From NCBI GenBank assembly GCA_934646835.1, contig CAKUES010000003.1:16500-80499 (forward strand): a stretch of DNA of 64,000 bases, read 5' to 3'. This DNA is from an uncultured Coriobacteriales bacterium. Its GTDB lineage: Bacteria; Actinomycetota; Coriobacteriia; Coriobacteriales; QAMH01. Position numbers and translations under genes: made by a program. Each line of letters begins with the position of its first letter. Positions within the stretch are counted from its first letter, which is position 1. The notes beneath the pieces were generated by a model. That model saw nothing but the letters and a program-made list of their open reading frames with translations, was not told the origin of the DNA and did not search any database. Positions 1 to 64,000 of the stretch are shown here, in pieces.

Positions 1-422
1 TCGAGCTCGCCGTCGACGAGCACCGGGCGCCAGTTGAGCGCGATCTTATCGAAGCCCACGTAGAGCACGAGCATGACTACGTAGGCGATTGCGATGAAGT
101 AGATCGCCTTGTCCACGCCCTTGAATCCGCGGCCGCGGATGAGTTGGACGAGTCCGATGACGAAGAAGACGAACATCGAGGCGATGGTCACGTAGCCACC
201 GTATTCGGTGATGTCGTAGAGCGTCCAGTTGACCCCGGTGAGGTTGTGGAATGCCAGGTTGGCGCTGCCCAGACCGACCATCGAGCCATCGGCTGCGATC
301 GGCTGTTGGTCAAGTGTCAGCAGACAGGCGACCAATGCTGCAAACAGCAGCAGCATCGCCACTGCCGGCATGGGGTTGGGCGTGGTTCGGGAGTGCTTCC
401 CTTTCTTCATCATCATGTTCAT
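1..422 (-). CDS. membrane protein, N-terminal part only (gene runs off the window start); PAP2-phosphatase-like
   Basis: Own minus-strand translation from ATG at 422 (GAAGGA SD 5 nt upstream): MNMMMKKGKHSRTT..., hydrophobic helices, ...LNWRPVLVDGELE. Absent from the ORF track because there is no stop in the window. The RPVL segment resembles the region before the PSGH motif of Firmicute-type PAP2 proteins (from memory). Confidence 0.5.
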   Translation of the reverse strand, partial: MNMMMKKGKHSRTTPNPMPAVAMLLLFAALVACLLTLDQQPIAADGSMVGLGSANLAFHNLTGVNWTLYDITEYGGYVTIASMFVFFVIGLVQLIRGRGFKGVDKAIYFIAIAYVVMLVLYVGFDKIALNWRPVLVDGEL

Positions 423-657
423 AGGAGTCCTTCGTTTCCTCTGCGTTTTCCCGCGGTTGAACAGGATACCCAATGCAGATGGAGCTTGTTTGGAGTATCG
501 CGATTTTGTTTTGAAGCTTACCCAAAGTTAAGGATTTGGGGAGGGGCTGCGGCTCTGCCGTTCTGGTCTGAAACGGTCGCGCTCCTCGATGTGCTCCCTC
601 TCTGTTAACCTGTCAGAATGTGCAAATCTGCAGCTTGAACCCTGCTTTTTGAGAGGA

Positions 658-1764
658 ATGCTCCAAAACATGAAGAAAGCCCTGAAAGCCGTCTTGGTCG
701 TCTTGTTGGTGATCGTCTTGATCGTTGGTGGCTACGTGGCCTACATGCTGCTTACCTACAATCGCATCCCTGATAATCAGCAGCTCGAGGTCGGCAACAA
801 CCAGGCCGCGGAGCTCAAGACCGGCGAGGACTACACTGCCCTTTCCTTCAACATCGGTTTCGGCGCTTACACGGACGACTACTCGTTCTTCATGGACACG
901 GGCAAGATGGCCGATGGCACGCCCACGACCGGCAAGAATTCTTGGGCTGTGAGCAAGGAGAGCGTCGAGGAATGCACCGCCGCTGACATCGAGACCATCC
1001 GCGATCTCGATGTCGACTTCGCCCTCCTTCAAGAGGTCGACACCGATTCCACGCGTTCCTACCATGTGAACCAGGTCCAGCTCCTCGAAGACGCGTTCTC
1101 CGACATGGGCGGCGTCGAGGCGGTCGACTACCACAGCTCCTTCCTTTTCTATCCCCTCACCCAGCCCCACGGCTTTGCCAACTCCTCGCTCCTCACGTTG
1201 AGCAGCGCGCGCGTTGACGATGCCGTGCGCCGCAGCTACCCGGTGGCCGACGACCTCTCCAAGTTCTTCGACCTCGACCGCTGCTTCTCCGTGAGCCGCA
1301 TCCCGGTTGAGGGCGGCAAGGAACTTGTGCTCGTCAACAGCCACATGTCCGCCTACGACAAGGGCGGCACCATCCGCAAGCAGCAGCTCGAGATGATCCA
1401 CAACTTCCTCAACGAGGAGGCCGACAAGGGCAACTACGTCGTGATGGGCGGTGACTTCAACCACGCCCTGTGCGACTCCACCGGTATCTACCCTTCCACC
1501 CAACAGCGCCCGGACTGGATTGCGACCTTCGATGACAGCGACTTGCCGGAGGGCTTCTCTGTCGTGCGCGCGAGTAATCTCGCGGATGTTGCTACGTGTC
1601 GCGGCGCTGATATCCCTTACGAGAAGGGTGTCAACTACACTGCCACCGTCGACGGCTTCATCGTGAGCAGCAACGTCAAGGCGACGGCGGAAAACATCGA
1701 CAAAGAGTTCAAGTACAGCGACCACAACCCCGTGAAGCTGACGTTCTCCCTGAGCGAGGAGTAG
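658..1764 (+). CDS. endonuclease/exonuclease/phosphatase (EEP) family protein with N-terminal TM anchor
   Basis: ORF 589..1764. Signal-anchor KALKAVLVVLLVIVLIVGGYVAYML; EEP hallmarks LLQEVD, GGDFNH, SDHNPV. Start trimmed to ATG 658 (or 670) after GAGAGGA. Confidence 0.8.
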   Translation: MLQNMKKALKAVLVVLLVIVLIVGGYVAYMLLTYNRIPDNQQLEVGNNQAAELKTGEDYTALSFNIGFGAYTDDYSFFMDTGKMADGTPTTGKNSWAVSKESVEECTAADIETIRDLDVDFALLQEVDTDSTRSYHVNQVQLLEDAFSDMGGVEAVDYHSSFLFYPLTQPHGFANSSLLTLSSARVDDAVRRSYPVADDLSKFFDLDRCFSVSRIPVEGGKELVLVNSHMSAYDKGGTIRKQQLEMIHNFLNEEADKGNYVVMGGDFNHALCDSTGIYPSTQQRPDWIATFDDSDLPEGFSVVRASNLADVATCRGADIPYEKGVNYTATVDGFIVSSNVKATAENIDKEFKYSDHNPVKLTFSLSEE

Positions 1765-1767
1765 AAC

Positions 1768-2253
1768 ATGACGCGCGCAATCGAGTTTTTGATGGAGTCG
1801 AGCACCATCGTCGTCTTCGACATCGATGGCGTGCTCGCGCCCTACGAGTTCACGCCGCGCTGCCACTCCGTCATCGATGACGACGAGTGGTTCGAGCTCG
1901 TGAAGTCTGGCGATCCCTATGGTGCGCTGCCGCCTGTCAAGCTCATCCAGCGGATGATCGAGGAGAAGGGGCCCGGTAACGTCTACGTCTGCAGCGTCTC
2001 GTGCGCAGAGGAGTACGAGGGCAAACAGCGCTTCGTGGAGAAGAACTACGCCGTCGAGCCTAGCCATATCCGCTTTGTCGACTCCAAGGGCGATAAGCTC
2101 AGCGCCTTGCGTCAGATTGCAGCCGAGCGTGGTGTAGAGGAATCGCAGGTGGCGATGGTGGAGGACACCGTCAAGACCCTTGATGGCATCGCTCGTGCGA
2201 GCGATTTCGCCACGATCCACGTCAGCAGCCTCTTTGCCTACGACGAGCGCTAA
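1768..2253 (+). CDS. HAD-superfamily hydrolase (5'-nucleotidase-like)
   Basis: 161 aa with the DxDGV nucleophile motif (VVFDIDGVLAP). ATG lies 3 nt after the EEP stop, so likely co-transcribed. Confidence 0.65.
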   Translation: MTRAIEFLMESSTIVVFDIDGVLAPYEFTPRCHSVIDDDEWFELVKSGDPYGALPPVKLIQRMIEEKGPGNVYVCSVSCAEEYEGKQRFVEKNYAVEPSHIRFVDSKGDKLSALRQIAAERGVEESQVAMVEDTVKTLDGIARASDFATIHVSSLFAYDER

Positions 2254-2310
2254 GGGCTGCGGGTTGCGTGGTTGTCGGGGCTGACGTATAGCCGGCGAGT
2301 CGCGAGGGCG

Positions 2311-2337
2311 CGTAGGCGCCTGACGAAGTCGGCGCCA
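2311..2337. repeat. 27-nt hairpin repeat CGTAGGCGCC-W-GACGAAGTC-GGCGCCA (copy 1 of 2)
   Basis: GGCGCC arms around a 10-nt loop; 26/27 identical to 33311..33337. Confidence 0.7.
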
Positions 2338-2400
2338 CAGGTTGCAGCGGGATGGCTGGCGCCTATGAGGTGTTGGAACTGGGCGGTCGCGCTCGAAACC

Positions 2401-2591
2401 GCGACGAACTGGGTGGTTTGGCGCTTTGATTTCGCGATCTGGGTGGTTTTGGCGATGCCCGAGGAGAACGCCTCCGGGTGACAATGCTCTGACCTGCGGT
2501 TTTGTAAATCGGAATCAGACTCATCGATTCAACGTGCGAATCAAACCACCCAGATCGCGAAATCAAAGCTCCAAACCACCCAGTTCGTCGC
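2401..2591. repeat. large inverted repeat: ~49-bp arms (2401-2449 / 2543-2591) around a ~93-nt centre
   Basis: Arm 1 is GCGACGAACTGGGTGGTTTGGCGCTTTGATTTCGCGATCTGGGTGGTTT. The reverse complement of arm 2 differs at one base. Each arm contains iterated CTGGGTGGTTT. Confidence 0.85.
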
Positions 2592-2743
2592 ATCAACCGA
2601 CCGGTCAACAAATCCGTCTGACTGAAGTGTTGACTGCATCGGCGCCGCTCAAAACGCAGCTTCTCCCATCGCCCTTTATCGCGATTTCTGGCACAATAGT
2701 TAGGTTTGAAGATTAACGCCCCCGAGCTTTAGGGAGTATTTGC

Positions 2744-4423
<1,680 letters not shown>

Positions 4424-4541
4424 AGCTTCCGCTTTCGATTACATGCGGGCGAATTTGCGAGCAACGCGCGAATTCGCCCGCACTTGCTTTAGGGTGCGTG
4501 TTCGGCGCTTGACCACAGGCCAAAGCCGGAAGTGAGTCCTT

Positions 4542-4594
4542 GTGACACCATTTGTACCAGTGACACCAAATGTCACTGGTACAAATGGTGTCAC
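4542..4594. repeat. family-1 palindromic repeat, short form (24-bp perfect stem, CCAAA loop)
   Basis: GTGACACCATTTGTACCAGTGACA-CCAAA-TGTCACTGGTACAAATGGTGTCAC, between ettA and the PAP2 gene. Confidence 0.9.
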
Positions 4595-4625
4595 GTTCGC
4601 ATCACAAAAAAGGAGGTTCGACTTC

Positions 4626-5123
4626 ATGACAGCAGATCAGTATGCGTGCTGGTCGCAGCCCTTCAGGGACGACCCTCGCATGCTCAAGGTCCTCTTGGTG
4701 GGCAACAAGGTCGAGACCTACCTCTTCTACATCCTCTATCCGCTCTTACTCGTCATCCTCGCTGTGACGGGCAATTCGCTGCTTCTCAAGGCGATCGCGG
4801 TCCCAGCCGTGAGCTTTGTGTTGGTGAGCGTCTTTCGCAAGCTCTACAACGCTGCGCGCCCTTACGAGGAACTCGATATCGACCCGCTCATCAAGAAGGA
4901 CACGAGCGGCAAGTCGTTTCCCAGCCGCCACGTCTTCAGCGTCTACGTCATCGCTATGGCATGGTTGCCGTTTAATACGGTGGCAGGTGTGTTGCTCTTG
5001 CTATTGGGCATCGACATGATGTTCATCCGCGTGGTGGGCGGCGTGCATTACCCGCAAGACGTCGTCGCTGGTGCGGTGTGTGGAATTCTCGCAGGCGTGC
5101 TCGGTTTCTACATCCTTCCGTAA
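4626..5123 (+). CDS. PAP2-family (lipid) phosphatase, membrane
   Basis: ORF 4542..5123 trimmed to ATG 4626 (AGGAGG SD), because the upstream part is repeat sequence. Motifs KLYNAARP, PSRH, GGVHYPQD. Confidence 0.85.
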   Translation: MTADQYACWSQPFRDDPRMLKVLLVGNKVETYLFYILYPLLLVILAVTGNSLLLKAIAVPAVSFVLVSVFRKLYNAARPYEELDIDPLIKKDTSGKSFPSRHVFSVYVIAMAWLPFNTVAGVLLLLLGIDMMFIRVVGGVHYPQDVVAGAVCGILAGVLGFYILP

Positions 5124-5187
5124 TCGCTGTGTCACATCGGCGGGGTAGAATCGAAGGCATGAAACAAGACTGCCAAAGGAGGACGTC

Positions 5188-5922
5188 ATGAGCAATCAGA
5201 TTGCGAAAACCGTCAAGTCCGGGGTCAAGGTCGCGGCCGCCGCCGCTCCCGTTGTAGCCGTCGTGGGCGCGCAAAATCTCCCCAAGGTCGCCAAGGCAAC
5301 CGCAAAGACCGCGGTCAAGGCGGCACCTGTCGTGGCCAAGGCCGCGGCTAAGTCTGCGCCCAAGGTCGCTAAGGCTGCCGCGCATGCCGCCCCCAAAGTC
5401 GCATCCGCCGCTGCAGCTGCCGCACCCAAGGCTGCATCCAAGGCGATTCACGCCGTCCCCAAGGTTGCATCTGCCGCCGTCCAGGCTGCGCCCAAGGCAG
5501 CCGCCAACCTTGTCGAGGCGGCCCCTGCCGTTGCTGCGGCTTCTTTCGCATCCGCACAGGGTGCTGCACTTGCGGTTCGCGACTCCCAGGCTGCCCGCAA
5601 CGCCAAGGCCGGTGCTCTCGCCGTCGCCAACGGCGCCAAGACCGGCATCGTCAAGGCTGGCAAAGCAGGCGCAAAGGGACTCGCAGCCTTTGGCTCCCTT
5701 GCCAAGCGCGGCTTCTCCGGGCTTCCCGCCAAGGGCAAGGTCGCCGTGGTCGGTGCTGGCGTGGGCTTGACTGCCGCTGCGGTGGCGCACGTCGTCTACC
5801 ACCATGGCAAGTGCGTCCAGTCTGCCGATGATGACGCCGCATTCGACGACATGTTCGACCTCGTGGAGGATCCGGGCGACGATGTCGACGGCGAGCCCCT
5901 GTACGAGAGGGGCGAGGACTAG
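5188..5922 (+). CDS. Ala/Lys-rich protein with Pro-punctuated 11-residue repeats, one hydrophobic segment and an acidic C-tail (function unknown)
   Basis: Strong SD (AAGGAGG, 6 nt before ATG). The ORF fills the only gap between the PAP2 and Cof genes. Pro at residues 21, 32, 47, 58, 69, 80, 91, 102, 113. The competing overlapping ORFs lack an SD. Confidence 0.6.
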   Translation: MSNQIAKTVKSGVKVAAAAAPVVAVVGAQNLPKVAKATAKTAVKAAPVVAKAAAKSAPKVAKAAAHAAPKVASAAAAAAPKAASKAIHAVPKVASAAVQAAPKAAANLVEAAPAVAAASFASAQGAALAVRDSQAARNAKAGALAVANGAKTGIVKAGKAGAKGLAAFGSLAKRGFSGLPAKGKVAVVGAGVGLTAAAVAHVVYHHGKCVQSADDDAAFDDMFDLVEDPGDDVDGEPLYERGED

Positions 5923-5923
5923 G

Positions 5924-6700
5924 TTGGCGAGGAAGCTCTTCTTTTTCGATTACGACGGCACCCTCGCCGTGCCCCGCACCAGGACCATCCCGCAAAGCAC
6001 GCGCGATGCGCTGCAGACGCTGCGCGACGAGGGTCACTTCATCGCGCTAGCTACGGGGCGCCTGCAGTGCAACGCCGTGGACTACATCGATGCCCTGGGT
6101 ATCGACAACATCGTAGCCGACGGCGGCTACTCGGTCACCGTCGACGGCAAGCTCGTGTGGATGGAGCCGCTTGCGCTTGAGCCCTGCAGGGAGTGCCTGC
6201 GCCGTCTGGAAGCGGCCGGCATCGTCTGGGCGGTGCAGCTCGGCAACGAGATGCTGCGCTATACGCCCTTTGCGGATTTCGATGCGATCGCGGGCGACTA
6301 CTACGTCCCCACGCAGGTCGACCCCACTCTGAGCATTGACGGGCTGGACGCCATCTACAAGATCTACATCCCTTGCAAACGCGCTGATGAGGCCGCCTTC
6401 GTCGCAAGCGGCGTGCTGGATGGAGTGCCCTGGGTCCGCTACAACGACGATTCCGTCTTCGTCGAGCCGCTTTCCAAGGCGGTCGGCATCAAGAAGATGG
6501 TTGATATCATCGGCGGCTCCTACAGCGACGTCGTGGTCTTTGGCGATGGCAAGAACGACATCTCCATGTTCTTGCCGGAGTGGACGAGCATCGCCATGGG
6601 CAATGCCGTGCCCCAGCTCAAGGAGCATGCCGATTATGTGACCGATGACTGCGACAAGGACGGCATCGCCAACGCATGCCGCCACTTTGGGTGGATCTAG
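5924..6700 (+). CDS. Cof-type HAD-IIB phosphatase
   Basis: ORF 5804..6700 trimmed to TTG 5924 (GAGGAC SD). Motifs FFFDYDGTL, ATGR, GDGKNDISMF, AMGNA. Confidence 0.85.
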   Translation: MARKLFFFDYDGTLAVPRTRTIPQSTRDALQTLRDEGHFIALATGRLQCNAVDYIDALGIDNIVADGGYSVTVDGKLVWMEPLALEPCRECLRRLEAAGIVWAVQLGNEMLRYTPFADFDAIAGDYYVPTQVDPTLSIDGLDAIYKIYIPCKRADEAAFVASGVLDGVPWVRYNDDSVFVEPLSKAVGIKKMVDIIGGSYSDVVVFGDGKNDISMFLPEWTSIAMGNAVPQLKEHADYVTDDCDKDGIANACRHFGWI

Positions 6701-6702
6701 CA

Positions 6703-7587
6703 ATGCAGATGGAAAGCAATATCTTCAAGACGGCGCTCTACTTCGAGGGTGGCAGCATGCGCGGGGCGTACTCCGCCGGCGCCAACCGCTGCCTTGTCGA
6801 GCACGGACTCTTCTTCGACAATGTCTACGGCATCAGTGCCGGCAGCTCCAACGCGGTGAACTACCTCACGCGCGATGTGGAGCGCATCGTCGGCGCCTTT
6901 GGACATTTGATGGCCGACGAACGCGCCGGCAGCTGGAAGAGCTTCGTGCACGGGCGCGGCTTGTTTGACGTGGAGTACCTCTACAACGAGGCTGACATGC
7001 CGGGTGGCACCCTGCCCTTTGACTACGAGGGCTTCGCCTCCAATCCTGCCAAGCTCAACATCTTCGCCTTCGACCGCGACCGCGCCTGCGACGTGCGCTT
7101 TACGAACAAGATGATGCACAACACTCTCGACGTCATGCAGATGGTGCGTGCATCCTCCACGCTTCCCATCGTGATGCCTGCGCCCACTATCGACGGCGTC
7201 ACCTACTACGACGGCGGCTTTGGCGATGGCGGTGGCCTTCCCATGCGCACCATCCTCGCCGACGGCTTCGAGCGCATGGTGGTCATCCGCACACGCCCGC
7301 GCGGCTACCGCAAGGGCGAGACGGACGGCTACATGAAGCTGCTCTTCCGCAAGCAACCCAAGATGCGCGAGGCCGTGCTCACGCGCAACGAGCGCTACAA
7401 CCAGGCATGCGATTTCCTTGACGAGCTCGAGCACGAGGGCAAGGCGTATGTCTTCTATCCCGAGCACCTCACGCTACAGGGCACGGAGCGCGACGCCCAA
7501 CTGCTCGAGAGCAACATCCAGGCCGGCTATGCTCAGATGCTGCAGGAGCTTCCTGCCATCCGCGCCTACGTCGAGGCAGGAGAGTGA
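6703..7587 (+). CDS. patatin-like phospholipase
   Basis: Oxyanion GGSMRG, nucleophile elbow GISAG, and a YYDGGFGDGGG Asp dyad region. ATG 6703 lies 3 nt after the Cof stop. Confidence 0.85.
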   Translation: MQMESNIFKTALYFEGGSMRGAYSAGANRCLVEHGLFFDNVYGISAGSSNAVNYLTRDVERIVGAFGHLMADERAGSWKSFVHGRGLFDVEYLYNEADMPGGTLPFDYEGFASNPAKLNIFAFDRDRACDVRFTNKMMHNTLDVMQMVRASSTLPIVMPAPTIDGVTYYDGGFGDGGGLPMRTILADGFERMVVIRTRPRGYRKGETDGYMKLLFRKQPKMREAVLTRNERYNQACDFLDELEHEGKAYVFYPEHLTLQGTERDAQLLESNIQAGYAQMLQELPAIRAYVEAGE

Positions 7588-7595
7588 TGGCGGCG

Positions 7596-7885
7596 GCCCC
7601 CGTAGGGGAGGGTCCCCTGGGCTGTGCGGCTGTGGACCCCGTAGATGAGGGGCCTTTGGATCACGTGGCTGCAACCTCCGTAGGGGAGGGACCCTGTCCC
7701 TCCCCATACACCGCTCATCCCTCAACCGCTCCCGAAAACCGTCATTCTGAACGGAGCTTGCAGCCTGCGGTCCTAATCCCCGTAGGGGAGGGACCCTGTC
7801 CCTCCCCATATGCCGTGCAACCCTCGACCGCTCCCAACAACCGTCATTCTGGGCGCAGCGCGCAGCGTGGAGTCGAAGAATCTGG
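7596..7885. repeat. family-2 core array: two ~112-bp tandem units plus degenerate upstream cores
   Basis: CCGTAGGGGAGGGACCCTGTCCCTCCCCATA occurs at 7678 and 7790, each followed by ...CCGCTCCC.A.AACCGTCATTCTG.... Weaker cores are at 7599 and 7637. Confidence 0.85.
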
Positions 7886-7898
7886 CCGCGGCAAATCA

Positions 7899-8663
7899 AT
7901 GACCCGTAACACTGCAGCCCTCCTTTGCGAGCTCAACACGCGCTTCTACGCTGATAACGCCGCAAGCTTCTCCGCAACGCGCCACAGCTCTTGGGACGGC
8001 TGGGATGCAGCCCTCGACGTTGCCGGCTTTGCTAGCGCGCCGCGTCGCGTTGTCGATGTGGCCTGCGGCAACATGCGCTTTGCGGATTGCCTTGGCAAGC
8101 GCTTTCCTGCGGCGGTGATTGATTACATCGGCGTCGACAACTGCGTTCCCCTGGCATCGAGCGTCCAGCGCATGCAGCTTGCTGTCTCGTTTGCCGAGTG
8201 TGATATCGTCGGCTGCCTCATCGACGACATGCCCCTCGAGCTTCCCGTGGGTGACCTCGTCGTTTGCTCGGGCTTCATGCATCACGTGCCGGGACAGGCC
8301 CGTCGCGTGCGCATGCTCGCAGAGCTGCTTCGTGCCGTGAGCCCCGGTGGCGCGCTCGTCGTCTCCTTCTGGCAGTTCATGGGCGATGAACGATTAGCGC
8401 GCAAGGCCTCGGCGCTCACTCCGCTTGCCCTCGAGGAGCTCGGGCTTTCGCCTGGCGACCTCGAGCTTGGCGACTATATACTCGGCTGGCAGGACTCGCC
8501 CACGGCGCGTCGCTACTGCCACAGCTTTACGGTAGAAGAGGTCCGCTCGTTGGCAGATGCAGCGCTCGGAGAGACCCTCTGTGACTGCGAGCTGTCGTTT
8601 CTCGAGGCCGACGGCCGCAGCGGCCGTCTCAACTGCTACTTAGTCGCCCGCCGCTTGAGCTAG
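7899..8663 (+). CDS. class I SAM-dependent methyltransferase
   Basis: ORF 7584..8663 trimmed to ATG 7899 because 7584-7898 is repeat array. Motif I is VVDVACGNMRF. Confidence 0.75.
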   Translation: MTRNTAALLCELNTRFYADNAASFSATRHSSWDGWDAALDVAGFASAPRRVVDVACGNMRFADCLGKRFPAAVIDYIGVDNCVPLASSVQRMQLAVSFAECDIVGCLIDDMPLELPVGDLVVCSGFMHHVPGQARRVRMLAELLRAVSPGGALVVSFWQFMGDERLARKASALTPLALEELGLSPGDLELGDYILGWQDSPTARRYCHSFTVEEVRSLADAALGETLCDCELSFLEADGRSGRLNCYLVARRLS

Positions 8664-8675
8664 CGTGTGCTGTGT

Positions 8676-8792
8676 CTAGGGAAGTGCTGATTAAAGCAAA
8701 TGCACGCTGCATGCGATTGGCAGAAACGCTGGTCACGCAGGGGAGGGACCCTGTCCCTCCCCATAAACCTCGCTTTGCTCAGCGTTTTCCTG
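8676..8792. repeat. family-2 MITE-like element
   Basis: CTAGGGAAGTGCTGATTAAAGCA...GGGGAGGGACCCTGTCCCTCCCCATAAACC...CAGCGTTTTCC; aligns with 45764..45883. Confidence 0.85.
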
Positions 8793-8838
8793 ATGCTATG
8801 CGTTATCCGTGCCATCGATGAGGAGGGAACATAACCCT

Positions 8839-9501
8839 GTGAGTTACTACGACGATCATGCGGAGGAGTTTCTCTTGGCAACGCAAGACGCCGATATGGG
8901 TGTCGTCCTCGCCTGCTTTCTGGAGGAGCTTTCCGATGGATTGAGTGTTTTGGACTGGGGATGCGGCTCTGGGCGTGACTCGCTTGCATTGCTTGCGGCG
9001 GGTTGCGATGTGACAGCCGTGGACTTGTCGTCTGCCATGTGTGCGGCCACTGCTGCGCTAACGGGGCTGGAGCCGCGCAACGAGTCGTTTTTCGATCTCG
9101 ATGACGTTGATCGCTACGACGGCATCTGGGCGAGTGCGTCCTTACTGCATGTGCCGAGTGTGGACCTGCCTGCTGTTTTGCATCGTGCGGCAACGGCTCT
9201 CAAGCCCCGAGGCGCCCTTTACTGCTCGTTTAAATACGGCACGGGTGAGCTCGAGCGCAACGGCCGCTTCTTCAACGATATGACAGAGGAGAAGTTCACC
9301 TCCTTGCTCGGCTCCGTACCGTCTTTGCGTCTTGTTGAGACCTGGGTTACCGAGGATGTTCGTCCTGAGCGAGCAGGCGAGCTTTGGCTCAACTGCCTTT
9401 TGCGCCGCGTGTGGCCAATCGCTGTGCAGGCGCGCCGTTGCCTCCCCTCCGCTTGCGGGTTGAAATGCCGCGTTCACATTCGCTTGGTGCTGCCTGGGTG
9501 A
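8839..9501 (+). CDS. class I SAM-dependent methyltransferase
   Basis: ORF 8809..9501. GTG 8839 is preferred (GAGGAGGG SD ~12 nt upstream). Motif I VLDWGCGSGRD, motif II DGIWASASLLH. Confidence 0.75.
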   Translation: MSYYDDHAEEFLLATQDADMGVVLACFLEELSDGLSVLDWGCGSGRDSLALLAAGCDVTAVDLSSAMCAATAALTGLEPRNESFFDLDDVDRYDGIWASASLLHVPSVDLPAVLHRAATALKPRGALYCSFKYGTGELERNGRFFNDMTEEKFTSLLGSVPSLRLVETWVTEDVRPERAGELWLNCLLRRVWPIAVQARRCLPSACGLKCRVHIRLVLPG

Positions 9502-9540
9502 TAATGGCCGGGACAGAAACGAGCCTTGAAGGAGGCAACC

Positions 9541-10140
9541 ATGTACATCACCTGCTTGGATATGGAAGGCGTGCTCACCCCGGAGATCTGGATTGAGTTT
9601 GCCAAGGCGACCGGCATCAAGGAGCTGGAGCGCACCACGCGCGACGAGCCCGACTACGACAAGCTCATGCAGTACCGCATCGACATCCTGCGCGAGCACA
9701 GCATGGGCATCAAGCAAATCCAGGAGGTTATCTCCACGCTCGAGCCCATGGAGGGTGCGCGCGAGTTCTTGGACGAGCTGCGCGGCATCACCCAGGTCGT
9801 TGTCCTGAGCGACACCTTCGAGGAGTTCGCTACTCCGCTGATCGAGAAGCTCGGTCGTCCGACTATCATCTGCAACTCCCTCGAGATCGACGAGGACGGC
9901 ATGATCACCGGCCACAAGATGCGCTGCGAGCAGACCAAGCTCACCAGCGTCAAGGCCTTCCATGAGATGGGCGTCGAGACTCTTGCTGCCGGCGACAGCC
10001 ACAACGACATCGGCATGATTAAAAACTCCAAGGCTGGCTGGCTGTTCAAGAGCACGGATGCCATCAAGGCTGAGTTCCCGGAGATTCCTGCCCTCGATAC
10101 CTACGACGAGCTCCTCGCCGCCATCAAGGCCGCGCTGTAA
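9541..10140 (+). CDS. thrH: phosphoserine phosphatase / phosphoserine:homoserine phosphotransferase ThrH
   Basis: MYITCLDMEGVLTPEIWIEFAKATGI...TTRDEPDYDKLM...VVLSDTF...AGDSHND is collinear with Pseudomonas ThrH as I recall it. ATG 9541 follows GGAGG. Confidence 0.85.
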   Translation: MYITCLDMEGVLTPEIWIEFAKATGIKELERTTRDEPDYDKLMQYRIDILREHSMGIKQIQEVISTLEPMEGAREFLDELRGITQVVVLSDTFEEFATPLIEKLGRPTIICNSLEIDEDGMITGHKMRCEQTKLTSVKAFHEMGVETLAAGDSHNDIGMIKNSKAGWLFKSTDAIKAEFPEIPALDTYDELLAAIKAAL

Positions 10141-10194
10141 GGGCGGCAGCGGCTCAGCGTTGAGCTGCAGCTAGTGTTTAGACTTTGGTCCTTC

Positions 10195-10298
10195 GTGACA
10201 CACTTTGTGCCAGTGACATTGTGTATCACGCCGTCGAGTCGTAGGTTAACGTAAGCTTTCTGCGTGATACACAATGTCACTGGCACAAAGTGTGTCAC
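10195..10298. repeat. family-1 repeat, long form (two inverted 35-nt modules + 34-nt spacer centred on GTTAAC)
   Basis: GTGACACACTTTGTGCCAGTGACATTGTGTATCAC...GTGATACACAATGTCACTGGCACAAAGTGTGTCAC. Confidence 0.9.
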
Positions 10299-10349
10299 GG
10301 CGCTGGGTCGCAGGGTCTCGCAATCGCGTCTCCTGTACAATAGCTCCTT

Positions 10350-12161
10350 ATGGAACAGATCATCCTTCAGATAATCGAGCTGCTGCGTGCGGGCGAGGCG
10401 GTTGACGACGCGAAGATCACGTCGTTGTGCCGTGCCGCCAACGCGGGTGTGGCCGATGTCTCCCGTCATATCTCGAAAAAGAAGCTCATGCCCTTCTATC
10501 TGCGCGTTCATGAGAACGAGCCGGGGCGCTGGGAGAGCTGGGGCCTTGACGATGCACTCGAGGAGCAGCTGCTTGCCGTCCTCAAGACCAAGCCCGGCCG
10601 AACAGCGAGCGGTGTTGCCACCATCACCGTCATCACCAAGCCCTGGCCCTGTGGAAGCAACTGCCTCTACTGTCCCAATGACCTGCGCATGCCCAAGAGC
10701 TACATTTACGACGAGCCGGCCTGTCGTCGTGCAGAGCGCAGCTTCTTCGACCCGTACCTGCAGGTGGCAAGCCGCTTGTTCACCCTCGAGCAGATGGGGC
10801 ATGTGACCGATAAAATCGAGCTCATCGTGCTCGGCGGCACTTGGACCGATTATCCAGCCGATTACCGGCTTTGGTTTATTCGCGAGCTCTTCGCCGCGCT
10901 CAATGACGACGCCCAAGCTCGCTGTGCCAAGTGTGCAAAGCTCCGCGCGGCATATGCTGATGCTGGCGTGAGCTGCGATGATGATGAACTTGCGCGACAG
11001 GTTGTCGCGCTTCAAGAGCGTGTGAATATAGGGGAGCTCAACTACAACGATGCCTGGCCTGCGCTCTATGGTCCCAAGACGAGTGCTTGGCCTACAGCGG
11101 CGCTGTGGCAGCGTGCGACTATGGACGAGGTCTTTGCTCAGCATACCCTCAACGTCGACGGCGCCCACCGCGTCGTCGGTCTCGTGGTCGAGACCCGCCC
11201 AGAGACACTTGACGTCGACGTACTGACCGAGCTGCGCGCCCTAGGCTGCACCAAGGTGCAGATCGGTGTGCAGACGCTCGACCCTGCGGTCATGTGTGCC
11301 AACCATCGCCCCAGCACCATCGAGCAAATCGAGCGTGCCTTCGCCTTGTTGCGCGCCTTTGGGTTTAAGATTCACGCGCATTTCATGGCCAATCTCCATG
11401 GCTCGACTCCTGAGTCCGACATCATCGGCTACCGCCGTTTTGTGACCGAGTCGCCCTATCAGCCCGATGAGATCAAGCTCTACCCTTGCGCACTCATCGG
11501 CGGCACGGGTTTGGAGCGGCTCTACAACCAGGGGCTTTGGCGACCGTACACGGAAGACGAGCTCCTCGAGGTGCTCGTTGCGGACACGCTTGCAACGCCG
11601 CCTTTCATCCGCATCAGCCGTATGATCCGTGACTTTAGCGCCGATGATATCGTCGCTGGCGTCAAGAAGACGAACTTCCGCCAGATGGTCGAGCGCGAGC
11701 TTGAGGACCGCCGCGGCGAGGTGAGCGAGATCCGCTTCCGCGAGATCGGCAGCGCCAAGGTGAGCGCCGACGAGCTGCGCATGACGGACTACCGCTATGA
11801 GACCGCTTTCACGTGCGAGCACTTCCTGCAGTGGGTTGACGGGCTGGGGAGGATCGCGGGCTTCTTGCGCCTCTCGCTGCCCGAGTCGTCGATGTGCGAT
11901 GAGCTGCGCGGCCTTCCTCAGCCATTGGGCCAGGCGATGATCCGCGAGGTCCATGTTTACGGCAAGGCCACTGCGATTGACCATGAGGGCAAAAGCGCTC
12001 AGCACATCGGCCTGGGCAGACAGCTTGTCGAGCATGCCTGCGAGCTTGCCCGTGATGCGGGTTTTGCGAGCATCAACGTCATCAGCGCCGTGGGAACGCG
12101 CAACTACTACCGCAAGCTCGGCTTTGCGGAAAACGGCCTCTACCAGAGTCGCGAGCTGTGA
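10350..12161 (+). CDS. elp3: Elp3-type tRNA U34 modification enzyme (radical SAM + GNAT)
   Basis: 603 aa. Radical-SAM CxxxCxxC (CGSNCLYC). Elp3-like blocks DPYLQV, KIELIVLGGTW, YRLWFIRELF. C-terminal GNAT (HIGLGRQLVEHACELA...YYRKLGF). Confidence 0.85.
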   Translation: MEQIILQIIELLRAGEAVDDAKITSLCRAANAGVADVSRHISKKKLMPFYLRVHENEPGRWESWGLDDALEEQLLAVLKTKPGRTASGVATITVITKPWPCGSNCLYCPNDLRMPKSYIYDEPACRRAERSFFDPYLQVASRLFTLEQMGHVTDKIELIVLGGTWTDYPADYRLWFIRELFAALNDDAQARCAKCAKLRAAYADAGVSCDDDELARQVVALQERVNIGELNYNDAWPALYGPKTSAWPTAALWQRATMDEVFAQHTLNVDGAHRVVGLVVETRPETLDVDVLTELRALGCTKVQIGVQTLDPAVMCANHRPSTIEQIERAFALLRAFGFKIHAHFMANLHGSTPESDIIGYRRFVTESPYQPDEIKLYPCALIGGTGLERLYNQGLWRPYTEDELLEVLVADTLATPPFIRISRMIRDFSADDIVAGVKKTNFRQMVERELEDRRGEVSEIRFREIGSAKVSADELRMTDYRYETAFTCEHFLQWVDGLGRIAGFLRLSLPESSMCDELRGLPQPLGQAMIREVHVYGKATAIDHEGKSAQHIGLGRQLVEHACELARDAGFASINVISAVGTRNYYRKLGFAENGLYQSREL

Positions 12162-12410
12162 TTCTCGTTGGGGCGCCTCCGCCGTAGGCTCTTGCTCTGC
12201 TGCCGCCAGGCGGGTGGGTAGCACATTTCCCATCCCTGTGCGGCGTCACTATGACAAACTCCGCACTATCAAATTTTCAAAATATCCGGATTCTCGCGTT
12301 TCTTTCCCGTAAACAAAGGCATACTTCTAAGCATCGACAATTCGTCGGGTCACGCCCCGGCGTGGTCTGCCAGGGCGCGACCCTCTACGGAGAGGTTAGG
12401 TGAGTGCGCT

Positions 12411-14465
12411 ATGGCAGCCCCCAACACTGAGCAGGTTCGCAACATCGTCCTTGTAGGCCAGGACGGGTCCGGCAAGACCTCCCTGGCAGAGGCAATGCTC
12501 TACGTCTCCGGCAAGACCCCGCGCATGGGCACGACGCATGACGGCAAGTCTTACCTGGATTACGACGAAGAGGAGATCAAGCGTCGTTTCACTATCTCCG
12601 CAGCAGTCGCTCCCGTCCCGTACAAAGACTTCAAGATCAACGTTATCGACACCTCCGGCCATCCGGATTTCATCGGCGACACCAAGTCCTGCATGCAGGC
12701 CGCAGAGATGGCGATGTTCGTCGTCGACGCCGTTGACGGCCCGCTGGCTATGACGAGCCGCCTGTGGCGCGAGGCCGAGGACATGCGCCTGTCCCGCTCC
12801 ATCTTCATCAACCACATTGACCGCGAGGGTGCGGACTTCACGCTCGCCATGGCGCACCTGCACGCGCGCTTTGGCTCCCGCGTCATGCCGCTCACCATCC
12901 CCATGGGCAACGGCGAGGACTTCAAGGGCGTTATCGACGTCATCCGCATGAAGGCGCGCATCCACGAAAACGGCGTGAAGAAGGACATCGAGATTCCTGC
13001 CGAGTACATGGACTCCGCTACAGAGGGCCGCGAGAAGCTCTGCGACCTCATCGCCGAGGCCGACGACGAGCTGATGATGAAGTTCCTCGAGGGCGAGGAG
13101 CTCACGCAGGAGGAAGTCGAGGGCCTGATCGATAAGGCGATCGCACTCGAGCTCATCGTCCCCGTCTTCACCGGCTCCACCATCATCGAGCAGGGCATCA
13201 CTGCGCTGATGGAGGATATCACCCGCTTCTTCCCGACGCCGCAGTCCCACGGCGCTTTCTACCTCGCAGACGGCGAGGAGATTTTCATCGAGGACGACAA
13301 GCGCGCAGCCGGTTTTGTCTTCAAGACCGTCGCCGACCCCTACGTCGGCCGCCTGAGCTACCTCAAGGTCATCTCCGGCACTATCGAGCCGGGCATGGAG
13401 CTCATCAACTCCCGCTCCGGCAAGAAGGAGCGCCTGGGCTCCATCAACATCATCATGGGCAAGGAGCTCACTGCCGTTAAGAGCGCCAAGGCCGGTGACA
13501 TCGTCGTCATCCCCAAGCTCGCAGAGACCGAGACGGGCGACACCTTGAGCCTGACCGGCGAGATCTCCATCGTCCCCGTCGAGATGCCCTTCCCGCAGTT
13601 CCCCGTTGCCATCGAGGCTGCAGACCGCAAGTCCGAGGACAAACTCACCGCCTTCCTCAACCGCGCCATCGAAAACGATCCGACTGTCCACCTGGTGATG
13701 AACGAGGAGACCGGCCAGACCGTGCTCTACACCATGGGCGAGACCCAGCTCGACCTCGTCCTCGCCCGCGCCAAGGCTGCAGGTATCGAGGTCAACCGCG
13801 TTCCCGTGCGCATCCCGTACCGCGAGACCATCCGCAAGAGCGCGAGCGCTCAGGGTCGCCACAAGAAGCAGACCGGCGGCGCCGGTCAGTTTGGCGATTG
13901 CTGGCTGCGCCTCGAGCCCAACCCCGGCGAGGGCTACGAGTTCGTCGATGAGACCAAGGGCGGCGTCATCCCCGGCGGCCTGATCCCCGCTGTCGACAAG
14001 GGCGTCCAGGAGACGATGAAGGACGGCGTGCTCGCTGGCTACCCCATGCAGGACATCAAGTGCGCCGTGTTCGACGGCTCCTACCACTCCGTCGACTCCA
14101 ACGAGATGGCCTTCAAGACCGCCGCGCGCATCGGCTTCAAGGCTGCCGTCGCTCAGGCCGAGCCCGTTATCCTCGAGCCCATGGCCAAGATGCACATCAC
14201 GGTGGGCGAGGAGTTCGCCGGTGCGATTATGGGCGACATCTCCACGCGTCGCGGCCGCATCTACGGCACTGACTCCGACGACTGGGGCGACACCATCATC
14301 AAGGCTCGCGTGCCCTACGCAGAGGTCGTCGACTATACGAAGGACCTGCGCTCCATCACCCGCGGCACCGGCTCCTACGAGCTGATGATGGACGGCTACG
14401 AGCAGGCTCCGCGCGATGTTCAGGACAAGCTCGTCGCTGCCTACGAGGAGGCCAAGCAGGCTTAG
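12411..14465 (+). CDS. elongation factor G paralog (EF-G2-like GTPase)
   Basis: 684 aa. G1 GQDGSGKTS, G3 DTSGHPDF, G4 NHID, and full EF-G domain order. The motifs diverge from canonical FusA (AHIDAGKTT/DTPGHVDF). Confidence 0.85.
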   Translation: MAAPNTEQVRNIVLVGQDGSGKTSLAEAMLYVSGKTPRMGTTHDGKSYLDYDEEEIKRRFTISAAVAPVPYKDFKINVIDTSGHPDFIGDTKSCMQAAEMAMFVVDAVDGPLAMTSRLWREAEDMRLSRSIFINHIDREGADFTLAMAHLHARFGSRVMPLTIPMGNGEDFKGVIDVIRMKARIHENGVKKDIEIPAEYMDSATEGREKLCDLIAEADDELMMKFLEGEELTQEEVEGLIDKAIALELIVPVFTGSTIIEQGITALMEDITRFFPTPQSHGAFYLADGEEIFIEDDKRAAGFVFKTVADPYVGRLSYLKVISGTIEPGMELINSRSGKKERLGSINIIMGKELTAVKSAKAGDIVVIPKLAETETGDTLSLTGEISIVPVEMPFPQFPVAIEAADRKSEDKLTAFLNRAIENDPTVHLVMNEETGQTVLYTMGETQLDLVLARAKAAGIEVNRVPVRIPYRETIRKSASAQGRHKKQTGGAGQFGDCWLRLEPNPGEGYEFVDETKGGVIPGGLIPAVDKGVQETMKDGVLAGYPMQDIKCAVFDGSYHSVDSNEMAFKTAARIGFKAAVAQAEPVILEPMAKMHITVGEEFAGAIMGDISTRRGRIYGTDSDDWGDTIIKARVPYAEVVDYTKDLRSITRGTGSYELMMDGYEQAPRDVQDKLVAAYEEAKQA

Positions 14466-14530
14466 TTGGCCAGCGTGTTTCGCATAGCAGTGATTAAGGG
14501 GCGGATCCGTTTTGGGTTCGCCTCTTCTCT

Positions 14531-14611
14531 TGTCACTGGGACTTTGCGCGAAGCGTGTGACACCAGATGACACCAGATGACACCAGATGTACCAGTGACA
14601 TTGTGTGTCAC
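14531..14611. repeat. family-1 repeat, degenerate copy carrying a 3x 10-bp tandem (GACACCAGAT)
   Basis: TGTCACTGGGACTTTG...GTGACACCAGATGACACCAGATGACACCAGATGTACCAGTGACATTGTGTGTCAC. Confidence 0.75.
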
Positions 14612-14691
14612 GTTGGCAACCTCTGGCAGTGCTCCTCGCGCCTTGTGCTTTAATCGAGACCATCCAACAACCCTCGAGCACGGAGGCATCC

Positions 14692-16110
14692 ATGGAGCGC
14701 AAGAACGCTTGGAAAGAGTACACCGATGCAGACCTCGAGCAGATGAAGGACGTCTGCGCGGGCTATATCGACTTTATCAGCGACAACAAGACCGAGCGCG
14801 AGTGCGCGGCGGCCGCCATCAAGCAGGCCGAGGCTGCAGGCTACAAGCCGCTCGCAGAGGTCATCGCCAATGGCCAGCAGCTCGCATGCGGTGACAAGGT
14901 CTGGGCGCACACCCGCGGCAAAGCGCTCCTGCTCGTCCACATCGGCTCTGAGCCGATTGAGAACGGCCTCAACATTCTGGGTGCCCACATCGACAGCCCG
15001 CGTCTCGACCTCAAGCAGAACCCGCTGTATGAGAGCAGCGACCTCGCACTGCTGGACACGCATTACTACGGCGGTATCAAGAAGTACCAGTGGGTCACGG
15101 TTCCGTTGGCCCTGCACGGTGTTGTCGCCAAGAAGGACGGCAGCGTCGTCGACGTTGTCGTGGGAGAGGACGCAAGCGATCCCGTGTTCTGCATCACGGA
15201 CATCCTGCCGCACCTGGGTGCAGAGCAGATGAAGCGCGAGGCAGGCAAGATCGTCACGGGCGAGGATCTCGACGTGCTCGTCGGACACGCTCCGCTCGTC
15301 ATCGACAAGGCTGATGAGGACCTTACCGACGAGGACAAGGAAGCACAGAAGTCCCCGGTCAAGGCCATGGTTTGCAAGCTTTTGGAAGAGAAGTACGGCA
15401 TCGAGGAGGAGGACTTCCTCTCTGCAGAGATCGAGGTCGTTCCTGCTGGCCGCGCCCGTGAGCTCGGCTTCGACCGCAGCATGGTGATCGGCTACGGCCA
15501 AGACGACCGCGTCTGCGCCTACACGAGCCTCATCGCCCAGCTCGCCATCGAGGATCCCAAACGCACGGCGGTGTGCATCTTGGTCGACAAGGAGGAGATC
15601 GGCTCCGTCGGCGCCTCCAGCATGGAGTCCCTGTTCTTCGAGAACGCCATGGCAGAGATCATGGAGCTCGCCGGCGAGGGCGGTCAGCTTAGGCTGCGCC
15701 GTGCTCTGGCAGCAAGTCGCATGCTCTCCAGCGACGTCTCCGCTGGCTTCGATCCTGCGTATGCGAGCGTTTTCGAGGCCAAGAACGCCGCTTACTGCGG
15801 CCGTGGCCTCGTGTTCAACAAGTACACGGGCGCCCGTGGCAAGTCCGGCAGCAACGATGCGAGTGCCGAGTACATGGCGCGCGTGCGCAAGGTGATGGAC
15901 GATGCCGGCGTGCACTTCCAGACTGCAGAGCTTGGCAAGGTCGACGCCGGTGGCGGCGGAACCATCGCCTTCATCCCGGCCAGGTACGACATGGACGTCA
16001 TCGACTCCGGTGTTGCCGTGCTGTCTATGCATGCACCTTGGGAGGTAACCTCCAAGGCCGACATCTACGAGGCCTACCGCGGTTACCTGGCCTTCCTGCT
16101 CAACGCCTAG
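14692..16110 (+). CDS. M18-family aminopeptidase (aminopeptidase 1)
   Basis: ORF 14605..16110 trimmed to ATG 14692 (GGAGG SD). MERKNAWKEYT..., GAHIDSPR, and a C-terminal SMHAPWE motif. Confidence 0.85.
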   Translation: MERKNAWKEYTDADLEQMKDVCAGYIDFISDNKTERECAAAAIKQAEAAGYKPLAEVIANGQQLACGDKVWAHTRGKALLLVHIGSEPIENGLNILGAHIDSPRLDLKQNPLYESSDLALLDTHYYGGIKKYQWVTVPLALHGVVAKKDGSVVDVVVGEDASDPVFCITDILPHLGAEQMKREAGKIVTGEDLDVLVGHAPLVIDKADEDLTDEDKEAQKSPVKAMVCKLLEEKYGIEEEDFLSAEIEVVPAGRARELGFDRSMVIGYGQDDRVCAYTSLIAQLAIEDPKRTAVCILVDKEEIGSVGASSMESLFFENAMAEIMELAGEGGQLRLRRALAASRMLSSDVSAGFDPAYASVFEAKNAAYCGRGLVFNKYTGARGKSGSNDASAEYMARVRKVMDDAGVHFQTAELGKVDAGGGGTIAFIPARYDMDVIDSGVAVLSMHAPWEVTSKADIYEAYRGYLAFLLNA

Positions 16111-16224
16111 GGAGACGCTGATTAATGCAGGGTTTATGGGGAGGGACAGGGTCCCTCCCCTACGTAACCAGCGGTTTTGCCAACCATGTGCAGTGAACAT
16201 CTGCCTCAATCAGCGCTTTCCTAG
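16106..16224. repeat. family-2 MITE-like element (inverted orientation); overlaps the aminopeptidase stop codon
   Basis: CCTAGGGAGACGCTGATTAATGCA...GGGGAGGGACAGGGTCCCTCCCC...AATCAGCGCTTTCCTAG. The TAG at 16108-16110 is the stop of the preceding CDS. A partial core is also present at 16330-16352. Confidence 0.85.
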
Positions 16225-16238
16225 CGTATACGAGATTA

Positions 16239-16280
16239 GCCCCGAGCCCTGCAGCGCAGGCGCTCGGGGCTTTTGCGTTT
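16239..16280 (+). terminator. rho-independent terminator
   Basis: GCCCCGAGC / GCTCGGGGC stem followed by TTTTGCGTTT. Confidence 0.7.
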
Positions 16281-16360
16281 GGGACGAGGGCGCAGGAGCA
16301 AGCTGCGGATGCATTGGGATGATGATTGCGTAGGGGAGGGACAGGGTCCCTCTGCGGGAC

Positions 16361-16927
16361 TTAATCCTCCAGCTCGGGAAACGGGATCACCTTCGGCATC
16401 TCGGGCAGGTGCTCGCCGATGTTCTTCTCGAACCAGCACATGTCCCACCATTGGCCAAACTTGTAGGCGCAGTTGTGGAAAACGCCCACCTTGCGGTAGC
16501 CGAGCTTCTCGTGGAAGCGGATCGAGCCCTGCGTGAGGTAGGGGGTGTCGACGTCTGTGTGGGCGACGCAGGCATTGGCGTTGGCGATGCCCATCTTCTT
16601 GAGAATCGCCTCGAGCTCTGTGTAAAGCGCGCGGCCGATACCACGGGTGCGGATGTTGCGGCGCACGTAGATCGAGGTCTCGACGGACCAATCGTAGGCT
16701 GCGCGGCCCTTGAAGGTGCCGGCGTAGCAGTAGCCGAGGATGACGTCGTCCTCAACCGCGACGAGCCACGGGTATTTGACGAGCGTGTTCTCGATGCGCT
16801 GGCGCATAACCTCGACGCTGGGAGCCTCGTACTCGAAGGTGATGGCGCTGTTTTCGACGTAAGGCGCGTAGATGGCTTGAATCTGCTCGGCGTCTTCAAT
16901 CTGTGCGGTGCGAATCTCAAGTGCCAT
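16361..16927 (-). CDS. GNAT N-acetyltransferase (phosphinothricin/methionine-sulfoximine acetyltransferase-like)
   Basis: 188 aa. IRTAQIEDAEQIQAIYAPYV...AITFE...RGIGRALY...; PAT-family layout. Confidence 0.8.
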   Translation of the reverse strand: MALEIRTAQIEDAEQIQAIYAPYVENSAITFEYEAPSVEVMRQRIENTLVKYPWLVAVEDDVILGYCYAGTFKGRAAYDWSVETSIYVRRNIRTRGIGRALYTELEAILKKMGIANANACVAHTDVDTPYLTQGSIRFHEKLGYRKVGVFHNCAYKFGQWWDMCWFEKNIGEHLPEMPKVIPFPELED

Positions 16928-17084
16928 CTTGCCTTGCCTTTCTCGTCTTCAGCGTTCTTGCGGTTTAGTCGGGTCGCTCATTGTACTTGGAAAAAGCCGC
17001 TTTGCAGTCGAGAGTGCTAGAATCTCGACTCGTTGTATGTTTGATTCTGCCGATTATCGGCCTTTGCGCAGGAGAGATGAGCCC

Positions 17085-17735
17085 ATGTCCAAGATGGAAG
17101 CGGTATTGTTCGACCTCGACGGAACCCTGGTCGATACCTACGACCTCATCCTCGCCAGCCATCGCTACGCCACGCGCACCGTGCTCGACCGCGTCATCAG
17201 CGACGAGCGCCTCATGTCGACCGTGGGAACGCCCCTTGAGGACCAGATGGCGGATTACACGGACGACCCTGCCGTAGTGGCAGAGCTTTGCGCGGTCTAC
17301 CGCGAGCACAACGCCCGCGTTCACGATGAGCTGATCAAGAGCTTCGACGGCGTCACCGGCCAGCTGGACGACTTGCGCTGCGCAGGTGTGCGCATGGGCA
17401 TCGTTACCTCCAAACGCGCCGACGTTGCTCGAAAGGCGACCGACCTCTACGGCATCACGCCGTATATGGAGTGCATCGTCGGCGGTTCTGACACGCCGCT
17501 GCACAAGCCCAATCCCGATCCCATCCTCAAGGGCTGCGAGCTCATGCGCATCGACCCACTGCGCAGTGCCTACGTCGGCGACAGTCCCTTCGACATCATG
17601 GCCGGCAACGCTGCCGGCTGCAAGACGCTTGCTGTGACCTGGGGAATGTTTGCCGAGGACGTGCTCGTTGCCGAGCATCCCGTCGCCGTCGCCCATCGCA
17701 TGGACGAGATGGCCAGCGCGCTGCTCGCGTTGTAG
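17085..17735 (+). CDS. HAD-IA hydrolase (PpaX/Gph-like phosphatase)
   Basis: ORF 16908..17735 trimmed to ATG 17085. Motifs LFDLDGTLVDT, VTSK, YVGDSPFDI. Confidence 0.8.
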   Translation: MSKMEAVLFDLDGTLVDTYDLILASHRYATRTVLDRVISDERLMSTVGTPLEDQMADYTDDPAVVAELCAVYREHNARVHDELIKSFDGVTGQLDDLRCAGVRMGIVTSKRADVARKATDLYGITPYMECIVGGSDTPLHKPNPDPILKGCELMRIDPLRSAYVGDSPFDIMAGNAAGCKTLAVTWGMFAEDVLVAEHPVAVAHRMDEMASALLAL

Positions 17736-17755
17736 CGAGGGTCTATTTGCCAAGG

Positions 17756-17857
17756 CCTGTCCCAAAATGCACCTGGTCTTTTATGGGACAGGGGATGTTG
17801 CAAATTGCTCGCAGCTCGCCCTGTCCCATAAAAGACCAGGTGCATTTTGGGACAGGG
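17756..17857. repeat. family-3 nested palindrome
   Basis: CCTGTCCCAAAATGCACCTGGTCTTTTATGGGACAGGG-loop-CCCTGTCCCATAAAAGACCAGGTGCATTTTGGGACAGGG; begins 20 nt after the HAD stop. Confidence 0.9.
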
Positions 17858-18019
17858 CGTCGCTTTGGTCGAGCCGTTCGCCGCCGCATTGCGGACGCGC
17901 TCGCTTCTCCATTCCCCGTCGAAAATCGACAGTTGCGCTTGATGTGTCGATGTTTACATGCAATGTACATGCATCTCATCTATAATCCACATCAAAACTA
18001 CTGACTATTTGGAGTATCA

Positions 18020-18217
18020 ATGGCTGGAATCAACGTCACCATCCGTATCGACGAGGACCTCAAGAAGCAGGCGGACGCGCTCTTTGACGAGCTGGGTCTG
18101 TCCTTCTCCGGCGCCGTCAACGTCTTTGTCCGTCAGGCTCTGCGCGAGGACGGCCTTCCCTTCGAGATCAAGCGCGACAAGCGCCCTGTGCGCGAGCAAG
18201 ACTCAATCGAGGGCTAG
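18020..18217 (+). CDS. RelB/DinJ-family type II antitoxin (no adjacent toxin gene)
   Basis: 65 aa. VTIRIDEDLKKQADALFDELGLSFSGAVNVFVRQALREDGLPFEI is collinear with E. coli DinJ. A TATAAT lies at 17981-17986 upstream. Confidence 0.8.
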   Translation: MAGINVTIRIDEDLKKQADALFDELGLSFSGAVNVFVRQALREDGLPFEIKRDKRPVREQDSIEG

Positions 18218-18230
18218 GGGAGGGCAGTCG

Positions 18231-19166
18231 ATGACGCTTCAGCAACTTCGCTATCTCATCGCAATCGCGGAGTGCGGCTCCATCAGCGGCGCCGCCCACG
18301 ACCTCTTCGTCTCGCAGTCGAGCCTCTCGGTCGCCCTCAAGGAGATCGAGAACGAGACCGGCGTCACGGTCTTCCAGCGCTCCAACCGCGGCATCACCAT
18401 CACGAGCGAGGGTATCGAGCTGCTCGGCTACGCTCGTCAGGTCGTGGAGCAGGCAGACCTTCTCGAGCAACGCTACCAGCGCGGCGAGGAGGACGTCCCC
18501 CAGAGGCTGTCCGTCTCAACCCAGCACTACACCTTCTGCGTCGAGGCCTTCGTCAACATGGTCGAGGCCCTCAACGCCGACGAGTACAAGTTCACCCTGC
18601 GCGAGACCCGCACGGCGGAGATCATCGACGACGTGAGCGAGTTCCGTAGCGACATCGGCGTGCTCTACCTCGACAAGTTCAACAACCGCGTCCTCTCCAA
18701 GGCGCTCGACAACGCGAACCTCACCTTCACCTCGCTGTTCAAGTGCAAGCCGCATGTCTTCGTCGGCGAGCATCATCCGCTGGCCAATCGCAAGAAGCTT
18801 GTAATCGACGATCTTGCGGAGTACGCGCGCTACTCCTTCGAGCAGGGCACGAACAATTCCTTCTACTACAGTGAGGAGCCGCTGAGCTCGCTGCCGCACA
18901 AGAAGCGCATCGTCATCTCCGACCGCGGTACGCTTTCCAACCTGCTTACCCACCACAACGGCTACACCGTGTCGACCGGTGTCCTCTCGAGCGAGATGCA
19001 CACGGGCATCGTCTCCATTCCCTTGGAGACCGACGAGGAGATGAACATGGGCTACGTCATGCACGCGGAGCGCAAGCCCAACGCGCTCGTGCTGCGCTAC
19101 ATCGACGCCCTCAAGGAGCAGATCGCGACTTACAGCATCGACAACGCCATGGAGACGGCGGAGTAG
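18231..19166 (+). CDS. LysR-family transcriptional regulator
   Basis: ORF 17958..19166 trimmed to ATG 18231. HTH is MTLQQLRYLIAIAECGSISGAAHDLFVSQSSLSVALKEIE. Confidence 0.9.
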   Translation: MTLQQLRYLIAIAECGSISGAAHDLFVSQSSLSVALKEIENETGVTVFQRSNRGITITSEGIELLGYARQVVEQADLLEQRYQRGEEDVPQRLSVSTQHYTFCVEAFVNMVEALNADEYKFTLRETRTAEIIDDVSEFRSDIGVLYLDKFNNRVLSKALDNANLTFTSLFKCKPHVFVGEHHPLANRKKLVIDDLAEYARYSFEQGTNNSFYYSEEPLSSLPHKKRIVISDRGTLSNLLTHHNGYTVSTGVLSSEMHTGIVSIPLETDEEMNMGYVMHAERKPNALVLRYIDALKEQIATYSIDNAMETAE

Positions 19167-19224
19167 CGTCGTTTTGCGTCCCTTATCGCAAGCGGCTTCC
19201 GCTCAACATGACGTCGGAATCTGC

Positions 19225-19277
19225 GTGACACCGTTTGTACCAGTGACACCAAATGTCACTGGTACAAACGGTGTCAC
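19225..19277. repeat. family-1 repeat, short form
   Basis: GTGACACCGTTTGTACCAGTGACA-CCAAA-TGTCACTGGTACAAACGGTGTCAC. It differs from copy 4542 by one compensated base pair. Confidence 0.9.
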
Positions 19278-19299
19278 GTCCCCGGTTTTCCTCGCTGCC

Positions 19300-20679
19300 C
19301 TACTTCAAGAACATGCGGATGAGCTTGGCCTTGCCATTGCTGTAGGGCTGGTAGCGCATCGGCAGATCGAGGCGGCCCTTCTTCAGCACGCTCTTGGTGT
19401 GGGAGAAGGTCTCGAAGCTTTTGTGGCCGTGGTAGCTGCCCATGCCGGAGTTGCCGACGCCGCCAAAGCCCATCTTGCTCGTGGCGATGTGGACGATGGT
19501 GTCGTTGATGCAGCCGCCGCCAAAGGGCACATGGCGCATGAAGCGCTCTTGCAGTGCGCGGTCGTTGCTAAAGAGGTAGAGCGCCAGCGGCTTCTCGTGA
19601 GCCTTAATGAAATCCTCGGCCTCTTTGGGACCGCTCACCTTGAGGATGGGGCACAGCGGCCCAAAGATCTCCTCGCCCATGACGGCATCGTCATCGGTCA
19701 CCCCAACCATGATGGTCGGCTCGATTCGCAGCGCCTTATCGTCGCTGCGACCGCCGTAGACAACTTTGTCCTCGTCGATGAGGCCGCGTACGCGCTCGTA
19801 GTGCTTGCGGTTGACGATCTTTCCGTAGTTGGGGTTGACAAGCGCGTCTTTGCCGTACATCTTGGCGACCTCTGCCTTGAACAGCTCGACGAACTCATCG
19901 TGCACGCTTTCGTCGCATAGCACGTAGTCAGGTGCGATGCAGGTTTGGCCCACGTTGAGCCACTTGCCAAAGGCAAGGCGCGTTGCCGCGAGTTCGAGGT
20001 CACAGTCGCGTGTGATGACGCAGGGGCTCTTGCCGCCCAGCTCCAGGCTGATCGGGGTGAGAAAACGGCTTGCCTTGCTCATCACGAGTTTGCCCACGCT
20101 GGGGCTGCCGGTGAAGAAGATATAGTCCCAGCGCTGCTCGAGGAGGATGGAGTTCTCCTCGCGCCCGCCCAGGATGCAGGTAACGTGAGCCGGGTCGAAG
20201 ACCTCCGCGATGATGCTCGCCATGCAGTCGCTGGTGGCGGGGCTGTAGGCGCTCGGCTTCACAACGCAGCAGTTGCCAGCGGCGACGGCGCCGATGAGCG
20301 GCTCGATGGTGAGCAGGAAGGGATAGTTCCACGGACTCATGACGAGCACTTCGCCGTAGGGTTCTGCCACGGTGCGGTACATGCTCGGGAAGTTGGCAAG
20401 GTCGCTTGCGACGCGCTGGGGCTTGGCCCACTTGCGCACGTGCTTGAGCTGGCAGGAGAGTTCGCTGAGCGTGAGGCCCACCTCGCACATGTAGCTCTCG
20501 AAGGCGGATTTGCCCAGGTCTGCCTGGATTGCCGCGTTGATCTCTGCCTCGCGGCGTTTGATGACGGCTTGCAGCTTGCGCAGCGACTTGATGCGGAAGT
20601 CGACGTCGATGGTGGCGCCGGAGGCGAAGAACGCCTGCTGGGCTTGCATGATCTTGGCGATGTGCTCTTGTGTTGCCAT
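19300..20679 (-). CDS. NAD(P)-dependent aldehyde dehydrogenase (ALDH3-like)
   Basis: 459 aa. FTGS, ELGGKSP, catalytic Cys region GQTCIAPDY, and EEIFGP. Confidence 0.9.
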   Translation of the reverse strand: MATQEHIAKIMQAQQAFFASGATIDVDFRIKSLRKLQAVIKRREAEINAAIQADLGKSAFESYMCEVGLTLSELSCQLKHVRKWAKPQRVASDLANFPSMYRTVAEPYGEVLVMSPWNYPFLLTIEPLIGAVAAGNCCVVKPSAYSPATSDCMASIIAEVFDPAHVTCILGGREENSILLEQRWDYIFFTGSPSVGKLVMSKASRFLTPISLELGGKSPCVITRDCDLELAATRLAFGKWLNVGQTCIAPDYVLCDESVHDEFVELFKAEVAKMYGKDALVNPNYGKIVNRKHYERVRGLIDEDKVVYGGRSDDKALRIEPTIMVGVTDDDAVMGEEIFGPLCPILKVSGPKEAEDFIKAHEKPLALYLFSNDRALQERFMRHVPFGGGCINDTIVHIATSKMGFGGVGNSGMGSYHGHKSFETFSHTKSVLKKGRLDLPMRYQPYSNGKAKLIRMFLK

Positions 20680-20745
20680 GTGAATCCTCTTGTGTGTCTA
20701 GCTATGCGTGTTGAGCTTGCGGGTTTTGAATCTGTGCCGCAGGCA

Positions 20746-21945
20746 TTACGCCATGATCTTACGGTAGACCTCCATGAGCTCGCAGGTGTCCATGAGCTTT
20801 GGTACAGGATACAGCGGGTTGGCCTCCGCGTTGGCGTGACGTGCCATCATCGGGATGTCCTCCTCGCGGATTCCTTCGAGAACCGAGGGGATGTCCATGG
20901 AGGCGTTGAGGTCTTTGAACCACTGGATGAAGTATGCGCTGGCCTCGGCGTCGCTTGCGTTCTCCGCAGCTACGCCGGACTTTCGTGCCAATTCTCCCAG
21001 ACGCTTGTGGCAGCTCTCGCCGTACATTTCGAGGATATGGGGGCAGATGACCGCGTTGGCCAGCCCATGCGGTGTCCCGTACTGGCCGCCCAGACTGTGG
21101 GCGACGGCATGCACGTAGCCGACGTAGCTTTTGGAGAACGCGAGGCCTGCGCGGTTGGCGGCGTGCAGCATGGCGGTGCGCGCCTCTTGGTTGCGCGGCT
21201 CGTCGTAGGCGAGCTTGAGGTAGCGGCGGATGAGGTCGACCGCTTCGATGGCGCATGCGCGCGTTTCCTTGGTCGTGGAGCGGCCGATGTAGGCCTCCAC
21301 GGCGTGGACGAGCGCGTCGATGCCGGTCGTTGCGGTAATCGTCTTGGGCAAGCCGACGGTGGTGCGCCAGTCGAGGACCGCGTAGCTCGGGATGAGCGGG
21401 AAATCGTTGATCGGGTACTTGTAGTGCGTCTCGTCATCGGTGATGACGGCGGCAAGCGTTGTCTCGCTGCCGGTGCCGGCGGTGGTGGGCACGGCCATGA
21501 GCAACGGCGTCTTGCGCAGCACCTTAAGGATGCCGCGCATCTTGTGCACGGGCTTGCGCGGGCGGGCGATGCGCGCGCCGCAGGCCTTGGCGCAGTCCAT
21601 GGAGCTTCCGCCGCCAAAGGCGATGATGCAGTCGCAGCCATGGTCGAGGTAGAGCAGGCGTGCGGCTTCGACGTTGGAGACGGTGGGGTTGGGCACGGTC
21701 TCGTCGTAGACGATGAAGTCGATGTCGCGGCGCGCGAGCGCTGCCTTGAGCCCGTCGACGAGGCCGAGTCCGTGAATGGACTTGTCGGTGACGATGAGGG
21801 CATTTTTCTTGTTGTGGTAGACCAGCGTCGCCGCTGCCATGTCGACTGACTTGAGGACCTGCGGGTCGCGGTAGGGGAGCAGGGGCAGCGCGAGCTTGAA
21901 CACCGTCTGCACGGCGCGGCATCCTGCGGATTTGAGCGGGTTCAT
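20746..21945 (-). CDS. iron-containing alcohol dehydrogenase
   Basis: 399 aa. GGGSSMDCAKA, TTAGTGSE, and a His cluster HAVAHSLGGQYGTPHG. Confidence 0.9.
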   Translation of the reverse strand: MNPLKSAGCRAVQTVFKLALPLLPYRDPQVLKSVDMAAATLVYHNKKNALIVTDKSIHGLGLVDGLKAALARRDIDFIVYDETVPNPTVSNVEAARLLYLDHGCDCIIAFGGGSSMDCAKACGARIARPRKPVHKMRGILKVLRKTPLLMAVPTTAGTGSETTLAAVITDDETHYKYPINDFPLIPSYAVLDWRTTVGLPKTITATTGIDALVHAVEAYIGRSTTKETRACAIEAVDLIRRYLKLAYDEPRNQEARTAMLHAANRAGLAFSKSYVGYVHAVAHSLGGQYGTPHGLANAVICPHILEMYGESCHKRLGELARKSGVAAENASDAEASAYFIQWFKDLNASMDIPSVLEGIREEDIPMMARHANAEANPLYPVPKLMDTCELMEVYRKIMA

Positions 21946-21971
21946 GGTGGTAGATCGCCTTCGTTCCTAGT

Positions 21972-21990
21972 TACTTAGAGTATCTAAGTA
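21972..21990. promoter_or_regulatory. candidate operator: TACTTAG-N5-CTAAGTA dyad (contains a T-N11-A core) upstream of adh
   Basis: Perfect 7-bp inverted repeat 27-45 nt upstream of the adh start, in a divergent intergenic region. Confidence 0.35.
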
Positions 21991-22128
21991 TATGAAATCT
22001 GCGGCCAGCATGCTCCCTGCTGTGTTTTTGTGCGCAAAGTGGCGAGCCGGAACCGTGCCTTTGCCCGTATCGCCTTTTTTCTTTATGGAGTAGAATGTCG
22101 AGGCTTTGGTTTTTCGAGGGGGAGAGCT

Positions 22129-23088
22129 ATGGGAGACACTGCGACCAACAACGCCAACCGCGTCGTCAGGGGATGCATCTGCGCCATTATCGGCGCCGTG
22201 TGCTGGGGTTTTTCTGCTACCTGCGCGAGTTACCTCATGCATACCTTCGGCATGAGCGTCACCTGGCTCGTGAGCATGCGCCTTATCATCACAGGCACGA
22301 TGTTTCTCATCTTCTCGCTCATCACGGCGCGCGATAAGGTGCTCTTGCTGGTGCGTGACAGGCGATTGCTGGTCAATACGATCGTTTTCGCCATCTTTGG
22401 CATGATGTGCATCCAGGTCAGCTACATGCAGGCGGTCAAGTACGCTGGCGCGGGTGTCGCGCTGCTCTTGCAGGAGACTGGCGTCGTCATGGTCATGCTC
22501 TACACCTGCGTAATGCAGCGCCGCCTGCCCTACCGCAGCGAGGTCGCCGCGATCGTCTTGGCGATGGCGGGCGTCTTCTGCATCGCCACGCAGGGCAACC
22601 TCAGCTCCCTTGGCATTCCGTTTCTGGGCCTGACCTGGGGCTTGATCTCCGGCGTCTGCATCGCGGCCTACAACATCATTCCGGTTAAAGTCCTCGACAA
22701 GTGCGGCTCCCTGCCGCTCAACGGCATCGGCATGCCCATCGCCGCCGTGCTCTTCTTGCCCATCGGCCAGCCGTGGAACGTTCCCTCCATGCCCTGGCAG
22801 GGTTGGGCAGGTCTTGCCGCCGTCTGCATCATCGGCACCTTCATCGCCTATCTCGCCTACCTACAGGGCGTCAAGGATGCGGGCCCCGTCAAGGCGGGTC
22901 TCGTCGGCATGCTCGAGCCGGTCAGCGGCATGGCCTTCTCCTTCATCTGGCTGCATGAGGCCATCACCCTGTATGACGCCATCGGCTGCGTGTTGATCTT
23001 TGGGATGCTCGCCTTGGTCTCCAAGCCTACGGGCGATGAGGGAGAAGCTGCCGAGCAAGAGACCGACGAGGCCGAGCAGAAGGGCTAG
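22129..23088 (+). CDS. EamA/DMT-family transporter
   Basis: ORF 22030..23088 trimmed to ATG 22129 (GGGGGAGAG SD). About ten hydrophobic helices in two EamA-like halves. Confidence 0.8.
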   Translation: MGDTATNNANRVVRGCICAIIGAVCWGFSATCASYLMHTFGMSVTWLVSMRLIITGTMFLIFSLITARDKVLLLVRDRRLLVNTIVFAIFGMMCIQVSYMQAVKYAGAGVALLLQETGVVMVMLYTCVMQRRLPYRSEVAAIVLAMAGVFCIATQGNLSSLGIPFLGLTWGLISGVCIAAYNIIPVKVLDKCGSLPLNGIGMPIAAVLFLPIGQPWNVPSMPWQGWAGLAAVCIIGTFIAYLAYLQGVKDAGPVKAGLVGMLEPVSGMAFSFIWLHEAITLYDAIGCVLIFGMLALVSKPTGDEGEAAEQETDEAEQKG

Positions 23089-23168
23089 CTGACAGAGTGA
23101 GGGCACGTGTAAGCTTGCCATCGGAAAAACCGATGGCGACGAGCCAGAAATGCTAATTGCCGCAGCTA

Positions 23169-23197
23169 TTGAATGGCTCTCTGTGTCGGGGTAGTAT
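23169..23197 (+). promoter_or_regulatory. candidate sigma-70-type promoter of metQ
   Basis: TTGAAT, then a 17-nt spacer, then TAGTAT, about 87 nt upstream of the metQ ATG. Confidence 0.45.
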
Positions 23198-23283
23198 GCA
23201 TTCTCGTCAAACGACGAACGCAAAGTTCGAGGTCATTCGAGTCAAAGGGACGGATGACTGAAGCTCTACAGGGAGGAAACACT

Positions 23284-24147
23284 ATGAAATTCTTCAATAC
23301 CAAGACATTCAAGGCGGTTGCCGCAATCGCAGGCACCGCAGCCCTGGTCGGCGCTCTGGCACTGACCGGTTGCGGCGGCAACTCCGGCACCTCCGGCGAC
23401 AACGCTGCAGATGCAGCCGACAAGACCATCACCGTCGGCGCAAGCCCCACGCCCCATGCAGAGATCCTCAACGCAGTTAAGGACGATCTGGCCAAGGAAG
23501 GCTACACCCTCGAGGTGACCGAGTTCTCCGACTACGTCCAGCCCAACACCGCTGTTGAGAACGGCGACCTGGATGCCAACTACTTCCAGCACATCAACTA
23601 CCTGGACACCTTCAACGAGGAGCAGGGTACTCACCTGAAGTCCGTCGGCTACGTCCACTACGAGCCCTTCGGCCTGTACGCTGGCAAGTCCAAGAGCCTT
23701 GCTGACATCAAGGACGGTGCCACCATCGCTGTTCCCAACGACACCACCAACGAGGCGCGCGCCCTGCTCCTGCTGCAGCAGGAGGGCCTGATCACCCTCA
23801 AGGAGGGCGTTGGCGTCAAGGCTACCCCCAAGGACATCGTCGACAACCCCCACAACATCAAGTTCAAGGAGCTTGAGGCTGCCCAGGTTTCCCGCTCCCT
23901 CGAGGATGTCGACTACGCAGTCATCAACGGCAACTTCGCTTTGCAAGCTGACCTGAAGATCTCCGACGCACTGGCTACCGAGTCCTCCGAGGGTGAGGCT
24001 GCACAGCAGTACGGCAACGTCCTGGTCGTCAAGGAGGGCAATGAGAACGAGGAGAAGATCCAGGCTCTCTACAAGGCCCTGACCTCCGAGACCGCCAAGA
24101 CCTTCATGAACGATACCTTCAACGGCGCAGTCGTCCCCCTGTTCTAA
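23284..24147 (+). CDS. metQ: methionine ABC transporter substrate-binding lipoprotein (MetQ/NlpA family)
   Basis: ORF trimmed to ATG 23284 (GGGAGGA SD). Lipobox ALALTGC. NlpA-family blocks VGASPTPHAEIL, NYFQH, PND. Confidence 0.9.
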   Translation: MKFFNTKTFKAVAAIAGTAALVGALALTGCGGNSGTSGDNAADAADKTITVGASPTPHAEILNAVKDDLAKEGYTLEVTEFSDYVQPNTAVENGDLDANYFQHINYLDTFNEEQGTHLKSVGYVHYEPFGLYAGKSKSLADIKDGATIAVPNDTTNEARALLLLQQEGLITLKEGVGVKATPKDIVDNPHNIKFKELEAAQVSRSLEDVDYAVINGNFALQADLKISDALATESSEGEAAQQYGNVLVVKEGNENEEKIQALYKALTSETAKTFMNDTFNGAVVPLF

Positions 24148-24172
24148 TCAGCTAGGACACAAGGTCGATGAC

Positions 24173-24214
24173 AGAGCCCGTCGCAAGCAAGCGGCGGGCT
24201 CTTCTATTTCTCTT
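24173..24214 (+). terminator. rho-independent terminator after metQ
   Basis: AGAGCCCGTCGC / GCGGCGGGCTCT stem with one G-U pair, followed by a T-rich TCTATTTCTCTT. Confidence 0.65.
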
Positions 24215-24423
24215 GGATCGTCTTGTCAGCTATCGCTTTTGTCTATCGCCTGCAATCGGAAAATGTTGTAGACCGTACTGCGAACAAGAAAACAAAGTGG
24301 CTCTGAACGGGGAGAATCGGTGTTATCGTATCGTCCTATGGGTTTTGATGGCCATAGTTGCTCTATATAGCCAGAGCATGCCGCAGGACCCGAGCAACAC
24401 TGAAGCAAATGCAAGGAAAGCAT

Positions 24424-25197
24424 ATGATCGAACTCAAAAACATTACCAAGGTGTACGACACCAACGAGGGCGAGTTCAAGGCCCTCGACAACGTGTCCCT
24501 CACCGTTAACGACGGTGATGTCTTCGGCATCATCGGCGAGTCTGGTGCTGGCAAGTCCACGCTCGTGCGCCACATCAACCTGCTCGAGCGCCCCACTTCC
24601 GGCCAGGTCCTCATCGACGGCGTCGACGTCACCGGCTACAAGGGCAAGCAGTTGCGCGAGCTGCGCGCCGGCATCGGCATGATCTTCCAGGGATTCTCCC
24701 TCTACCAGCAGCGCACCGTGCTTCAAAACGTTATGTTCCCGCTGGAGCTGCAGCACGTCTCCAAGGCAGAGGCAAAGAAGCGCGCAGAAGAGCTGCTCGA
24801 GATCGTCGGTCTGGCCGACAAGACCACCCGCTATCCCAGCGAGCTGTCCGGTGGCCAGCAGCAGCGCGTCGCCATCGCCCGCGCCCTTGCCAACAGGCCC
24901 AAGATCATGCTCTGCGACGAGGCTACGAGCGCGCTCGACAGCCGCACCACGGTCCAGATCCTCAACCTGCTCGACGACATCAACAAGCGCCTGGGTGTCA
25001 CCATCGTCCTCATCACGCACTCGATGTCCGTCGCCCGCCAGGCTTGCAAGCACATCGCCGTCCTCGACCACGGTCACGTGGTGGAGCAGGGCGAGACCGG
25101 GGCCGTGTTCTCCAACCCGCAGTCCGAGGCAGCTCAGGCCATTCTCGCTCACCACGAGGGTCGCGAGACCGACGCAGAGAAAGGCCAGGTGATTTAA
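24424..25197 (+). CDS. metN: methionine ABC transporter ATP-binding protein (short form, no C-terminal NIL domain visible)
   Basis: ORF trimmed to ATG 24424. Walker A GESGAGKST, signature LSGGQQQRVAIARAL, Walker B MLCDEATSALD. The protein is ~257 aa. Confidence 0.85.
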   Translation: MIELKNITKVYDTNEGEFKALDNVSLTVNDGDVFGIIGESGAGKSTLVRHINLLERPTSGQVLIDGVDVTGYKGKQLRELRAGIGMIFQGFSLYQQRTVLQNVMFPLELQHVSKAEAKKRAEELLEIVGLADKTTRYPSELSGGQQQRVAIARALANRPKIMLCDEATSALDSRTTVQILNLLDDINKRLGVTIVLITHSMSVARQACKHIAVLDHGHVVEQGETGAVFSNPQSEAAQAILAHHEGRETDAEKGQVI

Positions 25198-25932
25198 GTG
25201 GATTTCCTCGCTAACTACTTCGCCGAATACGGCGACCTGTTCTTGCAGGGTACGATCGACTCCACGATCATGACCTGCGTGTCCTGCATCCTGGCCTACG
25301 TGATCGGCCTGCCCGTGGGCATCTGGTTCAACGCGACCACGCCCAACGGCATCCGCCCCAACGCAGCCGTCAACTTCATCCTCGGCTGGGTCATCAACAT
25401 CCTGCGCGCGCTGCCGTTCATCATCTTGATGGTGGCCATCCAGCCCTTTACGCGTATGATCGTCGGCACTTCCCTGGGCGTTGCCGCGGCTTGCGTGCCT
25501 TTGACGATCACAGCGGCCCCCTTCGTCGCACGTATCGTCGAGCAGTCCCTGGCTGAGGTCGACGCCGGTATCGTCGAGGCCACCCGCTCCTTCGGTGCGA
25601 CTGACTGGCAGATCATCAAGGTGCTCATCCGCGAGTCTTTGCCGTCTCTCATCCGCGGTGGCGCGATCACCTTCGTCACGCTGTTTGGCTTCGTGGCCAT
25701 GGCAGGTGCCATCGGTGCCGGCGGCCTGGGCGATATCGCCATCCGCTATGGCTACCAGCGCTTCATGCCGGACGTCATGATCGGCGCCATCATCCTCTGC
25801 GTCATCTTCATCGTCGTCTTCCAGGTCATCGGCGACACGGCTTCCGCCAAGCTCGACCACCGCAAGACCATCAACGGCAAGGGCAAGAAGCGCAAGGGCA
25901 AGTCCTCGTCTTCTCTGCCTGTCGTGCAGTAG
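25198..25932 (+). CDS. metI: methionine ABC transporter permease
   Basis: GTG start abuts the metN stop. Five or six TM helices and an EAA-like loop (VEATRSFGATDWQII). Confidence 0.85.
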   Translation: MDFLANYFAEYGDLFLQGTIDSTIMTCVSCILAYVIGLPVGIWFNATTPNGIRPNAAVNFILGWVINILRALPFIILMVAIQPFTRMIVGTSLGVAAACVPLTITAAPFVARIVEQSLAEVDAGIVEATRSFGATDWQIIKVLIRESLPSLIRGGAITFVTLFGFVAMAGAIGAGGLGDIAIRYGYQRFMPDVMIGAIILCVIFIVVFQVIGDTASAKLDHRKTINGKGKKRKGKSSSSLPVVQ

Positions 25933-26053
25933 TGCCACTCATCGATAGCTGCAAAGCAAAGCGCCCTGCTCGGTATCATGCCGAGCGGGGCGCTTTTTTC
26001 GTTGCGGTGGTTGGCCAACATTGACAATGATCGGTGTCCCATTTGGGACGCCG

Positions 26054-26158
26054 ATGACACACTTTGTGCCAGTGACATTGTGTGTCATGCCATAGAGCCG
26101 CAGGATATCCCCGAGCCTTCTGCATGACACACAATGTCACTGGCACAAAGTGTGTCAT
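26054..26158. repeat. family-1 repeat, long form (spacer centred on GATATC)
   Basis: Base-for-base identical to 48886..48990. Lies between convergent metI and the U32 gene. Confidence 0.9.
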
Positions 26159-26169
26159 CCCCAAGCCTC

Positions 26170-27393
26170 CTAGCGCTTAACCCTGATGATGTCGTGGGGT
26201 GCGAGCGCGATGTTACTGGTTGCGCGGTAGAGCTCGTTGGTGCGGTTGGCGACGTCAGTGGGGAAGGGCTCTTCGTCCTCCTTGCCGCCGATGAACTCCA
26301 TGTCGCGCAGCTCGACGGGCTGGACGGGTTTGTGGGGGCTCATGAGCTCCATGGTCGCGCCGATCTCGAAGCGGTTGCGGCAGCGCAGCTCGCAGATGTA
26401 GCCTCCGTCAGCAGGCTCGCAGCTCAAGACCTCTGCTGCCCACTCCCACTGGCGGATGTAGTCGACGCTGGCGTGCGTCTGGTGCGCGGGGCCAAAGTAG
26501 AAGCCCGTGCCATAGGGGCGGTGGCTCACGGTCTCGAGCTCGGCCGCAAAGTCCGCTGCGTCGGCTCCATCGAGCACCTGGCGGTACGCGTTGACGACGG
26601 TGGCGACGTAGTAAGCCTTCTTGTTGCGGCCCTCGATCTTGATGGAGTCGATGCCGGCAGCTGCCATCTCATGCACATGGGCGAGCATGTTCATGTCCTG
26701 CGCGTTCATGATGTAGGTGCCGTTGTCATCCTCCTCCACGCCGTAGTACTCGCCAGGGCGCTTCTCCTCGACAAGCGCGTAGCTCCAACGACAGCTCTGA
26801 GCGCAATGGCCGCGCAGCGCGCTGCGGCCGGTGGTGTAGTCGCTGATGAGGCAGCGGCCGGAGTAGGCCATGCACATGGCGCCGTGGGCGAAGGCCTCGA
26901 GCTCGAGGTCTGCGGGCAGCTTTGCGCGCATAGCGGCGATATCGGCCAGGGAGAGCTCGCGGGCGCAGACGATGCGCTTGGCACCGAGCTCGTACCACAT
27001 GAGGGCCGCCTCGGCGTTGGAGACGCTTGCCTGCGTGCTCACGTGGATGGCGACATTTGGGGCCACGCGCCTTGCAACGCGCAGTGCACCCAAGTCGCCG
27101 ATGATGAGCGCGTCGACTCCTGCGGCGGCTAGCGCAGCCAGGTAATGCTCGAGCTCCTCGAAGTCGTGCTCGTGCATGACGATATTGCAGGTCACGTGCA
27201 CGTCGACGCCGCGCTCGTGCGCATAGGCGACGACCTGCGGCATCTCCTCGAGAGAGAAGTTGCACGCACGCGCTCGCATGCCAAACTTGTCGCAGGCAAG
27301 GTAGACCGCATCCGCGCCAAAGCGGATGGCATACTCGAGCTGCTCCCAGCCGCCTGCCGGCGCGAGGAGCTCAGGCTTCTTGGTTTGTTGCAT
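26170..27393 (-). CDS. U32-family peptidase-like protein (TrhP/RlhA-type)
   Basis: ORF 26170..27531 trimmed to ATG 27393 (MQQTKKPELLAPAGGWEQL...). U32 blocks are GADAVY, a HVSTQ-like segment, and EAFAHGAMCMAYSGRC. The start overlaps the upstream stop (TAATG). Confidence 0.85.
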   Translation of the reverse strand: MQQTKKPELLAPAGGWEQLEYAIRFGADAVYLACDKFGMRARACNFSLEEMPQVVAYAHERGVDVHVTCNIVMHEHDFEELEHYLAALAAAGVDALIIGDLGALRVARRVAPNVAIHVSTQASVSNAEAALMWYELGAKRIVCARELSLADIAAMRAKLPADLELEAFAHGAMCMAYSGRCLISDYTTGRSALRGHCAQSCRWSYALVEEKRPGEYYGVEEDDNGTYIMNAQDMNMLAHVHEMAAAGIDSIKIEGRNKKAYYVATVVNAYRQVLDGADAADFAAELETVSHRPYGTGFYFGPAHQTHASVDYIRQWEWAAEVLSCEPADGGYICELRCRNRFEIGATMELMSPHKPVQPVELRDMEFIGGKEDEEPFPTDVANRTNELYRATSNIALAPHDIIRVKR

Positions 27394-28091
27394 TAAAAGA
27401 CCAACCCGGGGAAGTGGACGGTGAACATGGCGATTGCAGCTACCACGAGGTAGCTCGCAAAGAACGGCAGCTTCTTGTTGGGAGCCGCCTTCATGTAGAG
27501 CGCGCCGATCAAAGCGGCGATGAGCGCGCAAGGGAGGTTCATGTAGCCCATGAGCACTGCGCTGAAAAAGACGAGTGCGAGGTCGGTGCTGTCAAAGGGG
27601 AGCTTCCAGGCGCCCTTCTTCCAGATGAGTGCGGAGCCGATAATCGTCATGAGGATGCCTCCGATGGCGCCCAGTGCGACCGGCACGACCGTGGCAGAGA
27701 AGATGTTGCCCATGACGAGCGAGTAGATGCGGCTTGCGACGCCGACGATGAAGAGCAAGACCGTGATGACGGCGACTGCGGTATTGTAGCCCTTGGAGCC
27801 GGCGAAGACGACCTCGCCATCGAGCTGATGGCCTTCCGTCTGCTCGCGTTCGTCATCCCAACGCTTGTGGGCGCGCTGTTTCTCTGTCGTGCCGTCCTCG
27901 TCGACAACCTCGGCCTCGACGTCGATGGGTGTATCGTCTTGCTGCGGCTGGCTGGTGCCGAACATGTCGTCAAAGGGCGAGCTATAGCCCTGGCTCTCGC
28001 CGGCAGCGCGACGAGACTCCTCTGCGAAGCTGCGCGCAGCAGCCTGGCCCAAGAGGCGGAAGAGGATGTTGGCCATCGGGTTGTAATACAT
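27393..28091 (-). CDS. hypothetical membrane protein (acidic cytoplasmic N-terminus + ~4 TM helices)
   Basis: 232 aa, no recognisable motif. It sits with no gap between the HAD and U32 genes on the same strand. Confidence 0.6.
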   Translation of the reverse strand: MYYNPMANILFRLLGQAAARSFAEESRRAAGESQGYSSPFDDMFGTSQPQQDDTPIDVEAEVVDEDGTTEKQRAHKRWDDEREQTEGHQLDGEVVFAGSKGYNTAVAVITVLLFIVGVASRIYSLVMGNIFSATVVPVALGAIGGILMTIIGSALIWKKGAWKLPFDSTDLALVFFSAVLMGYMNLPCALIAALIGALYMKAAPNKKLPFFASYLVVAAIAMFTVHFPGLVF

Positions 28092-28760
28092 CTAGGAGAG
28101 CAGCTCCTTTACGGCGTTAGGGATCTCTGATGGATTGTCTACGCAGACCGTCGCAGCGTCAAGCTCCGCAGGCTCACCGTAACCGAACCTGCATCCAATC
28201 GAGGGGATGTTGGCCTTGGTGGCGACCTCGATGTCATGGAAGCGGTCGCCGACCATCAGGTGGGGGTAGGGGTGCTTGCCGTCGTCGCAGACCTGCTGGT
28301 AGATCTCCCATTTTGCCAGACCGGGGAAGTCCTGTGCGCAGTGGTAGATATCGATCCATCGATCGAGACCGTAATAGCCGCGGTGGGCATCGCGGTACCT
28401 GGTGCCGCAGTTGCTCAAGAAAGCGATGGTGTAGCCCTCGTCTTTCAGGGTTTGGAGCATGTTCGGAACACCCTCGAAGAGCGCGCCGGCTCCCTGTGCG
28501 CTGAGGCTGCTCATCTCGGTTCCGATCATCTGGGCAGCCTTGCGCCAGATTTCCTCGGGAAGATGCGGGATGAAGGTCGTCCACATCTTCTCCGTCGTCC
28601 AGCCCAGCCAACGGCTGATCCAATCATCCTCGTACTCGGCGTGCTCGATATGGCCCTCGCTCTCAAGCCAGGCCACCGCCTTGCGAAACGCGGGCCCGTA
28701 GACCTGCATGCTGTCATGGAGCGTGCCGTCGTAGTCGAAGAAGATAGTGCCGGTTGCCAT
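28092..28760 (-). CDS. HAD-IA family hydrolase
   Basis: ORF 28092..28952 trimmed to ATG 28760 because the upstream part is family-2 repeat. Motifs FFDYDGTLHDS, LSNC, MVGDRFHDIE. Confidence 0.8.
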   Translation of the reverse strand: MATGTIFFDYDGTLHDSMQVYGPAFRKAVAWLESEGHIEHAEYEDDWISRWLGWTTEKMWTTFIPHLPEEIWRKAAQMIGTEMSSLSAQGAGALFEGVPNMLQTLKDEGYTIAFLSNCGTRYRDAHRGYYGLDRWIDIYHCAQDFPGLAKWEIYQQVCDDGKHPYPHLMVGDRFHDIEVATKANIPSIGCRFGYGEPAELDAATVCVDNPSEIPNAVKELLS

Positions 28761-28793
28761 GGGTTCCTTTCTGGACGCTGGATGCGGAGTGTC

Positions 28794-28972
28794 TGGAAAA
28801 CGTTGATTACGTAGGGAGGGACCGAAGTCCCTCCCCATAAGCCTCGCATTATCTAGGGAAATACTGATTAATGCAGATGTCCACTGCGCATGGTTGGCAA
28901 AACCGCTGGTTACGTAGGGGAGGGACTCTGTCCCTCCCCATAAGCCTCGCATTTAATCAGCGCTTTCCTAGG
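28794..28972. repeat. family-2 element, about 1.5 tandem copies (internally deleted copy + full copy 28853-28972)
   Basis: GGAAAACGTTGATTACGTAGGGAGGGACCGAAGTCCCTCCCCATAAGCCTCGCATTAT is followed by CTAGGGAAATACTGATTAATGCA...CAGCGCTTTCCTAGG. Confidence 0.85.
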
Positions 28973-28992
28973 TTTTCCTTAGGATGTCTATC

Positions 28993-29454
28993 CTACAGCT
29001 GGTTGATGAGGTTGACCATCTCGATGGCGCCGCATGCGCACTCGTAGCCCTTGTTGCCGGCCTTGGAGCCTGCGCGCTCGACAGCCTGCTCGATGGTGTC
29101 GGTGGTGATGACGCCGAACATGACGGGCTTGCCGGTCTGCAGGGAGATCTGAGCGGTGCCCTTGGCAACCTCGTTGCAGACGAGGTCGTAGTGGCTCGTC
29201 GCGCCGCGGATCACAGCGCCGAGCACGATGACCGCGTCGTACTTGTCGCTCTCGGCCATCTTCTTGGCGACCAGGGGCAGCTCGAAGGCGCCGGGGACCC
29301 AGGCGACGTCGATGTCGTCCTCGTCGACGTCATGACGGACCAGGCCGTCGATTGCGCCGCCGACCAGCTTGTTGACGATGATCTCGTTGAAACGGGCGGC
29401 GACGATGCCGACCTTGAGACCCTTGCTGACTACCTTGCCCTCGAACTTCTTCAT
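28993..29454 (-). CDS. ribH: 6,7-dimethyl-8-ribityllumazine synthase
   Basis: 153 aa. [12 protein letters not shown]...GAFELP...[16 protein letters not shown]. Confidence 0.95.
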
Positions 29455-29675
29455 GGTGGTTCCTTTCTGTGCCTGTTGGCTCTGCTTCTTGTCAGTTTTG
29501 CCGATGAACGCCTTAATCGCGCATCGGAGTGTTCATTGCATCATCCGTTATGTTGAGCGTCAGTCCCGAAGGGCCGAAGTCGAAACATCTAGCTGCAGCT
29601 CAGTGAAGGTTGCAGGTCAAGCACCTCGACTCCGTCCCGCGCGCCTCGCTCCGCATGACGTCGGTGCTCGAATCT

Positions 29676-30884
29676 CTACTCGATGTCGAGCAGGTGGCCC
29701 ATCTTCTCCTTCTTGGTCTTGAGATAGGCGTGGTCGTGGCTGGTTTCCTCGACCTGGATGGGCACGCGCTCGACGATCTCCATGCCAAAGTCGCTGAGCT
29801 GGTAGACCTTGTCGGGGTTGTTGGTGAGCAGGCGCAGCGTCTTCACGCCGAGCTCGCGCAGGATCTGCGCGCCGATGTAGTACTCGCGCTCGTCACCGGC
29901 AAAGCCCAACGCGAGGTTGGCCTCCAGTGTGTCCATGCCCTGATCCTGCAGCTCGTAGGCGCGCAGCTTGTTGACCAAGCCGATGCCGCGACCCTCCTGG
30001 CGCATGTAGAGGATGATGCCGCGACCCTCGGCCTCGACCTGGGACATGGCGGCTGCCAGCTGCTGGCCGCAGTCGCAGCGCAAAGATCCAAAGGCGTCGC
30101 CGGTCAAGCACTCGCTGTGGACGCGGGCAAGGACATTCTCGCCGTCGCCGATCTCGCCTTTGACCAAGGCGATGTGGTGCTCGCCGTTGAGCTTGTTGAT
30201 GAAGGGAATCGCGCGGAACTCACCGTACTTGGTCGGCATGGCGACATCGGCCACCTTTTCGACCAAGACCTCATTCTTCTTGCGGTACTGCTGCAGCTGC
30301 TTGATGCTGACGAGCTTGAGGTCGAGCTTCTTGGCGAGCTCCTTGAGCTCTGCGGTGCGCATCATGGTGCCGTCATCGCGCATGATCTCGCAGCACAGGC
30401 CGCACTCCTTGAGGCCGGCCAGGCGGCACAGGTCGACGGTCGCCTCGGTGTGGCCGTTGCGCTCCAGGACGCCGCCGGGCTTGGCGATGAGCGGGAACAT
30501 GTGGCCGGGGCGACGGAAGTCGGTGGGGCGGGCGTCAGGGTCGACGCACATGCGAGCGGTCAGGCCGCGCTCCTCGGCGCTGATGCCGGTGGTGGTGTCG
30601 ACGTGGTCGATGGACAGCGTGAACGCGGTCTCATGGTTGTCGGTGTTCTCGCTGACCATGGGCGGCAGCGCGAGCTTGTTGGCGAGCTCGACGCTCATGG
30701 GCGTGCAGATGAGGCCGCGTGCCCAGACGGCCATGAGGTTGACGTTTTCTGTCGTGGCGAACTCGGCCGCGCAGATGAAGTCGCCCTCGTTCTCGCGGTC
30801 GGGGTCGTCGACGCACATGATGACCTTGCCGGCGGCGAGGTCGGCCAGGGCTTCCTCGATGGTGTTGAATCCTTCAGGCTTCAT
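29676..30884 (-). CDS. ribBA: bifunctional 3,4-dihydroxy-2-butanone-4-phosphate synthase / GTP cyclohydrolase II
   Basis: ORF trimmed to ATG 30884 (AAAGGAGAAAACG SD). DRENEGD, the Cys-rich segment [18 protein letters not shown], and GRGIGL. Confidence 0.95.
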
Positions 30885-30949
30885 CGTTTTCTCCTTTATC
30901 TCTTCCGTGCTTCTCTGCTGGTTTTCCTGTTTCTTGCTACTTGCTGGCT

Positions 30950-30994
30950 CGTGACACCGTTTGGCACCTTTTGTACCAGTGACATTTGGTGTCA
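30950..30994. repeat. family-1 repeat, single module, inside the rib operon
   Basis: GTGACACCGTTTGGCACCTTTTGTACCAGTGACATTTGGTGTCAC, between ribE and ribBA. Confidence 0.8.
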
Positions 30995-31045
30995 CGATGT
31001 GTTGGTTGGGTTGTGGGTAGGCTCGGCTTGTCTGCTCTTTGTGCT

Positions 31046-31690
31046 CTAGCCGAGCAGTGCGAGCGCCTCCATCGTGAGGCCCGAGCTTGCGTCGTCTGCC
31101 TCCTTGGGCTGCATGAGCTTCTCGACGTACTTGCCGATAACGTCGCATTCGAGGTTGACGGAGTCTCCCACTTGGCGGGCAGACAGGCTCGTGACCGCGC
31201 GTGTGTGGGGGATGACGCTGACCTTGAAGCTCGAGCTGTCGACGGCTGCGACCGTGAGGCTGATGCCGTCGATGGTGATGGAGCCCTTCTCCACGATGTA
31301 GCGGAGCAAATCGGCACCGGCCTCGATGGTGTACCAGATGGCGTTGCCGTCGACCTTGATGTTGGTGATGCGGCCCATGCCGTCGATGTGGCCGGAGACG
31401 ATGTGGCCGCCAAAGCGGTCGCCCAGCGCCATGGCGCGCTCGAGGTTGACGGGGCTGCCGGCCTTGAGCTGGCCGAGCGACGAGCGCCTGAGCGACTCAT
31501 GCATGACGTCGGCGGTGTAGCTGGTGGGTGTGAGCGAGGTCACGGTGAGGCATACGCCGTTGGTGGCGATGCTGTCGCCGATCTTGGTCCCCTCGAGAAC
31601 CGTGCTCGCCTCGATCTCGAGCTGGGCGCTGACGTCGCCTTTTCGGATCGACTTGACATGCCCAAGCTCCTCGATGATGCCTGTGAACAT
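31046..31690 (-). CDS. ribE: riboflavin synthase
   Basis: 214 aa. [10 protein letters not shown]...[13 protein letters not shown]...[10 protein letters not shown]. Confidence 0.95.
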
Positions 31691-31708
31691 CTGCTGCCTG
31701 GCCTTTCC

Positions 31709-32830
31709 TTAACGCTCGTTTATCTTGACGTCGCCGCTGACGAGGATGTCGCGGCCGTATTGCTCGATCGTGACGTTGCCGAGCTCGAGCGCATCGCCCA
31801 TAAGTGCGATGCCGAGCCCTGCGACGGGGGAGGGTGCGTTCTTGCCGCCGGTCATCTTGGGGGCGATGTAGGCCTGCACATGGTCGACGCAACCTGCGTC
31901 GACAAAGGCGCCGGCTGTCTGGGCGCCGCCCTCGACGATGAGGGAGTCGAAGCCCTCCTGGCCCATGCGGTCGAGCAAGGCGGGGATGCTGATGGAGCCG
32001 TCCTCGGCAGCAGGAAAGCTCCAGACCTTGCAGCCAGCGGCCTCGAGCGCCTCGCGGCGGCTCGGGTCTGCGTCCTCGGATGCGACGAGGTAAGTGGGGA
32101 CTTCGTTGGAGCGGGTGACCAAGACCGCGTCCAGCGGGCAGCGCAGCTTGCTGTCGATGACGAAGCGCGCGGGCTGGTGTGGATTGTGGTTGCCGGCGGG
32201 ACGTGCGGTGAGCTGGGGGTTGTCTGCGAGCACGGTGCCGATGCCGACGAGGATGGCCGCGCTCTTGGCGCGGTCCTCGTGGACGCGCTGGCGGGCTGCA
32301 TCACCGGTGATCCACTGGGAGCTGCCGGTGTGTGTCGCGGTCTTGCCGTCAAGCGTCATCGCGTACTTGAGAGTGACGAAGGGGCGCTTGGTCTGGATGT
32401 AGCTGAGCCATGCATGGTTGATGGCGCGGCACTCGTCGACCATGACGCCTTCGATGACCTCCACGCCTGCCGCGCGCAGCTGGGCGATGCCCTTGCCGGC
32501 GACCAACGGGTTGGGGTCCGGTGCGCCCATGACGACGCGCTTGATGCCGGAGGCGATGACCGCTTCCGTACACGGGGGCTGCTTGCCGGTGTGGCAGCAA
32601 GGTTCGAGTGTAACGTAGATAGTGGCGCCTGCGGGGTCGTTGCCCTTTGCCTTGCAGTCGGCCAGCGCCTCGCGCTCGGCGTGGAGATTGCCGCAGCGGG
32701 TGTGGTAGCCCTCGCCGATGACCTCGCCATCGCGGACGATGACAGCACCGACCTGGGGGTTGGGGCATACCCAACCGGCACCCTTGGCAGCCAACGCAAG
32801 CGCGCGCTGCATATACAGCTCATGGTTCAT
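31709..32830 (-). CDS. ribD: bifunctional riboflavin-biosynthesis deaminase/reductase RibD
   Basis: ORF trimmed to ATG 32830. Deaminase zinc motifs HAE and PCxHxGKQPPC (TLEPCCHTGKQPPC), plus a reductase C-terminal half. Confidence 0.95.
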   Translation of the reverse strand: MNHELYMQRALALAAKGAGWVCPNPQVGAVIVRDGEVIGEGYHTRCGNLHAEREALADCKAKGNDPAGATIYVTLEPCCHTGKQPPCTEAVIASGIKRVVMGAPDPNPLVAGKGIAQLRAAGVEVIEGVMVDECRAINHAWLSYIQTKRPFVTLKYAMTLDGKTATHTGSSQWITGDAARQRVHEDRAKSAAILVGIGTVLADNPQLTARPAGNHNPHQPARFVIDSKLRCPLDAVLVTRSNEVPTYLVASEDADPSRREALEAAGCKVWSFPAAEDGSISIPALLDRMGQEGFDSLIVEGGAQTAGAFVDAGCVDHVQAYIAPKMTGGKNAPSPVAGLGIALMGDALELGNVTIEQYGRDILVSGDVKINER

Positions 32831-32840
32831 GAAAACCACC

Positions 32841-32947
32841 TTCTTCCATCCAGACTGTACTGTCGGTCACGGAGTTGCACCGTGTCAGCCAATGAGGCTC
32901 GCGGACTGTCACCGCCGGTCGGGAATTTCACCCTGCCCTGAAGATGT
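32841..32947 (-). promoter_or_regulatory. FMN riboswitch (RFN element) controlling the rib operon
   Basis: The minus strand reads AUCUUCAGGGCAGGGUGAAAUUCCCGACCGGCGGUGACAGUCCGCGAGCC...GGUGCAACUCCGUGACCGACAGUACAGUCUGGAUGGAAGAAGG. This matches the conserved RFN core nearly base for base against B. subtilis ribD as I recall it. Confidence 0.92.
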
Positions 32948-33116
32948 ATGCGATTGATTGGGAGGATAAAACCCCAGCGTTTCCCTGTCAATGTGGCTGC
33001 CCCGGGTAATCCGAGCTTTTTGTCCCAAATACCCAGTCTTTGACCACCTTGACCGCCCGCTCCCTATATTTTTGCGACCCTAAATACGGTCTGTTCGCCG
33101 AACCTGGCAAGGAAAC

Positions 33117-33220
33117 GTGACACACTTTGTGCCAGTGACATTGTGTTTCACGCAGGAGAGTCGTAGGTCAACGCGAGCGCGCTGCGTGATGCACAATGTC
33201 ACTGGCACAAAGTGTGTCAC
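33117..33220. repeat. family-1 repeat, long form (spacer centre GTCAAC)
   Basis: Two inverted 35-nt modules, about 170 nt upstream of the FMN riboswitch. Confidence 0.9.
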
Positions 33221-33310
33221 CGGGAAACCCACAAATGCGATGCAGTGGTGGAGTTGCCTTTGCTGCACATTGCTGGCTTTCGTGTCAGCGCCTGCGCGTC
33301 CCAAGCTCAA

Positions 33311-33337
33311 CGTAGGCGCCAGACGAAGTCGGCGCCA
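33311..33337. repeat. 27-nt hairpin repeat (copy 2 of 2)
   Basis: CGTAGGCGCCAGACGAAGTCGGCGCCA; 26/27 identical to 2311..2337. Confidence 0.7.
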
Positions 33338-33380
33338 TCGGCTCACTGTGAGTCTGTGGATTCCTATGAATCGCTTGCCC

Positions 33381-33420
33381 AAAAAAGAAGGCGGGCCGAG
33401 TCGCCTCGGCCCGCCTTCTT
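33381..33420 (-). terminator. rho-independent terminator after the FKBP gene (potentially bidirectional)
   Basis: 14-bp stem GAAGGCGGGCCGAG / CTCGGCCCGCCTTC. The flanking A6 gives a U-tract on the minus strand. Confidence 0.8.
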
Positions 33421-33445
33421 TGTATCGTTATGTGATTTGTTGCCC

Positions 33446-33871
33446 TTAGTCCTCGACCTCGACGAGCGTGATCTCGAAGTTGAGGGGCTTGCCAGCCAGC
33501 TCGTGGTTGGCGTCAAACTCGATGGCTTCCTCGTCCTTGAAGGTGACGGTGACGGGGATCTGCTGGCCGGCCGGGCCGCTCAGCAGGACGCGGTCGCCGA
33601 CGTTGAGGTTTTCGGCACCGGGCATGTGGCTGATGGGGGCCTTGAGGACGTTTTGGGGGTCGCGCTCGCCGTAGGCGTCCTTTGCCTCGAGGTGGACGTT
33701 GACGGTCTGGCCGACCTCCATGGTCTTGACGGCCTCGTCGAAGCCCTTGATCATCTGGCCTGCGCCGCAGATGAAGTCCAGAGTCTCGCCGCGGTCGAGG
33801 GAGCTGTCGAACTTGGTGCCGTCGTCGAGGGTGCCGGTGTAGTGGACCTTGACCTTCTTGCCGTCGTTCAT
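33446..33871 (-). CDS. FKBP-type peptidyl-prolyl isomerase (SlyD-like)
   Basis: ORF trimmed to ATG 33871. KVKVHYTGTLDDGTKFDSS...FICGAGQMIKGFDEAV. Confidence 0.9.
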   Translation of the reverse strand: MNDGKKVKVHYTGTLDDGTKFDSSLDRGETLDFICGAGQMIKGFDEAVKTMEVGQTVNVHLEAKDAYGERDPQNVLKAPISHMPGAENLNVGDRVLLSGPAGQQIPVTVTFKDEEAIEFDANHELAGKPLNFEITLVEVED

Positions 33872-34087
33872 GGTGAAGAGCCTTTCACTTGTGGTTAGCT
33901 TTCGCTGTTTCAGTCCTAGCAGTGTAGCAGCTCTGCGGGATTTGGCCATCGCCGTGGTGCCAGCCGTTGCCGCTGCGTAACATGCCTTCGTGCGCTTGCG
34001 CTTTCATTTGTTACAATGACCAGTCGAAATCAGTTTTCCTGGCGGTCGCCGCTGCGCGCCGCTTTCACCGATCAGATAGGGAGCCCC

Positions 34088-34681
34088 ATGGCTGTCAACT
34101 TCCACAACTCCAGTTTCGCGTGTGCTTTTGGCACCTCCAGCCAGCTGCCCAAGGGCTGCGAGCCGGAGGTCGTCGTCTGCGGTCGCTCCAACGTGGGTAA
34201 GTCCTCCTTGCTCAACAAGCTGATGTTCCGCAAGAACCTGGCCAAGGTCTCTTCCAAGCCCGGTAAGACCGCGACCATCAACTTCTACGACATCGATAAC
34301 AAGATCAAGCTCGTCGACCTGCCTGGCTATGGCTTTGCGGCAACGGCTAAGACGGAGAAGTCTCGCTGGCAGGAGCTCATCGACGGCTACTTCGATCAGG
34401 ATCGCCCGTTCTCCATGGTCTTGAGCTTGGTCGACATCCGTCACGATGCCCAAAAGCTCGACATCGCGATGATGAGCTACCTGCTCTCGCGCGAGCTGCC
34501 CTTCGCCGTCGTGCTCACCAAGGCCGACAAGCTCTCCAAGAACAAGGCCAACCAGCAGGCTGCCAGGATCCGCAAGCAGCTCGATCTTCCCAAGGAAGTC
34601 AAGATCCTCATGACCTCGAGCGAGAAAAACGAGGGCATCGACGACCTGCGCCGCTTCATCGCGGAGTCCTGTGGCAAGTAG
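34088..34681 (+). CDS. engB: ribosome-biogenesis GTPase EngB/YsxC
   Basis: ORF trimmed to ATG 34088. G1 GRSNVGKSS, G3 DLPGYG, G4 TKADK. Confidence 0.9.
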   Translation: MAVNFHNSSFACAFGTSSQLPKGCEPEVVVCGRSNVGKSSLLNKLMFRKNLAKVSSKPGKTATINFYDIDNKIKLVDLPGYGFAATAKTEKSRWQELIDGYFDQDRPFSMVLSLVDIRHDAQKLDIAMMSYLLSRELPFAVVLTKADKLSKNKANQQAARIRKQLDLPKEVKILMTSSEKNEGIDDLRRFIAESCGK

Positions 34682-34803
34682 GGGGGCTTTCGCTCATCTA
34701 GACAGCTGGCGTGGCCAACGTGGGATGCGCCTCGATAACGCAAGAGAGCCCGGAGGGATTCGTCCCTCCGGGCTCTCTTGCGCTTGCCGATTGTCTGCTC
34801 GCC

Positions 34804-35394
34804 TTAGTCGACGTGCACGTCGTCTTCGAGGAAGTCGACCACGCCGGTCTCGATGTCGTAGATGGCGCCGCGCACCTTGAGGCCGTACTCGTGCTCGACT
34901 TTCTGGATCTTGAGGCTCTCCTCGATCGTTCTCATGCTGTGGCGCACGTTGAGGTGGCAGGCCTCGTAGGGGTCCTTCTCCTCGCCGATGGCGCCTTGGA
35001 TCTCGTCCACGATGTAGCGGATGTAGCCCTCGTGGTCTCCCTCGAGAGCGGCATGGACGGCGCCGCAATGCGTATGGCCCAAGACCAAGACGAGATTGAC
35101 GCCGAGGTGCTCGGCCGCATACTCGATGCTGCCGAGCTGGTGGGCGTCGATGATGTTGCCCGCGACCCTGATGACAAAGAGCTCGCCGAGGTCGGAGTTG
35201 AAGATGGCCTCTGGGATGACGCGGGAATCAGAGCAGGCGATGACGACGGCGTAGGGGTCTTGACCGTGCTCGGTCGTCTGCTTGCGCTGGGCTGCGGAGA
35301 CGTTGCCGCGCGCGCCGTCGTTTTGTACGAACTCCGCGTTGCCAAGCTTGAGCAGCTTGAGCGCCTTGTTCGCCGTGATTCCCTGCTTACCCAT
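34804..35394 (-). CDS. beta-class carbonic anhydrase
   Basis: ORF trimmed to ATG 35394. Zinc ligands are in CSDSR and HTHCGA. Confidence 0.9.
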   Translation of the reverse strand: MGKQGITANKALKLLKLGNAEFVQNDGARGNVSAAQRKQTTEHGQDPYAVVIACSDSRVIPEAIFNSDLGELFVIRVAGNIIDAHQLGSIEYAAEHLGVNLVLVLGHTHCGAVHAALEGDHEGYIRYIVDEIQGAIGEEKDPYEACHLNVRHSMRTIEESLKIQKVEHEYGLKVRGAIYDIETGVVDFLEDDVHVD

Positions 35395-35480
35395 AGATTC
35401 TCCTGTTCCCAGGCGTGGCCGGCTTGTGTCGCGCCTTGTAACTCTCGATTTCTTGTTCGGAAACTTTAGCACGTTTGTCC

Positions 35481-35528
35481 TTGACAAGGATTACACACGT
35501 ATTAACATATGAGCAGTTGTTCATATGT
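35481..35528 (+). promoter_or_regulatory. promoter (TTGACA-16-TAACAT) overlapped by an ArsR/SmtB-type operator dyad
   Basis: ACATATGA-GCAGTTGT-TCATATGT at 35505-35528. Its inner TGAGCA-GT-TGTTCA resembles the 12-2-12 SmtB/CadC operator. Confidence 0.6.
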
Positions 35529-35540
35529 ATAGGAGTTCAG

Positions 35541-35936
35541 ATGAGTGACGAGAGCAAAGAGATGATGTCGGAGATGTCGGAGCAAGCGGGGGAGGCCGGC
35601 GCCCCTTCCGGCGCGTGTCCCATCCATCGCTGGCAGGAGGCGGTTGAGATGATGCCGAACGAGGAGATCCTCTACGAGCTCGCGGACCTCTTCAAGGTCT
35701 TCGCTGACAGCACGCGCATCAAGATCCTCTTCGCGCTGATGGACGAGGAGATGTGCGTGGCCTGCATCGCAGAGACGATCGACGCGAGCCAGAGCGCGGT
35801 CTCCCATCAGCTGCGCGTGCTCAAGCAGGCGCGCCTGGTGAAGTTTCGCCGTGAGGGAAAGCAAGTCGTCTACTCGCTTGCAGACAACCACGTCCACACC
35901 ATGCTCGCCCAGGGCATGAACCACGTCTGCGAGTAA
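35541..35936 (+). CDS. ArsR/SmtB-family metal-sensing repressor
   Basis: ORF trimmed to ATG 35541. LFKVFADSTRIKILFAL..EMCVACIAE...SQSAVSHQLRVLK. Confidence 0.9.
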   Translation: MSDESKEMMSEMSEQAGEAGAPSGACPIHRWQEAVEMMPNEEILYELADLFKVFADSTRIKILFALMDEEMCVACIAETIDASQSAVSHQLRVLKQARLVKFRREGKQVVYSLADNHVHTMLAQGMNHVCE

Positions 35937-35971
35937 GGAGCGGACGTCGATGCGGGCGTCGCACCCCGTTC

Positions 35972-36072
35972 GGTGTCCCATTCGGACCTGGTCTTTTTTG
36001 GGACAGGGAGAGCGGCTAATGGGGTGCAGCCTGCTCTGTCCAAAAAAAAGACCAGGTCCCGAATGGGACACC
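35972..36072. repeat. family-3 nested palindrome (between the repressor and HMA genes)
   Basis: GGTGTCCCATTCGGACCTGGTCTTTTTTGGGACAGGG-loop-CTGTCCAAAAAAAAGACCAGGTCCCGAATGGGACACC. Confidence 0.9.
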
Positions 36073-36120
36073 TCGCAGGATTCATTTCATCCATCCACCC
36101 CAACCCCAAAGGAGCATCCC

Positions 36121-36339
36121 ATGAAGAAGTCTTACAAGCTCGAGAACCTCGGCTGCGCCAACTGCGCTCGCAAGATGGAGGAGGGCATCAGCGCGCTTGC
36201 CAACGTCAACAGCGCCAAGGTGGTCTTCATGACCGAGAAGCTCGTCCTCGACGTGGTCGACGGCACCATGGACAGCGTCCTCGACGAGGCTCAGAGCATC
36301 ATCAGCCGCTATGAGGACGATTGCGTCATCGTCCGCTAG
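36121..36339 (+). CDS. stand-alone heavy-metal-associated (HMA-like) domain protein
   Basis: 72 aa. YKLENLGCANCARKMEEGI has the CadA-type N-terminal domain pattern. ORF trimmed to ATG 36121. Confidence 0.8.
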   Translation: MKKSYKLENLGCANCARKMEEGISALANVNSAKVVFMTEKLVLDVVDGTMDSVLDEAQSIISRYEDDCVIVR

Positions 36340-36407
36340 CCGTCCGTCTTCTGTCCTCAGGTCTCGAGGCCATTACCTCAGCAGACAACTGAAAGGATAT
36401 CTGCCCC

Positions 36408-38309
<1,902 letters not shown>

Positions 38310-38345
38310 GGGCTGGGGCTGCGGTCGCTCGGCAAGGCTTGGCCC

Positions 38346-38449
38346 GTGACACACTTTGTGCCAGTGACATTGTGTGTCATACAGAAGACCCACGTTAACC
38401 AGCAAGCTCACGGCATGACACACAATGTCACTGGCACAAAGTGTGTCAC
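38346..38449. repeat. family-1 repeat, long form
   Basis: Ends 10 nt from the RAYT stop codon. Spacer is centred on GTTAAC. Confidence 0.9.
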
Positions 38450-38458
38450 GGGAACTCG

Positions 38459-39184
38459 TCATTGCGAGAGAATTCGATGCACTGTTGATCTTGAGACTCC
38501 GGTCAATCTCGCTATCTGGGCTTTGGTGAAGCCGTTGTCAGACAGCTTTCTCACGGAAGCGTCTCTAGAGGCCATGTCCAGACCTTTTACTGTGGTTGGG
38601 CTATCGAGGCCCAGAATGCGCTTTGCTTCTTCCACTGCGTCGTTGTCAGTTGTCCGGAGTCCTTGGTACAGGGTTTTCTTGCTAAAACCGGTGCAGTCTT
38701 GCTTATCAGACAAGTCAATCATCAGAGAATCATCCAGCAGGAAGCGCTTACCGCAGTATTCCTGGTAGCTGCTCCAACGATAACTTGCAGGATGCTCGAC
38801 GATTTGAGCCCTGACCGGATTATTGTGGATGTAGTGAATGGCTGCGGCGAGGTATGATTCGCTCGCGATGGGAAAGCTGCTAAAGGTTCCTTGGAACAAG
38901 TGTCCGGTCCTAGAGTGTCTTCTATTTATGTCCTTGGCGTATCTCTCTTTGACCTGCTTCATTGCTGGCGTTATGTCTTCAAGTGGTGCCATCACTAGAA
39001 GATGGAAATGGTTGTCCATTAGGCACCAAGCGGCAACTTTGATGTCGTGTGCAACGCAAGCCTCTTTGAGCAAGCGCAGAAAATGGCGCCTGTCGTCATC
39101 ATCTTCGAAGATTATCTGACCGCCAACTCCGCGGCTGGTCACGTGATAGAGATTGCAGAGACTGATTTTGCGCGGTCTTGCCAT
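38459..39184 (-). CDS. IS200-fold HUH/Y1 transposase-like protein (REP-associated tyrosine transposase candidate) with C-terminal HTH
   Basis: 241 aa. YHVTSRG..., HUH motif DNHFHLLV, GHLFQGTFSS, catalytic-Tyr helix AIHYIHNNPVRA, and C-terminal AQIARLTGVSRSTVHRIL. Confidence 0.8.
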   Translation of the reverse strand: MARPRKISLCNLYHVTSRGVGGQIIFEDDDDRRHFLRLLKEACVAHDIKVAAWCLMDNHFHLLVMAPLEDITPAMKQVKERYAKDINRRHSRTGHLFQGTFSSFPIASESYLAAAIHYIHNNPVRAQIVEHPASYRWSSYQEYCGKRFLLDDSLMIDLSDKQDCTGFSKKTLYQGLRTTDNDAVEEAKRILGLDSPTTVKGLDMASRDASVRKLSDNGFTKAQIARLTGVSRSTVHRILSQ

Positions 39185-39277
39185 TTGGCTCCTCTCGAAG
39201 TGCGTGGCTCAACACCCTGCCTTACGTAGGAGCCAAACACAAGGAGAGCCTTTCAATCAGCATCGTAAAAACATAAG

Positions 39278-39392
39278 ATGACACACTTTGGACACACTTT
39301 GTGCCAGTGACATTGTGTGTCACGCAGAGCGTTTGCGTTAACCTGCGGCTCCCTCCCGTGACACACAATGTCACTGGCACAAAGTGTGTCAT
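39278..39392. repeat. family-1 repeat, long form with an 11-nt partial duplication (GACACACTTTG x2)
   Basis: Begins 94 nt upstream of the RAYT start. Spacer is centred on GTTAAC. Confidence 0.9.
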
Positions 39393-39422
39393 CCATCGAA
39401 GCACTCCCGCCTTCGCGCGTCT

Positions 39423-39965
39423 CTAATCCAGCAGGCGCTCGTAGTCCTCTTTCACGAAGCGGTGGTAGATGACGTGACCCATCTCCTCCTTGAAGCAGTA
39501 ATAATGGGAGTCGATGGACGGGTCGGCAAAGTGCATGCCGTAGTCGAACTCGGCGCCGGCGGGCATGTTCTCGAGGACGTAGTCGTCGGAGTACCTGGCA
39601 AACAGGCCGATGATCTTCTCTTTGGCGGGATGGTGCTCGGTCAAGAAGAGGTCGATGAGGTCGACCAGAAAAGCCGGTGCGGGGACTTCCTCGTGCACGT
39701 ATTTGGAGCCTTGCGGCGGGATGCGGACCTCGATGCGGTCCTCGTGGGTACCGAAAGTGACGTTGCCCAAGGGCGAGTCATCCAAGACATGCGCCTTGGT
39801 CAGCTCCTTACACAGCGTGGTCGCATCAGGGGCGTCGGTCCCGATCAGGGAGTTGAGCGAGGAGACCTTGTAGTAAAAACGCGTCGACTCGTACGCGTAG
39901 CCGAGCTTGATCTGCAGCTCGACGATCTGGTCGATGATGTCCTTCTCAAGCCTTGCGACGTCCAT
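39423..39965 (-). CDS. hypothetical protein (DUF3877-like, from memory)
   Basis: ORF 39423..40007 trimmed to ATG 39965 (GAGAAAGGG SD). KLGYAYESTRFYYKVSSLN and YYCFKEEMGHVIYHRF resemble a Firmicute DUF family I recall. Confidence 0.5.
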   Translation of the reverse strand: MDVARLEKDIIDQIVELQIKLGYAYESTRFYYKVSSLNSLIGTDAPDATTLCKELTKAHVLDDSPLGNVTFGTHEDRIEVRIPPQGSKYVHEEVPAPAFLVDLIDLFLTEHHPAKEKIIGLFARYSDDYVLENMPAGAEFDYGMHFADPSIDSHYYCFKEEMGHVIYHRFVKEDYERLLD

Positions 39966-40111
39966 CGCAAACCCTTTCTCTCGCATGCCCGTAGACGCCG
40001 GCGCCAACCTGCATCTTTAAACGTGCAACCAACCATTTGTTCAATCATCCCTATAATACCCATACAGACAAGCACCACTAGCATCTGTTAACCAGACGAA
40101 AAGAGGGCTTC

Positions 40112-41035
40112 ATGGGTTTTCTTGACGCTGCCAAATCGGCAATCGACGCCGGAGTGGGCATGGCGGGCAACGCCGTCGGCTCCGTTGCGAGCGCGGCAAA
40201 CGACTTTGGGGTCGAGCGCATGGAGTTTATGCGCGGCCTGGCAAACCTCTGCACCGAGGGTTGGAAGATGGGCTGGCACGAGGCCAACGGCGGCAATGTG
40301 TCCTACCGCCTCAAAACCGATGACGTAGAGGCCTGCCGCGCGGCCTTCAAGACAGACGCCGCCTGGGTGGAGCTTGGCATTACCTGCCCGCAGATGGCAG
40401 GTGAGTTCTTTGCTGTCACCGGCACCGGCAAGCACCTGCGCCTTGTCGAGAGCGCTCTCGCCAAGAGCATCGGCATCGTCGAGGTCAGCCCGCTAGGCGA
40501 CAGCTATCGCATCGTCTGGGGGCTTTCCGACGGCACTGCACCCACGAGCGAGCTGCCGAGCCACATCCTCATCCATGCCGTGCGCGCGGAGGCAACGGAC
40601 TATCACTCCCGCATCCTCTACCACGCGCACCCATCCAATGTCGTGGCCCTCACCATGGTACTGTCCGGCTGCGCCCGCACCATCACGCGCGCGCTGTGGG
40701 GCGCGATGACGGAGTGCATCATGCTCGTCCCGCAGGGCCTGGGCTTCGTCGAGTGGAAGATGCCGGGAAGTGCCGATATCGCGCAGGCAACCGCTGAATG
40801 CATGAGAGAGTACCCTGCCGTCGTCTGGGCCCACCACGGGCTGTTCACCTCAGGATCGAGCTTCCAAGACGTCTTTGGGATGGCACACACCATCGACAAG
40901 GCCGCGGGCATCTACCTGAGCGCGCGTGCGGCCAACGGCGGCAGCGACGACTTCGCCTCCACCATCAGCAATGAGAACCTCCTGCAGATATGCGACGAAC
41001 TGTCGCTTGACTGCAAGAGAGAGTGGCTCGAGTAA
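40112..41035 (+). CDS. rhaD: class II aldolase, rhamnulose-1-phosphate aldolase-like
   Basis: 307 aa. GWHEANGGNVSYRL, VTGTGK, TSELPSHILIH, HAHPSNVVALT; collinear with E. coli RhaD as recalled. Confidence 0.7.
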   Translation: MGFLDAAKSAIDAGVGMAGNAVGSVASAANDFGVERMEFMRGLANLCTEGWKMGWHEANGGNVSYRLKTDDVEACRAAFKTDAAWVELGITCPQMAGEFFAVTGTGKHLRLVESALAKSIGIVEVSPLGDSYRIVWGLSDGTAPTSELPSHILIHAVRAEATDYHSRILYHAHPSNVVALTMVLSGCARTITRALWGAMTECIMLVPQGLGFVEWKMPGSADIAQATAECMREYPAVVWAHHGLFTSGSSFQDVFGMAHTIDKAAGIYLSARAANGGSDDFASTISNENLLQICDELSLDCKREWLE

Positions 41036-41074
41036 GGCTCGGGCGATCAAATCCACAGCAAGGAGAACCACCAG

Positions 41075-42571
41075 ATGACCAAGCGCTACATCATCGCCCT
41101 CGACCAGGGCACGACATCCTCGCGCACCGTGCTCGTCAACCGCGAGGGCGCGATCTGCGGGATGGCACAGCGAGAATTCCCGCAGCTCTACCCCAAGCCC
41201 GGCTGGGTCGACCACGACCCCAAGGACATCGTCGGCTCGCAGCTTGGCACTTTCACGGAGCTCATGACGCAAATGAGCCTGTCGCCGGACGATATTGAGT
41301 GCATCGGCATCACCAACCAGCGCGAGACCACCGTCATCTGGGATCGCGAGACCGGCGAGCCCATCGCCAACGCCATCGTCTGGCAGTGCCGCAGGACTGC
41401 AGACGTCATCAGCGAGATCTGCGGTGACGACCAGGAGGTCTTCGAGCAGATCACCAAGAGGACTGGGCTGAGGCCGGACCCGTACTTCTCTGCGAGCAAG
41501 GCCAAGTGGCTGCTCGACAACGTCGAGGGCGCGCGCGAGAAGGCCGAAGCCGGCAAGCTCGCCTTTGGCACGGTGGACACCTGGCTCATCTGGAACCTCA
41601 CCAACGGTCGCGTCCATGCGACCGACCCCACCAACGCAAGCCGCACCATGCTCTTCAACATCCACGCCGGCGATTGGGACGACTACCTGCTCGACTTGTT
41701 CGACATCCCTCGTTCGATGATGCCGGAAGTCCGCCCCTCGTCGTCGGATTTTGGCTTCACCGCCAACCCCAACCTCCCGCAAGGCATCCCCATCTGCGGC
41801 GTCGCGGGCGACCAGCAGGCGGCGCTCTTTGGGCAGTGCTGCTTCGAGGCGGGCCAGGCCAAGAACACCTACGGCACTGGCTGCTTCTTCTTGATGAACA
41901 CCGGCACCGATGCCCCCGTGAGCGAGAACAACCTCGTCACGACGATTGCGGCAAGCGCGCCCGGCGAGCCGACCAAGTACGCGCTGGAGGGCAGCGTGTT
42001 TGTCGCCGGCGCACTCATCCAATGGCTGCGCGACGAGCTTGAGCTCGTCAAGAACGCCAGCGACAGCGAGCAGCTCGCGCTGAGCGTTCCCGACAGCGCC
42101 GGCGTCTACATCGTCCCTGCCTTCACGGGCTTGGGCGCACCCTATTGGGACAGCGACGCTCGCGGCAGCATCTTTGGCCTCACGCGCGGCACCACGAAGG
42201 CTCACATCGTCCGCGCCGCACTCGAGGCGCTGGCCTATCAGATGCACGACCTCGCCATTGCCATGGAGGCGGATGCAAAAAGGCCCATCGCCGCCCTCAA
42301 CGTCGACGGTGGCGCAGCGCGGAACAACTTCCTGATGCAGTTCCAAAGCGACATGCTCGGCTGTGAGGTGAGGCGCCCGACGAACACGGAGACCACCGCG
42401 ATGGGTGCGGCCTTCCTCGCGGGTCTGTCCACCGGCTTCTGGAAAAACACGAGCGAGCTTACCGCCCTTCGCGGTAACGACGATGTCTTCGAGCCCAAGA
42501 TGGGCGAGGCGCAGGTTGCCGAGCACCTAGCCGGTTGGAAAGATGCCGTCTCGAGGACGCTGACGAGGTAG
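41075..42571 (+). CDS. glpK: glycerol kinase
   Basis: 498 aa. YIIALDQGTTSSR, GWVDHDP, ITNQRETT, GDQQAALFGQ. Confidence 0.95.
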   Translation: MTKRYIIALDQGTTSSRTVLVNREGAICGMAQREFPQLYPKPGWVDHDPKDIVGSQLGTFTELMTQMSLSPDDIECIGITNQRETTVIWDRETGEPIANAIVWQCRRTADVISEICGDDQEVFEQITKRTGLRPDPYFSASKAKWLLDNVEGAREKAEAGKLAFGTVDTWLIWNLTNGRVHATDPTNASRTMLFNIHAGDWDDYLLDLFDIPRSMMPEVRPSSSDFGFTANPNLPQGIPICGVAGDQQAALFGQCCFEAGQAKNTYGTGCFFLMNTGTDAPVSENNLVTTIAASAPGEPTKYALEGSVFVAGALIQWLRDELELVKNASDSEQLALSVPDSAGVYIVPAFTGLGAPYWDSDARGSIFGLTRGTTKAHIVRAALEALAYQMHDLAIAMEADAKRPIAALNVDGGAARNNFLMQFQSDMLGCEVRRPTNTETTAMGAAFLAGLSTGFWKNTSELTALRGNDDVFEPKMGEAQVAEHLAGWKDAVSRTLTR

Positions 42572-42584
42572 AGGACGAGTGGGC

Positions 42585-42688
42585 GTGACACACTTTGTGC
42601 CAGTGACATTGTGTGTCACGCCGGAGAGCCGTAGGTTAACGCGAGCGCGCTGCGTGATACACAATGTCACTGGCACAAAGTGTGTCAC
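42585..42688. repeat. family-1 repeat, long form
   Basis: Lies between convergent glpK and queH. Spacer is centred on GTTAAC. Confidence 0.9.
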
Positions 42689-42709
42689 GACTGAGTTAGT
42701 CGCCCCCTT

Positions 42710-43351
42710 CTACAGCTGCGAGAGCTGGTTGGCGACGCCTTCGCAGGCGGCTTGGAGGAGGGCTCGCTGCTTGATGCGCTTTTCCTCGGCGCGCTTGGCA
42801 GCATGCTCGCGGCGCTCTTTCTCGGCTTCGGCGATGGAGAAGCGGCAGCCGCAGTAGTTTTGGCGATACATCCCCAGCTCGCGGCTGCGGCGGGTCGCCT
42901 CCTGGTAGTGCTCGCTCCAATCGCGCGCGTCGGTGGCAACGCCCTCGCAGGCTGCTGCGCGCTCAAGCTCCTCGATAATCGCCTGCGTGTACTGGTAGGG
43001 GCTGATGGTGAGCGTGGAGCCGATGGCGTCAAAACCCTGCTCCTTGGCGACGCGCGCCAGGCGCTCGAAGCGCATGCGGTAGCAGGCGCGGCAGCGTGTC
43101 TCGCGGTTGGCGCCGTGGATGCCGGCACGCCGCTCCCACTCATCCGGGTCGTAGGGGCCTTCGAAGAGCTGCAGCTCGTTGGGCTCGACCACGTATGCGC
43201 GGATCGTCTCGAGTCGGCGGTCGTATTCCTCGTCCGGGTGGATATTGGGGTTGTCGTAGTAGATCGCGAAATCTGCGCCCTCTTCCTGGTAGATTCGCAC
43301 CGGCTCGAGCGAGCAGGGCCCGCAGCAGGCGTGCAACATCGTTCTCAACAT
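42710..43351 (-). CDS. queH: epoxyqueuosine reductase QueH (DUF208)
   Basis: 213 aa. N-terminal LHACCGPCS and C-terminal YRQNYCGC Cys motifs. Confidence 0.85.
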   Translation of the reverse strand: MLRTMLHACCGPCSLEPVRIYQEEGADFAIYYDNPNIHPDEEYDRRLETIRAYVVEPNELQLFEGPYDPDEWERRAGIHGANRETRCRACYRMRFERLARVAKEQGFDAIGSTLTISPYQYTQAIIEELERAAACEGVATDARDWSEHYQEATRRSRELGMYRQNYCGCRFSIAEAEKERREHAAKRAEEKRIKQRALLQAACEGVANQLSQL

Positions 43352-43412
43352 GACCTCCCGTTAAATCGTTGCGCTCTTTGCTAGTATAGATACGTTTGAC
43401 TAAGGAGCATAT

Positions 43413-45633
<2,221 letters not shown>

Positions 45634-45763
45634 TATTTGCCGATAGGGCCGCTCGGCGCTCGTAAGAGGGTGCGGGCGGCTCAAAGTGTCTCGGCTGTAA
45701 CTCGGGGATGCTTCGGTGGTCACTGGTACACATTGACCACCCGTTGCAAGACTCGGTGGCCCT

Positions 45764-45883
45764 CCTAGGGAAACGTTGATTAAAGCAAGTGCCCGCTGCG
45801 TACGATTGCCAAAACCGCTGGTCACGTAGGGGAGGGACCCTGTCCCTCCCCATAAACCTTGCTCTAATCAGCGTTTCCCTAGG
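45764..45883. repeat. family-2 MITE-like element (best-preserved copy)
   Basis: Terminal inverted repeats CCTAGGGAAACGTTGATTAAAGCA / TGCTCTAATCAGCGTTTCCCTAGG (22/24 complementary). Core is GGGGAGGGAC-CCT-GTCCCTCCCC. Confidence 0.9.
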
Positions 45884-46104
45884 TTTGTTGTGTTGAGCGC
45901 AGGCCGAAGGCCGAAGCCGAAGCATCTATTCGTAGCCCAACGTTTTACGGGCCTTCGCTCGGAATCAATGCCCTTTGTGTCCCGTTCGGTTCGCAGATGC
46001 TGTCACGCGGTTTTCACTTCCCTGACACGGGCTGGTAACGAGTGACGTTGTCGCCCGTGTTAGAGTGGCAGCAGATAGATCCGCCCATCTCGAAAGGACT
46101 TCTC

Positions 46105-47682
46105 ATGCGCATCGCTTTAGCCCAGATGAACCCCACCGTCGGCGACCTCGACGGCAACGCCGCGAAGATCCTCGAGGCGGCGCAGTTTGCCTCAGAAGAC
46201 GACGTCGACCTCGTTGTTTTTCCCGCACATGCCCTCACCGGCTGGCCGCTTGACGGACTGGCCTACTCCGATGCCTTCCTCGCCGATGTCCGCAAGACGC
46301 TTGAGGGCATCGCAGAGAAGGCCGAAGCCCACCTGCTGCTTTCCGCCCTGCGCGCCTACGAGCTGTTCGATGACTTCGCAGAGCCGCTCGAGGAGCTCAT
46401 CGTTGTTGACAATCATGCCCTCAACTCGCTGGGCTTTCCGCAGGTTGCCGCCGAGGACGAGAGCTTTGGTGTGGACTTTGGCTGCGACGGCATCAGCATT
46501 TGCTTTGACGACCACTTCGGCGAGGTTGTGGCGGAGGAGGGCGACACCGTCTTGCTCGAGATGTGTGCCGACACCTTCGACAGCCCTTATGCCCTGCCGG
46601 CTACCAAGGGCGAGCTCGACCGCATCATCGACCTCGCCAAACAGTCTGGTCGCTTTGTCGCCTACATCAATCTGACCGGCGCCAGCGACGCCACCGTCTT
46701 TGCCGGCGGCAGCTGCATCGTCACGCCGGAAGGCGAGCTCATCGCCGCCTGCTCCTCTGACAAGCAAGAGATCGTCACCTTCGACACCAAGCCGCTCGAG
46801 GCACCGGAGACCATCGATGCCGAGTCCGCCCAGGAGGACGACAGCAAGCTCATGTGGGACGCGCTCGTCATGGCGACGCGCGACTATATGAACAAGAACG
46901 GCTTCAGCGACGCGCTCGTTGGCCTCTCCGGCGGTATCGACTCCGCCGTTGTCGCGGCCGTCGCCGCCGATGCAATCCGCGCCGAGCACGTCCACGCTGT
47001 CCTCATGCCAAGCAAGTACTCCAGCGACGGCTCTGTGCAAGACGCCCTCGAGCTCGCGCACAACTTTGGCATCGAGACCCTCAAGCTGCCGATTAACGAG
47101 CCCGTTGAGAGCTTCCACCAGGTGCTTGGGTCCGCTTGCGGTGGCGAGGTCTCGGGCCTTGCGGCAGAAAACCTCCAGGCGCGCGTCCGTACCGTCTACC
47201 TCATGACGCTTTCTAATGCGCGTGGCTGGATGCTTCTCAATACCGGCAACAAGTCCGAAGCGGCCATGGGATTCTCCACCCTCTACGGCGACACAGCCGG
47301 CGCATATGCCCCTATCGGCGACCTCTACAAAACCCAGGTCTACGAGCTTGCCCGTTGGCGTGCGGCGCAAAGCCCCTCCATCCCCGAGGCCTGCATCACC
47401 AAGGCGCCGAGCGCAGAGCTCTACGAGGGCGCGAAGGACTCCGATAGGCTCCCCGAATACGAGCTGCTCGACACCATCCTCGCCGCTCATGTCGAAGGCG
47501 AGATGGGTGCGGCGGAGCTCATCGAGCAGGGCTTTGATCCCAAGCTCGTCAAGGATGTGCTTAGGTCCGTGCAGCGCAGCGAGTACAAGCGTCGCATGGA
47601 GCCGGTGGCTGCGCACCTGGGCGGCATCGCCCTCAACGACCAGCGCTCCTGGCCCGTTACCAACGGCTGGATCGACGATTAA
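46105..47682 (+). CDS. nadE: glutamine-dependent NAD+ synthetase
   Basis: ORF trimmed to ATG 46105 (GAAAGGA SD). N-terminal CN-hydrolase domain plus a C-terminal SGGIDS PP-loop. Confidence 0.9.
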   Translation: MRIALAQMNPTVGDLDGNAAKILEAAQFASEDDVDLVVFPAHALTGWPLDGLAYSDAFLADVRKTLEGIAEKAEAHLLLSALRAYELFDDFAEPLEELIVVDNHALNSLGFPQVAAEDESFGVDFGCDGISICFDDHFGEVVAEEGDTVLLEMCADTFDSPYALPATKGELDRIIDLAKQSGRFVAYINLTGASDATVFAGGSCIVTPEGELIAACSSDKQEIVTFDTKPLEAPETIDAESAQEDDSKLMWDALVMATRDYMNKNGFSDALVGLSGGIDSAVVAAVAADAIRAEHVHAVLMPSKYSSDGSVQDALELAHNFGIETLKLPINEPVESFHQVLGSACGGEVSGLAAENLQARVRTVYLMTLSNARGWMLLNTGNKSEAAMGFSTLYGDTAGAYAPIGDLYKTQVYELARWRAAQSPSIPEACITKAPSAELYEGAKDSDRLPEYELLDTILAAHVEGEMGAAELIEQGFDPKLVKDVLRSVQRSEYKRRMEPVAAHLGGIALNDQRSWPVTNGWIDD

Positions 47683-47832
47683 GCCGCCTGTCGCTCGCTT
47701 GCGCTTGCGTTAGTCGGCCGCCATACGCCGTCGTCGTCCGTTGAGCTTAAATCTCCGCAGCGATTGAGTGCCCTGCGGTACAATGTTGAATACGTTTGAA
47801 ATGGCTTTTGCCACACTGCGAAAGGAATCGAA

Positions 47833-48771
47833 ATGCCCCAGATCACGCGTGAGGATGTTCGCGTCCCGGCTGACGTTATGCCTGAGTTCCGCGAGACCTA
47901 CATCGACAACATGATGGCCGCCACGCAAGGCACCGGTCGTCTGATGCTCTTTGCATGCGACCAGAAGATGGAGCACCTCAACAAGGACTTCTACGGTGAG
48001 GGCATCGATATCGCCGATGCAGACCCCGAGCACCTCTTCAAGATCGGTGACCAGGGCGTTTGCGGCGTCCTCGCAGGCCAGCGCGGTCTCATCGCTCACT
48101 ATGCCCCGGACTATCCGGAGATCAACTACCTGGTTAAGATGAACTCCAAGACCAACCTGGTCAAGACCAAGCAGCAAGATCCCTTCTCCCCGCAGCTGTG
48201 CGACCTCGAGGCCGTTCTCGCTATGCGCGAGGCTGGCGTCAACATCGTCGGCCTGGGCTACACCATCTACCTGGGCAGCGAGTTCGAGTCCCAGATGCTG
48301 GCAGAGGCCGGCGAGCTCATCGCTGAGGCTCACGCTGAGGGCCTGATTGTGGTCCTGTGGATCTATCCCCGCGGCAAGGCTGTCGAGGCAGAGAAGGACG
48401 CAGAGCTCATCGCCGGTGCCGCCGGTGCCGCACTGTGCCTGGGCGCGGACTTCGTCAAGGTCAACCCGCCTGCTCCCACCGATGACCAGACCTCTGCAGA
48501 GCTCCTCAAGGTCGCTTCCATGGCTTCCGGCCGCTGCGGCCTGGTTTGCGCCGGTGGCTCCACCGTCGACGCTCGCACCTTCCTGTCCCAGCTCTACGAC
48601 CAGATCCACGTCGGTGGCGCCTGCGGCAACGCTACGGGCCGCAACATCCACCAGCGCAGCCTGGACGAGGCTGTCCGCCTGACCAAGGCCATCTCTGCCA
48701 TCACCTTCGCCGACTACGATGTCGACGAGGCCATGGATGTCTTCGAGGGCAAGGAGAACTTCTCCATCTAA
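47833..48771 (+). CDS. class I (DhnA/FbaB-type) aldolase family protein
   Basis: 312 aa. Blocks collinear with E. coli FbaB (YTIYLGSE..., VVLWIYPRG, Schiff-base region GADFVKV). Confidence 0.8.
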   Translation: MPQITREDVRVPADVMPEFRETYIDNMMAATQGTGRLMLFACDQKMEHLNKDFYGEGIDIADADPEHLFKIGDQGVCGVLAGQRGLIAHYAPDYPEINYLVKMNSKTNLVKTKQQDPFSPQLCDLEAVLAMREAGVNIVGLGYTIYLGSEFESQMLAEAGELIAEAHAEGLIVVLWIYPRGKAVEAEKDAELIAGAAGAALCLGADFVKVNPPAPTDDQTSAELLKVASMASGRCGLVCAGGSTVDARTFLSQLYDQIHVGGACGNATGRNIHQRSLDEAVRLTKAISAITFADYDVDEAMDVFEGKENFSI

Positions 48772-48885
48772 GCTGTCCTCAGTTGGCTTTATTTGCCGAT
48801 TAACAGCGGTCTCGAGCTCGCGCTCGGGGCCGCTGTATTTGTTTCTGCGCGTCTAAAATGGGACGCGAATCTCGCTTGGTCTTCC

Positions 48886-48990
48886 ATGACACACTTTGTG
48901 CCAGTGACATTGTGTGTCATGCCATAGAGCCGCAGGATATCCCCGAGCCTTCTGCATGACACACAATGTCACTGGCACAAAGTGTGTCAT
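48886..48990. repeat. family-1 repeat, long form (identical to 26054..26158)
   Basis: Direct comparison of the two 105-nt strings shows no mismatch. Confidence 0.9.
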
Positions 48991-49097
48991 GGGCCGCAGT
49001 TACAAATTTGAATTCTCTTGAAATCGGGTATTCACAAAACAAGGATGTTTGGGTAACATATCTGCTTGTCCGCTTGATGCGGACGTTTGTTTGAGCT

Positions 49098-49174
<77 letters not shown>

Positions 49175-49199
49175 GCTCAAAACCTTCTCATTAGCATAT

Positions 49200-49276
<77 letters not shown>

Positions 49277-49286
49277 GCTAAAACTC

Positions 49287-49313
49287 AAAGCCGCTTCAAG
49301 CGGCTTTTTTGTT
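49287..49313 (+). terminator. rho-independent terminator after the tRNA pair
   Basis: AAAGCCGC-TTCAA-GCGGCTTT followed by a T-run. Confidence 0.8.
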
Positions 49314-49350
49314 ATGTGCAGATGTTTGGAGTGCTTTGAATCCGTATCAG

Positions 49351-50088
49351 ATGACAGACAAGGACCTTGCTGCAGGCAAGTGGCGTGGCACGCCCTGCTT
49401 TCTTGCCGAGTCCGAGCTCCTCCTGCGTGCCGCATACGATGCCGGCCTCGAGGTCATGGAGATGCTGAGCACGGAGGCTTTCCCGTTTCCTGATTTGCCC
49501 TGCGCAAAGCGCTGCGTGGTGTCTGCTGATGAGTTCGAGCTCCTCACGGGTTATCCGCAGACGCGTAGCGTCGTCGGTGTGGTGGCTCGCCCTGCGCAGC
49601 CCCCTCTCGGCCAGCTGCTGGAGCGCTCGCGACGCATCATCATCGTCGAAGACTCAACCAACGGCGCCAACCTCGCGATTATTTTCCGCATCGCAGAGAG
49701 CTTTGGCATTGACGCTGTCTTGATCACGCATTCCTGCGCGGACCCACTCTTTCGCCGCTGTGCGCGCATGTCCAAAGGTGCCGTCGTGCGCGTGCCCTGG
49801 GCGCGCATCGGCTCTGCGCGCGATTGGTCGGCTGAATGTGTGCCCGTTTTGTGCGATGCAGGCTTCAAGCTCGCGGCCCTTGCCTTGAGCGATGACTCGA
49901 TCTCCCTAGCTCAGCTGCCTGCATGCGACAAACTCGCGTTGGTGATGGGCACGGAGGGGGAGGGTCTGATGGAGAGCACGGTGCGCGCGTGCGATATGAC
50001 CGTCAAGATCCCCATGCGCGAGGGCGTTGACAGCCTCAATGTGGCGGCTGCAACTGCCGTTGCCTGTTGGCAGGCGACAAGGTCCTAG
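49351..50088 (+). CDS. TrmH/SpoU-family RNA 2'-O-methyltransferase
   Basis: ORF trimmed to ATG 49351. SpoU motifs [41 protein letters not shown]. Confidence 0.85.
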
Positions 50089-50129
50089 AGCGTGGTCCTT
50101 GGTGTTAAGATAGCAAGCTACGTAAACGC

Positions 50130-50735
50130 TTGGTTTGTTTTGGAGGTCTTGTGGAAGGCGCGCTTTTGCTCGGTGTGCAATCGGTTCGCATCGATGGTTT
50201 GACGCAGGTCATGGCCCTGCTCTCCTCGCTGGGAAACTCCGCACTCATCTGGATCCTCATCGCGCTCGTGCTGCTCGTGTTCGAGGAGCGCCGTGAGACC
50301 GGCATCATCATGGTCGTCACGCTCGTCATCACCTGGATCTTGTGCGCTGTCTTCAGCAACATCGTCGCCCGACCCTGTCCGTCGGACTCTGTGACGGGCC
50401 TCGTCGCTGTCTTGGGTGTGAGCCATGCAGGCTACTGCTTTCCGTCCTTCCATGCCGCTACCAGCGCTGCAGCGGTCATGGTGCTTCTGCGCTCGCGTGC
50501 GCGCGGACTGGGGTCTGTCTGCCTCGTGTTGGCTGTGTTCATCTGCATCTCGCGCGTATACCTTGGCGTTAACTTCGTGACCGACATCGTCGTCGGTGCC
50601 GTCCTGGGCATCGCGGTTGCCGTAATCTGCCATACCGTCTTCTCGCGTGTCTTCGGGTTGGTTAACATCAACGCGCAGCCCAAGCGTCCGGCGCGCAAGC
50701 AGGTCAACTCCAAGCGCGGTCGCCACTCGCTCTAG
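50130..50735 (+). CDS. PAP2-family membrane protein with non-canonical motif 3 (His->Asn)
   Basis: Motifs ARP, PSFH, SRVYLGVNFVTD. The start is uncertain (TTG 50130, or GTG 50151 after GGAGG). Confidence 0.75.
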   Translation: MVCFGGLVEGALLLGVQSVRIDGLTQVMALLSSLGNSALIWILIALVLLVFEERRETGIIMVVTLVITWILCAVFSNIVARPCPSDSVTGLVAVLGVSHAGYCFPSFHAATSAAAVMVLLRSRARGLGSVCLVLAVFICISRVYLGVNFVTDIVVGAVLGIAVAVICHTVFSRVFGLVNINAQPKRPARKQVNSKRGRHSL

Positions 50736-50753
50736 CGTGCGCCGACTTGCTGA

Positions 50754-50852
50754 CCGTCCCAAAAAGGACCTGGTCTTTTGTGGGACAGGGGCAGGTCGCG
50801 GGTCTTTGCGCATCTCCACGTCCCATAAAAGACCAGGTCCTTTTTGGGACGG
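50754..50852. repeat. family-3 nested palindrome
   Basis: CCGTCCCAAAAAGGACCTGGTCTTTTGTGGGACAGGG-loop-CGTCCCATAAAAGACCAGGTCCTTTTTGGGACGG; begins 18 nt after the PAP2 stop. Confidence 0.9.
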
Positions 50853-50954
50853 CATGGCCTCGCAGCGGATAGCAGACAGTAGATGCCGTTGCGAGGATTT
50901 TTGCGTCACACCCTGTTGTTACTGTGAATCTCCATCCGTTAAAGGAGCTCTCTT

Positions 50955-53294
50955 ATGATCGATCTTTCCACGCTCAACCCTGGGCAATACGACACCGTTG
51001 CGACGACGGAGGGCCCGCTGCTCGTCCTCGCTGGCGCCGGCAGTGGAAAGACCCGCGTCCTCACCTACAGGATCGCTCACCTGGTCGAGGACTTGGGCGT
51101 CATGCCTTGGGAGATTTTGGCTGTCACCTTTACCAACAAGGCCGCCAAGGAGATGCGCGACCGTCTCTCGAAGCTTTTGCCCATGGGGATCAAGGGCATG
51201 TGGATCAACACCTTCCACAGCATGTGCGTGCGTATCCTGCGCTCGGATGGCGAGCGCCTGGGCTACACCAAGGACTTCACTATCTACGATGCAGACGATA
51301 CCAAGCGCCTGGTCAAAGACATCATGTCGGAGCACGGCTTCGACACCAAGCGCTACCCGGAAAACGCCGTCCGCAGCCGTATCAGCGCAGCTAAAAACGA
51401 TCTCAAGCTCCCCGGCGACATGCCTCAAAACGAGCCCTTCGCCAAGGTCGTCGCAACGGTTTACAAGGCCATGCAGACCAGGCTCAAGCGTGCCAATGCC
51501 ATGGATTTCGACGATTTGCTCCTCAACACCTACCTGCTCTTCAGGGACAACCCGGACCTTGTCAACTCCTACGGCATGCGCTTTCGCTACATCCTCGTAG
51601 ACGAGTACCAAGACACCAACGGCGCGCAGTACGCCATCACCAAGATGCTCGCCAAGGTGCAGGGTAACCTCATGGTCGTTGGCGACGACGACCAGAGCAT
51701 CTACAGCTGGCGTGGCGCGGATATCCGCAACATCCTCGATTTCGAGCGCGACTGGCCCCAGGCAAAGACCGTCAAGCTCGAGCAGAACTACCGCTCCTCT
51801 GGCAACATCCTCGAGGCTGCCAACGCCGTTATCGCCAACAACACCTCCCGCAAGGCAAAACGCCTGTTCACGGATAGCCCCGCTGGCGAGAAGATCCGCC
51901 TCTACCTTGCGGCTGACGAGCGCGACGAGGGCCGCTGGATCGCATCGGAGATCGAGAAGCTCCATGACAAGGGTACGAGCTACAACGACATGGCCCTCTT
52001 CTACAGGACCAACGCGCAGTCCCGTACGCTCGAGGATATGTTCCTGAGGGCCGGTGTGCCTTACCAGATCGTCGGTGGTACGAGGTTCTTCGATCGCGCG
52101 GAGATCCGCGACTGCATGGCTTACCTCAAGCTCGTCGTCAACCCTGCGGATGATATCTCAGCCCTGCGCGTGATCAACACCCCAAGGCGCGGCATCGGCA
52201 AGACGACGGTTGAGCGCATTCAGTACGCGGCCAACATCCGCGGCATCTCCTTCATGGACGCAGCGCGCGAGGAGTCCCTCGACCCCGCATGCAGGGCCAA
52301 CACCCGCAAGGCGCTCGAGAGCTTTATCGGTATCATCGATGAGTGCCGCCGCTACAGCGGCGAGCTCGATAAGGTCGTCGACATGATCATCGAGAGCACG
52401 GGTCTCATCGGGGCACTGCAGGCACAGCGCTCGGAGGAGGCAGATGCCCGCATCGAGAACATTCGAGAGTTCGTGAGCGTCGTCCAGGAGTATGCGGAGT
52501 CTCACCCGGAGATCGTGGAGGAGGACCTCGGCGACAACCCGGAGCAGGCGCTGCTCTCCGGCGTCCAGGTCACCACGCGCAAGCCCACCCTCGCGGACTT
52601 CATGGAGTGGCTCTCCCTGCGCAGCGACCTCGACTCCGTCCAGGACAACGACGAGATGGTCACCCTCATGACCATCCACAGCGCCAAGGGCCTCGAGTTC
52701 GATGTCGTCTTCGTCGCCGGCATGGAGGAGAGTATCTTCCCCCACAGCAACTCCGTCCAGGAGCGCGGGGTGGAGGAGGAGCGCCGTCTGGCCTATGTCG
52801 CTATCACACGTGCGCGCAAAAAGCTCTACCTCACGCATGCTCAAACGCGCCGTCTCTTTGGCCAGCCTCAGGCCAATCCGCGCAGCCGCTTTATCAACGA
52901 GATGCCCAAGGAGCTGCTGGAAAGCGATGGCATCGGGTCGCGCGGTATCACCGGCACTGGCTGGGAGAAGCGCGGGGACCGTCACAGCACCTATGGCAGC
53001 GGTCGCGGCGAGGATATGTACGGTGGCCGCGTCTACGGCAAGGGCACCAGGATAGAGGGGTCTTCTTCCTCTTCCAAGCCGAGCAACGGCGTCACCTCGC
53101 GCTTTGCCAAACCCGCCGCGAGTACCGTCGCGGGCAACGAGGAATTCTCCGTGGGCGACACCGTCGACCATAAGACCTTCGGCATAGGCCAGGTGGTTGC
53201 CATCGAGGGCGACAAGCTCTCGATCTACTTCGCCAAGTCCGGCCAGATCAAGAAGCTGCTCAAAGGCTACGCACCGATCGTCAAGGTCAACTAG
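50955..53294 (+). CDS. pcrA: ATP-dependent DNA helicase PcrA/UvrD
   Basis: 779 aa. GAGSGKT, VDEYQDTN, and the SF1 motifs throughout. Confidence 0.92.
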   Translation: MIDLSTLNPGQYDTVATTEGPLLVLAGAGSGKTRVLTYRIAHLVEDLGVMPWEILAVTFTNKAAKEMRDRLSKLLPMGIKGMWINTFHSMCVRILRSDGERLGYTKDFTIYDADDTKRLVKDIMSEHGFDTKRYPENAVRSRISAAKNDLKLPGDMPQNEPFAKVVATVYKAMQTRLKRANAMDFDDLLLNTYLLFRDNPDLVNSYGMRFRYILVDEYQDTNGAQYAITKMLAKVQGNLMVVGDDDQSIYSWRGADIRNILDFERDWPQAKTVKLEQNYRSSGNILEAANAVIANNTSRKAKRLFTDSPAGEKIRLYLAADERDEGRWIASEIEKLHDKGTSYNDMALFYRTNAQSRTLEDMFLRAGVPYQIVGGTRFFDRAEIRDCMAYLKLVVNPADDISALRVINTPRRGIGKTTVERIQYAANIRGISFMDAAREESLDPACRANTRKALESFIGIIDECRRYSGELDKVVDMIIESTGLIGALQAQRSEEADARIENIREFVSVVQEYAESHPEIVEEDLGDNPEQALLSGVQVTTRKPTLADFMEWLSLRSDLDSVQDNDEMVTLMTIHSAKGLEFDVVFVAGMEESIFPHSNSVQERGVEEERRLAYVAITRARKKLYLTHAQTRRLFGQPQANPRSRFINEMPKELLESDGIGSRGITGTGWEKRGDRHSTYGSGRGEDMYGGRVYGKGTRIEGSSSSSKPSNGVTSRFAKPAASTVAGNEEFSVGDTVDHKTFGIGQVVAIEGDKLSIYFAKSGQIKKLLKGYAPIVKVN

Positions 53295-53376
53295 GGGAGA
53301 AGTTCGATCGCGAAGGGGAAGAGGCTTTGGCGAAGCGTCGGCCATGCAGGAGAGACTCAGTCGATGCGGCTGTTAT

Positions 53377-53490
53377 CTGGAGAAGCGTTGATTAACGCGA
53401 GGTTTATGGGGAGGGACAGGGTCCCTCCCCTACACAGCCATCGGTACCTACGTAAGGAGGGACCCTGTCCCTCCTCATAAACCTCGCGGT
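53377..53490. repeat. family-2 variant: two cores head-to-head forming one long palindrome
   Basis: CGCGAGGTTTATGGGGAGGGACAGGGTCCCTCCCCTAC...GTAAGGAGGGACCCTGTCCCTCCTCATAAACCTCGCG. Confidence 0.85.
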
Positions 53491-53644
53491 GTCCGGTGGC
53501 TTTCCGTCCTGGACAAATCCGCCCCTGTGTTACCAGAGACGGATAGCTCCCGACCGCGCGCGTATTGGTTGACAGTGCGTAAAAAAGAATCTCCCAGTGC
53601 TTGGGTATAATTCCGTCGTTTGTTAATTTCCAGGAGGAGTGAAT

Positions 53645-54574
53645 ATGTCTCAGATCTACGTTGTGGGTCACAAGAACCCTGACAACGACTCCATCATGGC
53701 TGCCTACACCTGGGCAAACCTCAAGAACATGATGGATCCTGACAATGAATACATCCCCGTCCGCCTCGGCCCCCTGCCTGCAGAGGCAGAGATGATCTTC
53801 GCCGAGTATGGTATCGAGGACGCGCCCGCCCTGATCGACCACGTCGAGGAGGGCGACAAGGTCTACCTCGTCGACCACAACGAGCTCGGCCAGGCTGTCG
53901 ACGGCATCGAGAAGGCCGAGGTCGTCGGCGTTGTCGACCACCATCGCATCGCAGACCTGCAGACCGCGGGCCCCATCGAGTTCCTCAACATGCCCGTTGG
54001 CTCCACCACCTCCGTCATCACGATGCTCTATGGCATCTGCGGCATCGACATCCAGGACGACATCGCAGCCTGCCTGCTCTCCGCCCTGCTGACCGACACT
54101 GTCATCATGAAGTCCCCTACCTGCACCTTCGTCGACGAGGAGCGCATCGACATGCTCTCCAAGCAGCTCGGCGTTGATGCGACTGAGTTTGGCATGAAGA
54201 TCTTCAAGTCCCGCGGCGGCGACGACGACGTCACCGTCGAGGAGATCTGCAGCCGCGACTCCAAGGAGTTCAACTTTGCCGGTCGCAAGGTCTGGGTTGC
54301 CCAGTACGAGACCGTCGATTTGGAGGGTATGCGCAAGCGCATCCCGGAGATCAGCGCTCAGGTCGCGAAGATCCAGGAGGAGGGCGGCTATGACGCAGCC
54401 CTGATGCTTCTGACCGACATCATCGTCGAGGGCTCCGAGTTCATCGCCGCTGGCGACGTCTCCTTCATCGAGGGCGGCTTCAGCATCAGCTTCGCTGATG
54501 GCTCCGTCTGGATGCCGGGCGTGCTCTCCCGCAAAAAGCAAGTTGCTGCCGTTCTCGCCGACTACGCCGGCTAG
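53645..54574 (+). CDS. ppaC: manganese-dependent (family II) inorganic pyrophosphatase
   Basis: ATG 53645 lies 6 nt after AGGAGGA. GHKNPDNDS, DHN, VVDHHR (DHH), and a DHHA2 C-terminal half. Confidence 0.92.
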   Translation: MSQIYVVGHKNPDNDSIMAAYTWANLKNMMDPDNEYIPVRLGPLPAEAEMIFAEYGIEDAPALIDHVEEGDKVYLVDHNELGQAVDGIEKAEVVGVVDHHRIADLQTAGPIEFLNMPVGSTTSVITMLYGICGIDIQDDIAACLLSALLTDTVIMKSPTCTFVDEERIDMLSKQLGVDATEFGMKIFKSRGGDDDVTVEEICSRDSKEFNFAGRKVWVAQYETVDLEGMRKRIPEISAQVAKIQEEGGYDAALMLLTDIIVEGSEFIAAGDVSFIEGGFSISFADGSVWMPGVLSRKKQVAAVLADYAG

Positions 54575-54583
54575 ATAGATTCT

Positions 54584-54618
54584 CTGTGGCCCTGCGTCAT
54601 GTTGATGCAGGGCCACAG
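54584..54618 (+). terminator. stem-loop terminator candidate (no U-tract)
   Basis: Perfect 12-bp stem CTGTGGCCCTGC / GCAGGGCCACAG, 10 nt after the ppaC stop. Confidence 0.55.
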
Positions 54619-54644
54619 CACTACACAGGGGTTTGATAACAAAC

Positions 54645-56282
54645 ATGGGTTTTTCTTCGAGTAACAATCTCATCTACACGCAGGCCGAACGCGACGCCAA
54701 GCGCCGCAGCTTCATCGACAGGGTCACCTCCGTCGAGACGCTCGGCTCCATCATGATGGTCACCGCTGCGGTCATCGCCATCATCCTGGCCAACACCGGT
54801 GCCTTCGAGCATTACGAGGACTTCCTCAACTTCCAGCTCGGTCTCACGGTCAACGGTTTTGGCCTCAACAACGTCTTCATCGGCTTCACCATCGAGGAAT
54901 GGGTCAACGACGTTTTGATGACCCTGTTCTTCCTCTGCGTCGGCCTCGAGCTCAAGTACGAGTTCTTTGTCGGCGAGCTCAAGGACATCAAGGCCGCGCT
55001 GCTTCCCATCATCGCTGCATGTGGCGGCGTCATGGTGCCTATCATCATCTTCTTGCTGTTCAACTTTGGCAGCGAGCATGCAAAGGGCTTCGGTATCCCG
55101 ATGGCCACCGATATCGGCTTCGCCATCGGCGTCCTCACCTTGGTTGGCAAGGGTATTCCTAAGGGTCTGAGCGTCTTCTTGAAGACCCTCGCCATCGCTG
55201 ATGACATCATGGCGATCCTCGTCATCGCCATCTTCTACGGCCAGTCCCCCGACCCCTTCTGGCTGATCATGTCCGGCTTGGTCGTCTGCGTGCTCATGGC
55301 CTTCAACAAGATGGGCGTCTACTCCGTCAAGCCCTACGTGTTCCTCGGTATCCTGCTGTGGTTCTGCGTGTTCTTCTCCGGCGTCGAGTGCACTATCGCC
55401 GGCGTCATCCTCGCCTTCACCATTCCGACCAAGGCCGAGGTCAATCCTCGCGTCTTTGGCAAGTGGACCATCGCCAAGGTTCTCGAGGCGCGCGACCGCT
55501 ACATCCCCGGCGAGCCCATGCTCGCCCAGAAGGAGTACTCCGACCGCGTCTACGTCATCCACGAGATCTCCCGCCGCGTCGAGCCCACGCTCTCCCGTAT
55601 GGACCGCAAGATCTCTCCTTGGTCCAACTACTTCATCCTGCCGGTCTTCGCTTTCTGCAACGCCGGTGTGCGCCTGGTGGGCGTCGACCCCATGGACATC
55701 GTCATCGACCCCGTCGTCCTGGGCGTCTTCTTCGGTCTCTTCATCGGCAAGCCGCTGGGTATCTTCCTGCTGAGCTTTGCCTCTGTTAAGGCCCTCAAGC
55801 TCCCTATGCCGACCAACTGCGCTTGGAAGCACATGCTCGGTGCCGGCATGCTCGGTGGTATCGGCTTCACGATGTCCATCTACGTTGCCAACCTGTCCTT
55901 CTACGGTGCAGGTAGCGACGAGGTCACGATGATGGCCAAGGCCGCCATCCTCTGCGCCTCCGTCGCCTCCGGTCTCGTCGGCGTTCTCTACCTCAAGGCA
56001 GTCATCGCCCGCGACCTCAAGCGCGGTGAGAAGCTCGACGACGTCGAGACCCTCGAGGAAGAGATCATCTCCGACGCTCAGCTGCTGAAGGAGATCTCCA
56101 AGACCGCGACCGACACCCAGATGGGCGAGGGCGAGCACCTCATCCTTACGGACTTCATGGGTCAGGTTTCCGACGATGACCTGCGCGAGGCCTTCGAGCG
56201 CGTCATCAACGAGGGCGACGTCTACATCTCGCCTGCAGAGGAGATTGAGAAGCACCGCAAAAAGCACGGGAAGCAGGGCTAG
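54645..56282 (+). CDS. nhaA: Na+/H+ antiporter NhaA with ~100-aa acidic C-terminal extension
   Basis: WVNDVLMTLFFLCVGLELK and the ATDIGFA block. Start ATG 54645 is preferred over TTG 54633. Confidence 0.88.
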   Translation: MGFSSSNNLIYTQAERDAKRRSFIDRVTSVETLGSIMMVTAAVIAIILANTGAFEHYEDFLNFQLGLTVNGFGLNNVFIGFTIEEWVNDVLMTLFFLCVGLELKYEFFVGELKDIKAALLPIIAACGGVMVPIIIFLLFNFGSEHAKGFGIPMATDIGFAIGVLTLVGKGIPKGLSVFLKTLAIADDIMAILVIAIFYGQSPDPFWLIMSGLVVCVLMAFNKMGVYSVKPYVFLGILLWFCVFFSGVECTIAGVILAFTIPTKAEVNPRVFGKWTIAKVLEARDRYIPGEPMLAQKEYSDRVYVIHEISRRVEPTLSRMDRKISPWSNYFILPVFAFCNAGVRLVGVDPMDIVIDPVVLGVFFGLFIGKPLGIFLLSFASVKALKLPMPTNCAWKHMLGAGMLGGIGFTMSIYVANLSFYGAGSDEVTMMAKAAILCASVASGLVGVLYLKAVIARDLKRGEKLDDVETLEEEIISDAQLLKEISKTATDTQMGEGEHLILTDFMGQVSDDDLREAFERVINEGDVYISPAEEIEKHRKKHGKQG

Positions 56283-56289
56283 GTTTTAG

Positions 56290-57093
56290 ATGAACGAACT
56301 CGAGTCTTCAGTTGAATCCTCCAGTGCGTTTCTCAGTGGCGGTTACCTTAACGTGATCGCCACTGCGGCGGTTATCATCGTCGTCACCTTCGTCGTCTCC
56401 GAGCTCGCAGTCAGGGCAATGAGGAAGGCCTATCACGTTGCCGCCGATACAGAGAAGGCCGCTTCGATCCTGATCCTCGGCATCCGTATTGTCGTCTGGG
56501 CTATCGGTGCCTACATGCTCTGCAAGAACTGCTTCAACATCGACCTCTCCGTTGTCGTGGGTGCTCTTGGCGTTGGTGGTTTGGCTTTGTCCTTGGGCTT
56601 GCAGGACACGATCAAGAACATCCTCGGCGGCGCTCAGATCACCTTCAACAAGGAGTTTGGCATCGGCGACTGGATCAAGCTCGGTGGTATCGAGGGCACG
56701 GTCAAGGATGTCAACCTCCGCTATACCACTATCGAGGACGACATTGGGCAAACGCACTTGGTGCCAAACGCTGTAATCAACTCCTCCACGGTCACGCGCA
56801 TGCCGGAGTTCTTCCGTGTCCCGCTTGCCCTGACCCTCGCCCGCAACATCGACCTAGAGGCGGTCGAGGCCGCCGTTTGCGCTATTGCGGACAAGGCACT
56901 CGATGCCAAGGGCATGCGTTTCGAGGACAAGCATTCCGTGCTTGTCGAGGCGGGTGTCGGTGCATCCGGCGTGGAGGCGACGCTTGTTGTCTTCGCGACT
57001 TGGGATTTCTCCGGAGCGCAGGTCAAGTCGACCGTGCTCTCTCCGGTCATCGCCTACCTGCAGGAGAACAACTACATAGGACGCCTGGAGTAA
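56290..57093 (+). CDS. MscS-family mechanosensitive channel
   Basis: 267 aa. Pore helix GALGVGGLALSLGLQDTIKNILGG plus the beta-domain GDWIKLGGIEGTVKDVNLRYT. Confidence 0.88.
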   Translation: MNELESSVESSSAFLSGGYLNVIATAAVIIVVTFVVSELAVRAMRKAYHVAADTEKAASILILGIRIVVWAIGAYMLCKNCFNIDLSVVVGALGVGGLALSLGLQDTIKNILGGAQITFNKEFGIGDWIKLGGIEGTVKDVNLRYTTIEDDIGQTHLVPNAVINSSTVTRMPEFFRVPLALTLARNIDLEAVEAAVCAIADKALDAKGMRFEDKHSVLVEAGVGASGVEATLVVFATWDFSGAQVKSTVLSPVIAYLQENNYIGRLE

Positions 57094-57113
57094 GGCTCTA
57101 AGCTCTTAGCGGG

Positions 57114-57153
57114 GGGATCGGCTTCATCGCCGGTCCCTTGCTTGTTGTTTTTG
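57114..57153 (+). terminator. rho-independent terminator after the mscS-like gene
   Basis: GGGATCGGC / GCCGGTCCC stem (one G-U pair) followed by TTGCTTGTTGTTTTT. Confidence 0.7.
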
Positions 57154-57273
57154 AGGGTTTCGGGGTTCGACACCGACTCCGAGCTCTTGCTGTGCCTTTG
57201 CCCGTAGCAGGTGTACCAACGGTAATCATTTAACACCCGTCTAACTTTGCACGTTGGTATCTCTATTATTGTT

Positions 57274-57332
57274 AGCTCCTACTCGTATAAAATGTAATTT
57301 CGTATTTTTGTATCTTTTCGAGTAAAGGAGCT
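57274..57332 (+). promoter_or_regulatory. candidate SD-sequestering hairpin in the argS leader
   Basis: AGCTCCTACTCG (57274-85) pairs with CGAGTAAAGGAGCT (57319-32: 6 bp, AA bulge, 6 bp). The 3' arm contains the AAGGAG SD, 6 nt before GTG 57338. The loop is AT-rich. Confidence 0.35.
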
Positions 57333-57337
57333 GCCCG

Positions 57338-59095
57338 GTGCGTAACCAGGTTGAGCAGATTGTGACAAAAGCCTTGGAGGAAGCCGTCGCAGCAGGAGAG
57401 CTTCCCCTGGAGAACATCCCTGATCCGGGTCTGGAGCGCCCGCGCGACCGTTCCAACGGCGACTGGGCCACGACCGTGGCCATGCGCTGCGCCAAGCAGG
57501 CACATATGAACCCCCGTCAGATCGCAGATGTTCTCGTCGCCCATCTCGAGGATTGCGAGCTCCTCAAGTCCGTCGAGGTCGCAGGTCCTGGCTTCATCAA
57601 CCTTCGCCTGTCCGACTCCGCGCTGCAGAGCATCTTCTCCACCGTGCGCGAGCAGGGTGCTGACTACGGCCGCAACAAGATCGGCGAGGGCACCAAGATC
57701 GACGTCGAGTTTATCTCCGCAAACCCCACCGGCCCCATGCACCTCGGCCACGGCCGCTGGGCCGCGTTGGGCGACGCCATCTGCCGCGTCCTCGACTTCT
57801 CCGGCTTCGACGTCACGCGCGAGTTCTACATCAACGACGCTGGCAACCAGATGAACGTCTTCGCCGCGTCTGTTTCCAGCCGCTACCTGCAGGTCGTCAA
57901 GCTGATGGGGGAGGGCAAGACCCCCGCGGAGGCCTACGACGAGATTATCGCCAACACGGAGTTCTACCGCGACCAGCTTCCGGAGAACTGCTATGCCGGT
58001 GCCTACGTCATCGACATCGCCATCAAGATCATCGAGGAGCAGGGCACCAAGTGGGTTGACGCCACGGAGGAAGAGCGCGAGGCCGCCTTCATGGACATGG
58101 CCTACGAGGCCGTCCTCTCCCACAACAGGCAGGTCCTCGAGGACTTTGGCCTGGGCTTTGATGTCTGGTTCTCCGAGCGCACCCTGCATGCCAAGGACGA
58201 GGCCGGCGAGTCCATCATCTCCAAGACGATTGCAGAGCTCGACAAGCTCGGCTACATCTACGAGAAGGACGGCGCCACTTGGTTTAGGACCACGGACTTT
58301 GGCGATGACAAGGACCGCGTCTTGATCAAGGCGGACGGCTCCTACACCTACTTCGCCCCGGACATCGCCTACCACAAGAACAAGCTTGATCGCGGCAACG
58401 ACCGTTGCGTCGACCTGCTGGGCGCCGACCATCACGGTTACATCAAGCGCATCCAGTCTGTCGGCCACGTCTTTGGTCACCCCGGTCAGCCGGAGGTCGT
58501 CATCGGCCAGATGGTCAACCTCTTCCGCGACGGCGTCGCCGTCAGGATGTCCAAGCGCACCGGCGAGATGGTGACTTTCGAGGAGCTCATCGACGAGGTT
58601 GGCGCAGACGCGACGCGCTACTTGATGCTGTCTCGCTCCACGGACCAGACCATTGACTTCGACATCACGGAGGCTAAGAAGCAAGACTCCTCCAACCCCG
58701 TCTACTACGTGCAGTACGCCCATGCGCGCATCTGCTCCATCCTGCGCAAGGCCGCAGGTGACGACGCCATAGTTGCCGATGACGCCGCTGCCAAGCTCAT
58801 CCCCGCTGGTACCGACCTTTCCGTTCTTACCGACGAGGCGGAGCTTAACCTGGCCCGCAAGATCGACGAGTTCGGCGGTCTGGTCGAGGTCTGCGCACGC
58901 GACCTGGCTCCCTTCCGCCTGACCTACTACGCGCAGGAGCTCGCCTCTTGCTACCACCAGTTCTACAACCGCTGCCACGTTCTCACCGAGGACGAGGCGC
59001 TTACGGCGGCTCGCCTCTACGTTTGCGACGCCACCCGCCGTGTCCTTGAGATTGCACTCGGCTTGCTCGGAGTGAGCGCGCCCGAGCGCATGTAA
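57338..59095 (+). CDS. argS: arginine--tRNA ligase
   Basis: 585 aa, GTG start. HIGH-type ANPTGPMHLGHGR and an MSKR-type (KMSK variant) loop. Confidence 0.95.
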   Translation: MRNQVEQIVTKALEEAVAAGELPLENIPDPGLERPRDRSNGDWATTVAMRCAKQAHMNPRQIADVLVAHLEDCELLKSVEVAGPGFINLRLSDSALQSIFSTVREQGADYGRNKIGEGTKIDVEFISANPTGPMHLGHGRWAALGDAICRVLDFSGFDVTREFYINDAGNQMNVFAASVSSRYLQVVKLMGEGKTPAEAYDEIIANTEFYRDQLPENCYAGAYVIDIAIKIIEEQGTKWVDATEEEREAAFMDMAYEAVLSHNRQVLEDFGLGFDVWFSERTLHAKDEAGESIISKTIAELDKLGYIYEKDGATWFRTTDFGDDKDRVLIKADGSYTYFAPDIAYHKNKLDRGNDRCVDLLGADHHGYIKRIQSVGHVFGHPGQPEVVIGQMVNLFRDGVAVRMSKRTGEMVTFEELIDEVGADATRYLMLSRSTDQTIDFDITEAKKQDSSNPVYYVQYAHARICSILRKAAGDDAIVADDAAAKLIPAGTDLSVLTDEAELNLARKIDEFGGLVEVCARDLAPFRLTYYAQELASCYHQFYNRCHVLTEDEALTAARLYVCDATRRVLEIALGLLGVSAPERM

Positions 59096-59119
59096 ACCTG
59101 AGAAAGGAAGTCCTGTCCT

Positions 59120-60472
59120 ATGTCCCACTACGAGCGTACTGCCGTTGCCGCTGATAACCTCACCGTCAACGACCTCCTCGGTGTCGCACCTGTCACCACC
59201 AAGGTCGAAGACGGCGTTGTCTCCATCGGTGGCGTCCCCCTCGCTGACATCATCGAGAAATATGGCACCGCTCTGTATGTGTACGACGAGGCCACCCTGC
59301 GCAAGCAGCTTTCCGACTATGTGAGGGAGTTCAAGTCTCGCTACGAGAACAGTGACGTCATCTACGCGACCAAGAGCTTCTGCTGCGTTGCGATGACCAA
59401 GATCGTTGCGGAGGAGGGCGCCCACATCGACGTCGGAAGCGGCGGCGAGCTCGCTTTTGCCAAGGCTGCGGGTTTCCCCATGGACAGGGTTTCCGTTCAG
59501 GGCAACAACAAGACCCCGGAAGAGATTCGCGAGGCCATCGAGGCCGGCGTCGGTTGCTTCGTGGTCGACACACATGAGGAGCTCGAGCGCATCAACCTCG
59601 TTGCACGCGAGAAGGACATCAAGCAGAAGGTCATCCTGCGCATCTGCCCCGGTGTCGAGGCCGACACCCTCGACTACATCATGACGGCTAACGAGGACTC
59701 CAAGTTCGGCTTCAACATCAAGAACGGAGCCGCCAAAGCTGCCACGGAGTACGCGCTGGCACACACCCACCTCAACATGGCGGGCTACCACATGCACATC
59801 GGCTCCCAGATCTTCGACTTGAGCTGCTGGCCCATTGCCATCAGGGTCATGTTCGAGTTCATGGACCAGATGCGCAGCGAGCTGGGCTACACGGCGGAGA
59901 TCTTTGACCTCGGCGGCGGCTTGGGCATCCCGTACCTAGTCACCGACAAGCCGAGCTCCATCGCAGAGTTCGCGGAGGTCGCCTGCAGCGCCGTCAAGGA
60001 GTGCGCTCAGGAGTTCGACTACCCGCTGCCCCATATCTACACGGAGCCCGGCCGCTCCATCAGCGCCAATGCAGGCGTTACGCTGTACACGATCGGCTCC
60101 GTCAAAGAGAACGGTGGCATCACCTATGTTGCCGTTGACGGCGGCATGACGGACAACATCCGCACGGCTCTGTATGATTCCGAGTACGAGGCTTTCGTGG
60201 TCGAGTCGGCGGACAAGCCGCGCGACATGGTCTGCGACGTCGTCGGCAAGCACTGCGAGAGTGGTGACGTCGTCGTCCGCAACCGCAGCCTGCAGCGCTG
60301 CGAGGCCGGCCAGCACGTCTGCGTTCTTGGAACGGGCGCTTACTGCAACGAGATGGCGAGCAACTACAACAGGCAGGTTCGCCCTGGTATCGTGATGGTT
60401 CGCGACGGCGAGGCCCGCTTGGTCGTTCGCCGCGAGACCTACGAGGACCTTTTGGCCCGCGACATCTACTAG
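59120..60472 (+). CDS. lysA: diaminopimelate decarboxylase
   Basis: 450 aa. PLP Lys region YATKSF, the HIGSQ block, EPGRSI, and CESGD. Confidence 0.93.
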   Translation: MSHYERTAVAADNLTVNDLLGVAPVTTKVEDGVVSIGGVPLADIIEKYGTALYVYDEATLRKQLSDYVREFKSRYENSDVIYATKSFCCVAMTKIVAEEGAHIDVGSGGELAFAKAAGFPMDRVSVQGNNKTPEEIREAIEAGVGCFVVDTHEELERINLVAREKDIKQKVILRICPGVEADTLDYIMTANEDSKFGFNIKNGAAKAATEYALAHTHLNMAGYHMHIGSQIFDLSCWPIAIRVMFEFMDQMRSELGYTAEIFDLGGGLGIPYLVTDKPSSIAEFAEVACSAVKECAQEFDYPLPHIYTEPGRSISANAGVTLYTIGSVKENGGITYVAVDGGMTDNIRTALYDSEYEAFVVESADKPRDMVCDVVGKHCESGDVVVRNRSLQRCEAGQHVCVLGTGAYCNEMASNYNRQVRPGIVMVRDGEARLVVRRETYEDLLARDIY

Positions 60473-60529
60473 CACTGGCGCGCGGCCTCATTTGATTTAC
60501 GTTATCGACAAGTTGCACGAGGAGGCATC

Positions 60530-61813
60530 ATGCACAAGGTGAAGATCGGTCTTATCGGTTGCGGCACCGTTGGCGGTGGCGTTGTCAAGCTCCTGTTCAA
60601 GGAGGGCAGCAACTACCAGGACCGCTTTGGGCCGGAGATCGAGCTCGCCAAGGTCTGCTCGCGCACCAAGTCCAAGATCACGGCGCTCGGCGTGCCCGAG
60701 GACCGCATCGTCGACGACTACATGGACATCGTCAACGACCCTGAGATCGACATCGTCGTCGAGCTCGTCGGCGGCACCGGCTTTGCCGGCGACGTCGTGC
60801 GCAACGCCCTCAAGGCCGGCAAGAACGTCGTGACGGCCAACAAGGCCCTGCTTGCAGAGTACGGCGAGGAGATCTTCACCCTGGCAGACTCTGGCTCCGG
60901 CAGCGTCTCCTTCGAGGCGGCCGTCGGCGGCGGCATCCCCGTCGTCGACCCGCTCAAGCGCAGCTTGGTCGGCAACCGCATCAACTCCGTCATGGGCATC
61001 CTCAACGGCACGACCAACTACATGCTCACCCGCATGAGTCAGGAGGGCATCAACTATGCCGACGTCCTCGCCGATGCACAGCGTCTGGGCTACGCAGAAG
61101 CCGATCCCACCGCTGATGTCGAGGGCCACGACGCCGCTGCCAAGATCGCGCTGCTGAGCTCCATGGTCTTCAATTCCCGCGTCAACGTGAAGGATGTCTA
61201 CACCAACGGCATCTCCACCATCAGCCCTGTCGACTTCGAGCGCGCCCGCGCTATGGGCTACGTCATCAAGCTGCTGGCCATCGGCCGTCGTGCCGCCAGC
61301 GGCATCGACGTGCGTGTCCATCCCGCGATGCTGCCCGCAAGCCATCCCATGGCCTCTGTCAACGGCGTCTACAACGCCGTCTACGTCGAGGGCGAGCCCA
61401 TCGGCGACGTCATGTTCTTTGGCCAGGGCGCTGGCGAGGGCGCTACTGCGTCCGCCGTCATGGGCAACATCATCGACGCGGCTCGCTGTATCGACGAGGG
61501 CAGCCCCGTCGGCTTTGGCTGCACCTGCATCTACAAGCTTCCCTACATGCCCATCGAGGACTTGGAGTCGCGCTATTATCTCCGCATCGAGGTGAAGGAC
61601 GTCCACGGCACCCTGCACGCGATCTCCGAGGTCTTCGACGAGTGCGGCATCTCCATCAAGACGCTCAACCAGACCCCGCTCAGCGACAGCATGAGCGAGA
61701 TGACCTTCGTTACCCACAGGGCCAAAGAGTCCGATGTCCAGCATGCGCTCAAGATGATCTCCGCGCTTGACTGCTGCGAGAGTATCGGCACCCTTATCAG
61801 AATCGAGGAGTAG
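60530..61813 (+). CDS. hom: homoserine dehydrogenase
   Basis: 427 aa. Rossmann GLIGCGTVGGGV, TANKAL, GILNGTTNYML, and a C-terminal ACT domain. Confidence 0.93.
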   Translation: MHKVKIGLIGCGTVGGGVVKLLFKEGSNYQDRFGPEIELAKVCSRTKSKITALGVPEDRIVDDYMDIVNDPEIDIVVELVGGTGFAGDVVRNALKAGKNVVTANKALLAEYGEEIFTLADSGSGSVSFEAAVGGGIPVVDPLKRSLVGNRINSVMGILNGTTNYMLTRMSQEGINYADVLADAQRLGYAEADPTADVEGHDAAAKIALLSSMVFNSRVNVKDVYTNGISTISPVDFERARAMGYVIKLLAIGRRAASGIDVRVHPAMLPASHPMASVNGVYNAVYVEGEPIGDVMFFGQGAGEGATASAVMGNIIDAARCIDEGSPVGFGCTCIYKLPYMPIEDLESRYYLRIEVKDVHGTLHAISEVFDECGISIKTLNQTPLSDSMSEMTFVTHRAKESDVQHALKMISALDCCESIGTLIRIEE

Positions 61814-61819
61814 TAATTT

Positions 61820-62125
61820 ATGGCTTTGACTGAAAAGGACGTCCGCGACATCGCGGAATACGTCCGAATCGGGCTTTCCGACGAGGAGGTGGTCGCCATG
61901 ACCGCCGACCTCAACTCCATCATGGAGACCTTGAAGCCCATCACGGAGTTCGACCTCGAAGGTGTGGAGCCCACGTTCCACCCTATCGGCGACCTCTCCA
62001 ACGTCATGCGCGAGGATGTCGTGGGAACGCCCTTCCCGCGCGAGGTCGCGCTTTCCAACAGCCTCTCCGTCGAGGATGGCTGCTTTGACATTCCGTCTAT
62101 TCTCGGTGGGGAGGGGGACCGCTAA
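61820..62125 (+). CDS. gatC: Asp/Glu-tRNA amidotransferase subunit C
   Basis: 101 aa. Typical GatC N-terminus (...VRDIAEYVRIGLSDEE...); lies immediately upstream of gatA. Confidence 0.9.
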   Translation: MALTEKDVRDIAEYVRIGLSDEEVVAMTADLNSIMETLKPITEFDLEGVEPTFHPIGDLSNVMREDVVGTPFPREVALSNSLSVEDGCFDIPSILGGEGDR

Positions 62126-63600
62126 TGGCCGATTACCAGAACATGGGTATCCGCGACATCCACGAGGGCCTTCTCGCCAAGGAGTTCTCTGCCCGCGAGC
62201 TCGCAGAGGCCGCCTTTGACGCCATCGAGCGCAAGGACGGCCAGATTCACGCCTTCCTCGAGACCACGCCGGAGCTTGCCTACGCGCAGGCCGACAAAGT
62301 CGACGCCGCTGTTGCAGCAGGCGATGAGCTCGGCGTGCTCGCCGGCGTGCCCACTGCCTTCAAGGACAACATGAACCAGGTCGGCACCCACACCACCTGC
62401 GCTTCCAAGATGCTCGAGAGCTACGTGAGCCCCTTTGACGCCACCTGCGTTGCCAATGCGGTCAACGCAGGTGCCGTGCCCATCGGCAAGACGAATATGG
62501 ACGAGTTCGCCTTTGGCTCCACCACGGAGAGCTCCTACTTTGGCAAGACCAGCAACCCCTGGGATCTCGACCGCGTTCCCGGCGGCTCTTCCGGCGGCTC
62601 CGCTGCTGCCGTTGCCGCTGGCATGGCCACGGTCTCCCTCGGCTCCGATACCGGCGGCTCCATCCGTCAGCCGGCAAGCTTCTGCGGTGTCGTTGGCTTG
62701 AAGCCCACCTACGGCGTGGTCAGCCGCTATGGCGTCGTCGCCTTCGGCTCCTCCCTGGATCAGGTGGGTCCCTTCGCGCGCAGCGTCGAGGACGCCGCCT
62801 ATGTGCTCAACGCCATCTCCGGCCATGACCCGCATGATTGCACCAGCCAGCCCTGCGACGTGGACTTCACCAAGGTGCTCGGCATGGGTGTCGCCGGCAT
62901 GAAGATCGGCGTCGTCCCCGCCTTCATCGAGATGGAGGGTCTCTCTTCCGAGGTCCGTGATGCCTACCTCAAGGCCTGCAAGGACCTCGAGTCCCTGGGT
63001 GCAGAGATTGTGGAGATCGAGCTGCCCCATGCAGAGGCCGCCATCAGCGCGTACTACGTCATCGCCCCGTGTGAGGCGTTCTCCAACCTGTCTCGCTTCG
63101 ACTCTGTCCGCTACGGTCACGTTGCCAGCGGTCGCGACCTGGGCGAGCGCTATGAGAAATCTCGTGCAGAGGGCTTTGGCCCGGAGGCCAAGCGCCGCAT
63201 CATGCTCGGCGGCCACCTGCTTGCCAGCGGCGTGTACGACAAGTACTACTATCCCGCGCAGCAGGTTCGCACGCTGATCACGCAGGATTACGTGAAGGCC
63301 TTCAACAAGGTTGACACCATCATCATGCCCACCGCCCCCAGCGTCGCCTACAAGTCCGGCGAGATGAGCGACCCTGCGCGCATGTACCTGTCCGATATCT
63401 TCACGATCAGCCTCAACATCGCCGGTAACGGCGGCATGAGCCTGCCCGTCGGCTTTGGTGCCAAGACCGGCATGCCCGTCGGCCTGCAGATCATCGGCCC
63501 GCAGTTCCGCGATGAGCTGATGATCCGCGTTGCGTCTGCACTCGAGACTTGCTGTGGCATGGCCGGCAAGGTTGCGCCGTTTGAAGGAGGTGCCAACTAA
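62125..63600 (+). CDS. gatA: Asp/Glu-tRNA amidotransferase subunit A
   Basis: 491 aa. Amidase signature GGSSGGSAAAVAAG...GSDTGGSIRQPA. The start overlaps the gatC stop (TAATG). Confidence 0.95.
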   Translation: MADYQNMGIRDIHEGLLAKEFSARELAEAAFDAIERKDGQIHAFLETTPELAYAQADKVDAAVAAGDELGVLAGVPTAFKDNMNQVGTHTTCASKMLESYVSPFDATCVANAVNAGAVPIGKTNMDEFAFGSTTESSYFGKTSNPWDLDRVPGGSSGGSAAAVAAGMATVSLGSDTGGSIRQPASFCGVVGLKPTYGVVSRYGVVAFGSSLDQVGPFARSVEDAAYVLNAISGHDPHDCTSQPCDVDFTKVLGMGVAGMKIGVVPAFIEMEGLSSEVRDAYLKACKDLESLGAEIVEIELPHAEAAISAYYVIAPCEAFSNLSRFDSVRYGHVASGRDLGERYEKSRAEGFGPEAKRRIMLGGHLLASGVYDKYYYPAQQVRTLITQDYVKAFNKVDTIIMPTAPSVAYKSGEMSDPARMYLSDIFTISLNIAGNGGMSLPVGFGAKTGMPVGLQIIGPQFRDELMIRVASALETCCGMAGKVAPFEGGAN

Positions 63601-64000
63601 TGAAGGAGCTTGAAGAGGTCCTCAAGGATTGGGAGGCCGTCATCGGCCTGGAGATCCACGCCGAGCTGACCACGCTCAACACCAAGATGTTCTGCGACTG
63701 CCCCATCGAGTTTGGCGCAGACCCCAACACCCATACCTGCCCGGTTTGCCTGGGTCTCCCCGGTGCGCTGCCCGTCCCCAACAAGGCGGCTATCGAGAGC
63801 ATCGTTCTCGCTGGTCTCGCAACCAACTGCGACATCGAGAAGCGCACCATGTTCTACCGCAAGGGTTACTTCTACCCTGACATGGCCAAGAATTTCCAGA
63901 CCACCCAGGGCCCCAAGGCCTTCTGCATGCGCGGCCACCTCGACCTCGAGGTCTCCGGTAACGCTGCCAAGGAGCGCATCGACGTCGAGAAGGATGCCGA
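63600..64000 (+). CDS. gatB: Asp/Glu-tRNA amidotransferase subunit B, N-terminal part (runs off the window end)
   Basis: Own translation from ATG 63600 (overlaps the gatA stop, TAATG): MKELEEVLKDWEAVIGLEIHAELTTLNTKMFCDCP...CPVCLGLPGALP. Absent from the ORF track because there is no stop in the window. Confidence 0.9.
   Translation, partial: MKELEEVLKDWEAVIGLEIHAELTTLNTKMFCDCPIEFGADPNTHTCPVCLGLPGALPVPNKAAIESIVLAGLATNCDIEKRTMFYRKGYFYPDMAKNFQTTQGPKAFCMRGHLDLEVSGNAAKERIDVEKDA

What the first reader, a model, noticed from the sequence alone, without database searches (positions are those of the whole stretch)
4542..48990. Family-1 repeat: 11 intergenic copies in 64 kb, built from one 35-nt module in three architectures
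Copies lie at 4542, 10195, 14531, 19225, 26054, 30950, 33117, 38346, 39278, 42585 and 48886. The long form (7 copies) is two inverted modules GTGACACACTTTGTGCCAGTGACATTGTGTGTCAC around a 34-36-nt spacer. That spacer always has a 6-bp palindrome or near-palindrome at its centre (GTTAAC, GTCAAC or GATATC). The short form (2 copies) is a perfect 24-bp stem with a CCAAA loop. The two short copies differ by one compensated base pair (CATTTG/CAAATG against CGTTTG/CAAACG). There are also single or degenerate modules (2 copies). Each module is itself a hairpin (GTGACACA...TGTGTCAC), so the long form can fold as one ~100-nt hairpin or as two small ones. All copies are intergenic, often between convergent genes or just after stop codons. 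This density (about one per 6 kb) is very high for a non-proteobacterial genome. The repeat also generates recurrent spurious peptides ([11 protein letters not shown]..., HNVTGTKCV...) that could contaminate protein databases.
Basis: seen in the sequence. Interest (0 to 1): 0.6.

Follow-up and report, generated by a model that had tools for sequence, protein, structure and literature searches.

The report
REPIN hairpin repeats with their transposase
The 11 repeats are real and belong to about 117 copies of a small hairpin-forming mobile element (a REP/REPIN family) in an uncultured human-gut actinobacterium, and the single transposase gene that most likely spreads them sits in this same window between two copies, which extends a system known mainly from proteobacteria to a new phylum.

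Summary
All 11 sites exist and hold 18 modules; none is expected by chance, and a covariance model finds no others in the window.

The family is genome-wide and specific to this species: about 117 elements in 2.13 Mb, against 0-2 chance hits in each of 40 relatives.

The 35-nt module is an imperfect hairpin with a 13-bp stem and an invariant 9-nt loop, TGCCAGTGA. Long forms are inverted doublets of fixed polarity. That is the REP/REPIN anatomy.

The ORF at 38459-39184 (-) was not linked to the repeats in this finding. It is a single-copy REP-associated tyrosine transposase (RAYT) with a C-terminal HTH, flanked on both sides by long-form copies.

Its homologues in relatives are each flanked by their own palindrome, which is multi-copy in that genome.

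There are no target-site duplications and no T-runs. Strains differ in spacer orientation and type at one and the same site, in doublet-to-singlet deletion, and in RAYT loss or frameshift. A 3.2-kb inversion is bounded by copies.

Verdict: a new member of the known REPIN/RAYT (or TIRtron/TIRYT) kind. I found it undescribed for Actinomycetota.

The scan had noted other REP-like repeats elsewhere in this genome.

The parts
4542..4595 (-). Short form. One full module of the 'ACC/TAC' subfamily lies on the minus strand (4559-4595), followed by the reverse complement of its own first 18 nt. Together they give a 24-bp perfect stem with a CCAAA loop.
   Evidence: the fold-back reading is my own inference from the sequence
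10195..10298 (.). Long form (REPIN doublet), 104 nt, with a GTTAAC spacer centre. It lies between two plus-strand genes.
14576..14612 (+). Single module (REP singlet), preceded at 14558-14587 by three tandem partial copies (GACACCAGAT) of the module's 5' end.
19225..19278 (-). Short form, second copy. It lies between the convergent LysR-type and aldehyde dehydrogenase genes and is present in all strains examined.
26054..26158 (.). Long form, 105 nt, identical to the copy at 48886. It lies between a convergent ABC permease gene and a U32 peptidase gene.
30960..30996 (+). Single module with a partial 5' duplication starting at 30950, inside the rib operon between ribE and ribBA. Its loop is mutated in most other strains.
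33117..33220 (.). Long form between the FKBP gene and the FMN riboswitch. Three SNP alleles occur among strains.
38346..38449 (.). Long form that ends 9 nt from the RAYT stop codon, between the convergent P-type ATPase and RAYT genes.
38459..39184 (-). RAYT gene, 241 aa (P0001). It has an HUH motif (H59, H61) and a Tyr (Y118) in a Y1 transposase domain, plus a C-terminal HTH (residues 209-240). It is single-copy in the genome. Its GC content is 50.3%, against a gene mean of 61.3%.
39278..39392 (.). Long form 94 nt upstream of the RAYT start codon, with an 11-nt partial duplication at its left end. Among strains there are at least four alleles: without the duplication, with the spacer inverted in place, with a different spacer type, and SNPs.
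39393..42584 (.). A 3.2-kb segment (DUF3877, class II aldolase, FGGY kinase) that is inverted relative to the same-genus species in which it was found (5 of 6). The breakpoints coincide with the copies at 39278 and 42585.
   Evidence: (I4)
42585..42688 (.). Long form between the convergent FGGY kinase and QueH genes. It is the only copy with a left module identical to the consensus.
48886..48990 (.). Long form downstream of DeoC's own terminator and upstream of tRNA-Pro. Among strains the same site holds this REPIN, a REPIN with a different spacer, or a singlet. The orthologous site is empty in three congeners.

Best explanation
Family 1 is a REP/REPIN population: short non-autonomous hairpin elements, paired with one RAYT-type HUH/Y1 single-strand DNA transposase.

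**The parts**
- The enzyme is encoded at 38459-39184 (-) and carries an extra C-terminal HTH.
- The unit is a 35-nt imperfect hairpin. It has a 13-bp stem, usually with a 2x2 mismatch at positions 10-11 and 25-26, and an invariant 9-nt loop, TGCCAGTGA.
- The main form is an inverted doublet (REPIN) of about 104 nt. As single-stranded DNA it folds into one long hairpin.

**Inferred mechanism, by analogy with E. coli TnpAREP and the IS200/IS605 transposases**
- The enzyme binds the hairpin on transiently single-stranded DNA.
- It cuts and rejoins through a covalent tyrosine intermediate.
- This moves or copies elements into extragenic DNA without target-site duplication.

**Processes that then shape the population**
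- Recombination or gene conversion between the near-identical arms exchanges and flips spacers, deletes one arm to give singlets, deletes the RAYT, and inverts intervening DNA.
- Fold-back priming on the small GTGACA/TGTCAC hairpin gives the short forms.

**Shown and inferred**
- Shown: the anatomy, the copy number, the specificity to the species, the physical association with the RAYT, the RAYT fold and motifs, parallel RAYT-plus-own-repeat pairs in relatives, and allelic turnover among strains.
- Inferred: that this RAYT is the enzyme that acts on these hairpins, where it cuts, and whether it is still active.
For: **The repeat family**
- 183 core hits, or about 117 elements, in the 2.13-Mb genome. 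Each of 40 relatives has 0-2, including 6 species of the same genus.
- 116 of 117 elements are extragenic, and 104 of 111 lie beside a gene 3' end.
- All 64 doublets in the core scan have the same polarity, loop-plus then loop-minus.
- In the module hairpin, pair 9-29 is A-T in 76 distinct modules and C-G in 35. Pair 10-28 is C-G in 75 and A-T in 11.
- As ssDNA the module folds at -11 to -16 kcal/mol and the doublet at about -52 kcal/mol, z -12 to -16.
- Arms are perfectly complementary in 27 of 60 long forms and have one mismatch in another 27. Of 130 departures from the consensus, 90 are the same change in both arms.
- No target-site duplication of 3 bp or more is seen.

**The enzyme**
- Pfam Y1_Tnp plus HTH_7.
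- NCBIfam NF047646, 'REP-associated tyrosine transposase', scores 82.6-84.1 bits against a cut-off of 80. Among 14 control genomes only E. coli exceeds the cut-off.
- H59, H61 and Y118 are invariant in 34 homologues.
- The best solved relative is 4ER8, TnpAREP bound to a REP hairpin. This holds by sequence profile (E 8e-7) and by fold (model pLDDT 88.7; Foldseek E 2.9e-7, TM 0.65).
- It is the only such gene in a 97.8%-complete assembly.
- Long forms lie 9 nt after its stop codon and 94 nt before its start codon.

**Comparative evidence**
- A 78%-identical RAYT on a metagenome contig is flanked by the same module with a one-base loop change. A 55%-identical one is flanked by an unrelated palindrome.
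- Homologues in G009, G015, G003, G014 and G040 are flanked by their own palindromes. These occur 24, 27, 39, 8 and 37 times in those genomes and 0 times here.
- In 23 of 30 sampled homologues from several phyla, the two flanks share a 12-mer or longer, mostly in inverted orientation.

**Dynamics among strains**
- Site 48886 has three alleles with otherwise near-identical flanks.
- Site 39278 has in-place spacer inversion and spacer replacement.
- The RAYT is deleted between its two flanking copies in one strain and frameshifted in another.
- The orthologous site is empty in three congeners.
- The 3.2-kb inversion is bounded by copies.
Against: - No biochemical or read-level evidence shows that this RAYT cuts or moves these hairpins.
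- No strain with a cleanly empty site was found, so the element's ends, its target and the cleavage site are not defined.
- Most sites are fixed across about 20 strains, so current transposition may be rare. Host recombination alone could produce the allelic changes seen.
- The modules lack the unpaired GTAG or CGTC tag of classical REPs.
- The RAYT's low GC, its 44% or lower identity to homologues in congeners, and its different genomic contexts in other genera do not fit the strictly vertical inheritance described for proteobacterial RAYT groups 2 and 3.
- The genome also holds a more abundant GTAG-tagged hairpin family with no RAYT of its own. One-enzyme-one-family bookkeeping is therefore not settled.
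Confidence: 0.82

Rival explanations
1. This is a relic system. The repeats were spread by a RAYT in the past, but the enzyme is now inactive or domesticated. All present variation (spacer flips, replacements, deletions, the inversion) comes from host recombination, gene conversion and replication slippage at palindromes.
For: - Sites are almost all fixed among about 20 strains.
- The singlet allele is a deletion between direct repeats (CATGACACAC).
- The RAYT-less allele can be derived by recombination between direct-repeat arms.
- The RAYT is dispensable: it is deleted in one strain and frameshifted in another.
- A predicted 5'-UTR hairpin occludes its ribosome-binding site.
Against: - The RAYT ORF is intact, with 0-2 SNPs, in 13 of the 14 strain loci where it could be compared, and its HUH and Tyr residues are kept.
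- Two copies 22.8 kb apart are identical over 105 nt, including the spacer.
- At two sites, a whole different spacer type has replaced the resident one.
Confidence: 0.12
2. The hairpins are host-selected structural signals, such as transcription terminators, mRNA 3'-end stabilisers or DNA-structure sites. They multiply for that reason, and the transposase gene lies between two of them by coincidence.
For: - 104 of 111 elements adjoin a gene 3' end, at a median of 66 nt from the stop codon.
- They are under-represented in divergent (promoter-only) spacers: 7 of 110 elements that have a called gene on each side, against 17% of intergenic length.
- The hairpins are very stable.
Against: - Only 2 of 60 have a T-run.
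- At 48886 the gene has its own terminator upstream of the repeat, and congeners manage with the terminator alone.
- One copy lies inside the rib operon.
- Bracketing of RAYT homologues by genome-specific repeats recurs in many genomes, so coincidence is untenable.
- A secondary, co-opted RNA or DNA role is not excluded.
Confidence: 0.04
3. The elements are MITEs: deletion derivatives of a DDE-type insertion sequence, with the 35-nt modules as terminal inverted repeats.
For: The size is about 100 nt, the ends are 35-nt inverted repeats, and the elements have no coding capacity.
Against: - There are no target-site duplications.
- The only gene seen bracketed by the modules is the Y1 RAYT; no DDE transposase gene was seen so bracketed, though I did not scan for module pairs more than about 150 nt apart.
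- Each end is itself a hairpin with an invariant loop, which is the substrate type of HUH enzymes and not of DDE enzymes (established knowledge of IS200/IS605 and TnpAREP; structure 4ER8).
Confidence: 0.02

Closest known systems
REPIN-RAYT systems of Pseudomonas, Enterobacteria, Neisseria and Xanthomonads (Nunvar 2010, PMC2817692; Bertels and Rainey 2011, PMC3116915, PMC3337134; Bertels 2017, PMC5581495)
   Same: - Short imperfect palindromes, extragenic, in tens to hundreds of copies.
- The main form is an inverted doublet that folds into one long hairpin.
- A single-copy HUH/Y1 transposase gene is flanked by the cognate repeats.
- Each RAYT lineage has its own repeat sequence.
- RAYT loss occurs in some strains.
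   Different: - The host is an actinobacterium of class Coriobacteriia. The papers I read name only proteobacterial hosts for abundant REPIN populations; PMC5581495 ties abundant flanking 16-mers to RAYT groups 2 and 3 only.
- The hairpin has no unpaired GTAG head.
- The enzyme has a conserved extra C-terminal HTH.
- The gene has atypically low GC and sits in different contexts in different genera, which fits strict vertical descent less well.
TIRtrons / TIRYT (RAYT-like genes flanked by untagged inverted repeats; Di Nocera et al. 2013, PMC3733652)
   Same: - A RAYT-like gene is flanked by repeats that are not GTAG- or CGTC-tagged.
- The repeats are partly self-complementary, belong to a dispersed family, and often occur as dimers.
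- The flanks of many homologues of P0001 (GGGGACAG......CCGTCCCC) fit that paper's GGGGWSAS motif.
   Different: - The module here (GTGACAC...CCAGTGACA...GTGTCAC) does not carry GGGGWSAS.
- About 117 elements (some 200 modules) is well above the 'moderately abundant' families described.
- That paper does not mention Actinobacteria or Firmicutes.
E. coli TnpAREP bound to a REP hairpin (PDB 4ER8)
   Same: It is the best sequence-profile match and the best fold match of P0001. The HUH motif and the Tyr-bearing YI..NPV helix align.
   Different: Identity is about 14%. 4ER8 has 165 residues and no HTH of this kind. Its DNA carries the GTAG tag, which is absent here.
IS200/IS605 family insertion sequences (IS608, ISDra2)
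   Same: The catalytic fold is the same, the substrates are hairpins, and no TSD is made (established knowledge).
   Different: - Those are multi-copy autonomous elements with subterminal hairpins, often with tnpB.
- Here the gene is single-copy and syntenic in all strains.
- The genome's true IS200 TnpA is a separate 152-aa protein on contig C1.

Membership tests
REP/REPIN-RAYT system | Short (20-40 nt) imperfect palindromes, highly repeated and extragenic | tested here: met
   The module is a 35-nt hairpin with an internal mismatch. There are about 200 modules in about 117 elements, and 116 of 117 lie outside ORFs.
REP/REPIN-RAYT system | Predominant inverted doublets (REPINs) of fixed polarity that fold into one hairpin | tested here: met
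   63 long forms of 103-106 nt by BLAST. All 64 doublets in the core scan are loop-plus then loop-minus. ssDNA fold about -52 kcal/mol.
REP/REPIN-RAYT system | A RAYT: an HUH/Y1 transposase with RAYT-specific motifs | tested here: met
   NF047646 scores 82.6-84.1 bits against a cut-off of 80. HUH and Y118 are invariant. The best PDB match by profile and by fold is 4ER8.
REP/REPIN-RAYT system | RAYT gene flanked by its cognate repeats | tested here: met
   Long forms lie 9 nt downstream and 94 nt upstream of the ORF.
REP/REPIN-RAYT system | RAYT present as a single copy, not multiplying with the repeats | tested here: met
   One hit in a 97.8%-complete assembly, by three different profiles. The locus is the same in the metagenomic strain contigs read.
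REP/REPIN-RAYT system | The repeat sequence co-varies with the RAYT lineage | tested here: met
   The own core is absent from 40 relatives. Relatives' RAYT homologues have their own multi-copy palindromes. A 78%-identical RAYT has the same module with one loop change, and a 55%-identical one has an unrelated palindrome.
REP/REPIN-RAYT system | Long-term vertical inheritance of the RAYT (criterion of Bertels 2017 for groups 2 and 3) | tested here: inconclusive
   The RAYT is syntenic among strains and within genus g4. However, it sits at other loci in other genera, is 44% or less identical to homologues in congeners, and has 50% GC against 61% for the genome's genes.
REP/REPIN-RAYT system | RAYT-catalysed binding, cleavage and mobilisation of the repeat | not testable with these tools
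   This needs biochemistry or read-level excision and insertion data.
GTAG- or CGTC-tagged REP superfamilies (Di Nocera 2013) | An unpaired GTAG or CGTC tetranucleotide at one end of the stem-loop | tested here: not met
   The flanking positions are C (59%) before the module and G (74%) after it, and these pair with each other. No fixed tetranucleotide is present. GTAG or ATAG occurs only in some spacers.
TIRtron/TIRYT (Di Nocera 2013) | A RAYT-like gene flanked by untagged inverted repeats that belong to a dispersed family | tested here: met
   The paper's description was read.
TIRtron/TIRYT (Di Nocera 2013) | The GGGGWSAS motif shared by many TIRs | tested here: not met
   The motif is absent from the family-1 module. 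It is present in the flanks of homologues in G003, G014, G040 and many others.
MITE of a DDE insertion sequence | Target-site duplications and a parent IS with the same ends | tested here: not met
   TSDs of 3 bp or more occur in 1 of 60 against 1.5 expected, and TSDs of 4 bp or more in none. No DDE gene was seen bracketed by modules; the only bracketed gene found is the Y1 RAYT, and module pairs more than about 150 nt apart were not scanned for.
Intrinsic terminator | A GC-rich hairpin followed by a T-run | tested here: not met
   2 of 60 long forms have T4 within 12 nt. A separate terminator lies upstream of the copy at 48886.

The most novel reading that the evidence does not exclude
P0001 belongs to an HTH-fused RAYT/TIRYT lineage that is widespread in Gram-positive gut anaerobes. 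Full-length homologues were found in 69 of 72 sampled species of the genus that named contigs suggest is Collinsella.

In this genome the one enzyme may service more than one unrelated hairpin family. Candidates include the GTAG-tagged GGGGAGGGAC hairpins (203 tagged copies), which have no RAYT of their own. Recognition might run through a shared GTC(A/C)C element, and the resolvase-type HTH might contribute double-strand targeting or in-place flipping of REPIN spacers.
Probability: 0.15. Interest if true: 0.75.

Novelty: new member of a known kind. Interest (0 to 1): 0.5.

Why it matters
**For REPIN-RAYT biology**
- These systems have been studied as long-lived, vertically inherited intragenomic replicators almost only in Proteobacteria.
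- A clear, high-copy example in a human-gut actinobacterium widens that picture. Parallel RAYT-plus-own-repeat pairs occur across Coriobacteriia and probably in Bacillota.
- The many metagenomic strains offer a natural experiment: RAYT present, frameshifted or deleted.
- The system can test whether an HTH-fused enzyme behaves differently.

**For practical genomics**
- The repeats break short-read assemblies. RAYT homologues sit on contigs of about 900 bp that end inside repeats.
- They seed spurious ORFs in public gene calls.
- They mark sites of inversion and deletion.
- They could serve for strain typing of these uncultured gut species.

Tried and rejected
- An exact scan of genome contigs for a 23-mer of the module found nothing. 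The window's own genome may be hidden from that scan.
- phmmer of P0001 against PDB gave only noise. The profile search was needed to reach 4ER8.
No RNA-seq, Term-seq or read-level excision test could be run, and read laying was not used.
- One flanking protein (9526-10137) is not on record, so the strain comparison does not cover sites 4542-14600.
- Literature searches for REP or RAYT together with Coriobacteriia, Eggerthella, Collinsella, Bifidobacterium or Actinomycetota found no paper joining them. The supplement with RAYT group sequences is not held, so I could not assign P0001 to a Bertels group.
- The MITE reading was considered and rejected because there are no TSDs.
- The terminator reading was rejected because there are no T-runs and a separate terminator is present.
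- A known RNA family was ruled out: no Rfam match lies at any copy.
- An IS200 copy was ruled out: the genome's IS200 TnpA is a different protein.
- My gene model is a crude codon-bias ORF picker with 80% coding density. It missed the RAYT itself, so context percentages are approximate.


Full report
**1.

The 35-nt module matches 14 times in the window at 3 mismatches or fewer. These are 7 inverted pairs at the stated coordinates, with none expected in shuffles. Reading the 11 sites shows 7 long forms of 104-115 nt, 2 short forms and 2 single modules. I built a covariance model from 116 distinct genomic modules and ran it over the window without filters. It finds 18 module positions in exactly those 11 sites and nothing else. 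The short forms fold as 24-bp perfect stems with a CCAAA loop and differ by one compensated pair. Copies 26054 and 48886 are identical over 105 nt. No Rfam family matches any copy.

**2. The family is genome-wide and specific to this species**

The window is C3:16500-80499 of a 2.13-Mb assembly with 41 contigs and 60% GC.

- The core TTTGTRCCAGTGACA occurs 183 times. BLAST merges the hits into 117 elements: 63 long forms, 5 intermediate or short forms, and about 49 single modules.
- The same core gives 0-2 one-mismatch hits in each of 40 relatives, including 6 species of the same genus.
- Density is one element per 18 kb and is over-dispersed: variance-to-mean ratio 1.6, contig chi-square P = 6e-4. 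The window, which holds the transposase gene, has about three times the mean.
- With a crude ORF model of my own, 116 of 117 elements are extragenic and 104 of 111 adjoin a gene 3' end. Divergent spacers are under-used.

**3. Anatomy**

Aligning all modules by their core shows the following.

- Positions 2-7, 12-14, 16-24, 29-30 and 32-34 are invariant or nearly so.
- The stem has 13 bp, or 14 with the flanking C and G.
- The loop is a 9-nt TGCCAGTGA.
- Most copies have a 2x2 mismatch at positions 10-11 and 25-26.
- Stem pair 9-29 is A-T in 76 distinct modules and C-G in 35. Pair 10-28 is C-G in 75 and A-T in 11. These are compensatory differences between subfamilies.

All 64 doublets in the core scan carry the loop-plus module on the left and the loop-minus module on the right, never the reverse. 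In 60 aligned long forms the arms are perfectly complementary in 27 and have one mismatch in another 27. Of 130 arm positions that depart from the consensus, 90 show the same change in both arms. Position 31 is a recurrent asymmetric site. Spacers are 33-36 nt, only about 42% self-complementary, and fall into 55 distinct sequences. The central hexamer palindrome is common but not universal.

Each short form equals one full module plus the reverse complement of that module's first 18 nt. That is the product expected if the small 3' hairpin (GTGACA-loop-TGTCAC) primes fold-back synthesis. This is my inference from the sequences.

Partial duplications of the first 10-13 nt of a module recur at 14558, 30950 and 39278, and in a strain allele at 26054.

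**4. The missing piece is a transposase**

A Pfam Y1_Tnp scan of the whole genome gives two hits. One is the ORF at window 38459-39184 (-), which lies between copies 38346-38449 and 39278-39392.

- The 241-aa product (P0001) passes NCBIfam's equivalog model for REP-associated tyrosine transposase: 82.6-84.1 bits against a cut-off of 80. Among 14 control genomes only E. coli exceeds the cut-off.
- It has Y1_Tnp at residues 25-122 and a resolvase-type HTH at 209-240.
- In an alignment of 34 homologues, H59 and H61 (HUH), Y118 (YIHxNP) and the C-terminal HTH are conserved.
- A profile of that alignment finds E. coli TnpAREP (4ER8) as the best solved relative, E 8e-7, ahead of ISDra2 and IS608 TnpA.
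- An AlphaFold model (pLDDT 88.7) has 4ER8 as its top Foldseek hit, E 2.9e-7 and TM 0.65 on the target.
- It is the only such gene in the 97.8%-complete assembly.
- The other Y1 hit is an ordinary 152-aa IS200 TnpA on contig C1.
- The gene's GC content is 50.3%, lower than 99% of my called genes (mean 61.3%). The module's GC is about 49%, close to it.

**5. Comparative tests**

- Homologues of P0001 occur in 14 of 40 relatives, at 44% identity or less.
- In the loci fetched, they are bracketed by palindromes that differ from genome to genome. Those palindromes are multi-copy where they occur and absent here.
  - GACAAATG-N7-CATTTGTC: 24 copies in G009, 27 in G015, 0 here.
  - TGGGGACNGTCCCCA: 39 in G003, 37 in G040, 8 in G014, 0 here, with several pairs 40-53 nt apart.
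- A 78%-identical RAYT on a 902-bp metagenome contig is flanked by the same module with one loop base changed (TCCCAGTGA). The contig ends inside the repeat on both sides.
- A 55%-identical RAYT is flanked by an unrelated AT-rich palindrome.
- Full-length homologues were found in 91 of 301 sampled genomes of the class and in 69 of 72 species of one genus, at 1-5 copies per genome.
- Named contigs show Collinsella, Eggerthellaceae and Thermophilibacter, and also many Bacillota.
- In 23 of 30 sampled homologues, the two flanks share a 12-mer or longer, mostly inverted and often containing GGGGAC/GTCCCC. Di Nocera et al. described this as the GGGGWSAS motif of 'TIRtrons' and 'TIRYT' genes (PMC3733652).
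- Homologues within genus g4 share one genomic context. Across genera the contexts differ.

**6. No signs of a DDE-type MITE or a terminator**

Flanks of 60 long forms show no direct repeats of 3 bp or more beyond chance. Only 2 of 60 have a T-run. At 48886, DeoC has its own hairpin-plus-T-run terminator upstream of the repeat. Three congeners have only such a terminator and no repeat at the orthologous site.

**7. Population dynamics**

Exact-protein look-ups recovered this chromosomal region from about 20 human-gut metagenome assemblies; record names include Hadza and Nepal cohorts. Most sites are occupied in all strains, but the content changes.

- At 48886, strains with near-identical flanks carry one of three alleles:
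  - the window's REPIN;
  - a REPIN with a wholly different spacer, which is the reverse complement of the spacer of two other genomic copies;
  - a singlet that lacks exactly 70 nt between the direct repeats CATGACACAC.
- At 39278 there are alleles with and without the 11-nt duplication, alleles with the spacer inverted in place, and one with another spacer type.
- One strain lacks the RAYT. A single REPIN joins the left flank of copy 39278 to the right flank of copy 38346. This is derivable by recombination between direct-repeat arms of the spacer-inverted allele.
- One strain has a frameshifted RAYT. In the 13 other strain loci where it could be compared it is intact, with 0-2 SNPs.
- The 3.2-kb block at 39393-42584 is inverted relative to the five same-genus species in which it was found. 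Its breakpoints are exactly at copies 39278 and 42585, which are 91% complementary over 101 nt.

**8. Interpretation**

The anatomy, the single flanked RAYT, the co-variation of repeat with enzyme, and the absence of TSDs meet the defining features of a REP/REPIN-RAYT system. Because the hairpin lacks a GTAG or CGTC tag, the system also fits what Di Nocera et al. called a TIRtron.

That the enzyme acts on these hairpins, and how, is inferred from TnpAREP and IS200/IS605 biochemistry. It is not shown here. Much of the visible turnover could be host recombination acting on the near-identical arms.

The papers I could search place abundant REPIN populations in Enterobacteria, Pseudomonads, Neisseriads and Xanthomonads, and tagged REPs in eight phyla that do not include Actinobacteria. 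No paper linked RAYT or REP with Coriobacteriia or its genera. I therefore class the finding as a new member of a known kind, with two features worth following: the conserved HTH fusion and the unusually large repeat population for this enzyme lineage.

**9. Open point**

The same genome holds a more abundant hairpin family, GGGGAGGGAC-N3-GTCCCTCCCC. It has 437 cores, 203 of them with a GTAG head, and no RAYT of its own. Several family-1 singlets abut such hairpins or another tagged hairpin. Whether the single RAYT also serves these families is untested.

The earlier scan notes e1-2077870 and e1-3344975 describe these families.

Noticed in passing
window 7685, 7787, 8742, 16130, 28816, 28919, 45831, 53400 (and genome-wide): A second hairpin family, GGGGAGGGAC-N3-GTCCCTCCCC, is more abundant than family 1. 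It has 437 cores in the genome, 203 of them preceded by GTAG, the classical REP tag. Yet the assembly has only the one RAYT, which is flanked by family 1 and not by this family.
   Followed up: partly
window 28797-28953; locus L036: One strain lacks 103 bp between ribH and the HAD gene, which is one unit of the tandem family-2 pair. That family is therefore also polymorphic among strains.
   Followed up: no
window 39185-39240 (-): The RAYT 5' UTR can fold so that UUUGGCUCC pairs with GGAGCCAAA, covering the Shine-Dalgarno sequence and abutting the AUG (-37 kcal/mol for 116 nt, z about -2). This could be translational damping, as is known for IS200 tnpA.
   Followed up: partly
genome contigs C1:218429, C1:220600, C1:149125, C5:47625, C10:18742, C10:20176, C14:37226, C29:14917: About eight family-1 singlets lie a fixed short distance from another repeat, ...GCGACCTATGGCGCCGACTTCGTCTGGCGCCTACGTGG (a GGCGCC hairpin with a TACG tail). 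This suggests mosaic, BIME-like clusters of different hairpin families.
   Followed up: no
window 14558-14587, 30950-30964, 39278-39290; strain allele at 26054: There are recurrent partial tandem duplications of the first 10-13 nt of a module, ending in ...TTTGG or ...AGAT. They could be slippage or a footprint of the cleavage and joining site.
   Followed up: partly
loci L075-L148 (named genomes): Full-length homologues of the HTH-fused RAYT occur in many Bacillota (Lachnospiraceae, Oribacterium, Syntrophomonas, Clostridium, Lentibacillus, Gracilibacillus), and on contigs labelled Treponema and Prevotellaceae. Most have inverted flanking repeats that contain GTCCCC/GGGGAC.
   Followed up: partly
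locus L041 (strain contig), region corresponding to window ~34000: One strain carries a 573-aa DDE_Tnp_1 transposase gene upstream of the FKBP gene, where other strains have the EngB-type GTPase gene and its neighbours.
   Followed up: no
genome C1:89023-89370 (locus L001): An ordinary 152-aa IS200-type TnpA is the only other Y1 protein in the genome, and it is not associated with family 1.
   Followed up: partly
window 49098-49276: There are two identical tRNA-Pro(GGG) genes in tandem, 25 nt apart. The duplication is shared with congeners G003 and G006.
   Followed up: no
whole genome, contigs C1-C3 against C4: Family-1 density varies strongly between contigs: 17-20 elements on each of C1, C2 and C3, but 1 on the 144-kb C4. 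Eleven elements lie within 35 kb of the RAYT, against 3.9 expected. This may reflect local spread or a chromosomal-region effect. Contig order is unknown.
   Followed up: partly

Follow-up and report, generated by a model that had tools for sequence, protein, structure and literature searches.

To our knowledge, REP and REPIN-RAYT systems have been worked out almost wholly in Proteobacteria, and no publication linking RAYTs to Coriobacteriia was found in the literature searched. In the REPINs of Pseudomonas fluorescens SBW25, spacer length is conserved and compensatory changes have been described (Bertels & Rainey 2011, PMC3116915). In E. coli, REPs depend on GTAG together with a cleavage site at CT (Corneloup et al. 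2021, PMC8266576; Messing et al. 2012, PMC3479197). TnpAREP enzymes read loop or bulge positions of the folded single-stranded REPs, and secondary roles of E. coli REPs in mRNA stability and termination are known (PMC8266576). The TIRtron/TIRYT systems comprise RAYT-like genes flanked by inverted repeats that are not REPs of the GTAG type and can at the same time be dispersed families (Di Nocera et al. 2013, PMC3733652). Finally, quasipalindrome template switching is a known replication error in which one arm of an imperfect inverted repeat serves as the template for the other, and the spacer between them may become inverted (PMC7202029; PMC8604942).

The repeat described here, Family-3, was first noticed in a single stretch of 64,000 nucleotides (the window, C3:16500-80499) of a Coriobacteriales assembly, from an uncultured gut bacterium, that comprises 2.13 Mb in 41 contigs with 60.7% G+C. 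The original prediction placed three copies in the window, and all three are present as described:

17756..17857, Family-3 copy 1, a doublet with left arm 17759-17789, spacer 17790-17822 and right arm 17823-17853; it lies 20 nt 3' of the stop codon of a HAD gene, with a RelB-like gene downstream

35972..36072, Family-3 copy 2, a doublet with left arm 35975-36004 and right arm 36038-36069; it lies between an ArsR-type repressor gene (35541-35936) and HMA/P-type ATPase genes, 35 nt after the stop codon

50754..50852, Family-3 copy 3, a doublet with left arm 50756-50786 and right arm 50820-50850; it lies 18 nt 3' of the stop codon of a PAP2 gene, with uvrD/pcrA (50955-53294) downstream

The neighbouring genes were also named correctly (HAD; ArsR/HTH_5, then HMA and a P-type ATPase; PAP2, then UvrD), and the predicted arm plan, GTCCCA-N7-CCTGGTCTTTT-N-TGGGAC(AG) with a partner arm that is its reverse complement, holds. 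The variable blocks read AAAATGC, ATTCGG(-) and AAAAAGG in copies 1 to 3, and the complement of each stands in the other arm, again as predicted. Copy 2 has a 1-nt asymmetry between its arms (CGG in the left, CCCG in the right), and the stem of copy 1 is extended by CCT/AGG. A 24-nt arm pattern with up to three mismatches allowed matches the window 7 times against 0.15 expected, a number that 0 shuffles reach.

A Family-3 arm consists of Y-GTCCCA, a 7-nt variable block, CCWGGTCTTTT, one freely varying position (N) and TGGGAC. Two arms are inverted around a spacer that is 32-34 nt long and free in sequence. Expressed as a module of ~31 nt, the arm is GTCCCA, a linker of 5-7 nt, the palindromic core GACCWGGTC, TTTTN and TGGGAC. 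The division into constant and variable parts is sharp. Mean pairwise identity among the 19 copies of the genome is 0.26 (random) in the flanks, 0.44-0.50 at the two positions directly outside the arms, 0.85-0.95 in the outer hexamer (GTCCCA/TGGGAC), 0.51-0.55 in the variable block, 0.94-0.95 in the constant block CCWGGTCTTTT, 0.31 at the N position, 0.90-0.98 in the inner hexamer and 0.44 in the spacer. The stem mostly extends one or two variable base pairs past GTCCCA, with columns 7:106 forming a C-G pair in 10 copies and a U-A pair in 6. The spacer gave too weak a signal to orient the copies consistently.

Each window copy folds as a whole into one long hairpin of −43 to −54 kcal/mol as DNA (z −11 to −14), and the folds taken together have z −11 to −16. 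A nested palindrome with alternative one-hairpin and two-hairpin folds had been proposed; the palindrome is real, but a single arm alone folds weakly (−7 to −9 kcal/mol as DNA, z −2.7 to −3.9) and the doublet hairpin dominates.

The original prediction had considered that these three copies might be the only ones and proposed a genome-wide census. Pattern, regex and covariance-model searches instead reveal a true repeat family of 19 two-arm copies (doublets) and at least six single arms, the doublets outnumbering the singlets by 19 to about 6-8. Covariance model R1, which was built from 18 copies and whose E-values are rough, recovers 19/19 doublets at 61-109 bits; copy 1 (C3:34256-34354 on its contig) scores 109, copy 2 scores 83 and copy 3 scores 93 bits. 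None of the ~44 arms lies inside a credible gene. Apparent overlaps with genes are artefacts of over-long ORF starts, as in the case of ORF 35950-36339, where the HMA start lies at 36122.

Beyond this genome the family disappears. Its arm core was not found in 6 congeners or about 34 further relatives, nor was Family-3 found when 400 other genomes from the order were searched. Scanning 185,579 species genomes gave 61 single arm matches in unrelated taxa, where an estimated ~140 are expected by chance, and no Family-3. JGI metagenome contigs contained 0 doublets and 3 single arm matches, and the two of these that were inspected are chance matches in non-palindromic, coding-looking sequence. The orthologous gap between HAD and relB in congeners G001 and G006 is 150-220 nt shorter and has no Family-3, these gaps being too diverged to fix the insertion boundaries (coding identity about 75-82%). 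Family-3 is thus species-specific.

Other strains of the species were reached by looking up exact proteins in gut-metagenome assemblies; one such strain shows 98.7% identity along 20.7 kb. More than 150 public assemblies carry the species (155-180 index blocks). Five of the 19 loci were compared (window copies 1, 2 and 3, C3:16062 and C3:4350), and at these Family-3 is fixed, being present in every strain seen. Copy 1 recurs in 6 other strains, where the 3 substitutions all fall within the inner stem or the spacer, and copy 3 is identical in two other strains. Other repeat families of the same region vary between strains. Family-3 would have expanded after the split from the congeners and before the divergence of the present strains, and would now be nearly static.

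These features lead to the reading that we favour and consider somewhat more probable than all others together: Family-3 is a REPIN-like element that an HUH tyrosine transposase once copied, acting on single-stranded DNA. The original prediction had recognised no known element, which is correct for the sequence but not for the kind, since the build of a REP doublet (REPIN) is known (PMC3116915). Several observations count against the REPIN-like reading. There is no sign of recent movement, 5/5 compared loci being occupied in every strain seen, and the copies have diverged from one another, with spacers 44% identical. In addition, the arms carry no GTAG or CGTC tag; none stands beside the hairpin, where the positions are variable with Y/R at −1/+1. 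Other repeat families of this genome do start with GTAG.

The ends of the element were also searched for target-site duplications. None is consistent among the 9 of 19 copies checked, whose terminal direct repeats measure 0-3 nt; a lack of such duplications is what IS200/IS605-type chemistry would give. The same result bears on whether Family-3 is a classical MITE, that is, an IS that has lost internal sequence, keeps its terminal inverted repeats and depends for its movement on a DDE or IS200 transposase whose gene lies elsewhere in the genome. Such an element would be small, non-coding and present in many copies with inverted ends, as Family-3 is, and the genome does encode an IS200-type TnpA as a separate gene (C1:88945-89403). 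However, the flanks of that gene hold no Family-3 motif, the duplications are missing, and the whole of Family-3 is one inverted repeat rather than unique DNA between short inverted ends. The covariance model found no longer parent element either, and a MITE origin is extremely improbable. Further candidates were discarded. Integron attC sites and CRISPR do not suit copies that are dispersed singly, with no array, R'/R'' core, integrase or cas context. A DUF559/Vsr-like nuclease bracketed by palindromes came down to one weak PF04480 match of 17 bits, below the cut-off, that does not adjoin Family-3.

The two arms co-vary strongly. Compensatory changes between copies had been predicted from the window, and among the 19 copies standard pairs make up 89.7% of pair cells (81.3% in shuffled data), while changes on both sides of a pair occupy 74 cells against 33; 0 of 500 shuffles reach either value. 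Sliding the partner columns abolishes the signal. When the left arm is set against the reverse-complemented right arm of its own copy, 1.7 of 32 positions disagree on average (6/19 copies are perfect); between copies the average is 6.0. Even the freely varying N position is paired in 19/19 copies.

This covariation had been taken to indicate either selection for structure or hairpin-templated copying. Covariance-model scores are nearly equal on both strands, and the sense strand of the upstream gene shows 23 G.T and 18 A.C mismatches, with no wobble bias. The covariation therefore does not demonstrate selection for RNA structure; templated copying is still a live explanation. Furthermore, a single mismatch in a 37-bp stem of at least −50 kcal/mol would be barely visible to selection for stability, which argues against a cause at the RNA level. 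The covariation points to a constraint on DNA and not on RNA. Two DNA-level causes fit: the hairpin may be the substrate of an enzyme, or a replication error may copy one arm of the quasipalindrome onto the other.

Changes of this symmetric kind continue among strains. In strain L088 the right arm of copy 2 is shorter by one C, and the variable blocks of its two arms are exactly complementary. At C3:16062, one strain clade has a left-arm G>T matched by a right-arm C>A, along with an unmatched C>T that gives T.G; by a rough estimate, the chance of such a matched pair among three arm substitutions is ~0.02. In copy 1, two of the three differences among strains leave pairs that are G.U-compatible on the sense strand. 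Spacers occur in both orientations within one sub-lineage. The wider lesson is that 'compensatory covariation' in repeats need not mean structured RNA, a warning for covariation-based RNA discovery: here it is strand-symmetric, seen between strains ~1% apart and producible by known template-switch mutagenesis.

Copies of Family-3 lie 3' of genes. With genes outside the window called by a codon-usage caller, 13 doublets lie between co-directional genes, 6 between convergent genes and 0 between divergent genes. Divergent gaps make up 18% of intergenic length, and the absence of all 19 doublets from them has a P of about 0.02. Of the co-directional doublets, 12/13 are closer to the stop codon upstream of them than to the start codon downstream (binomial P about 0.002). 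The short distance to the stop codon that was predicted holds for the window copies (20, 35 and 18 nt) but not as a rule, the distance being 12-215 nt genome-wide. The genes beside or between copies are ordinary or housekeeping genes (rpsI, pgk, pfk, mraZ, uvrD and the like).

This placement could be explained by an RNA element selected by the host, acting at gene ends as a U-tract-independent terminator, a block to 3'-5' exonucleases or an RNase III site. Copy 2 would then be an attenuator between the metal repressor and the HMA/ATPase genes, and the covariation would reflect selection for RNA structure. Copies that follow stop codons and avoid divergent promoter regions are what it would predict, as are very stable RNA hairpins (−71 to −89 kcal/mol for the whole element) and compared loci occupied in all strains. 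The G.U-compatible differences in copy 1 fit as well, and secondary roles of this sort are known for E. coli REPs (cited in PMC8266576). On the other hand, the strand symmetry of the scores and mismatches tells against it, and a 37-bp stem far exceeds what termination needs, yet its pairs are nearly all Watson-Crick. Most copies have no U-tract; a clear T-run follows at one right flank only (C7:35607, ...GCTTGCTATTTTTT). A terminator scan at copy 1 found only an unrelated small hairpin at 17724-17739. The family is absent from all congeners at orthologous gaps, and an RNA role leaves the invariant 11-nt block and the single-arm copies unexplained. We consider this explanation unlikely.

The terminator or attenuator function originally suggested is not supported, most copies having no U-tract and the element being strand-symmetric. 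A search of Rfam, also suggested at the outset, found no family at gathering score; in E-value mode the only models to appear were those of miRNA precursors, with scores about half as high as their thresholds, a generic effect of long hairpins. Family-3 resembles less an RNA gene or a classical terminator than a REPIN, a kind of repeat spread in other bacteria by a RAYT transposase. A secondary effect on mRNA 3' ends, of the sort known for E. coli REPs, is plausible, chiefly for copy 2 within the arsR-HMA-ATPase gene row.

The constant block had been singled out as a possible recognition site, and the genome bears out that it is special. Its core, GACCWGGTC, is also the centre of another local family whose stems differ, [TTGAACG]-[4-5 nt variable]-GACCWGGTC-[4-5 nt variable]-[CGTTCAA], which comprises ~9 doublets of 75-80 nt and several singles. 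There too the variable blocks are matched across arms, as at C3:129787 (TTTTA/ACATG against CATGT/TAAAA). Hybrids and perfect single palindromes around the core are found at C4:133823, C35:1497 and C5:35780, the latter two being perfect single palindromes. Two cores separated by 30-60 nt (GACCWGGTC-N30-60-GACCWGGTC) occur 19 times here. The same doublet pattern gives single matches only when 400 other genomes of the order are searched, and the matches listed lie in non-palindromic stretches, nearly unchanged across many genomes and apparently coding. A core kept in two families with unrelated stems suggests a conserved handle on which the stems are interchangeable, as expected of a protein recognition site. 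The idea that CCWGG reflects restriction-modification or Dcm was rejected, as the word is not depleted (observed/expected 1.01).

A protein could read this core in duplex DNA instead of in a folded strand. Each arm would then be a dyad-symmetric operator of ~31 bp (GTCCCA-N5-GACCWGGTC-N5-TGGGAC) for a dimeric protein, such as a nucleoid-associated protein, a regulator or the HTH of a RAYT, with sites ~64 bp apart serving chromosome organisation or regulation. The core is a perfect palindrome that stays invariant while its flanks vary, and this in two families whose stems differ; the spacing between arms is constant, and perfect single palindromes exist around the same core. All of this would suit such a site. 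A duplex site, however, needs no complementarity to another one 64 bp away, yet the arms co-vary at positions that are not conserved. The restriction of Family-3 to one species also speaks against it, as does a CCWGG word that is neither depleted nor otherwise unusual in the genome, and a RAYT is the only candidate protein linked to the family. A duplex binding site is quite unlikely.

The REPIN-like reading calls for an enzyme, and the window encodes a candidate:

38459-39184, minus strand, a RAYT-type HUH/Y1 transposase gene encoding 241 aa with a C-terminal HTH

38346..38452, a Family-1 doublet with arms GTGACACACTTTGTGCCAGTGACATTGTGTGTCAC, on one side of the RAYT gene

39278..39391, a second Family-1 doublet, which flanks the RAYT gene opposite the first

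The RAYT scores 82.6 bits against NCBIfam NF047646 REP_Tyr_transpos (cut-off 80) and matches Pfam Y1_Tnp. Its translation contains the HUH motif (HFH) and the catalytic Tyr in its YxxxNP context (HYIHNNP), and a tblastn search found no second copy in the genome. Family-1 shares the build of Family-3, with weak-hairpin arms of ~34 nt around a spacer of ~36 nt, and differs in sequence. That Family-1 and not Family-3 flanks the RAYT is a further observation against the REPIN-like reading; the nearest Family-3 element, copy 2, lies 2.4 kb away. The original prediction drew no connection between the family and this gene. Without a cognate RAYT bearing the same flanks, and without a GTAG or CGTC tag, Family-3 is best said to work like a REPIN and is not classed as part of a proven REPIN-RAYT pair.

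A link in sequence comes from relatives. RAYT homologues are present in 17/32 genomes of the taxonomic family, and RAYTs 76-78% identical (P0002, P0003) occur in sister taxa. Around the homologues with 36-44% identity lie inverted hairpins, for example TGGGACAAATGACCTGTCCATTTGTCCCA (G009) and TGAGACAGATGTACCTGTCCAATGTGTCTCA (G023). The hairpins use the vocabulary of Family-3: their stems are TGGGAC/GTCCCA, their linkers are A/T-rich and 4-5 nt long, and GAC(C)WGGTC(C) stands at the centre. The G009 stretch GGACAGGTCATTTGT aligns with Family-3 GGACCTGGTCTTTTGT, a similarity that is short and in which the order of the stem hexamers is swapped. The Family-3 model also matches 74-nt palindromes in four genomes of another genus (E 1e-9 to 4e-11) that share 19 nt exactly with the G009 RAYT flank. 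It does not match the abundant Family-1 hairpins of its own genome, so the matches to the 74-nt palindromes are due to sequence and not to hairpin shape alone. The RAYT at 38459-39184 is a candidate for the mobilising enzyme of Family-3.

Together these observations suggest a model. As a DNA element, Family-3 would be non-coding and either selfish or semi-domesticated, and would be built from two REP-like modules in inverted order. When DNA becomes single-stranded at the replication fork, a module or the whole doublet would fold and be recognised through its constant core or loop by a HUH tyrosine transposase of RAYT/TIRYT type. This enzyme would be either the RAYT at 38459-39184 or a paralogue, since lost, that stood closer to the G009 type, and it would cut and rejoin single strands and leave no target duplication. 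The arms would stay complementary because the hairpin is the substrate, because quasipalindrome template switching copies one arm onto the other, or both. Selection would have removed insertions in promoters and genes, leaving copies behind stop codons, where the transcribed hairpin may secondarily affect mRNA 3' ends.

A bolder proposal holds that selection is not all that keeps the arms paired and that one arm is rebuilt from the other, whether through snap-back or template-switch synthesis during propagation or when the folded element is repaired, and that GACCWGGTC is the handle by which a RAYT/TIRYT recognises several families. The core would be read perhaps through the C-terminal HTH, on stems that are unrelated and have no GTAG tag. 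We find this rather doubtful; if true, it would define a distinct mode of recognition and copying for REP-type elements. One RAYT gene accompanied by several unrelated-looking doublet families of the same build, two of them with a 9-bp palindromic core in common, bears on the relation between domesticated transposases and repeat populations. On a practical level, Family-3 elements cause spurious ORF extensions in annotation and break metagenome assemblies.

The kind of element, a REPIN, was already known. New for Family-3 are the census, the restriction to one species, the core common to two families, the sequence link to the RAYT-flank hairpins of a sister genus, and a strand-symmetric covariation that continues at the strain level.

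A comparison of Family-3 with the systems described above shows how much is shared and where it departs from each. Quasipalindrome template-switch mutagenesis yields 'compensatory' changes without selection and suits the symmetric changes between strains as well as the occurrence of spacers in either orientation. Being a process of mutation and not an element family, it leaves the dispersal of Family-3 and its invariant core unexplained. The TIRtron/TIRYT systems (PMC3733652) are approached through the relatives, whose RAYT homologues are likewise flanked by hairpins in Family-3 vocabulary; in this genome, Family-3 itself flanks no transposase gene. E. coli REP/BIME elements and TnpAREP (PMC8266576; PMC3479197) offer a REP and an inverted REP separated by a linker, and an enzyme that reads the folded single strand through a loop or bulge would suit the invariant block of Family-3 on its variable stems. 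Family-3 differs from them in having no GTAG tag and in arms that are almost perfectly complementary to each other.

The closest resemblance is to the REPINs of P. fluorescens SBW25 (PMC3116915). Family-3 differs from these in its missing GTAG head, in a RAYT flanked by another family, in ~20 copies rather than hundreds, and in an arm that sets a hypervariable block beside an invariant palindromic core. Its host belongs to the Coriobacteriia (Actinomycetota), and the five compared loci show no excision or insertion polymorphism. Despite these differences, the common features are extensive. Both consist of short palindromic units, inverted around a spacer conserved in length and not in sequence, that form one long predicted hairpin in which compensatory changes are common. 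In both, doublets outnumber singlets, the elements are extragenic, and the genome carries a single-copy RAYT gene.

REP-like families are unusually abundant in the genome under study (G000), which carries a single RAYT gene. A whole-genome k-mer table gives approximately 190 occurrences of GTAGGGGAGGGACCCTGTCCCTCCCCAT, 120 of GTAGGCGCCAGACGAAGTCGGCGCCAT, and 100-130 of the arm of Family-1, the doublet family that flanks this gene, along with at least three smaller REP-like families.

The palindromic core GACCWGGTC of the Family-3 arm is common to a second doublet family, found in G000 outside the window. Its arm reads [TTGAACG]-[4-5 nt variable]-GACCWGGTC-[4-5 nt variable]-[CGTTCAA], the doublets span 75-80 nt with a loop of 5-9 nt, and each variable block is matched by its counterpart in the partner arm.

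Elements built on the core (G000)
C2:106042-106093, second-family doublet
C3:129787-129838, second-family doublet
C3:145672-145723, second-family doublet
C5:41421-41472, second-family doublet
C7:66417-66468, second-family doublet
C12:51659-51710, second-family doublet
C18:30486-30539, second-family doublet
C25:22416-22467, second-family doublet
C4:133823-133902, hybrid element
C5:35780-35814, perfect single palindrome
C35:~1487-1515, perfect single palindrome

At G000:C6:78440-78520, a Family-3 single arm directly adjoins a Family-1 arm and spacer, an arrangement suggesting that one element inserted into or beside the other and that one Family-3 arm was destroyed. A 45-nt unit, GAAGGATTTGACCGCGACCCAGCGCCGTGGCACAAAGTGTGTCAC, also adjoins a Family-1 doublet, in the gap between the HAD and radical-SAM genes (window 10141-10350). 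The window's strain lacks this unit in the gap, and other strains carry it once or several times in tandem (loci L130, L131, and L135 compared); part of Family-1 is therefore variable in copy number among strains, unlike Family-3. To the left of the window (~G000:C3:13980-14420), comparison of L127 5710-6149 with L129/L131 shows a 63-nt unit containing a TCTGAACGATT... hairpin repeat, present in two copies or in one, depending on the strain. The number of tandem copies is thus polymorphic in this further repeat family too.

Within the window, the 402-codon ORF at 17958-19166 is an artefact; two real genes occupy the stretch.

18020-18217, RelB/DinJ-type antitoxin-like gene, 65 aa
start ~14 nt after the RelB/DinJ-type gene, LysR-type regulator gene, 311 aa in strain annotations

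Another genus of the family has palindromes of its own, TGGGACAGGGGGACAGGTCATTTGTCCCAC...GTGGGACAAATGACCTGTCCCCCTGTCCCA, 74-88 nt long and numbering a few in each genome (loci L099-L102, L105, and L106). They have 19 nt in common with the hairpins flanking the same genus's RAYT gene.

G009:C1:87133-87206, palindrome
G009:C1:266773-266860, palindrome
G009:C1:1869223-1869296, palindrome
G021, G042, and G044, further palindromes

Relatives also carry a second clade of RAYT-like genes, encoding 266 aa and 29-33% identical to the window's RAYT.

G009:C1:380483-381208, second-clade gene
G021:C1:11629-12354, second-clade gene
G023:C10:123294-124022, second-clade gene
G044, G046, and G047, further second-clade genes

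Flanking inverted repeats are not detectable around this clade (loci L119 and L121-L125); they are present around the RAYT-like clade that is 36-44% identical to the window's RAYT.

Follow-up and report, generated by a model that had tools for sequence, protein, structure and literature searches.

The analysed stretch of DNA (the window, 64,000 nucleotides or 64 kb) comes from an uncultured bacterium of the class Coriobacteriia and carries on its minus strand a RAYT-type gene (38459..39184, stop codon included) for a 241-residue protein, in which a Y1/HUH nuclease is joined to a C-terminal helix-turn-helix (HTH). The three peptide strings picked out in the preliminary description of this reading frame, DNHFHLLV, AIHYIHNNPVRA and AQIARLTGVSRSTVHRIL, are all exactly present. 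The Y1/HUH catalytic domain, delimited by the match to the NF047646 profile, spans residues 11–138 (38771..39154, minus strand) and contains the HUH histidines H59 and H61 (NHFH), an LFQG motif, the catalytic Tyr118 (YIHNNP) and a YRWSSY serine motif. Residues H59, H61, Y118, N122, P123, W137, S138, and S139 are invariant across 34 homologues. The HTH domain occupies approximately residues 205–241 (38462..38572, minus strand); a profile search matches HTH_7 (34 bits) and HTH_23 (29.9 bits) over residues 209–240, the AlphaFold2 model has helices at residues 204–216, 221–228, and 232–240, and HTH matches are also found in other members of the family.

The protein groups with the RAYT/TnpAREP enzymes and not with IS200 TnpA, conserving both the HUH histidines and the Y---NP signature. 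The profile matches anticipated by the preliminary description are both above threshold: Pfam Y1_Tnp (PF01797) scores 47 bits against a cut-off of 23, and NCBIfam REP_Tyr_transpos (NF047646) passes its cut-off of 80 by a narrow margin with 82.6 bits, whereas the IS200 equivalog (NF033573) reaches 21 bits and fails its cut-off of 55. Searching the PDB with the single sequence returned only noise and a profile was needed, with which the E. coli TnpAREP structure (4ER8) is the best match (E 1.5e-6) and ISDra2 follows at 6e-3. The AlphaFold2 model (pLDDT 89.5) likewise has 4ER8 as its top Foldseek match (E 4e-7; TM 0.69, normalised to the target), with IS608 and ISDra2 as the next-best structural matches.

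The gene adjoins those for a P-type ATPase and a DUF3877 protein and is not accompanied by tnpB; neither tblastn nor a six-frame profile search finds a second copy within the 64-kb window, in agreement with the single gene described earlier. Many identical copies, as expected of an ordinary insertion sequence, are not what is seen: all contigs listed for the exact protein agree in synteny (10 places and 7 similar ones, of 23), and on them the gene appears as a single locus, fixed in the species. Its family is rare on plasmids (23 of 72,556 records) and on phages (a single record). With a dN/dS of ~0.09 against the 78% orthologue, the gene is, as judged from its sequence, under purifying selection. 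Its base composition differs from that of its surroundings, at 50% GC and 57% GC3 compared with 59–64% and 82–87% for the neighbours, and the same deficit is present in the orthologues. A search of genome contigs for relatives gave a best match of 45% identity in Thermophilibacter provencensis, the window's own species not being among the matches.

Both flanks of the gene bear the same palindromic repeat. The downstream doublet (38346..38449) begins 9 nt after the stop codon, has a stem that reaches 38343–38452, and folds at -48 kcal/mol (z -12.3). The upstream doublet (39289..39392) consists of a 35-nt module, a 34-nt spacer, and an inverted module, and folds as single-stranded DNA at -45.9 kcal/mol (z -10.8). 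At its gene-proximal edge lies a partial extra module end, TGACACACTTTG (39279..39290), an 11-nt tandem duplication. The preliminary description was thus right about a composite palindrome on both sides; its distance of 10 nt past the stop is corrected to 9 nt, and its 94 nt before the start applies when the partial module is counted, the doublet itself standing 104 nt from the ATG. A leader of 94 nt (39185..39278, minus strand) separates the ATG from the upstream repeat; it contains the ribosome-binding site GAGAGGAG and is homologous in the 76%-identical orthologue (L199), which shares the stretch TTATGTTTTTACGATGCT.ATTGAA and retains a AAGTGTGTCA remnant at the position corresponding to the partial module. 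A scan of 38200–39500 found no match to the sigma-70 consensus and no terminator site at either flanking repeat, and inspection of the sequence found no T-run after the hairpins.

The same repeat recurs throughout the window. A 24-mer motif, allowing up to three mismatches, has 18 matches as opposed to none in 100 shuffles, and a looser 35-mer search resolves the family into 11 sites in 64 kb, all intergenic, with an uncertain gene assignment at 26054–26158. The basic unit is a 35-nt module that forms an imperfect hairpin: its foot of 9 bp is followed by a T.T/T.T internal loop and a stem of 3 bp, and the apical loop has 7 nt, the top being a conserved TGTNCCAGTGACA; the foot reads (C/G)RTGACAC and carries neither a GTAG nor a CGTC tag, which upholds the earlier statement that this repeat is unrelated to the GTAG type. 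Most modules occur as inverted pairs of ~104 nt that can fold into a single long hairpin. Seven such doublets have spacers of 34–35 nt that are homologous between copies (54–100% identity); their folding energies are about -46 to -51 kcal/mol, and their z-scores are below -10. Besides the two beside the gene, dispersed doublets lie at 10195..10298; at 26054..26158, identical, spacer included, to the copy at 48886; at 33117..33220, in the FKBP/RibD intergenic region, where a sister species has none; at 42585..42688, on the GlpK/QueH junction; and at 48886..48990, 3' of deoC. Two compact, perfect 53-nt hairpins of a variant that we call type B (4542..4594 and 19225..19277) belong to the same family, the former with a 24-bp perfect stem, a 5-nt loop, and the module variant GTGACACCATTTGTACCAGTGACATTTGGTGTCAC. 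The remaining sites are single modules on the plus strand: a hybrid module (14577..14611) after three tandem GACACCAGAT decamers (14559–14588), and a type-B-like module (30961..30995). The count of nine further palindrome loci given in the preliminary description therefore stands, and its picture of one uniform composite gives way to five doublets, two compact hairpins, and two single modules.

In the copies at 10195, 26054, 48886, and 38346, private substitutions are mirrored in both arms, so that pairing has been preserved. An inverted module pair with a short spacer, folding as one hairpin and with variants mirrored in its arms, has REPIN architecture. Just outside the modules, 5 of 6 copies have complementary bases (C...G, CC...GG or CCC...GGG), which is no more than suggestive of insertion into small palindromes. 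The window also holds at least three other palindrome families, among them a GGGACAGG type and a GGGGAGGGACCCTGTCCCTCCCC type. No Rfam family matches the repeats. Of two pattern scans of JGI metagenomes, one returned no match and the other 102 single matches, which we take as chance because none carries the extended module.

The association of gene and repeat extends to relatives of the protein. Inverted 12-mers common to both gene flanks occur in 42 of 65 full-length relatives and in none of 201 displaced controls. The contigs of relatives at 78%, 76%, and 60–61% identity begin and end inside related modules, at equal distances from the gene. Beside the closest relatives (60–78% identity), the modules keep the apical TGTNCCAGTGACA and have stems altered by compensatory substitutions: the apical 13-mer is conserved, and stem pairs 1–35, 6–30, 8–28, and 9–27 change on both sides. 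The covariation score is 0.152; shuffles give 0.073, with none of 500 reaching the observed value, and slid controls do not exceed 0.056. The flanks of relatives also contain GGGGACAG or GGGGACGG, with cores resembling GGGAC or GGGGWSAS; the core of the window's repeat, CGTGACAC (GTGACA/TGGCACA), matches GGGGWSAS at 6 of 8 positions. The type B module, a minor form in the window, is the gene-flanking type beside the 76% orthologue. Co-occurrence of protein and repeat among relatives had been proposed as a check, and the two do co-vary; on these alignments, the pairing of gene and repeat is not accidental.

Two sister species (L094 and L095) offer a comparison closer to the locus itself. The syntenic site lacks the RAYT-type gene in both. 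Next to it, a 3.2-kb segment carrying DUF3877, aldolase, and glpK genes (39421..42621), with the repeat family at its bounds, is flipped in strand relative to both species, as seen by blastn and in the gene orders. One of the two has REP hairpins at both inversion junctions, and in the doublet at 42585, which stands at the far end of the inverted segment, the left arm aligns with the sister-species REP beside GlpK and the right arm with the REP beside QueH. The preliminary description had called the enzyme domesticated, and here we depart from it: with a GC and GC3 content much below that of the neighbours, and with both sister species lacking it at the syntenic site, the gene has the look of a mobile or acquired cassette rather than of one domesticated and fixed long ago. 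Doublets are missing at three sites of a sister species, and the intergenic regions are too diverged for alignment to define empty sites or reconstruct target sites. Among 10 strain contigs of at least 98.7% identity, compared over 20 kb, no doublet is polymorphic for presence or absence and all positions are fixed, which gives no sign of recent mobility.

A REPtron is recognised by one palindromic repeat family on both flanks of the gene, and its REP is a 20–40-nt imperfect palindrome with a GTAG (or CGTC) tag at the foot. Here, the two-sided arrangement and a 35-nt imperfect palindrome are present, and the tag is absent. With E. coli (4ER8; PMC3479197, PMC8266576) the locus shares a single Y1 nuclease of common fold and cognate imperfect-palindrome repeats that bracket the gene and are dispersed in intergenic DNA. 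It differs in a protein that is only ~13% identical to 4ER8 in the Foldseek structural alignment and has an extra 100-residue tail with the HTH, in a 35-nt module without GTAG, in which the apical loop seems to act as the conserved determinant, and in the phylum of the host. The REPIN–RAYT systems of Pseudomonas fluorescens SBW25 and Neisseria (Bertels & Rainey 2011, PMC3116915) resemble it in having inverted REPs with a short spacer, forming a ~100-nt hairpin, as the repeated unit, in mutations mirrored in both arms, in a single-copy RAYT flanked by REPINs, and in several families within one genome. Their RAYTs, however, are of Group 2/3 and lack an HTH, and they hold their genomic position within species groups, whereas the position here differs from that in the sister species. 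The IS200/IS605 elements and their palindrome-associated derivatives have in common with it the HUH/Y1 fold and, by analogy, probably the hairpin-recognising chemistry; in contrast to them, the locus has no tnpB, no distinct left-end and right-end hairpins, no multiple copies, and an IS200 equivalog score below cut-off, and its flanks are symmetrical doublets with the architecture of the dispersed copies.

The published class closest to the protein is the TIRYT enzyme of the TIRtron (Di Nocera et al. 2013, PMC3733652), which is equated with TnpAREP subclass 2.1 and in particular with 2.1.2 (Quentin et al. 2018, PMC6006769), as well as with Group 1 RAYTs (Bertels et al. 2017, PMC5581495). The tabulated signature of subclass 2.1 (PMC6006769 Table 1) comprises ~238 residues, NH[YF]H, 'FQ', Y[IV]H.NP, an SS motif, and a C-terminal HTH (Bac_DnaA_C, HTH_23, HTH_28). 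By motif inspection only, our protein presents this combination, with 241 residues, NHFH, LFQG, YIHNNP, YRWSSY, and HTH_7/HTH_23. The likeness to TIRtrons thus covers a length of ~240 residues, the NH[YF]H, 'FQ', and Y[IV]H.NP motifs, the SS after the Tyr helix, and the C-terminal HTH_23/HTH_7, and it extends to an apparently low copy number, inverted repeats flanking the gene at fixed distances, and repeat families of which some are dimeric. The locus differs in a flanking repeat that is a genuine hairpin module, arranged in REPIN-like doublets and locally dense (11 loci in 64 kb), in a GTGACA/TGGCACA core with 6 of 8 matches to GGGGWSAS, and in a host in Coriobacteriia, outside the described examples. 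The REPtron interpretation of the preliminary description is supported in this refined form: the HTH-bearing Group 1, subclass 2.1 or TIRYT–TIRtron label appears better-fitting than that of a classical Group 2/3 REPtron.

We therefore read the locus as being of REPtron/TIRtron type, in an uncultured Coriobacteriia species of the gut, where an apparently single-copy RAYT-clade HUH/Y1 nuclease is bracketed by its cognate repeat, and assign this reading a probability of about 0.65. It is a known kind of system, extended to an actinomycetotal (Actinomycetota) host and to the HTH-bearing enzyme subclass. By analogy with E. coli TnpAREP and IS608, the Y1 domain would bind the folded module on transiently single-stranded DNA, with His59 and His61 holding the metal and Tyr118 acting as nucleophile. 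Cleavage beside the hairpin foot would then create a 5'-phosphotyrosyl link before the strands are rejoined. Doublets could in this way be excised, copied or reinserted in trans, and the enzyme would maintain the dispersed population. The C-terminal HTH may contribute binding to specific sequences, with the reiterated GTGACA/TGTCAC words as its probable target. Catalysis and mobilisation are inferred, as are the place of cleavage, what the HTH does, whether the enzyme is active today, and whether the gene cassette itself still moves.

A wider proposal, which we advance tentatively and at somewhat short of even odds, is that HTH-bearing Group 1/subclass 2.1 (TIRYT) enzymes drive genuine REPIN populations in gut Coriobacteriia. 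Recognition would lie in the apical loop TGTNCCAGTGACA and the HTH instead of a 5' GTAG tag, the stem would drift by compensatory change, and module types would switch between sister lineages. There would be several families, presumably each with a paralogous enzyme, and inversions, like relocation of the enzyme gene, would have their breakpoints in the repeats. Against the main reading too, the general rule of published surveys speaks against a REPIN-mobilising role, as they report subclass 2.1 and Group 1 with no or few REPs (tabulated as 'REP: no' for subclass 2.1; PMC6006769, PMC5581495). Group 1 flanking 16-mers are given as ~12 per replicon on average.

Alternatively, the gene may be a selfish, not a domesticated, one: a low-copy autonomous TIRtron that moves as a cassette of gene and terminal repeats, with the doublets as MITE-like non-autonomous derivatives. 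Two sister species lack the gene at the syntenic site, which points to its arrival in the present lineage and would fit, as would the description of Group 1 as the most IS-like RAYT group, the persistence of the GC and GC3 deficit in orthologues and the conservation in the 76–78% orthologues of the gene–repeat geometry and the AAGTGTGTCA remnant, expected of a co-travelling unit. Such a cassette is nevertheless unlikely in our estimation, since every species contig listed has one and the same locus, no second copy exists in the 64 kb, plasmids and phages hardly ever carry the family, and what flanks the gene are symmetrical, complete doublets built like the dispersed copies, not distinct left and right ends. 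An origin of the doublets by internal deletion of the gene cassette was considered separately and rejected, as their spacers are unlike the cassette's subterminal sequence by inspection, and the innermost gene-flanking modules are oriented opposite to the doublet arms.

Bertels and colleagues read Group 1 RAYTs as co-opted single-copy genes without REPINs, and in the view of Quentin et al. the HTH or DnaA-like tail may be directed at other DNA processes. The protein could also be a host-recruited DNA-binding or processing factor with a function other than repeat mobilisation. Its HTH would bind double-stranded GTGACA, and its Y1 domain would nick or resolve hairpins in tasks of genome structuring, at replication forks or in recombination; the repeats would be binding sites spread by other means. 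The reiterated GTGACA/TGTCAC hexamers of the modules, the three decamers at helical-turn spacing (14559–14588), and the inversion ends within repeats agree with this. We hold it to be highly improbable, because near-identical distant copies that include the spacer, together with the species-specific gain of doublets, point to whole-unit copying, and compensatory stem changes indicate a folded single-stranded substrate and not a duplex operator. Chance adjacency, in which the palindromes are general intergenic elements (terminators or mRNA stabilisers) of a repeat-rich genome, draws on the fact that intergenic palindromes are common in the window, given the at least three other families, and on the 11 occupied sites, which make two adjacent ones not impossible. 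It is strongly disfavoured, and we give it hardly any credence: flank sharing in 42 of 65 relatives and in none of the 201 controls, module sequences that track protein divergence, hairpins that lack T-runs on inspection, flanking repeats without a terminator site in the scan of 38200–39500, and the lack of a matching Rfam family all speak against it.

Taken as a REPtron/TIRtron-type locus, the gene and its repeats bear on how such systems are distributed. Studies of REPIN–RAYT systems treat them as replicators that persist in genomes over long times and are inherited vertically. To our knowledge, almost all of that work concerns Group 2/3 enzymes of Proteobacteria, and we found no paper on RAYT or REP sequences in Coriobacteriia, in keeping with the earlier suggestion that the pairing may be undescribed for this clade. 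Here, a dense repeat population is tied to an HTH-bearing class that surveys report as lacking REPs, in a common actinobacterial lineage of the human gut, and the taxonomic and enzymatic range of REPIN–RAYT systems would widen accordingly. Inversion breakpoints are marked by the repeats, which may also break up metagenome assemblies, though short contigs are normal in the collection. With a conserved loop and a compensating stem, the enzymes and repeats of these relatives would provide a natural variant series for studies of recognition.

The RAYT-type gene (REP-associated tyrosine transposase-like; 38459-39184, minus strand) encodes a 241-aa protein in which the motifs named in a preliminary description, DNHFHLLV, AIHYIHNNPVRA and AQIARLTGVSRSTVHRIL, are all present. 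It stands alone, as had been claimed, between a DUF3877 gene and a P-type ATPase gene that is convergent with it, with no tnpB. The protein matches Y1_Tnp (PF01797), the family it had been predicted to hit, at 47 bits (cut-off 23), and Pfam places an HTH_7/HTH_23 domain at its C-terminus. Its assignment as a RAYT is upheld narrowly by the NCBIfam REP-associated tyrosine transposase model (82.6 bits, cut-off 80), and the NCBIfam IS200 equivalog is not passed (21 bits, cut-off 55). A profile of 34 homologs matches E. coli TnpAREP (4ER8) at E 1.5e-6, better than the ISDra2 and IS200 transposases. The AlphaFold2 model (pLDDT 89.5) also finds 4ER8 as its best Foldseek match (E 4e-7, TM 0.69 on target), followed by IS608 and ISDra2. 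H59, H61, Y118 and the YRWSS motif are invariant across the 34 homologs, and dN/dS against the 78% ortholog is ~0.09, synonymous sites being close to saturation. With 8,812 clusters at 50% identity (E <=1e-30), this is a very large family; nearly all of the best 150 clusters are full-length, at roughly 240-265 aa.

The 35-nt repeat module GTGACACACTTTGTGCCAGTGACATTGTGTGTCAC folds alone as an imperfect hairpin (-8.9 kcal/mol) with a 9-bp foot, a T.T/T.T internal loop, a 3-bp stem and a 7-nt loop. Two modules in inverted orientation around a ~34-nt spacer form a doublet, and one doublet lies on each side of the gene. The downstream doublet (38346-38449) begins 9 nt past the stop codon instead of the 10 nt first reported; the upstream one (39289-39392) is 104 nt from the ATG, and the reported 94 nt holds only when an extra partial module on its gene-proximal side (39279-39290) is counted. 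Nine further copies had been claimed, and a looser 35-mer search of the 64-kb window indeed yields eleven loci in all: seven ~104-nt doublets, two compact 53-nt perfect hairpins of a variant sequence ('type B') and two single modules. All eleven are intergenic, with an uncertain gene assignment around 26054-26158. A 24-mer motif, allowing <=3 mismatches, occurs 18 times in the window and never in shuffles. The preliminary description is confirmed as accurate apart from the distances and the makeup of the copies.

Each doublet folds as one long hairpin (-46 to -51 kcal/mol, z < -10). Because private substitutions are mirrored between the two arms, spacers are homologous among copies (with GTTAAC or GATATC at the center) and doublets 26054 and 48886 do not differ even in the spacer, the sequences point to the whole doublet as the copied unit, as in REPINs. 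No T-run is seen by eye 3' of the hairpins, a terminator scan of 38200-39500 finds no terminator at the two gene-flanking repeats, and no Rfam family matches the repeats. One strain contig (L002, 291-300) lacks ~60 nt of the 48886 doublet, about one arm plus spacer (window 48894-48955); either the hairpin has truly collapsed or the assembly is at fault. At 14559-14588, three tandem GACACCAGAT decamers at one-helical-turn spacing lead straight into the single module 14577-14611 and look like reiterated protein-binding words. Doublet 33117 lies just upstream of the region of an FMN riboswitch (32834-32949, minus strand) that precedes ribD; this riboswitch and two tandem tRNA genes with equal Rfam scores (49098-49171 and 49200-49273, plus strand) are ordinary features.

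The pairing of gene and repeat was examined at 80 loci encoding relatives, drawn from reference genomes of many Collinsella species, Eggerthellaceae, Thermophilibacter, Lachnospiraceae, Oribacterium, Syntrophomonas and others. Inverted 12-mers common to the 300 nt upstream and 300 nt downstream of the gene were sought in the 65 loci with a full-length gene and enough flank, with 201 displaced window pairs from the same loci as controls. In line with the co-occurrence proposed earlier, at least one such 12-mer is shared in 42 of the 65 loci versus none of the 201 controls. Relatives' flanks are palindromes or arrays around GGGAC/GTCCC cores, and those of Thermophilibacter, the closest cultured relative (45% identity), are of the GTGACAG/CTGTCAC type. 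Contigs of the 78%, 76% and 60-61% relatives start and stop inside related modules, at gene-to-module distances equal to those in the window. The module is GTGACACACTTTGTCCCAGTGACATTG in the 78% ortholog and CCAATGTGTACCAGTGACA(A/G)GTTGG in the 60-61% relatives. The 76% ortholog keeps the window's leader sequence and its AAGTGTGTCA remnant; the doublet flanking it is built of GTGACACCATTTGTACCAGTGACATTTGGTGTCAC, identical to the minor 'type B' module of the window. The gene-adjacent repeat type thus switches between lineages, with both types persisting in the window's genome. In the window, 'type B' (4542-4594, 19225-19277 and 30961-30995) differs from the main type at two stem pairs, where the changes compensate each other.

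Among the window and its closest metagenomic relatives, the apical TGTNCCAGTGACA is conserved while the foot varies. An alignment of 14 modules contains two-sided changes at pairs 1-35, 6-30, 8-28 (A-T to C-G) and 9-27 (C-G to A-T), with a covariation score of 0.152 versus 0.073 in shuffles (0/500 as high) and <=0.056 for slid partners; since the modules are few and related, this is supporting evidence and no proof. The 78% relative (L091) and a 60% relative (L200) come from one run, SRR9969856, each with its own module type, and may be two paralogs of one genome. The longest contigs of the fifteen closest homologs (47-78% identity) reach just 0.9-2.3 kb. The four examples retrieved from among them (L091, L092, L199 and L200) end within repeats, as would be expected if a multicopy element interrupts assembly, although Logan contigs are short anyway.

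By its GlpK the host groups with uncultured Coriobacteriales or Eggerthellaceae-like MAGs; named matches reach 79% identity at best. Contigs with the exact protein come from the human gut, Hadza samples included, and the synteny is the same on all contigs displayed (10 places and 7 similar ones, out of 23 contigs read). The doublet positions are all fixed within the species, among 10 strains compared over 20 kb, and the 64-kb window holds no second gene copy. Plasmids seldom carry a relative (23 of 72,556 records, a single one of them full-length), and phages almost never do. In two sister species (GlpK 91% and 87% identity), the RAYT-type gene is missing at the syntenic locus, where the gene order is QueH> <DUF3877 aldolase> GlpK> <ATPase. 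Compared with both, the window has the DUF3877-aldolase-glpK segment (39421-42621) in reverse orientation, and its arrangement is hence the derived state. The junctions lie at 42585-42688 and 38346-39392, the latter containing the RAYT-type gene. The 91% species carries a single 35-nt REP hairpin, with a 15-bp stem, exactly at each junction (locus L094, 8277-8311 and 11524-11558), and these two REPs, taken as ancestral, are matched in alignment by the two arms of doublet 42585 in the window; the 87% species has none at either junction. These observations suggest that the repeats recombined, or exchanged strands through the enzyme, to produce the inversion.

We favor, at a probability of about 0.65 and by analogy with TnpAREP and IS608, an enzyme acting on the repeats in trans. 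The Y1 domain would recognize the folded single-stranded module and cleave and rejoin beside it via Tyr118, additional sequence-specific binding to GTGACA words would come from the HTH, and the enzyme would thereby maintain and spread the doublets. A low-copy cassette that is still autonomous, with MITE-like derivatives, is an unlikely competitor, favored by the non-syntenic position of the gene and by its low GC (50% GC and 57% GC3, versus 59-64% and 82-87% in adjacent genes), a deficit common to the 76-78% orthologs. Recruitment by the host for DNA binding or processing, with the repeats as binding sites, appears improbable, and chance adjacency of gene and repeats, contradicted by the flank association across the family, is very improbable. 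The interpretation first offered, in which the gene mobilizes or maintains the repeats, is supported with these refinements.

Other palindromes share the window. A second inverted-doublet family (17749-17863, 35965-36080 and 50754-50852), with a module close to CCTGTCCCAAAATGCACCTGGTCTTTTATGGGACAGGG and a GGGACAG core, is similar to the flanks of the Collinsella relatives; a paralogous Y1-HTH gene is predicted for it elsewhere in the genome, none being found within the 64-kb window. A third family is a 19-23 nt palindrome, GGGGAGGGACCCTGTCCCTCCCC, in nine copies (7683-7705, 7785-7807, 8742-8760, 16140-16158, 16335-16353, 28919-28937, 45831-45849, 53410-53428 and 53456-53474), some paired within larger inverted repeats (45764-45883 and 53396-53488). 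A large inverted repeat at 2401-2591 has 49-nt arms with two AAACCACCCAG words each, and the word CCACCCAG also occurs in the flanks of a 55% relative, P0009 (L201).

The protein shares its length, the motifs NHFH, FQ, YIHNNP and SS and the HTH tail with TnpAREP subclass 2.1, which corresponds to Group 1 of Bertels and colleagues and is listed as 'REP: no' (Quentin et al., PMC6006769). The same authors equate this subclass with the TIRYT/TIRtron class, RAYT-like genes between terminal inverted repeats with GGGGWSAS, including some moderately abundant families and dimers (Di Nocera et al., PMC3733652). For Group 1, Bertels and colleagues found only ~12 occurrences of flanking 16-mers (PMC5581495); they regard these genes as co-opted, single-copy and without REPINs. 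Unlike the class as published, the window shows a REPIN-like population that is unusually dense and clear. Its module is non-GTAG, as first described, and our literature search turned up no paper that connects RAYTs or REPs with Coriobacteriia, in line with the suggestion that the pairing may be undescribed for this clade, and no mention of these repeat sequences. Given the class match and this comparison, the locus is best placed among REPtron/TIRtron-like systems, in the HTH-bearing class, with a non-GTAG module and a new host clade. It reveals no new principle. What makes it valuable is the extension of REPIN-like systems to an HTH-bearing subclass and gut Actinomycetota, along with an inversion bounded by the repeats.
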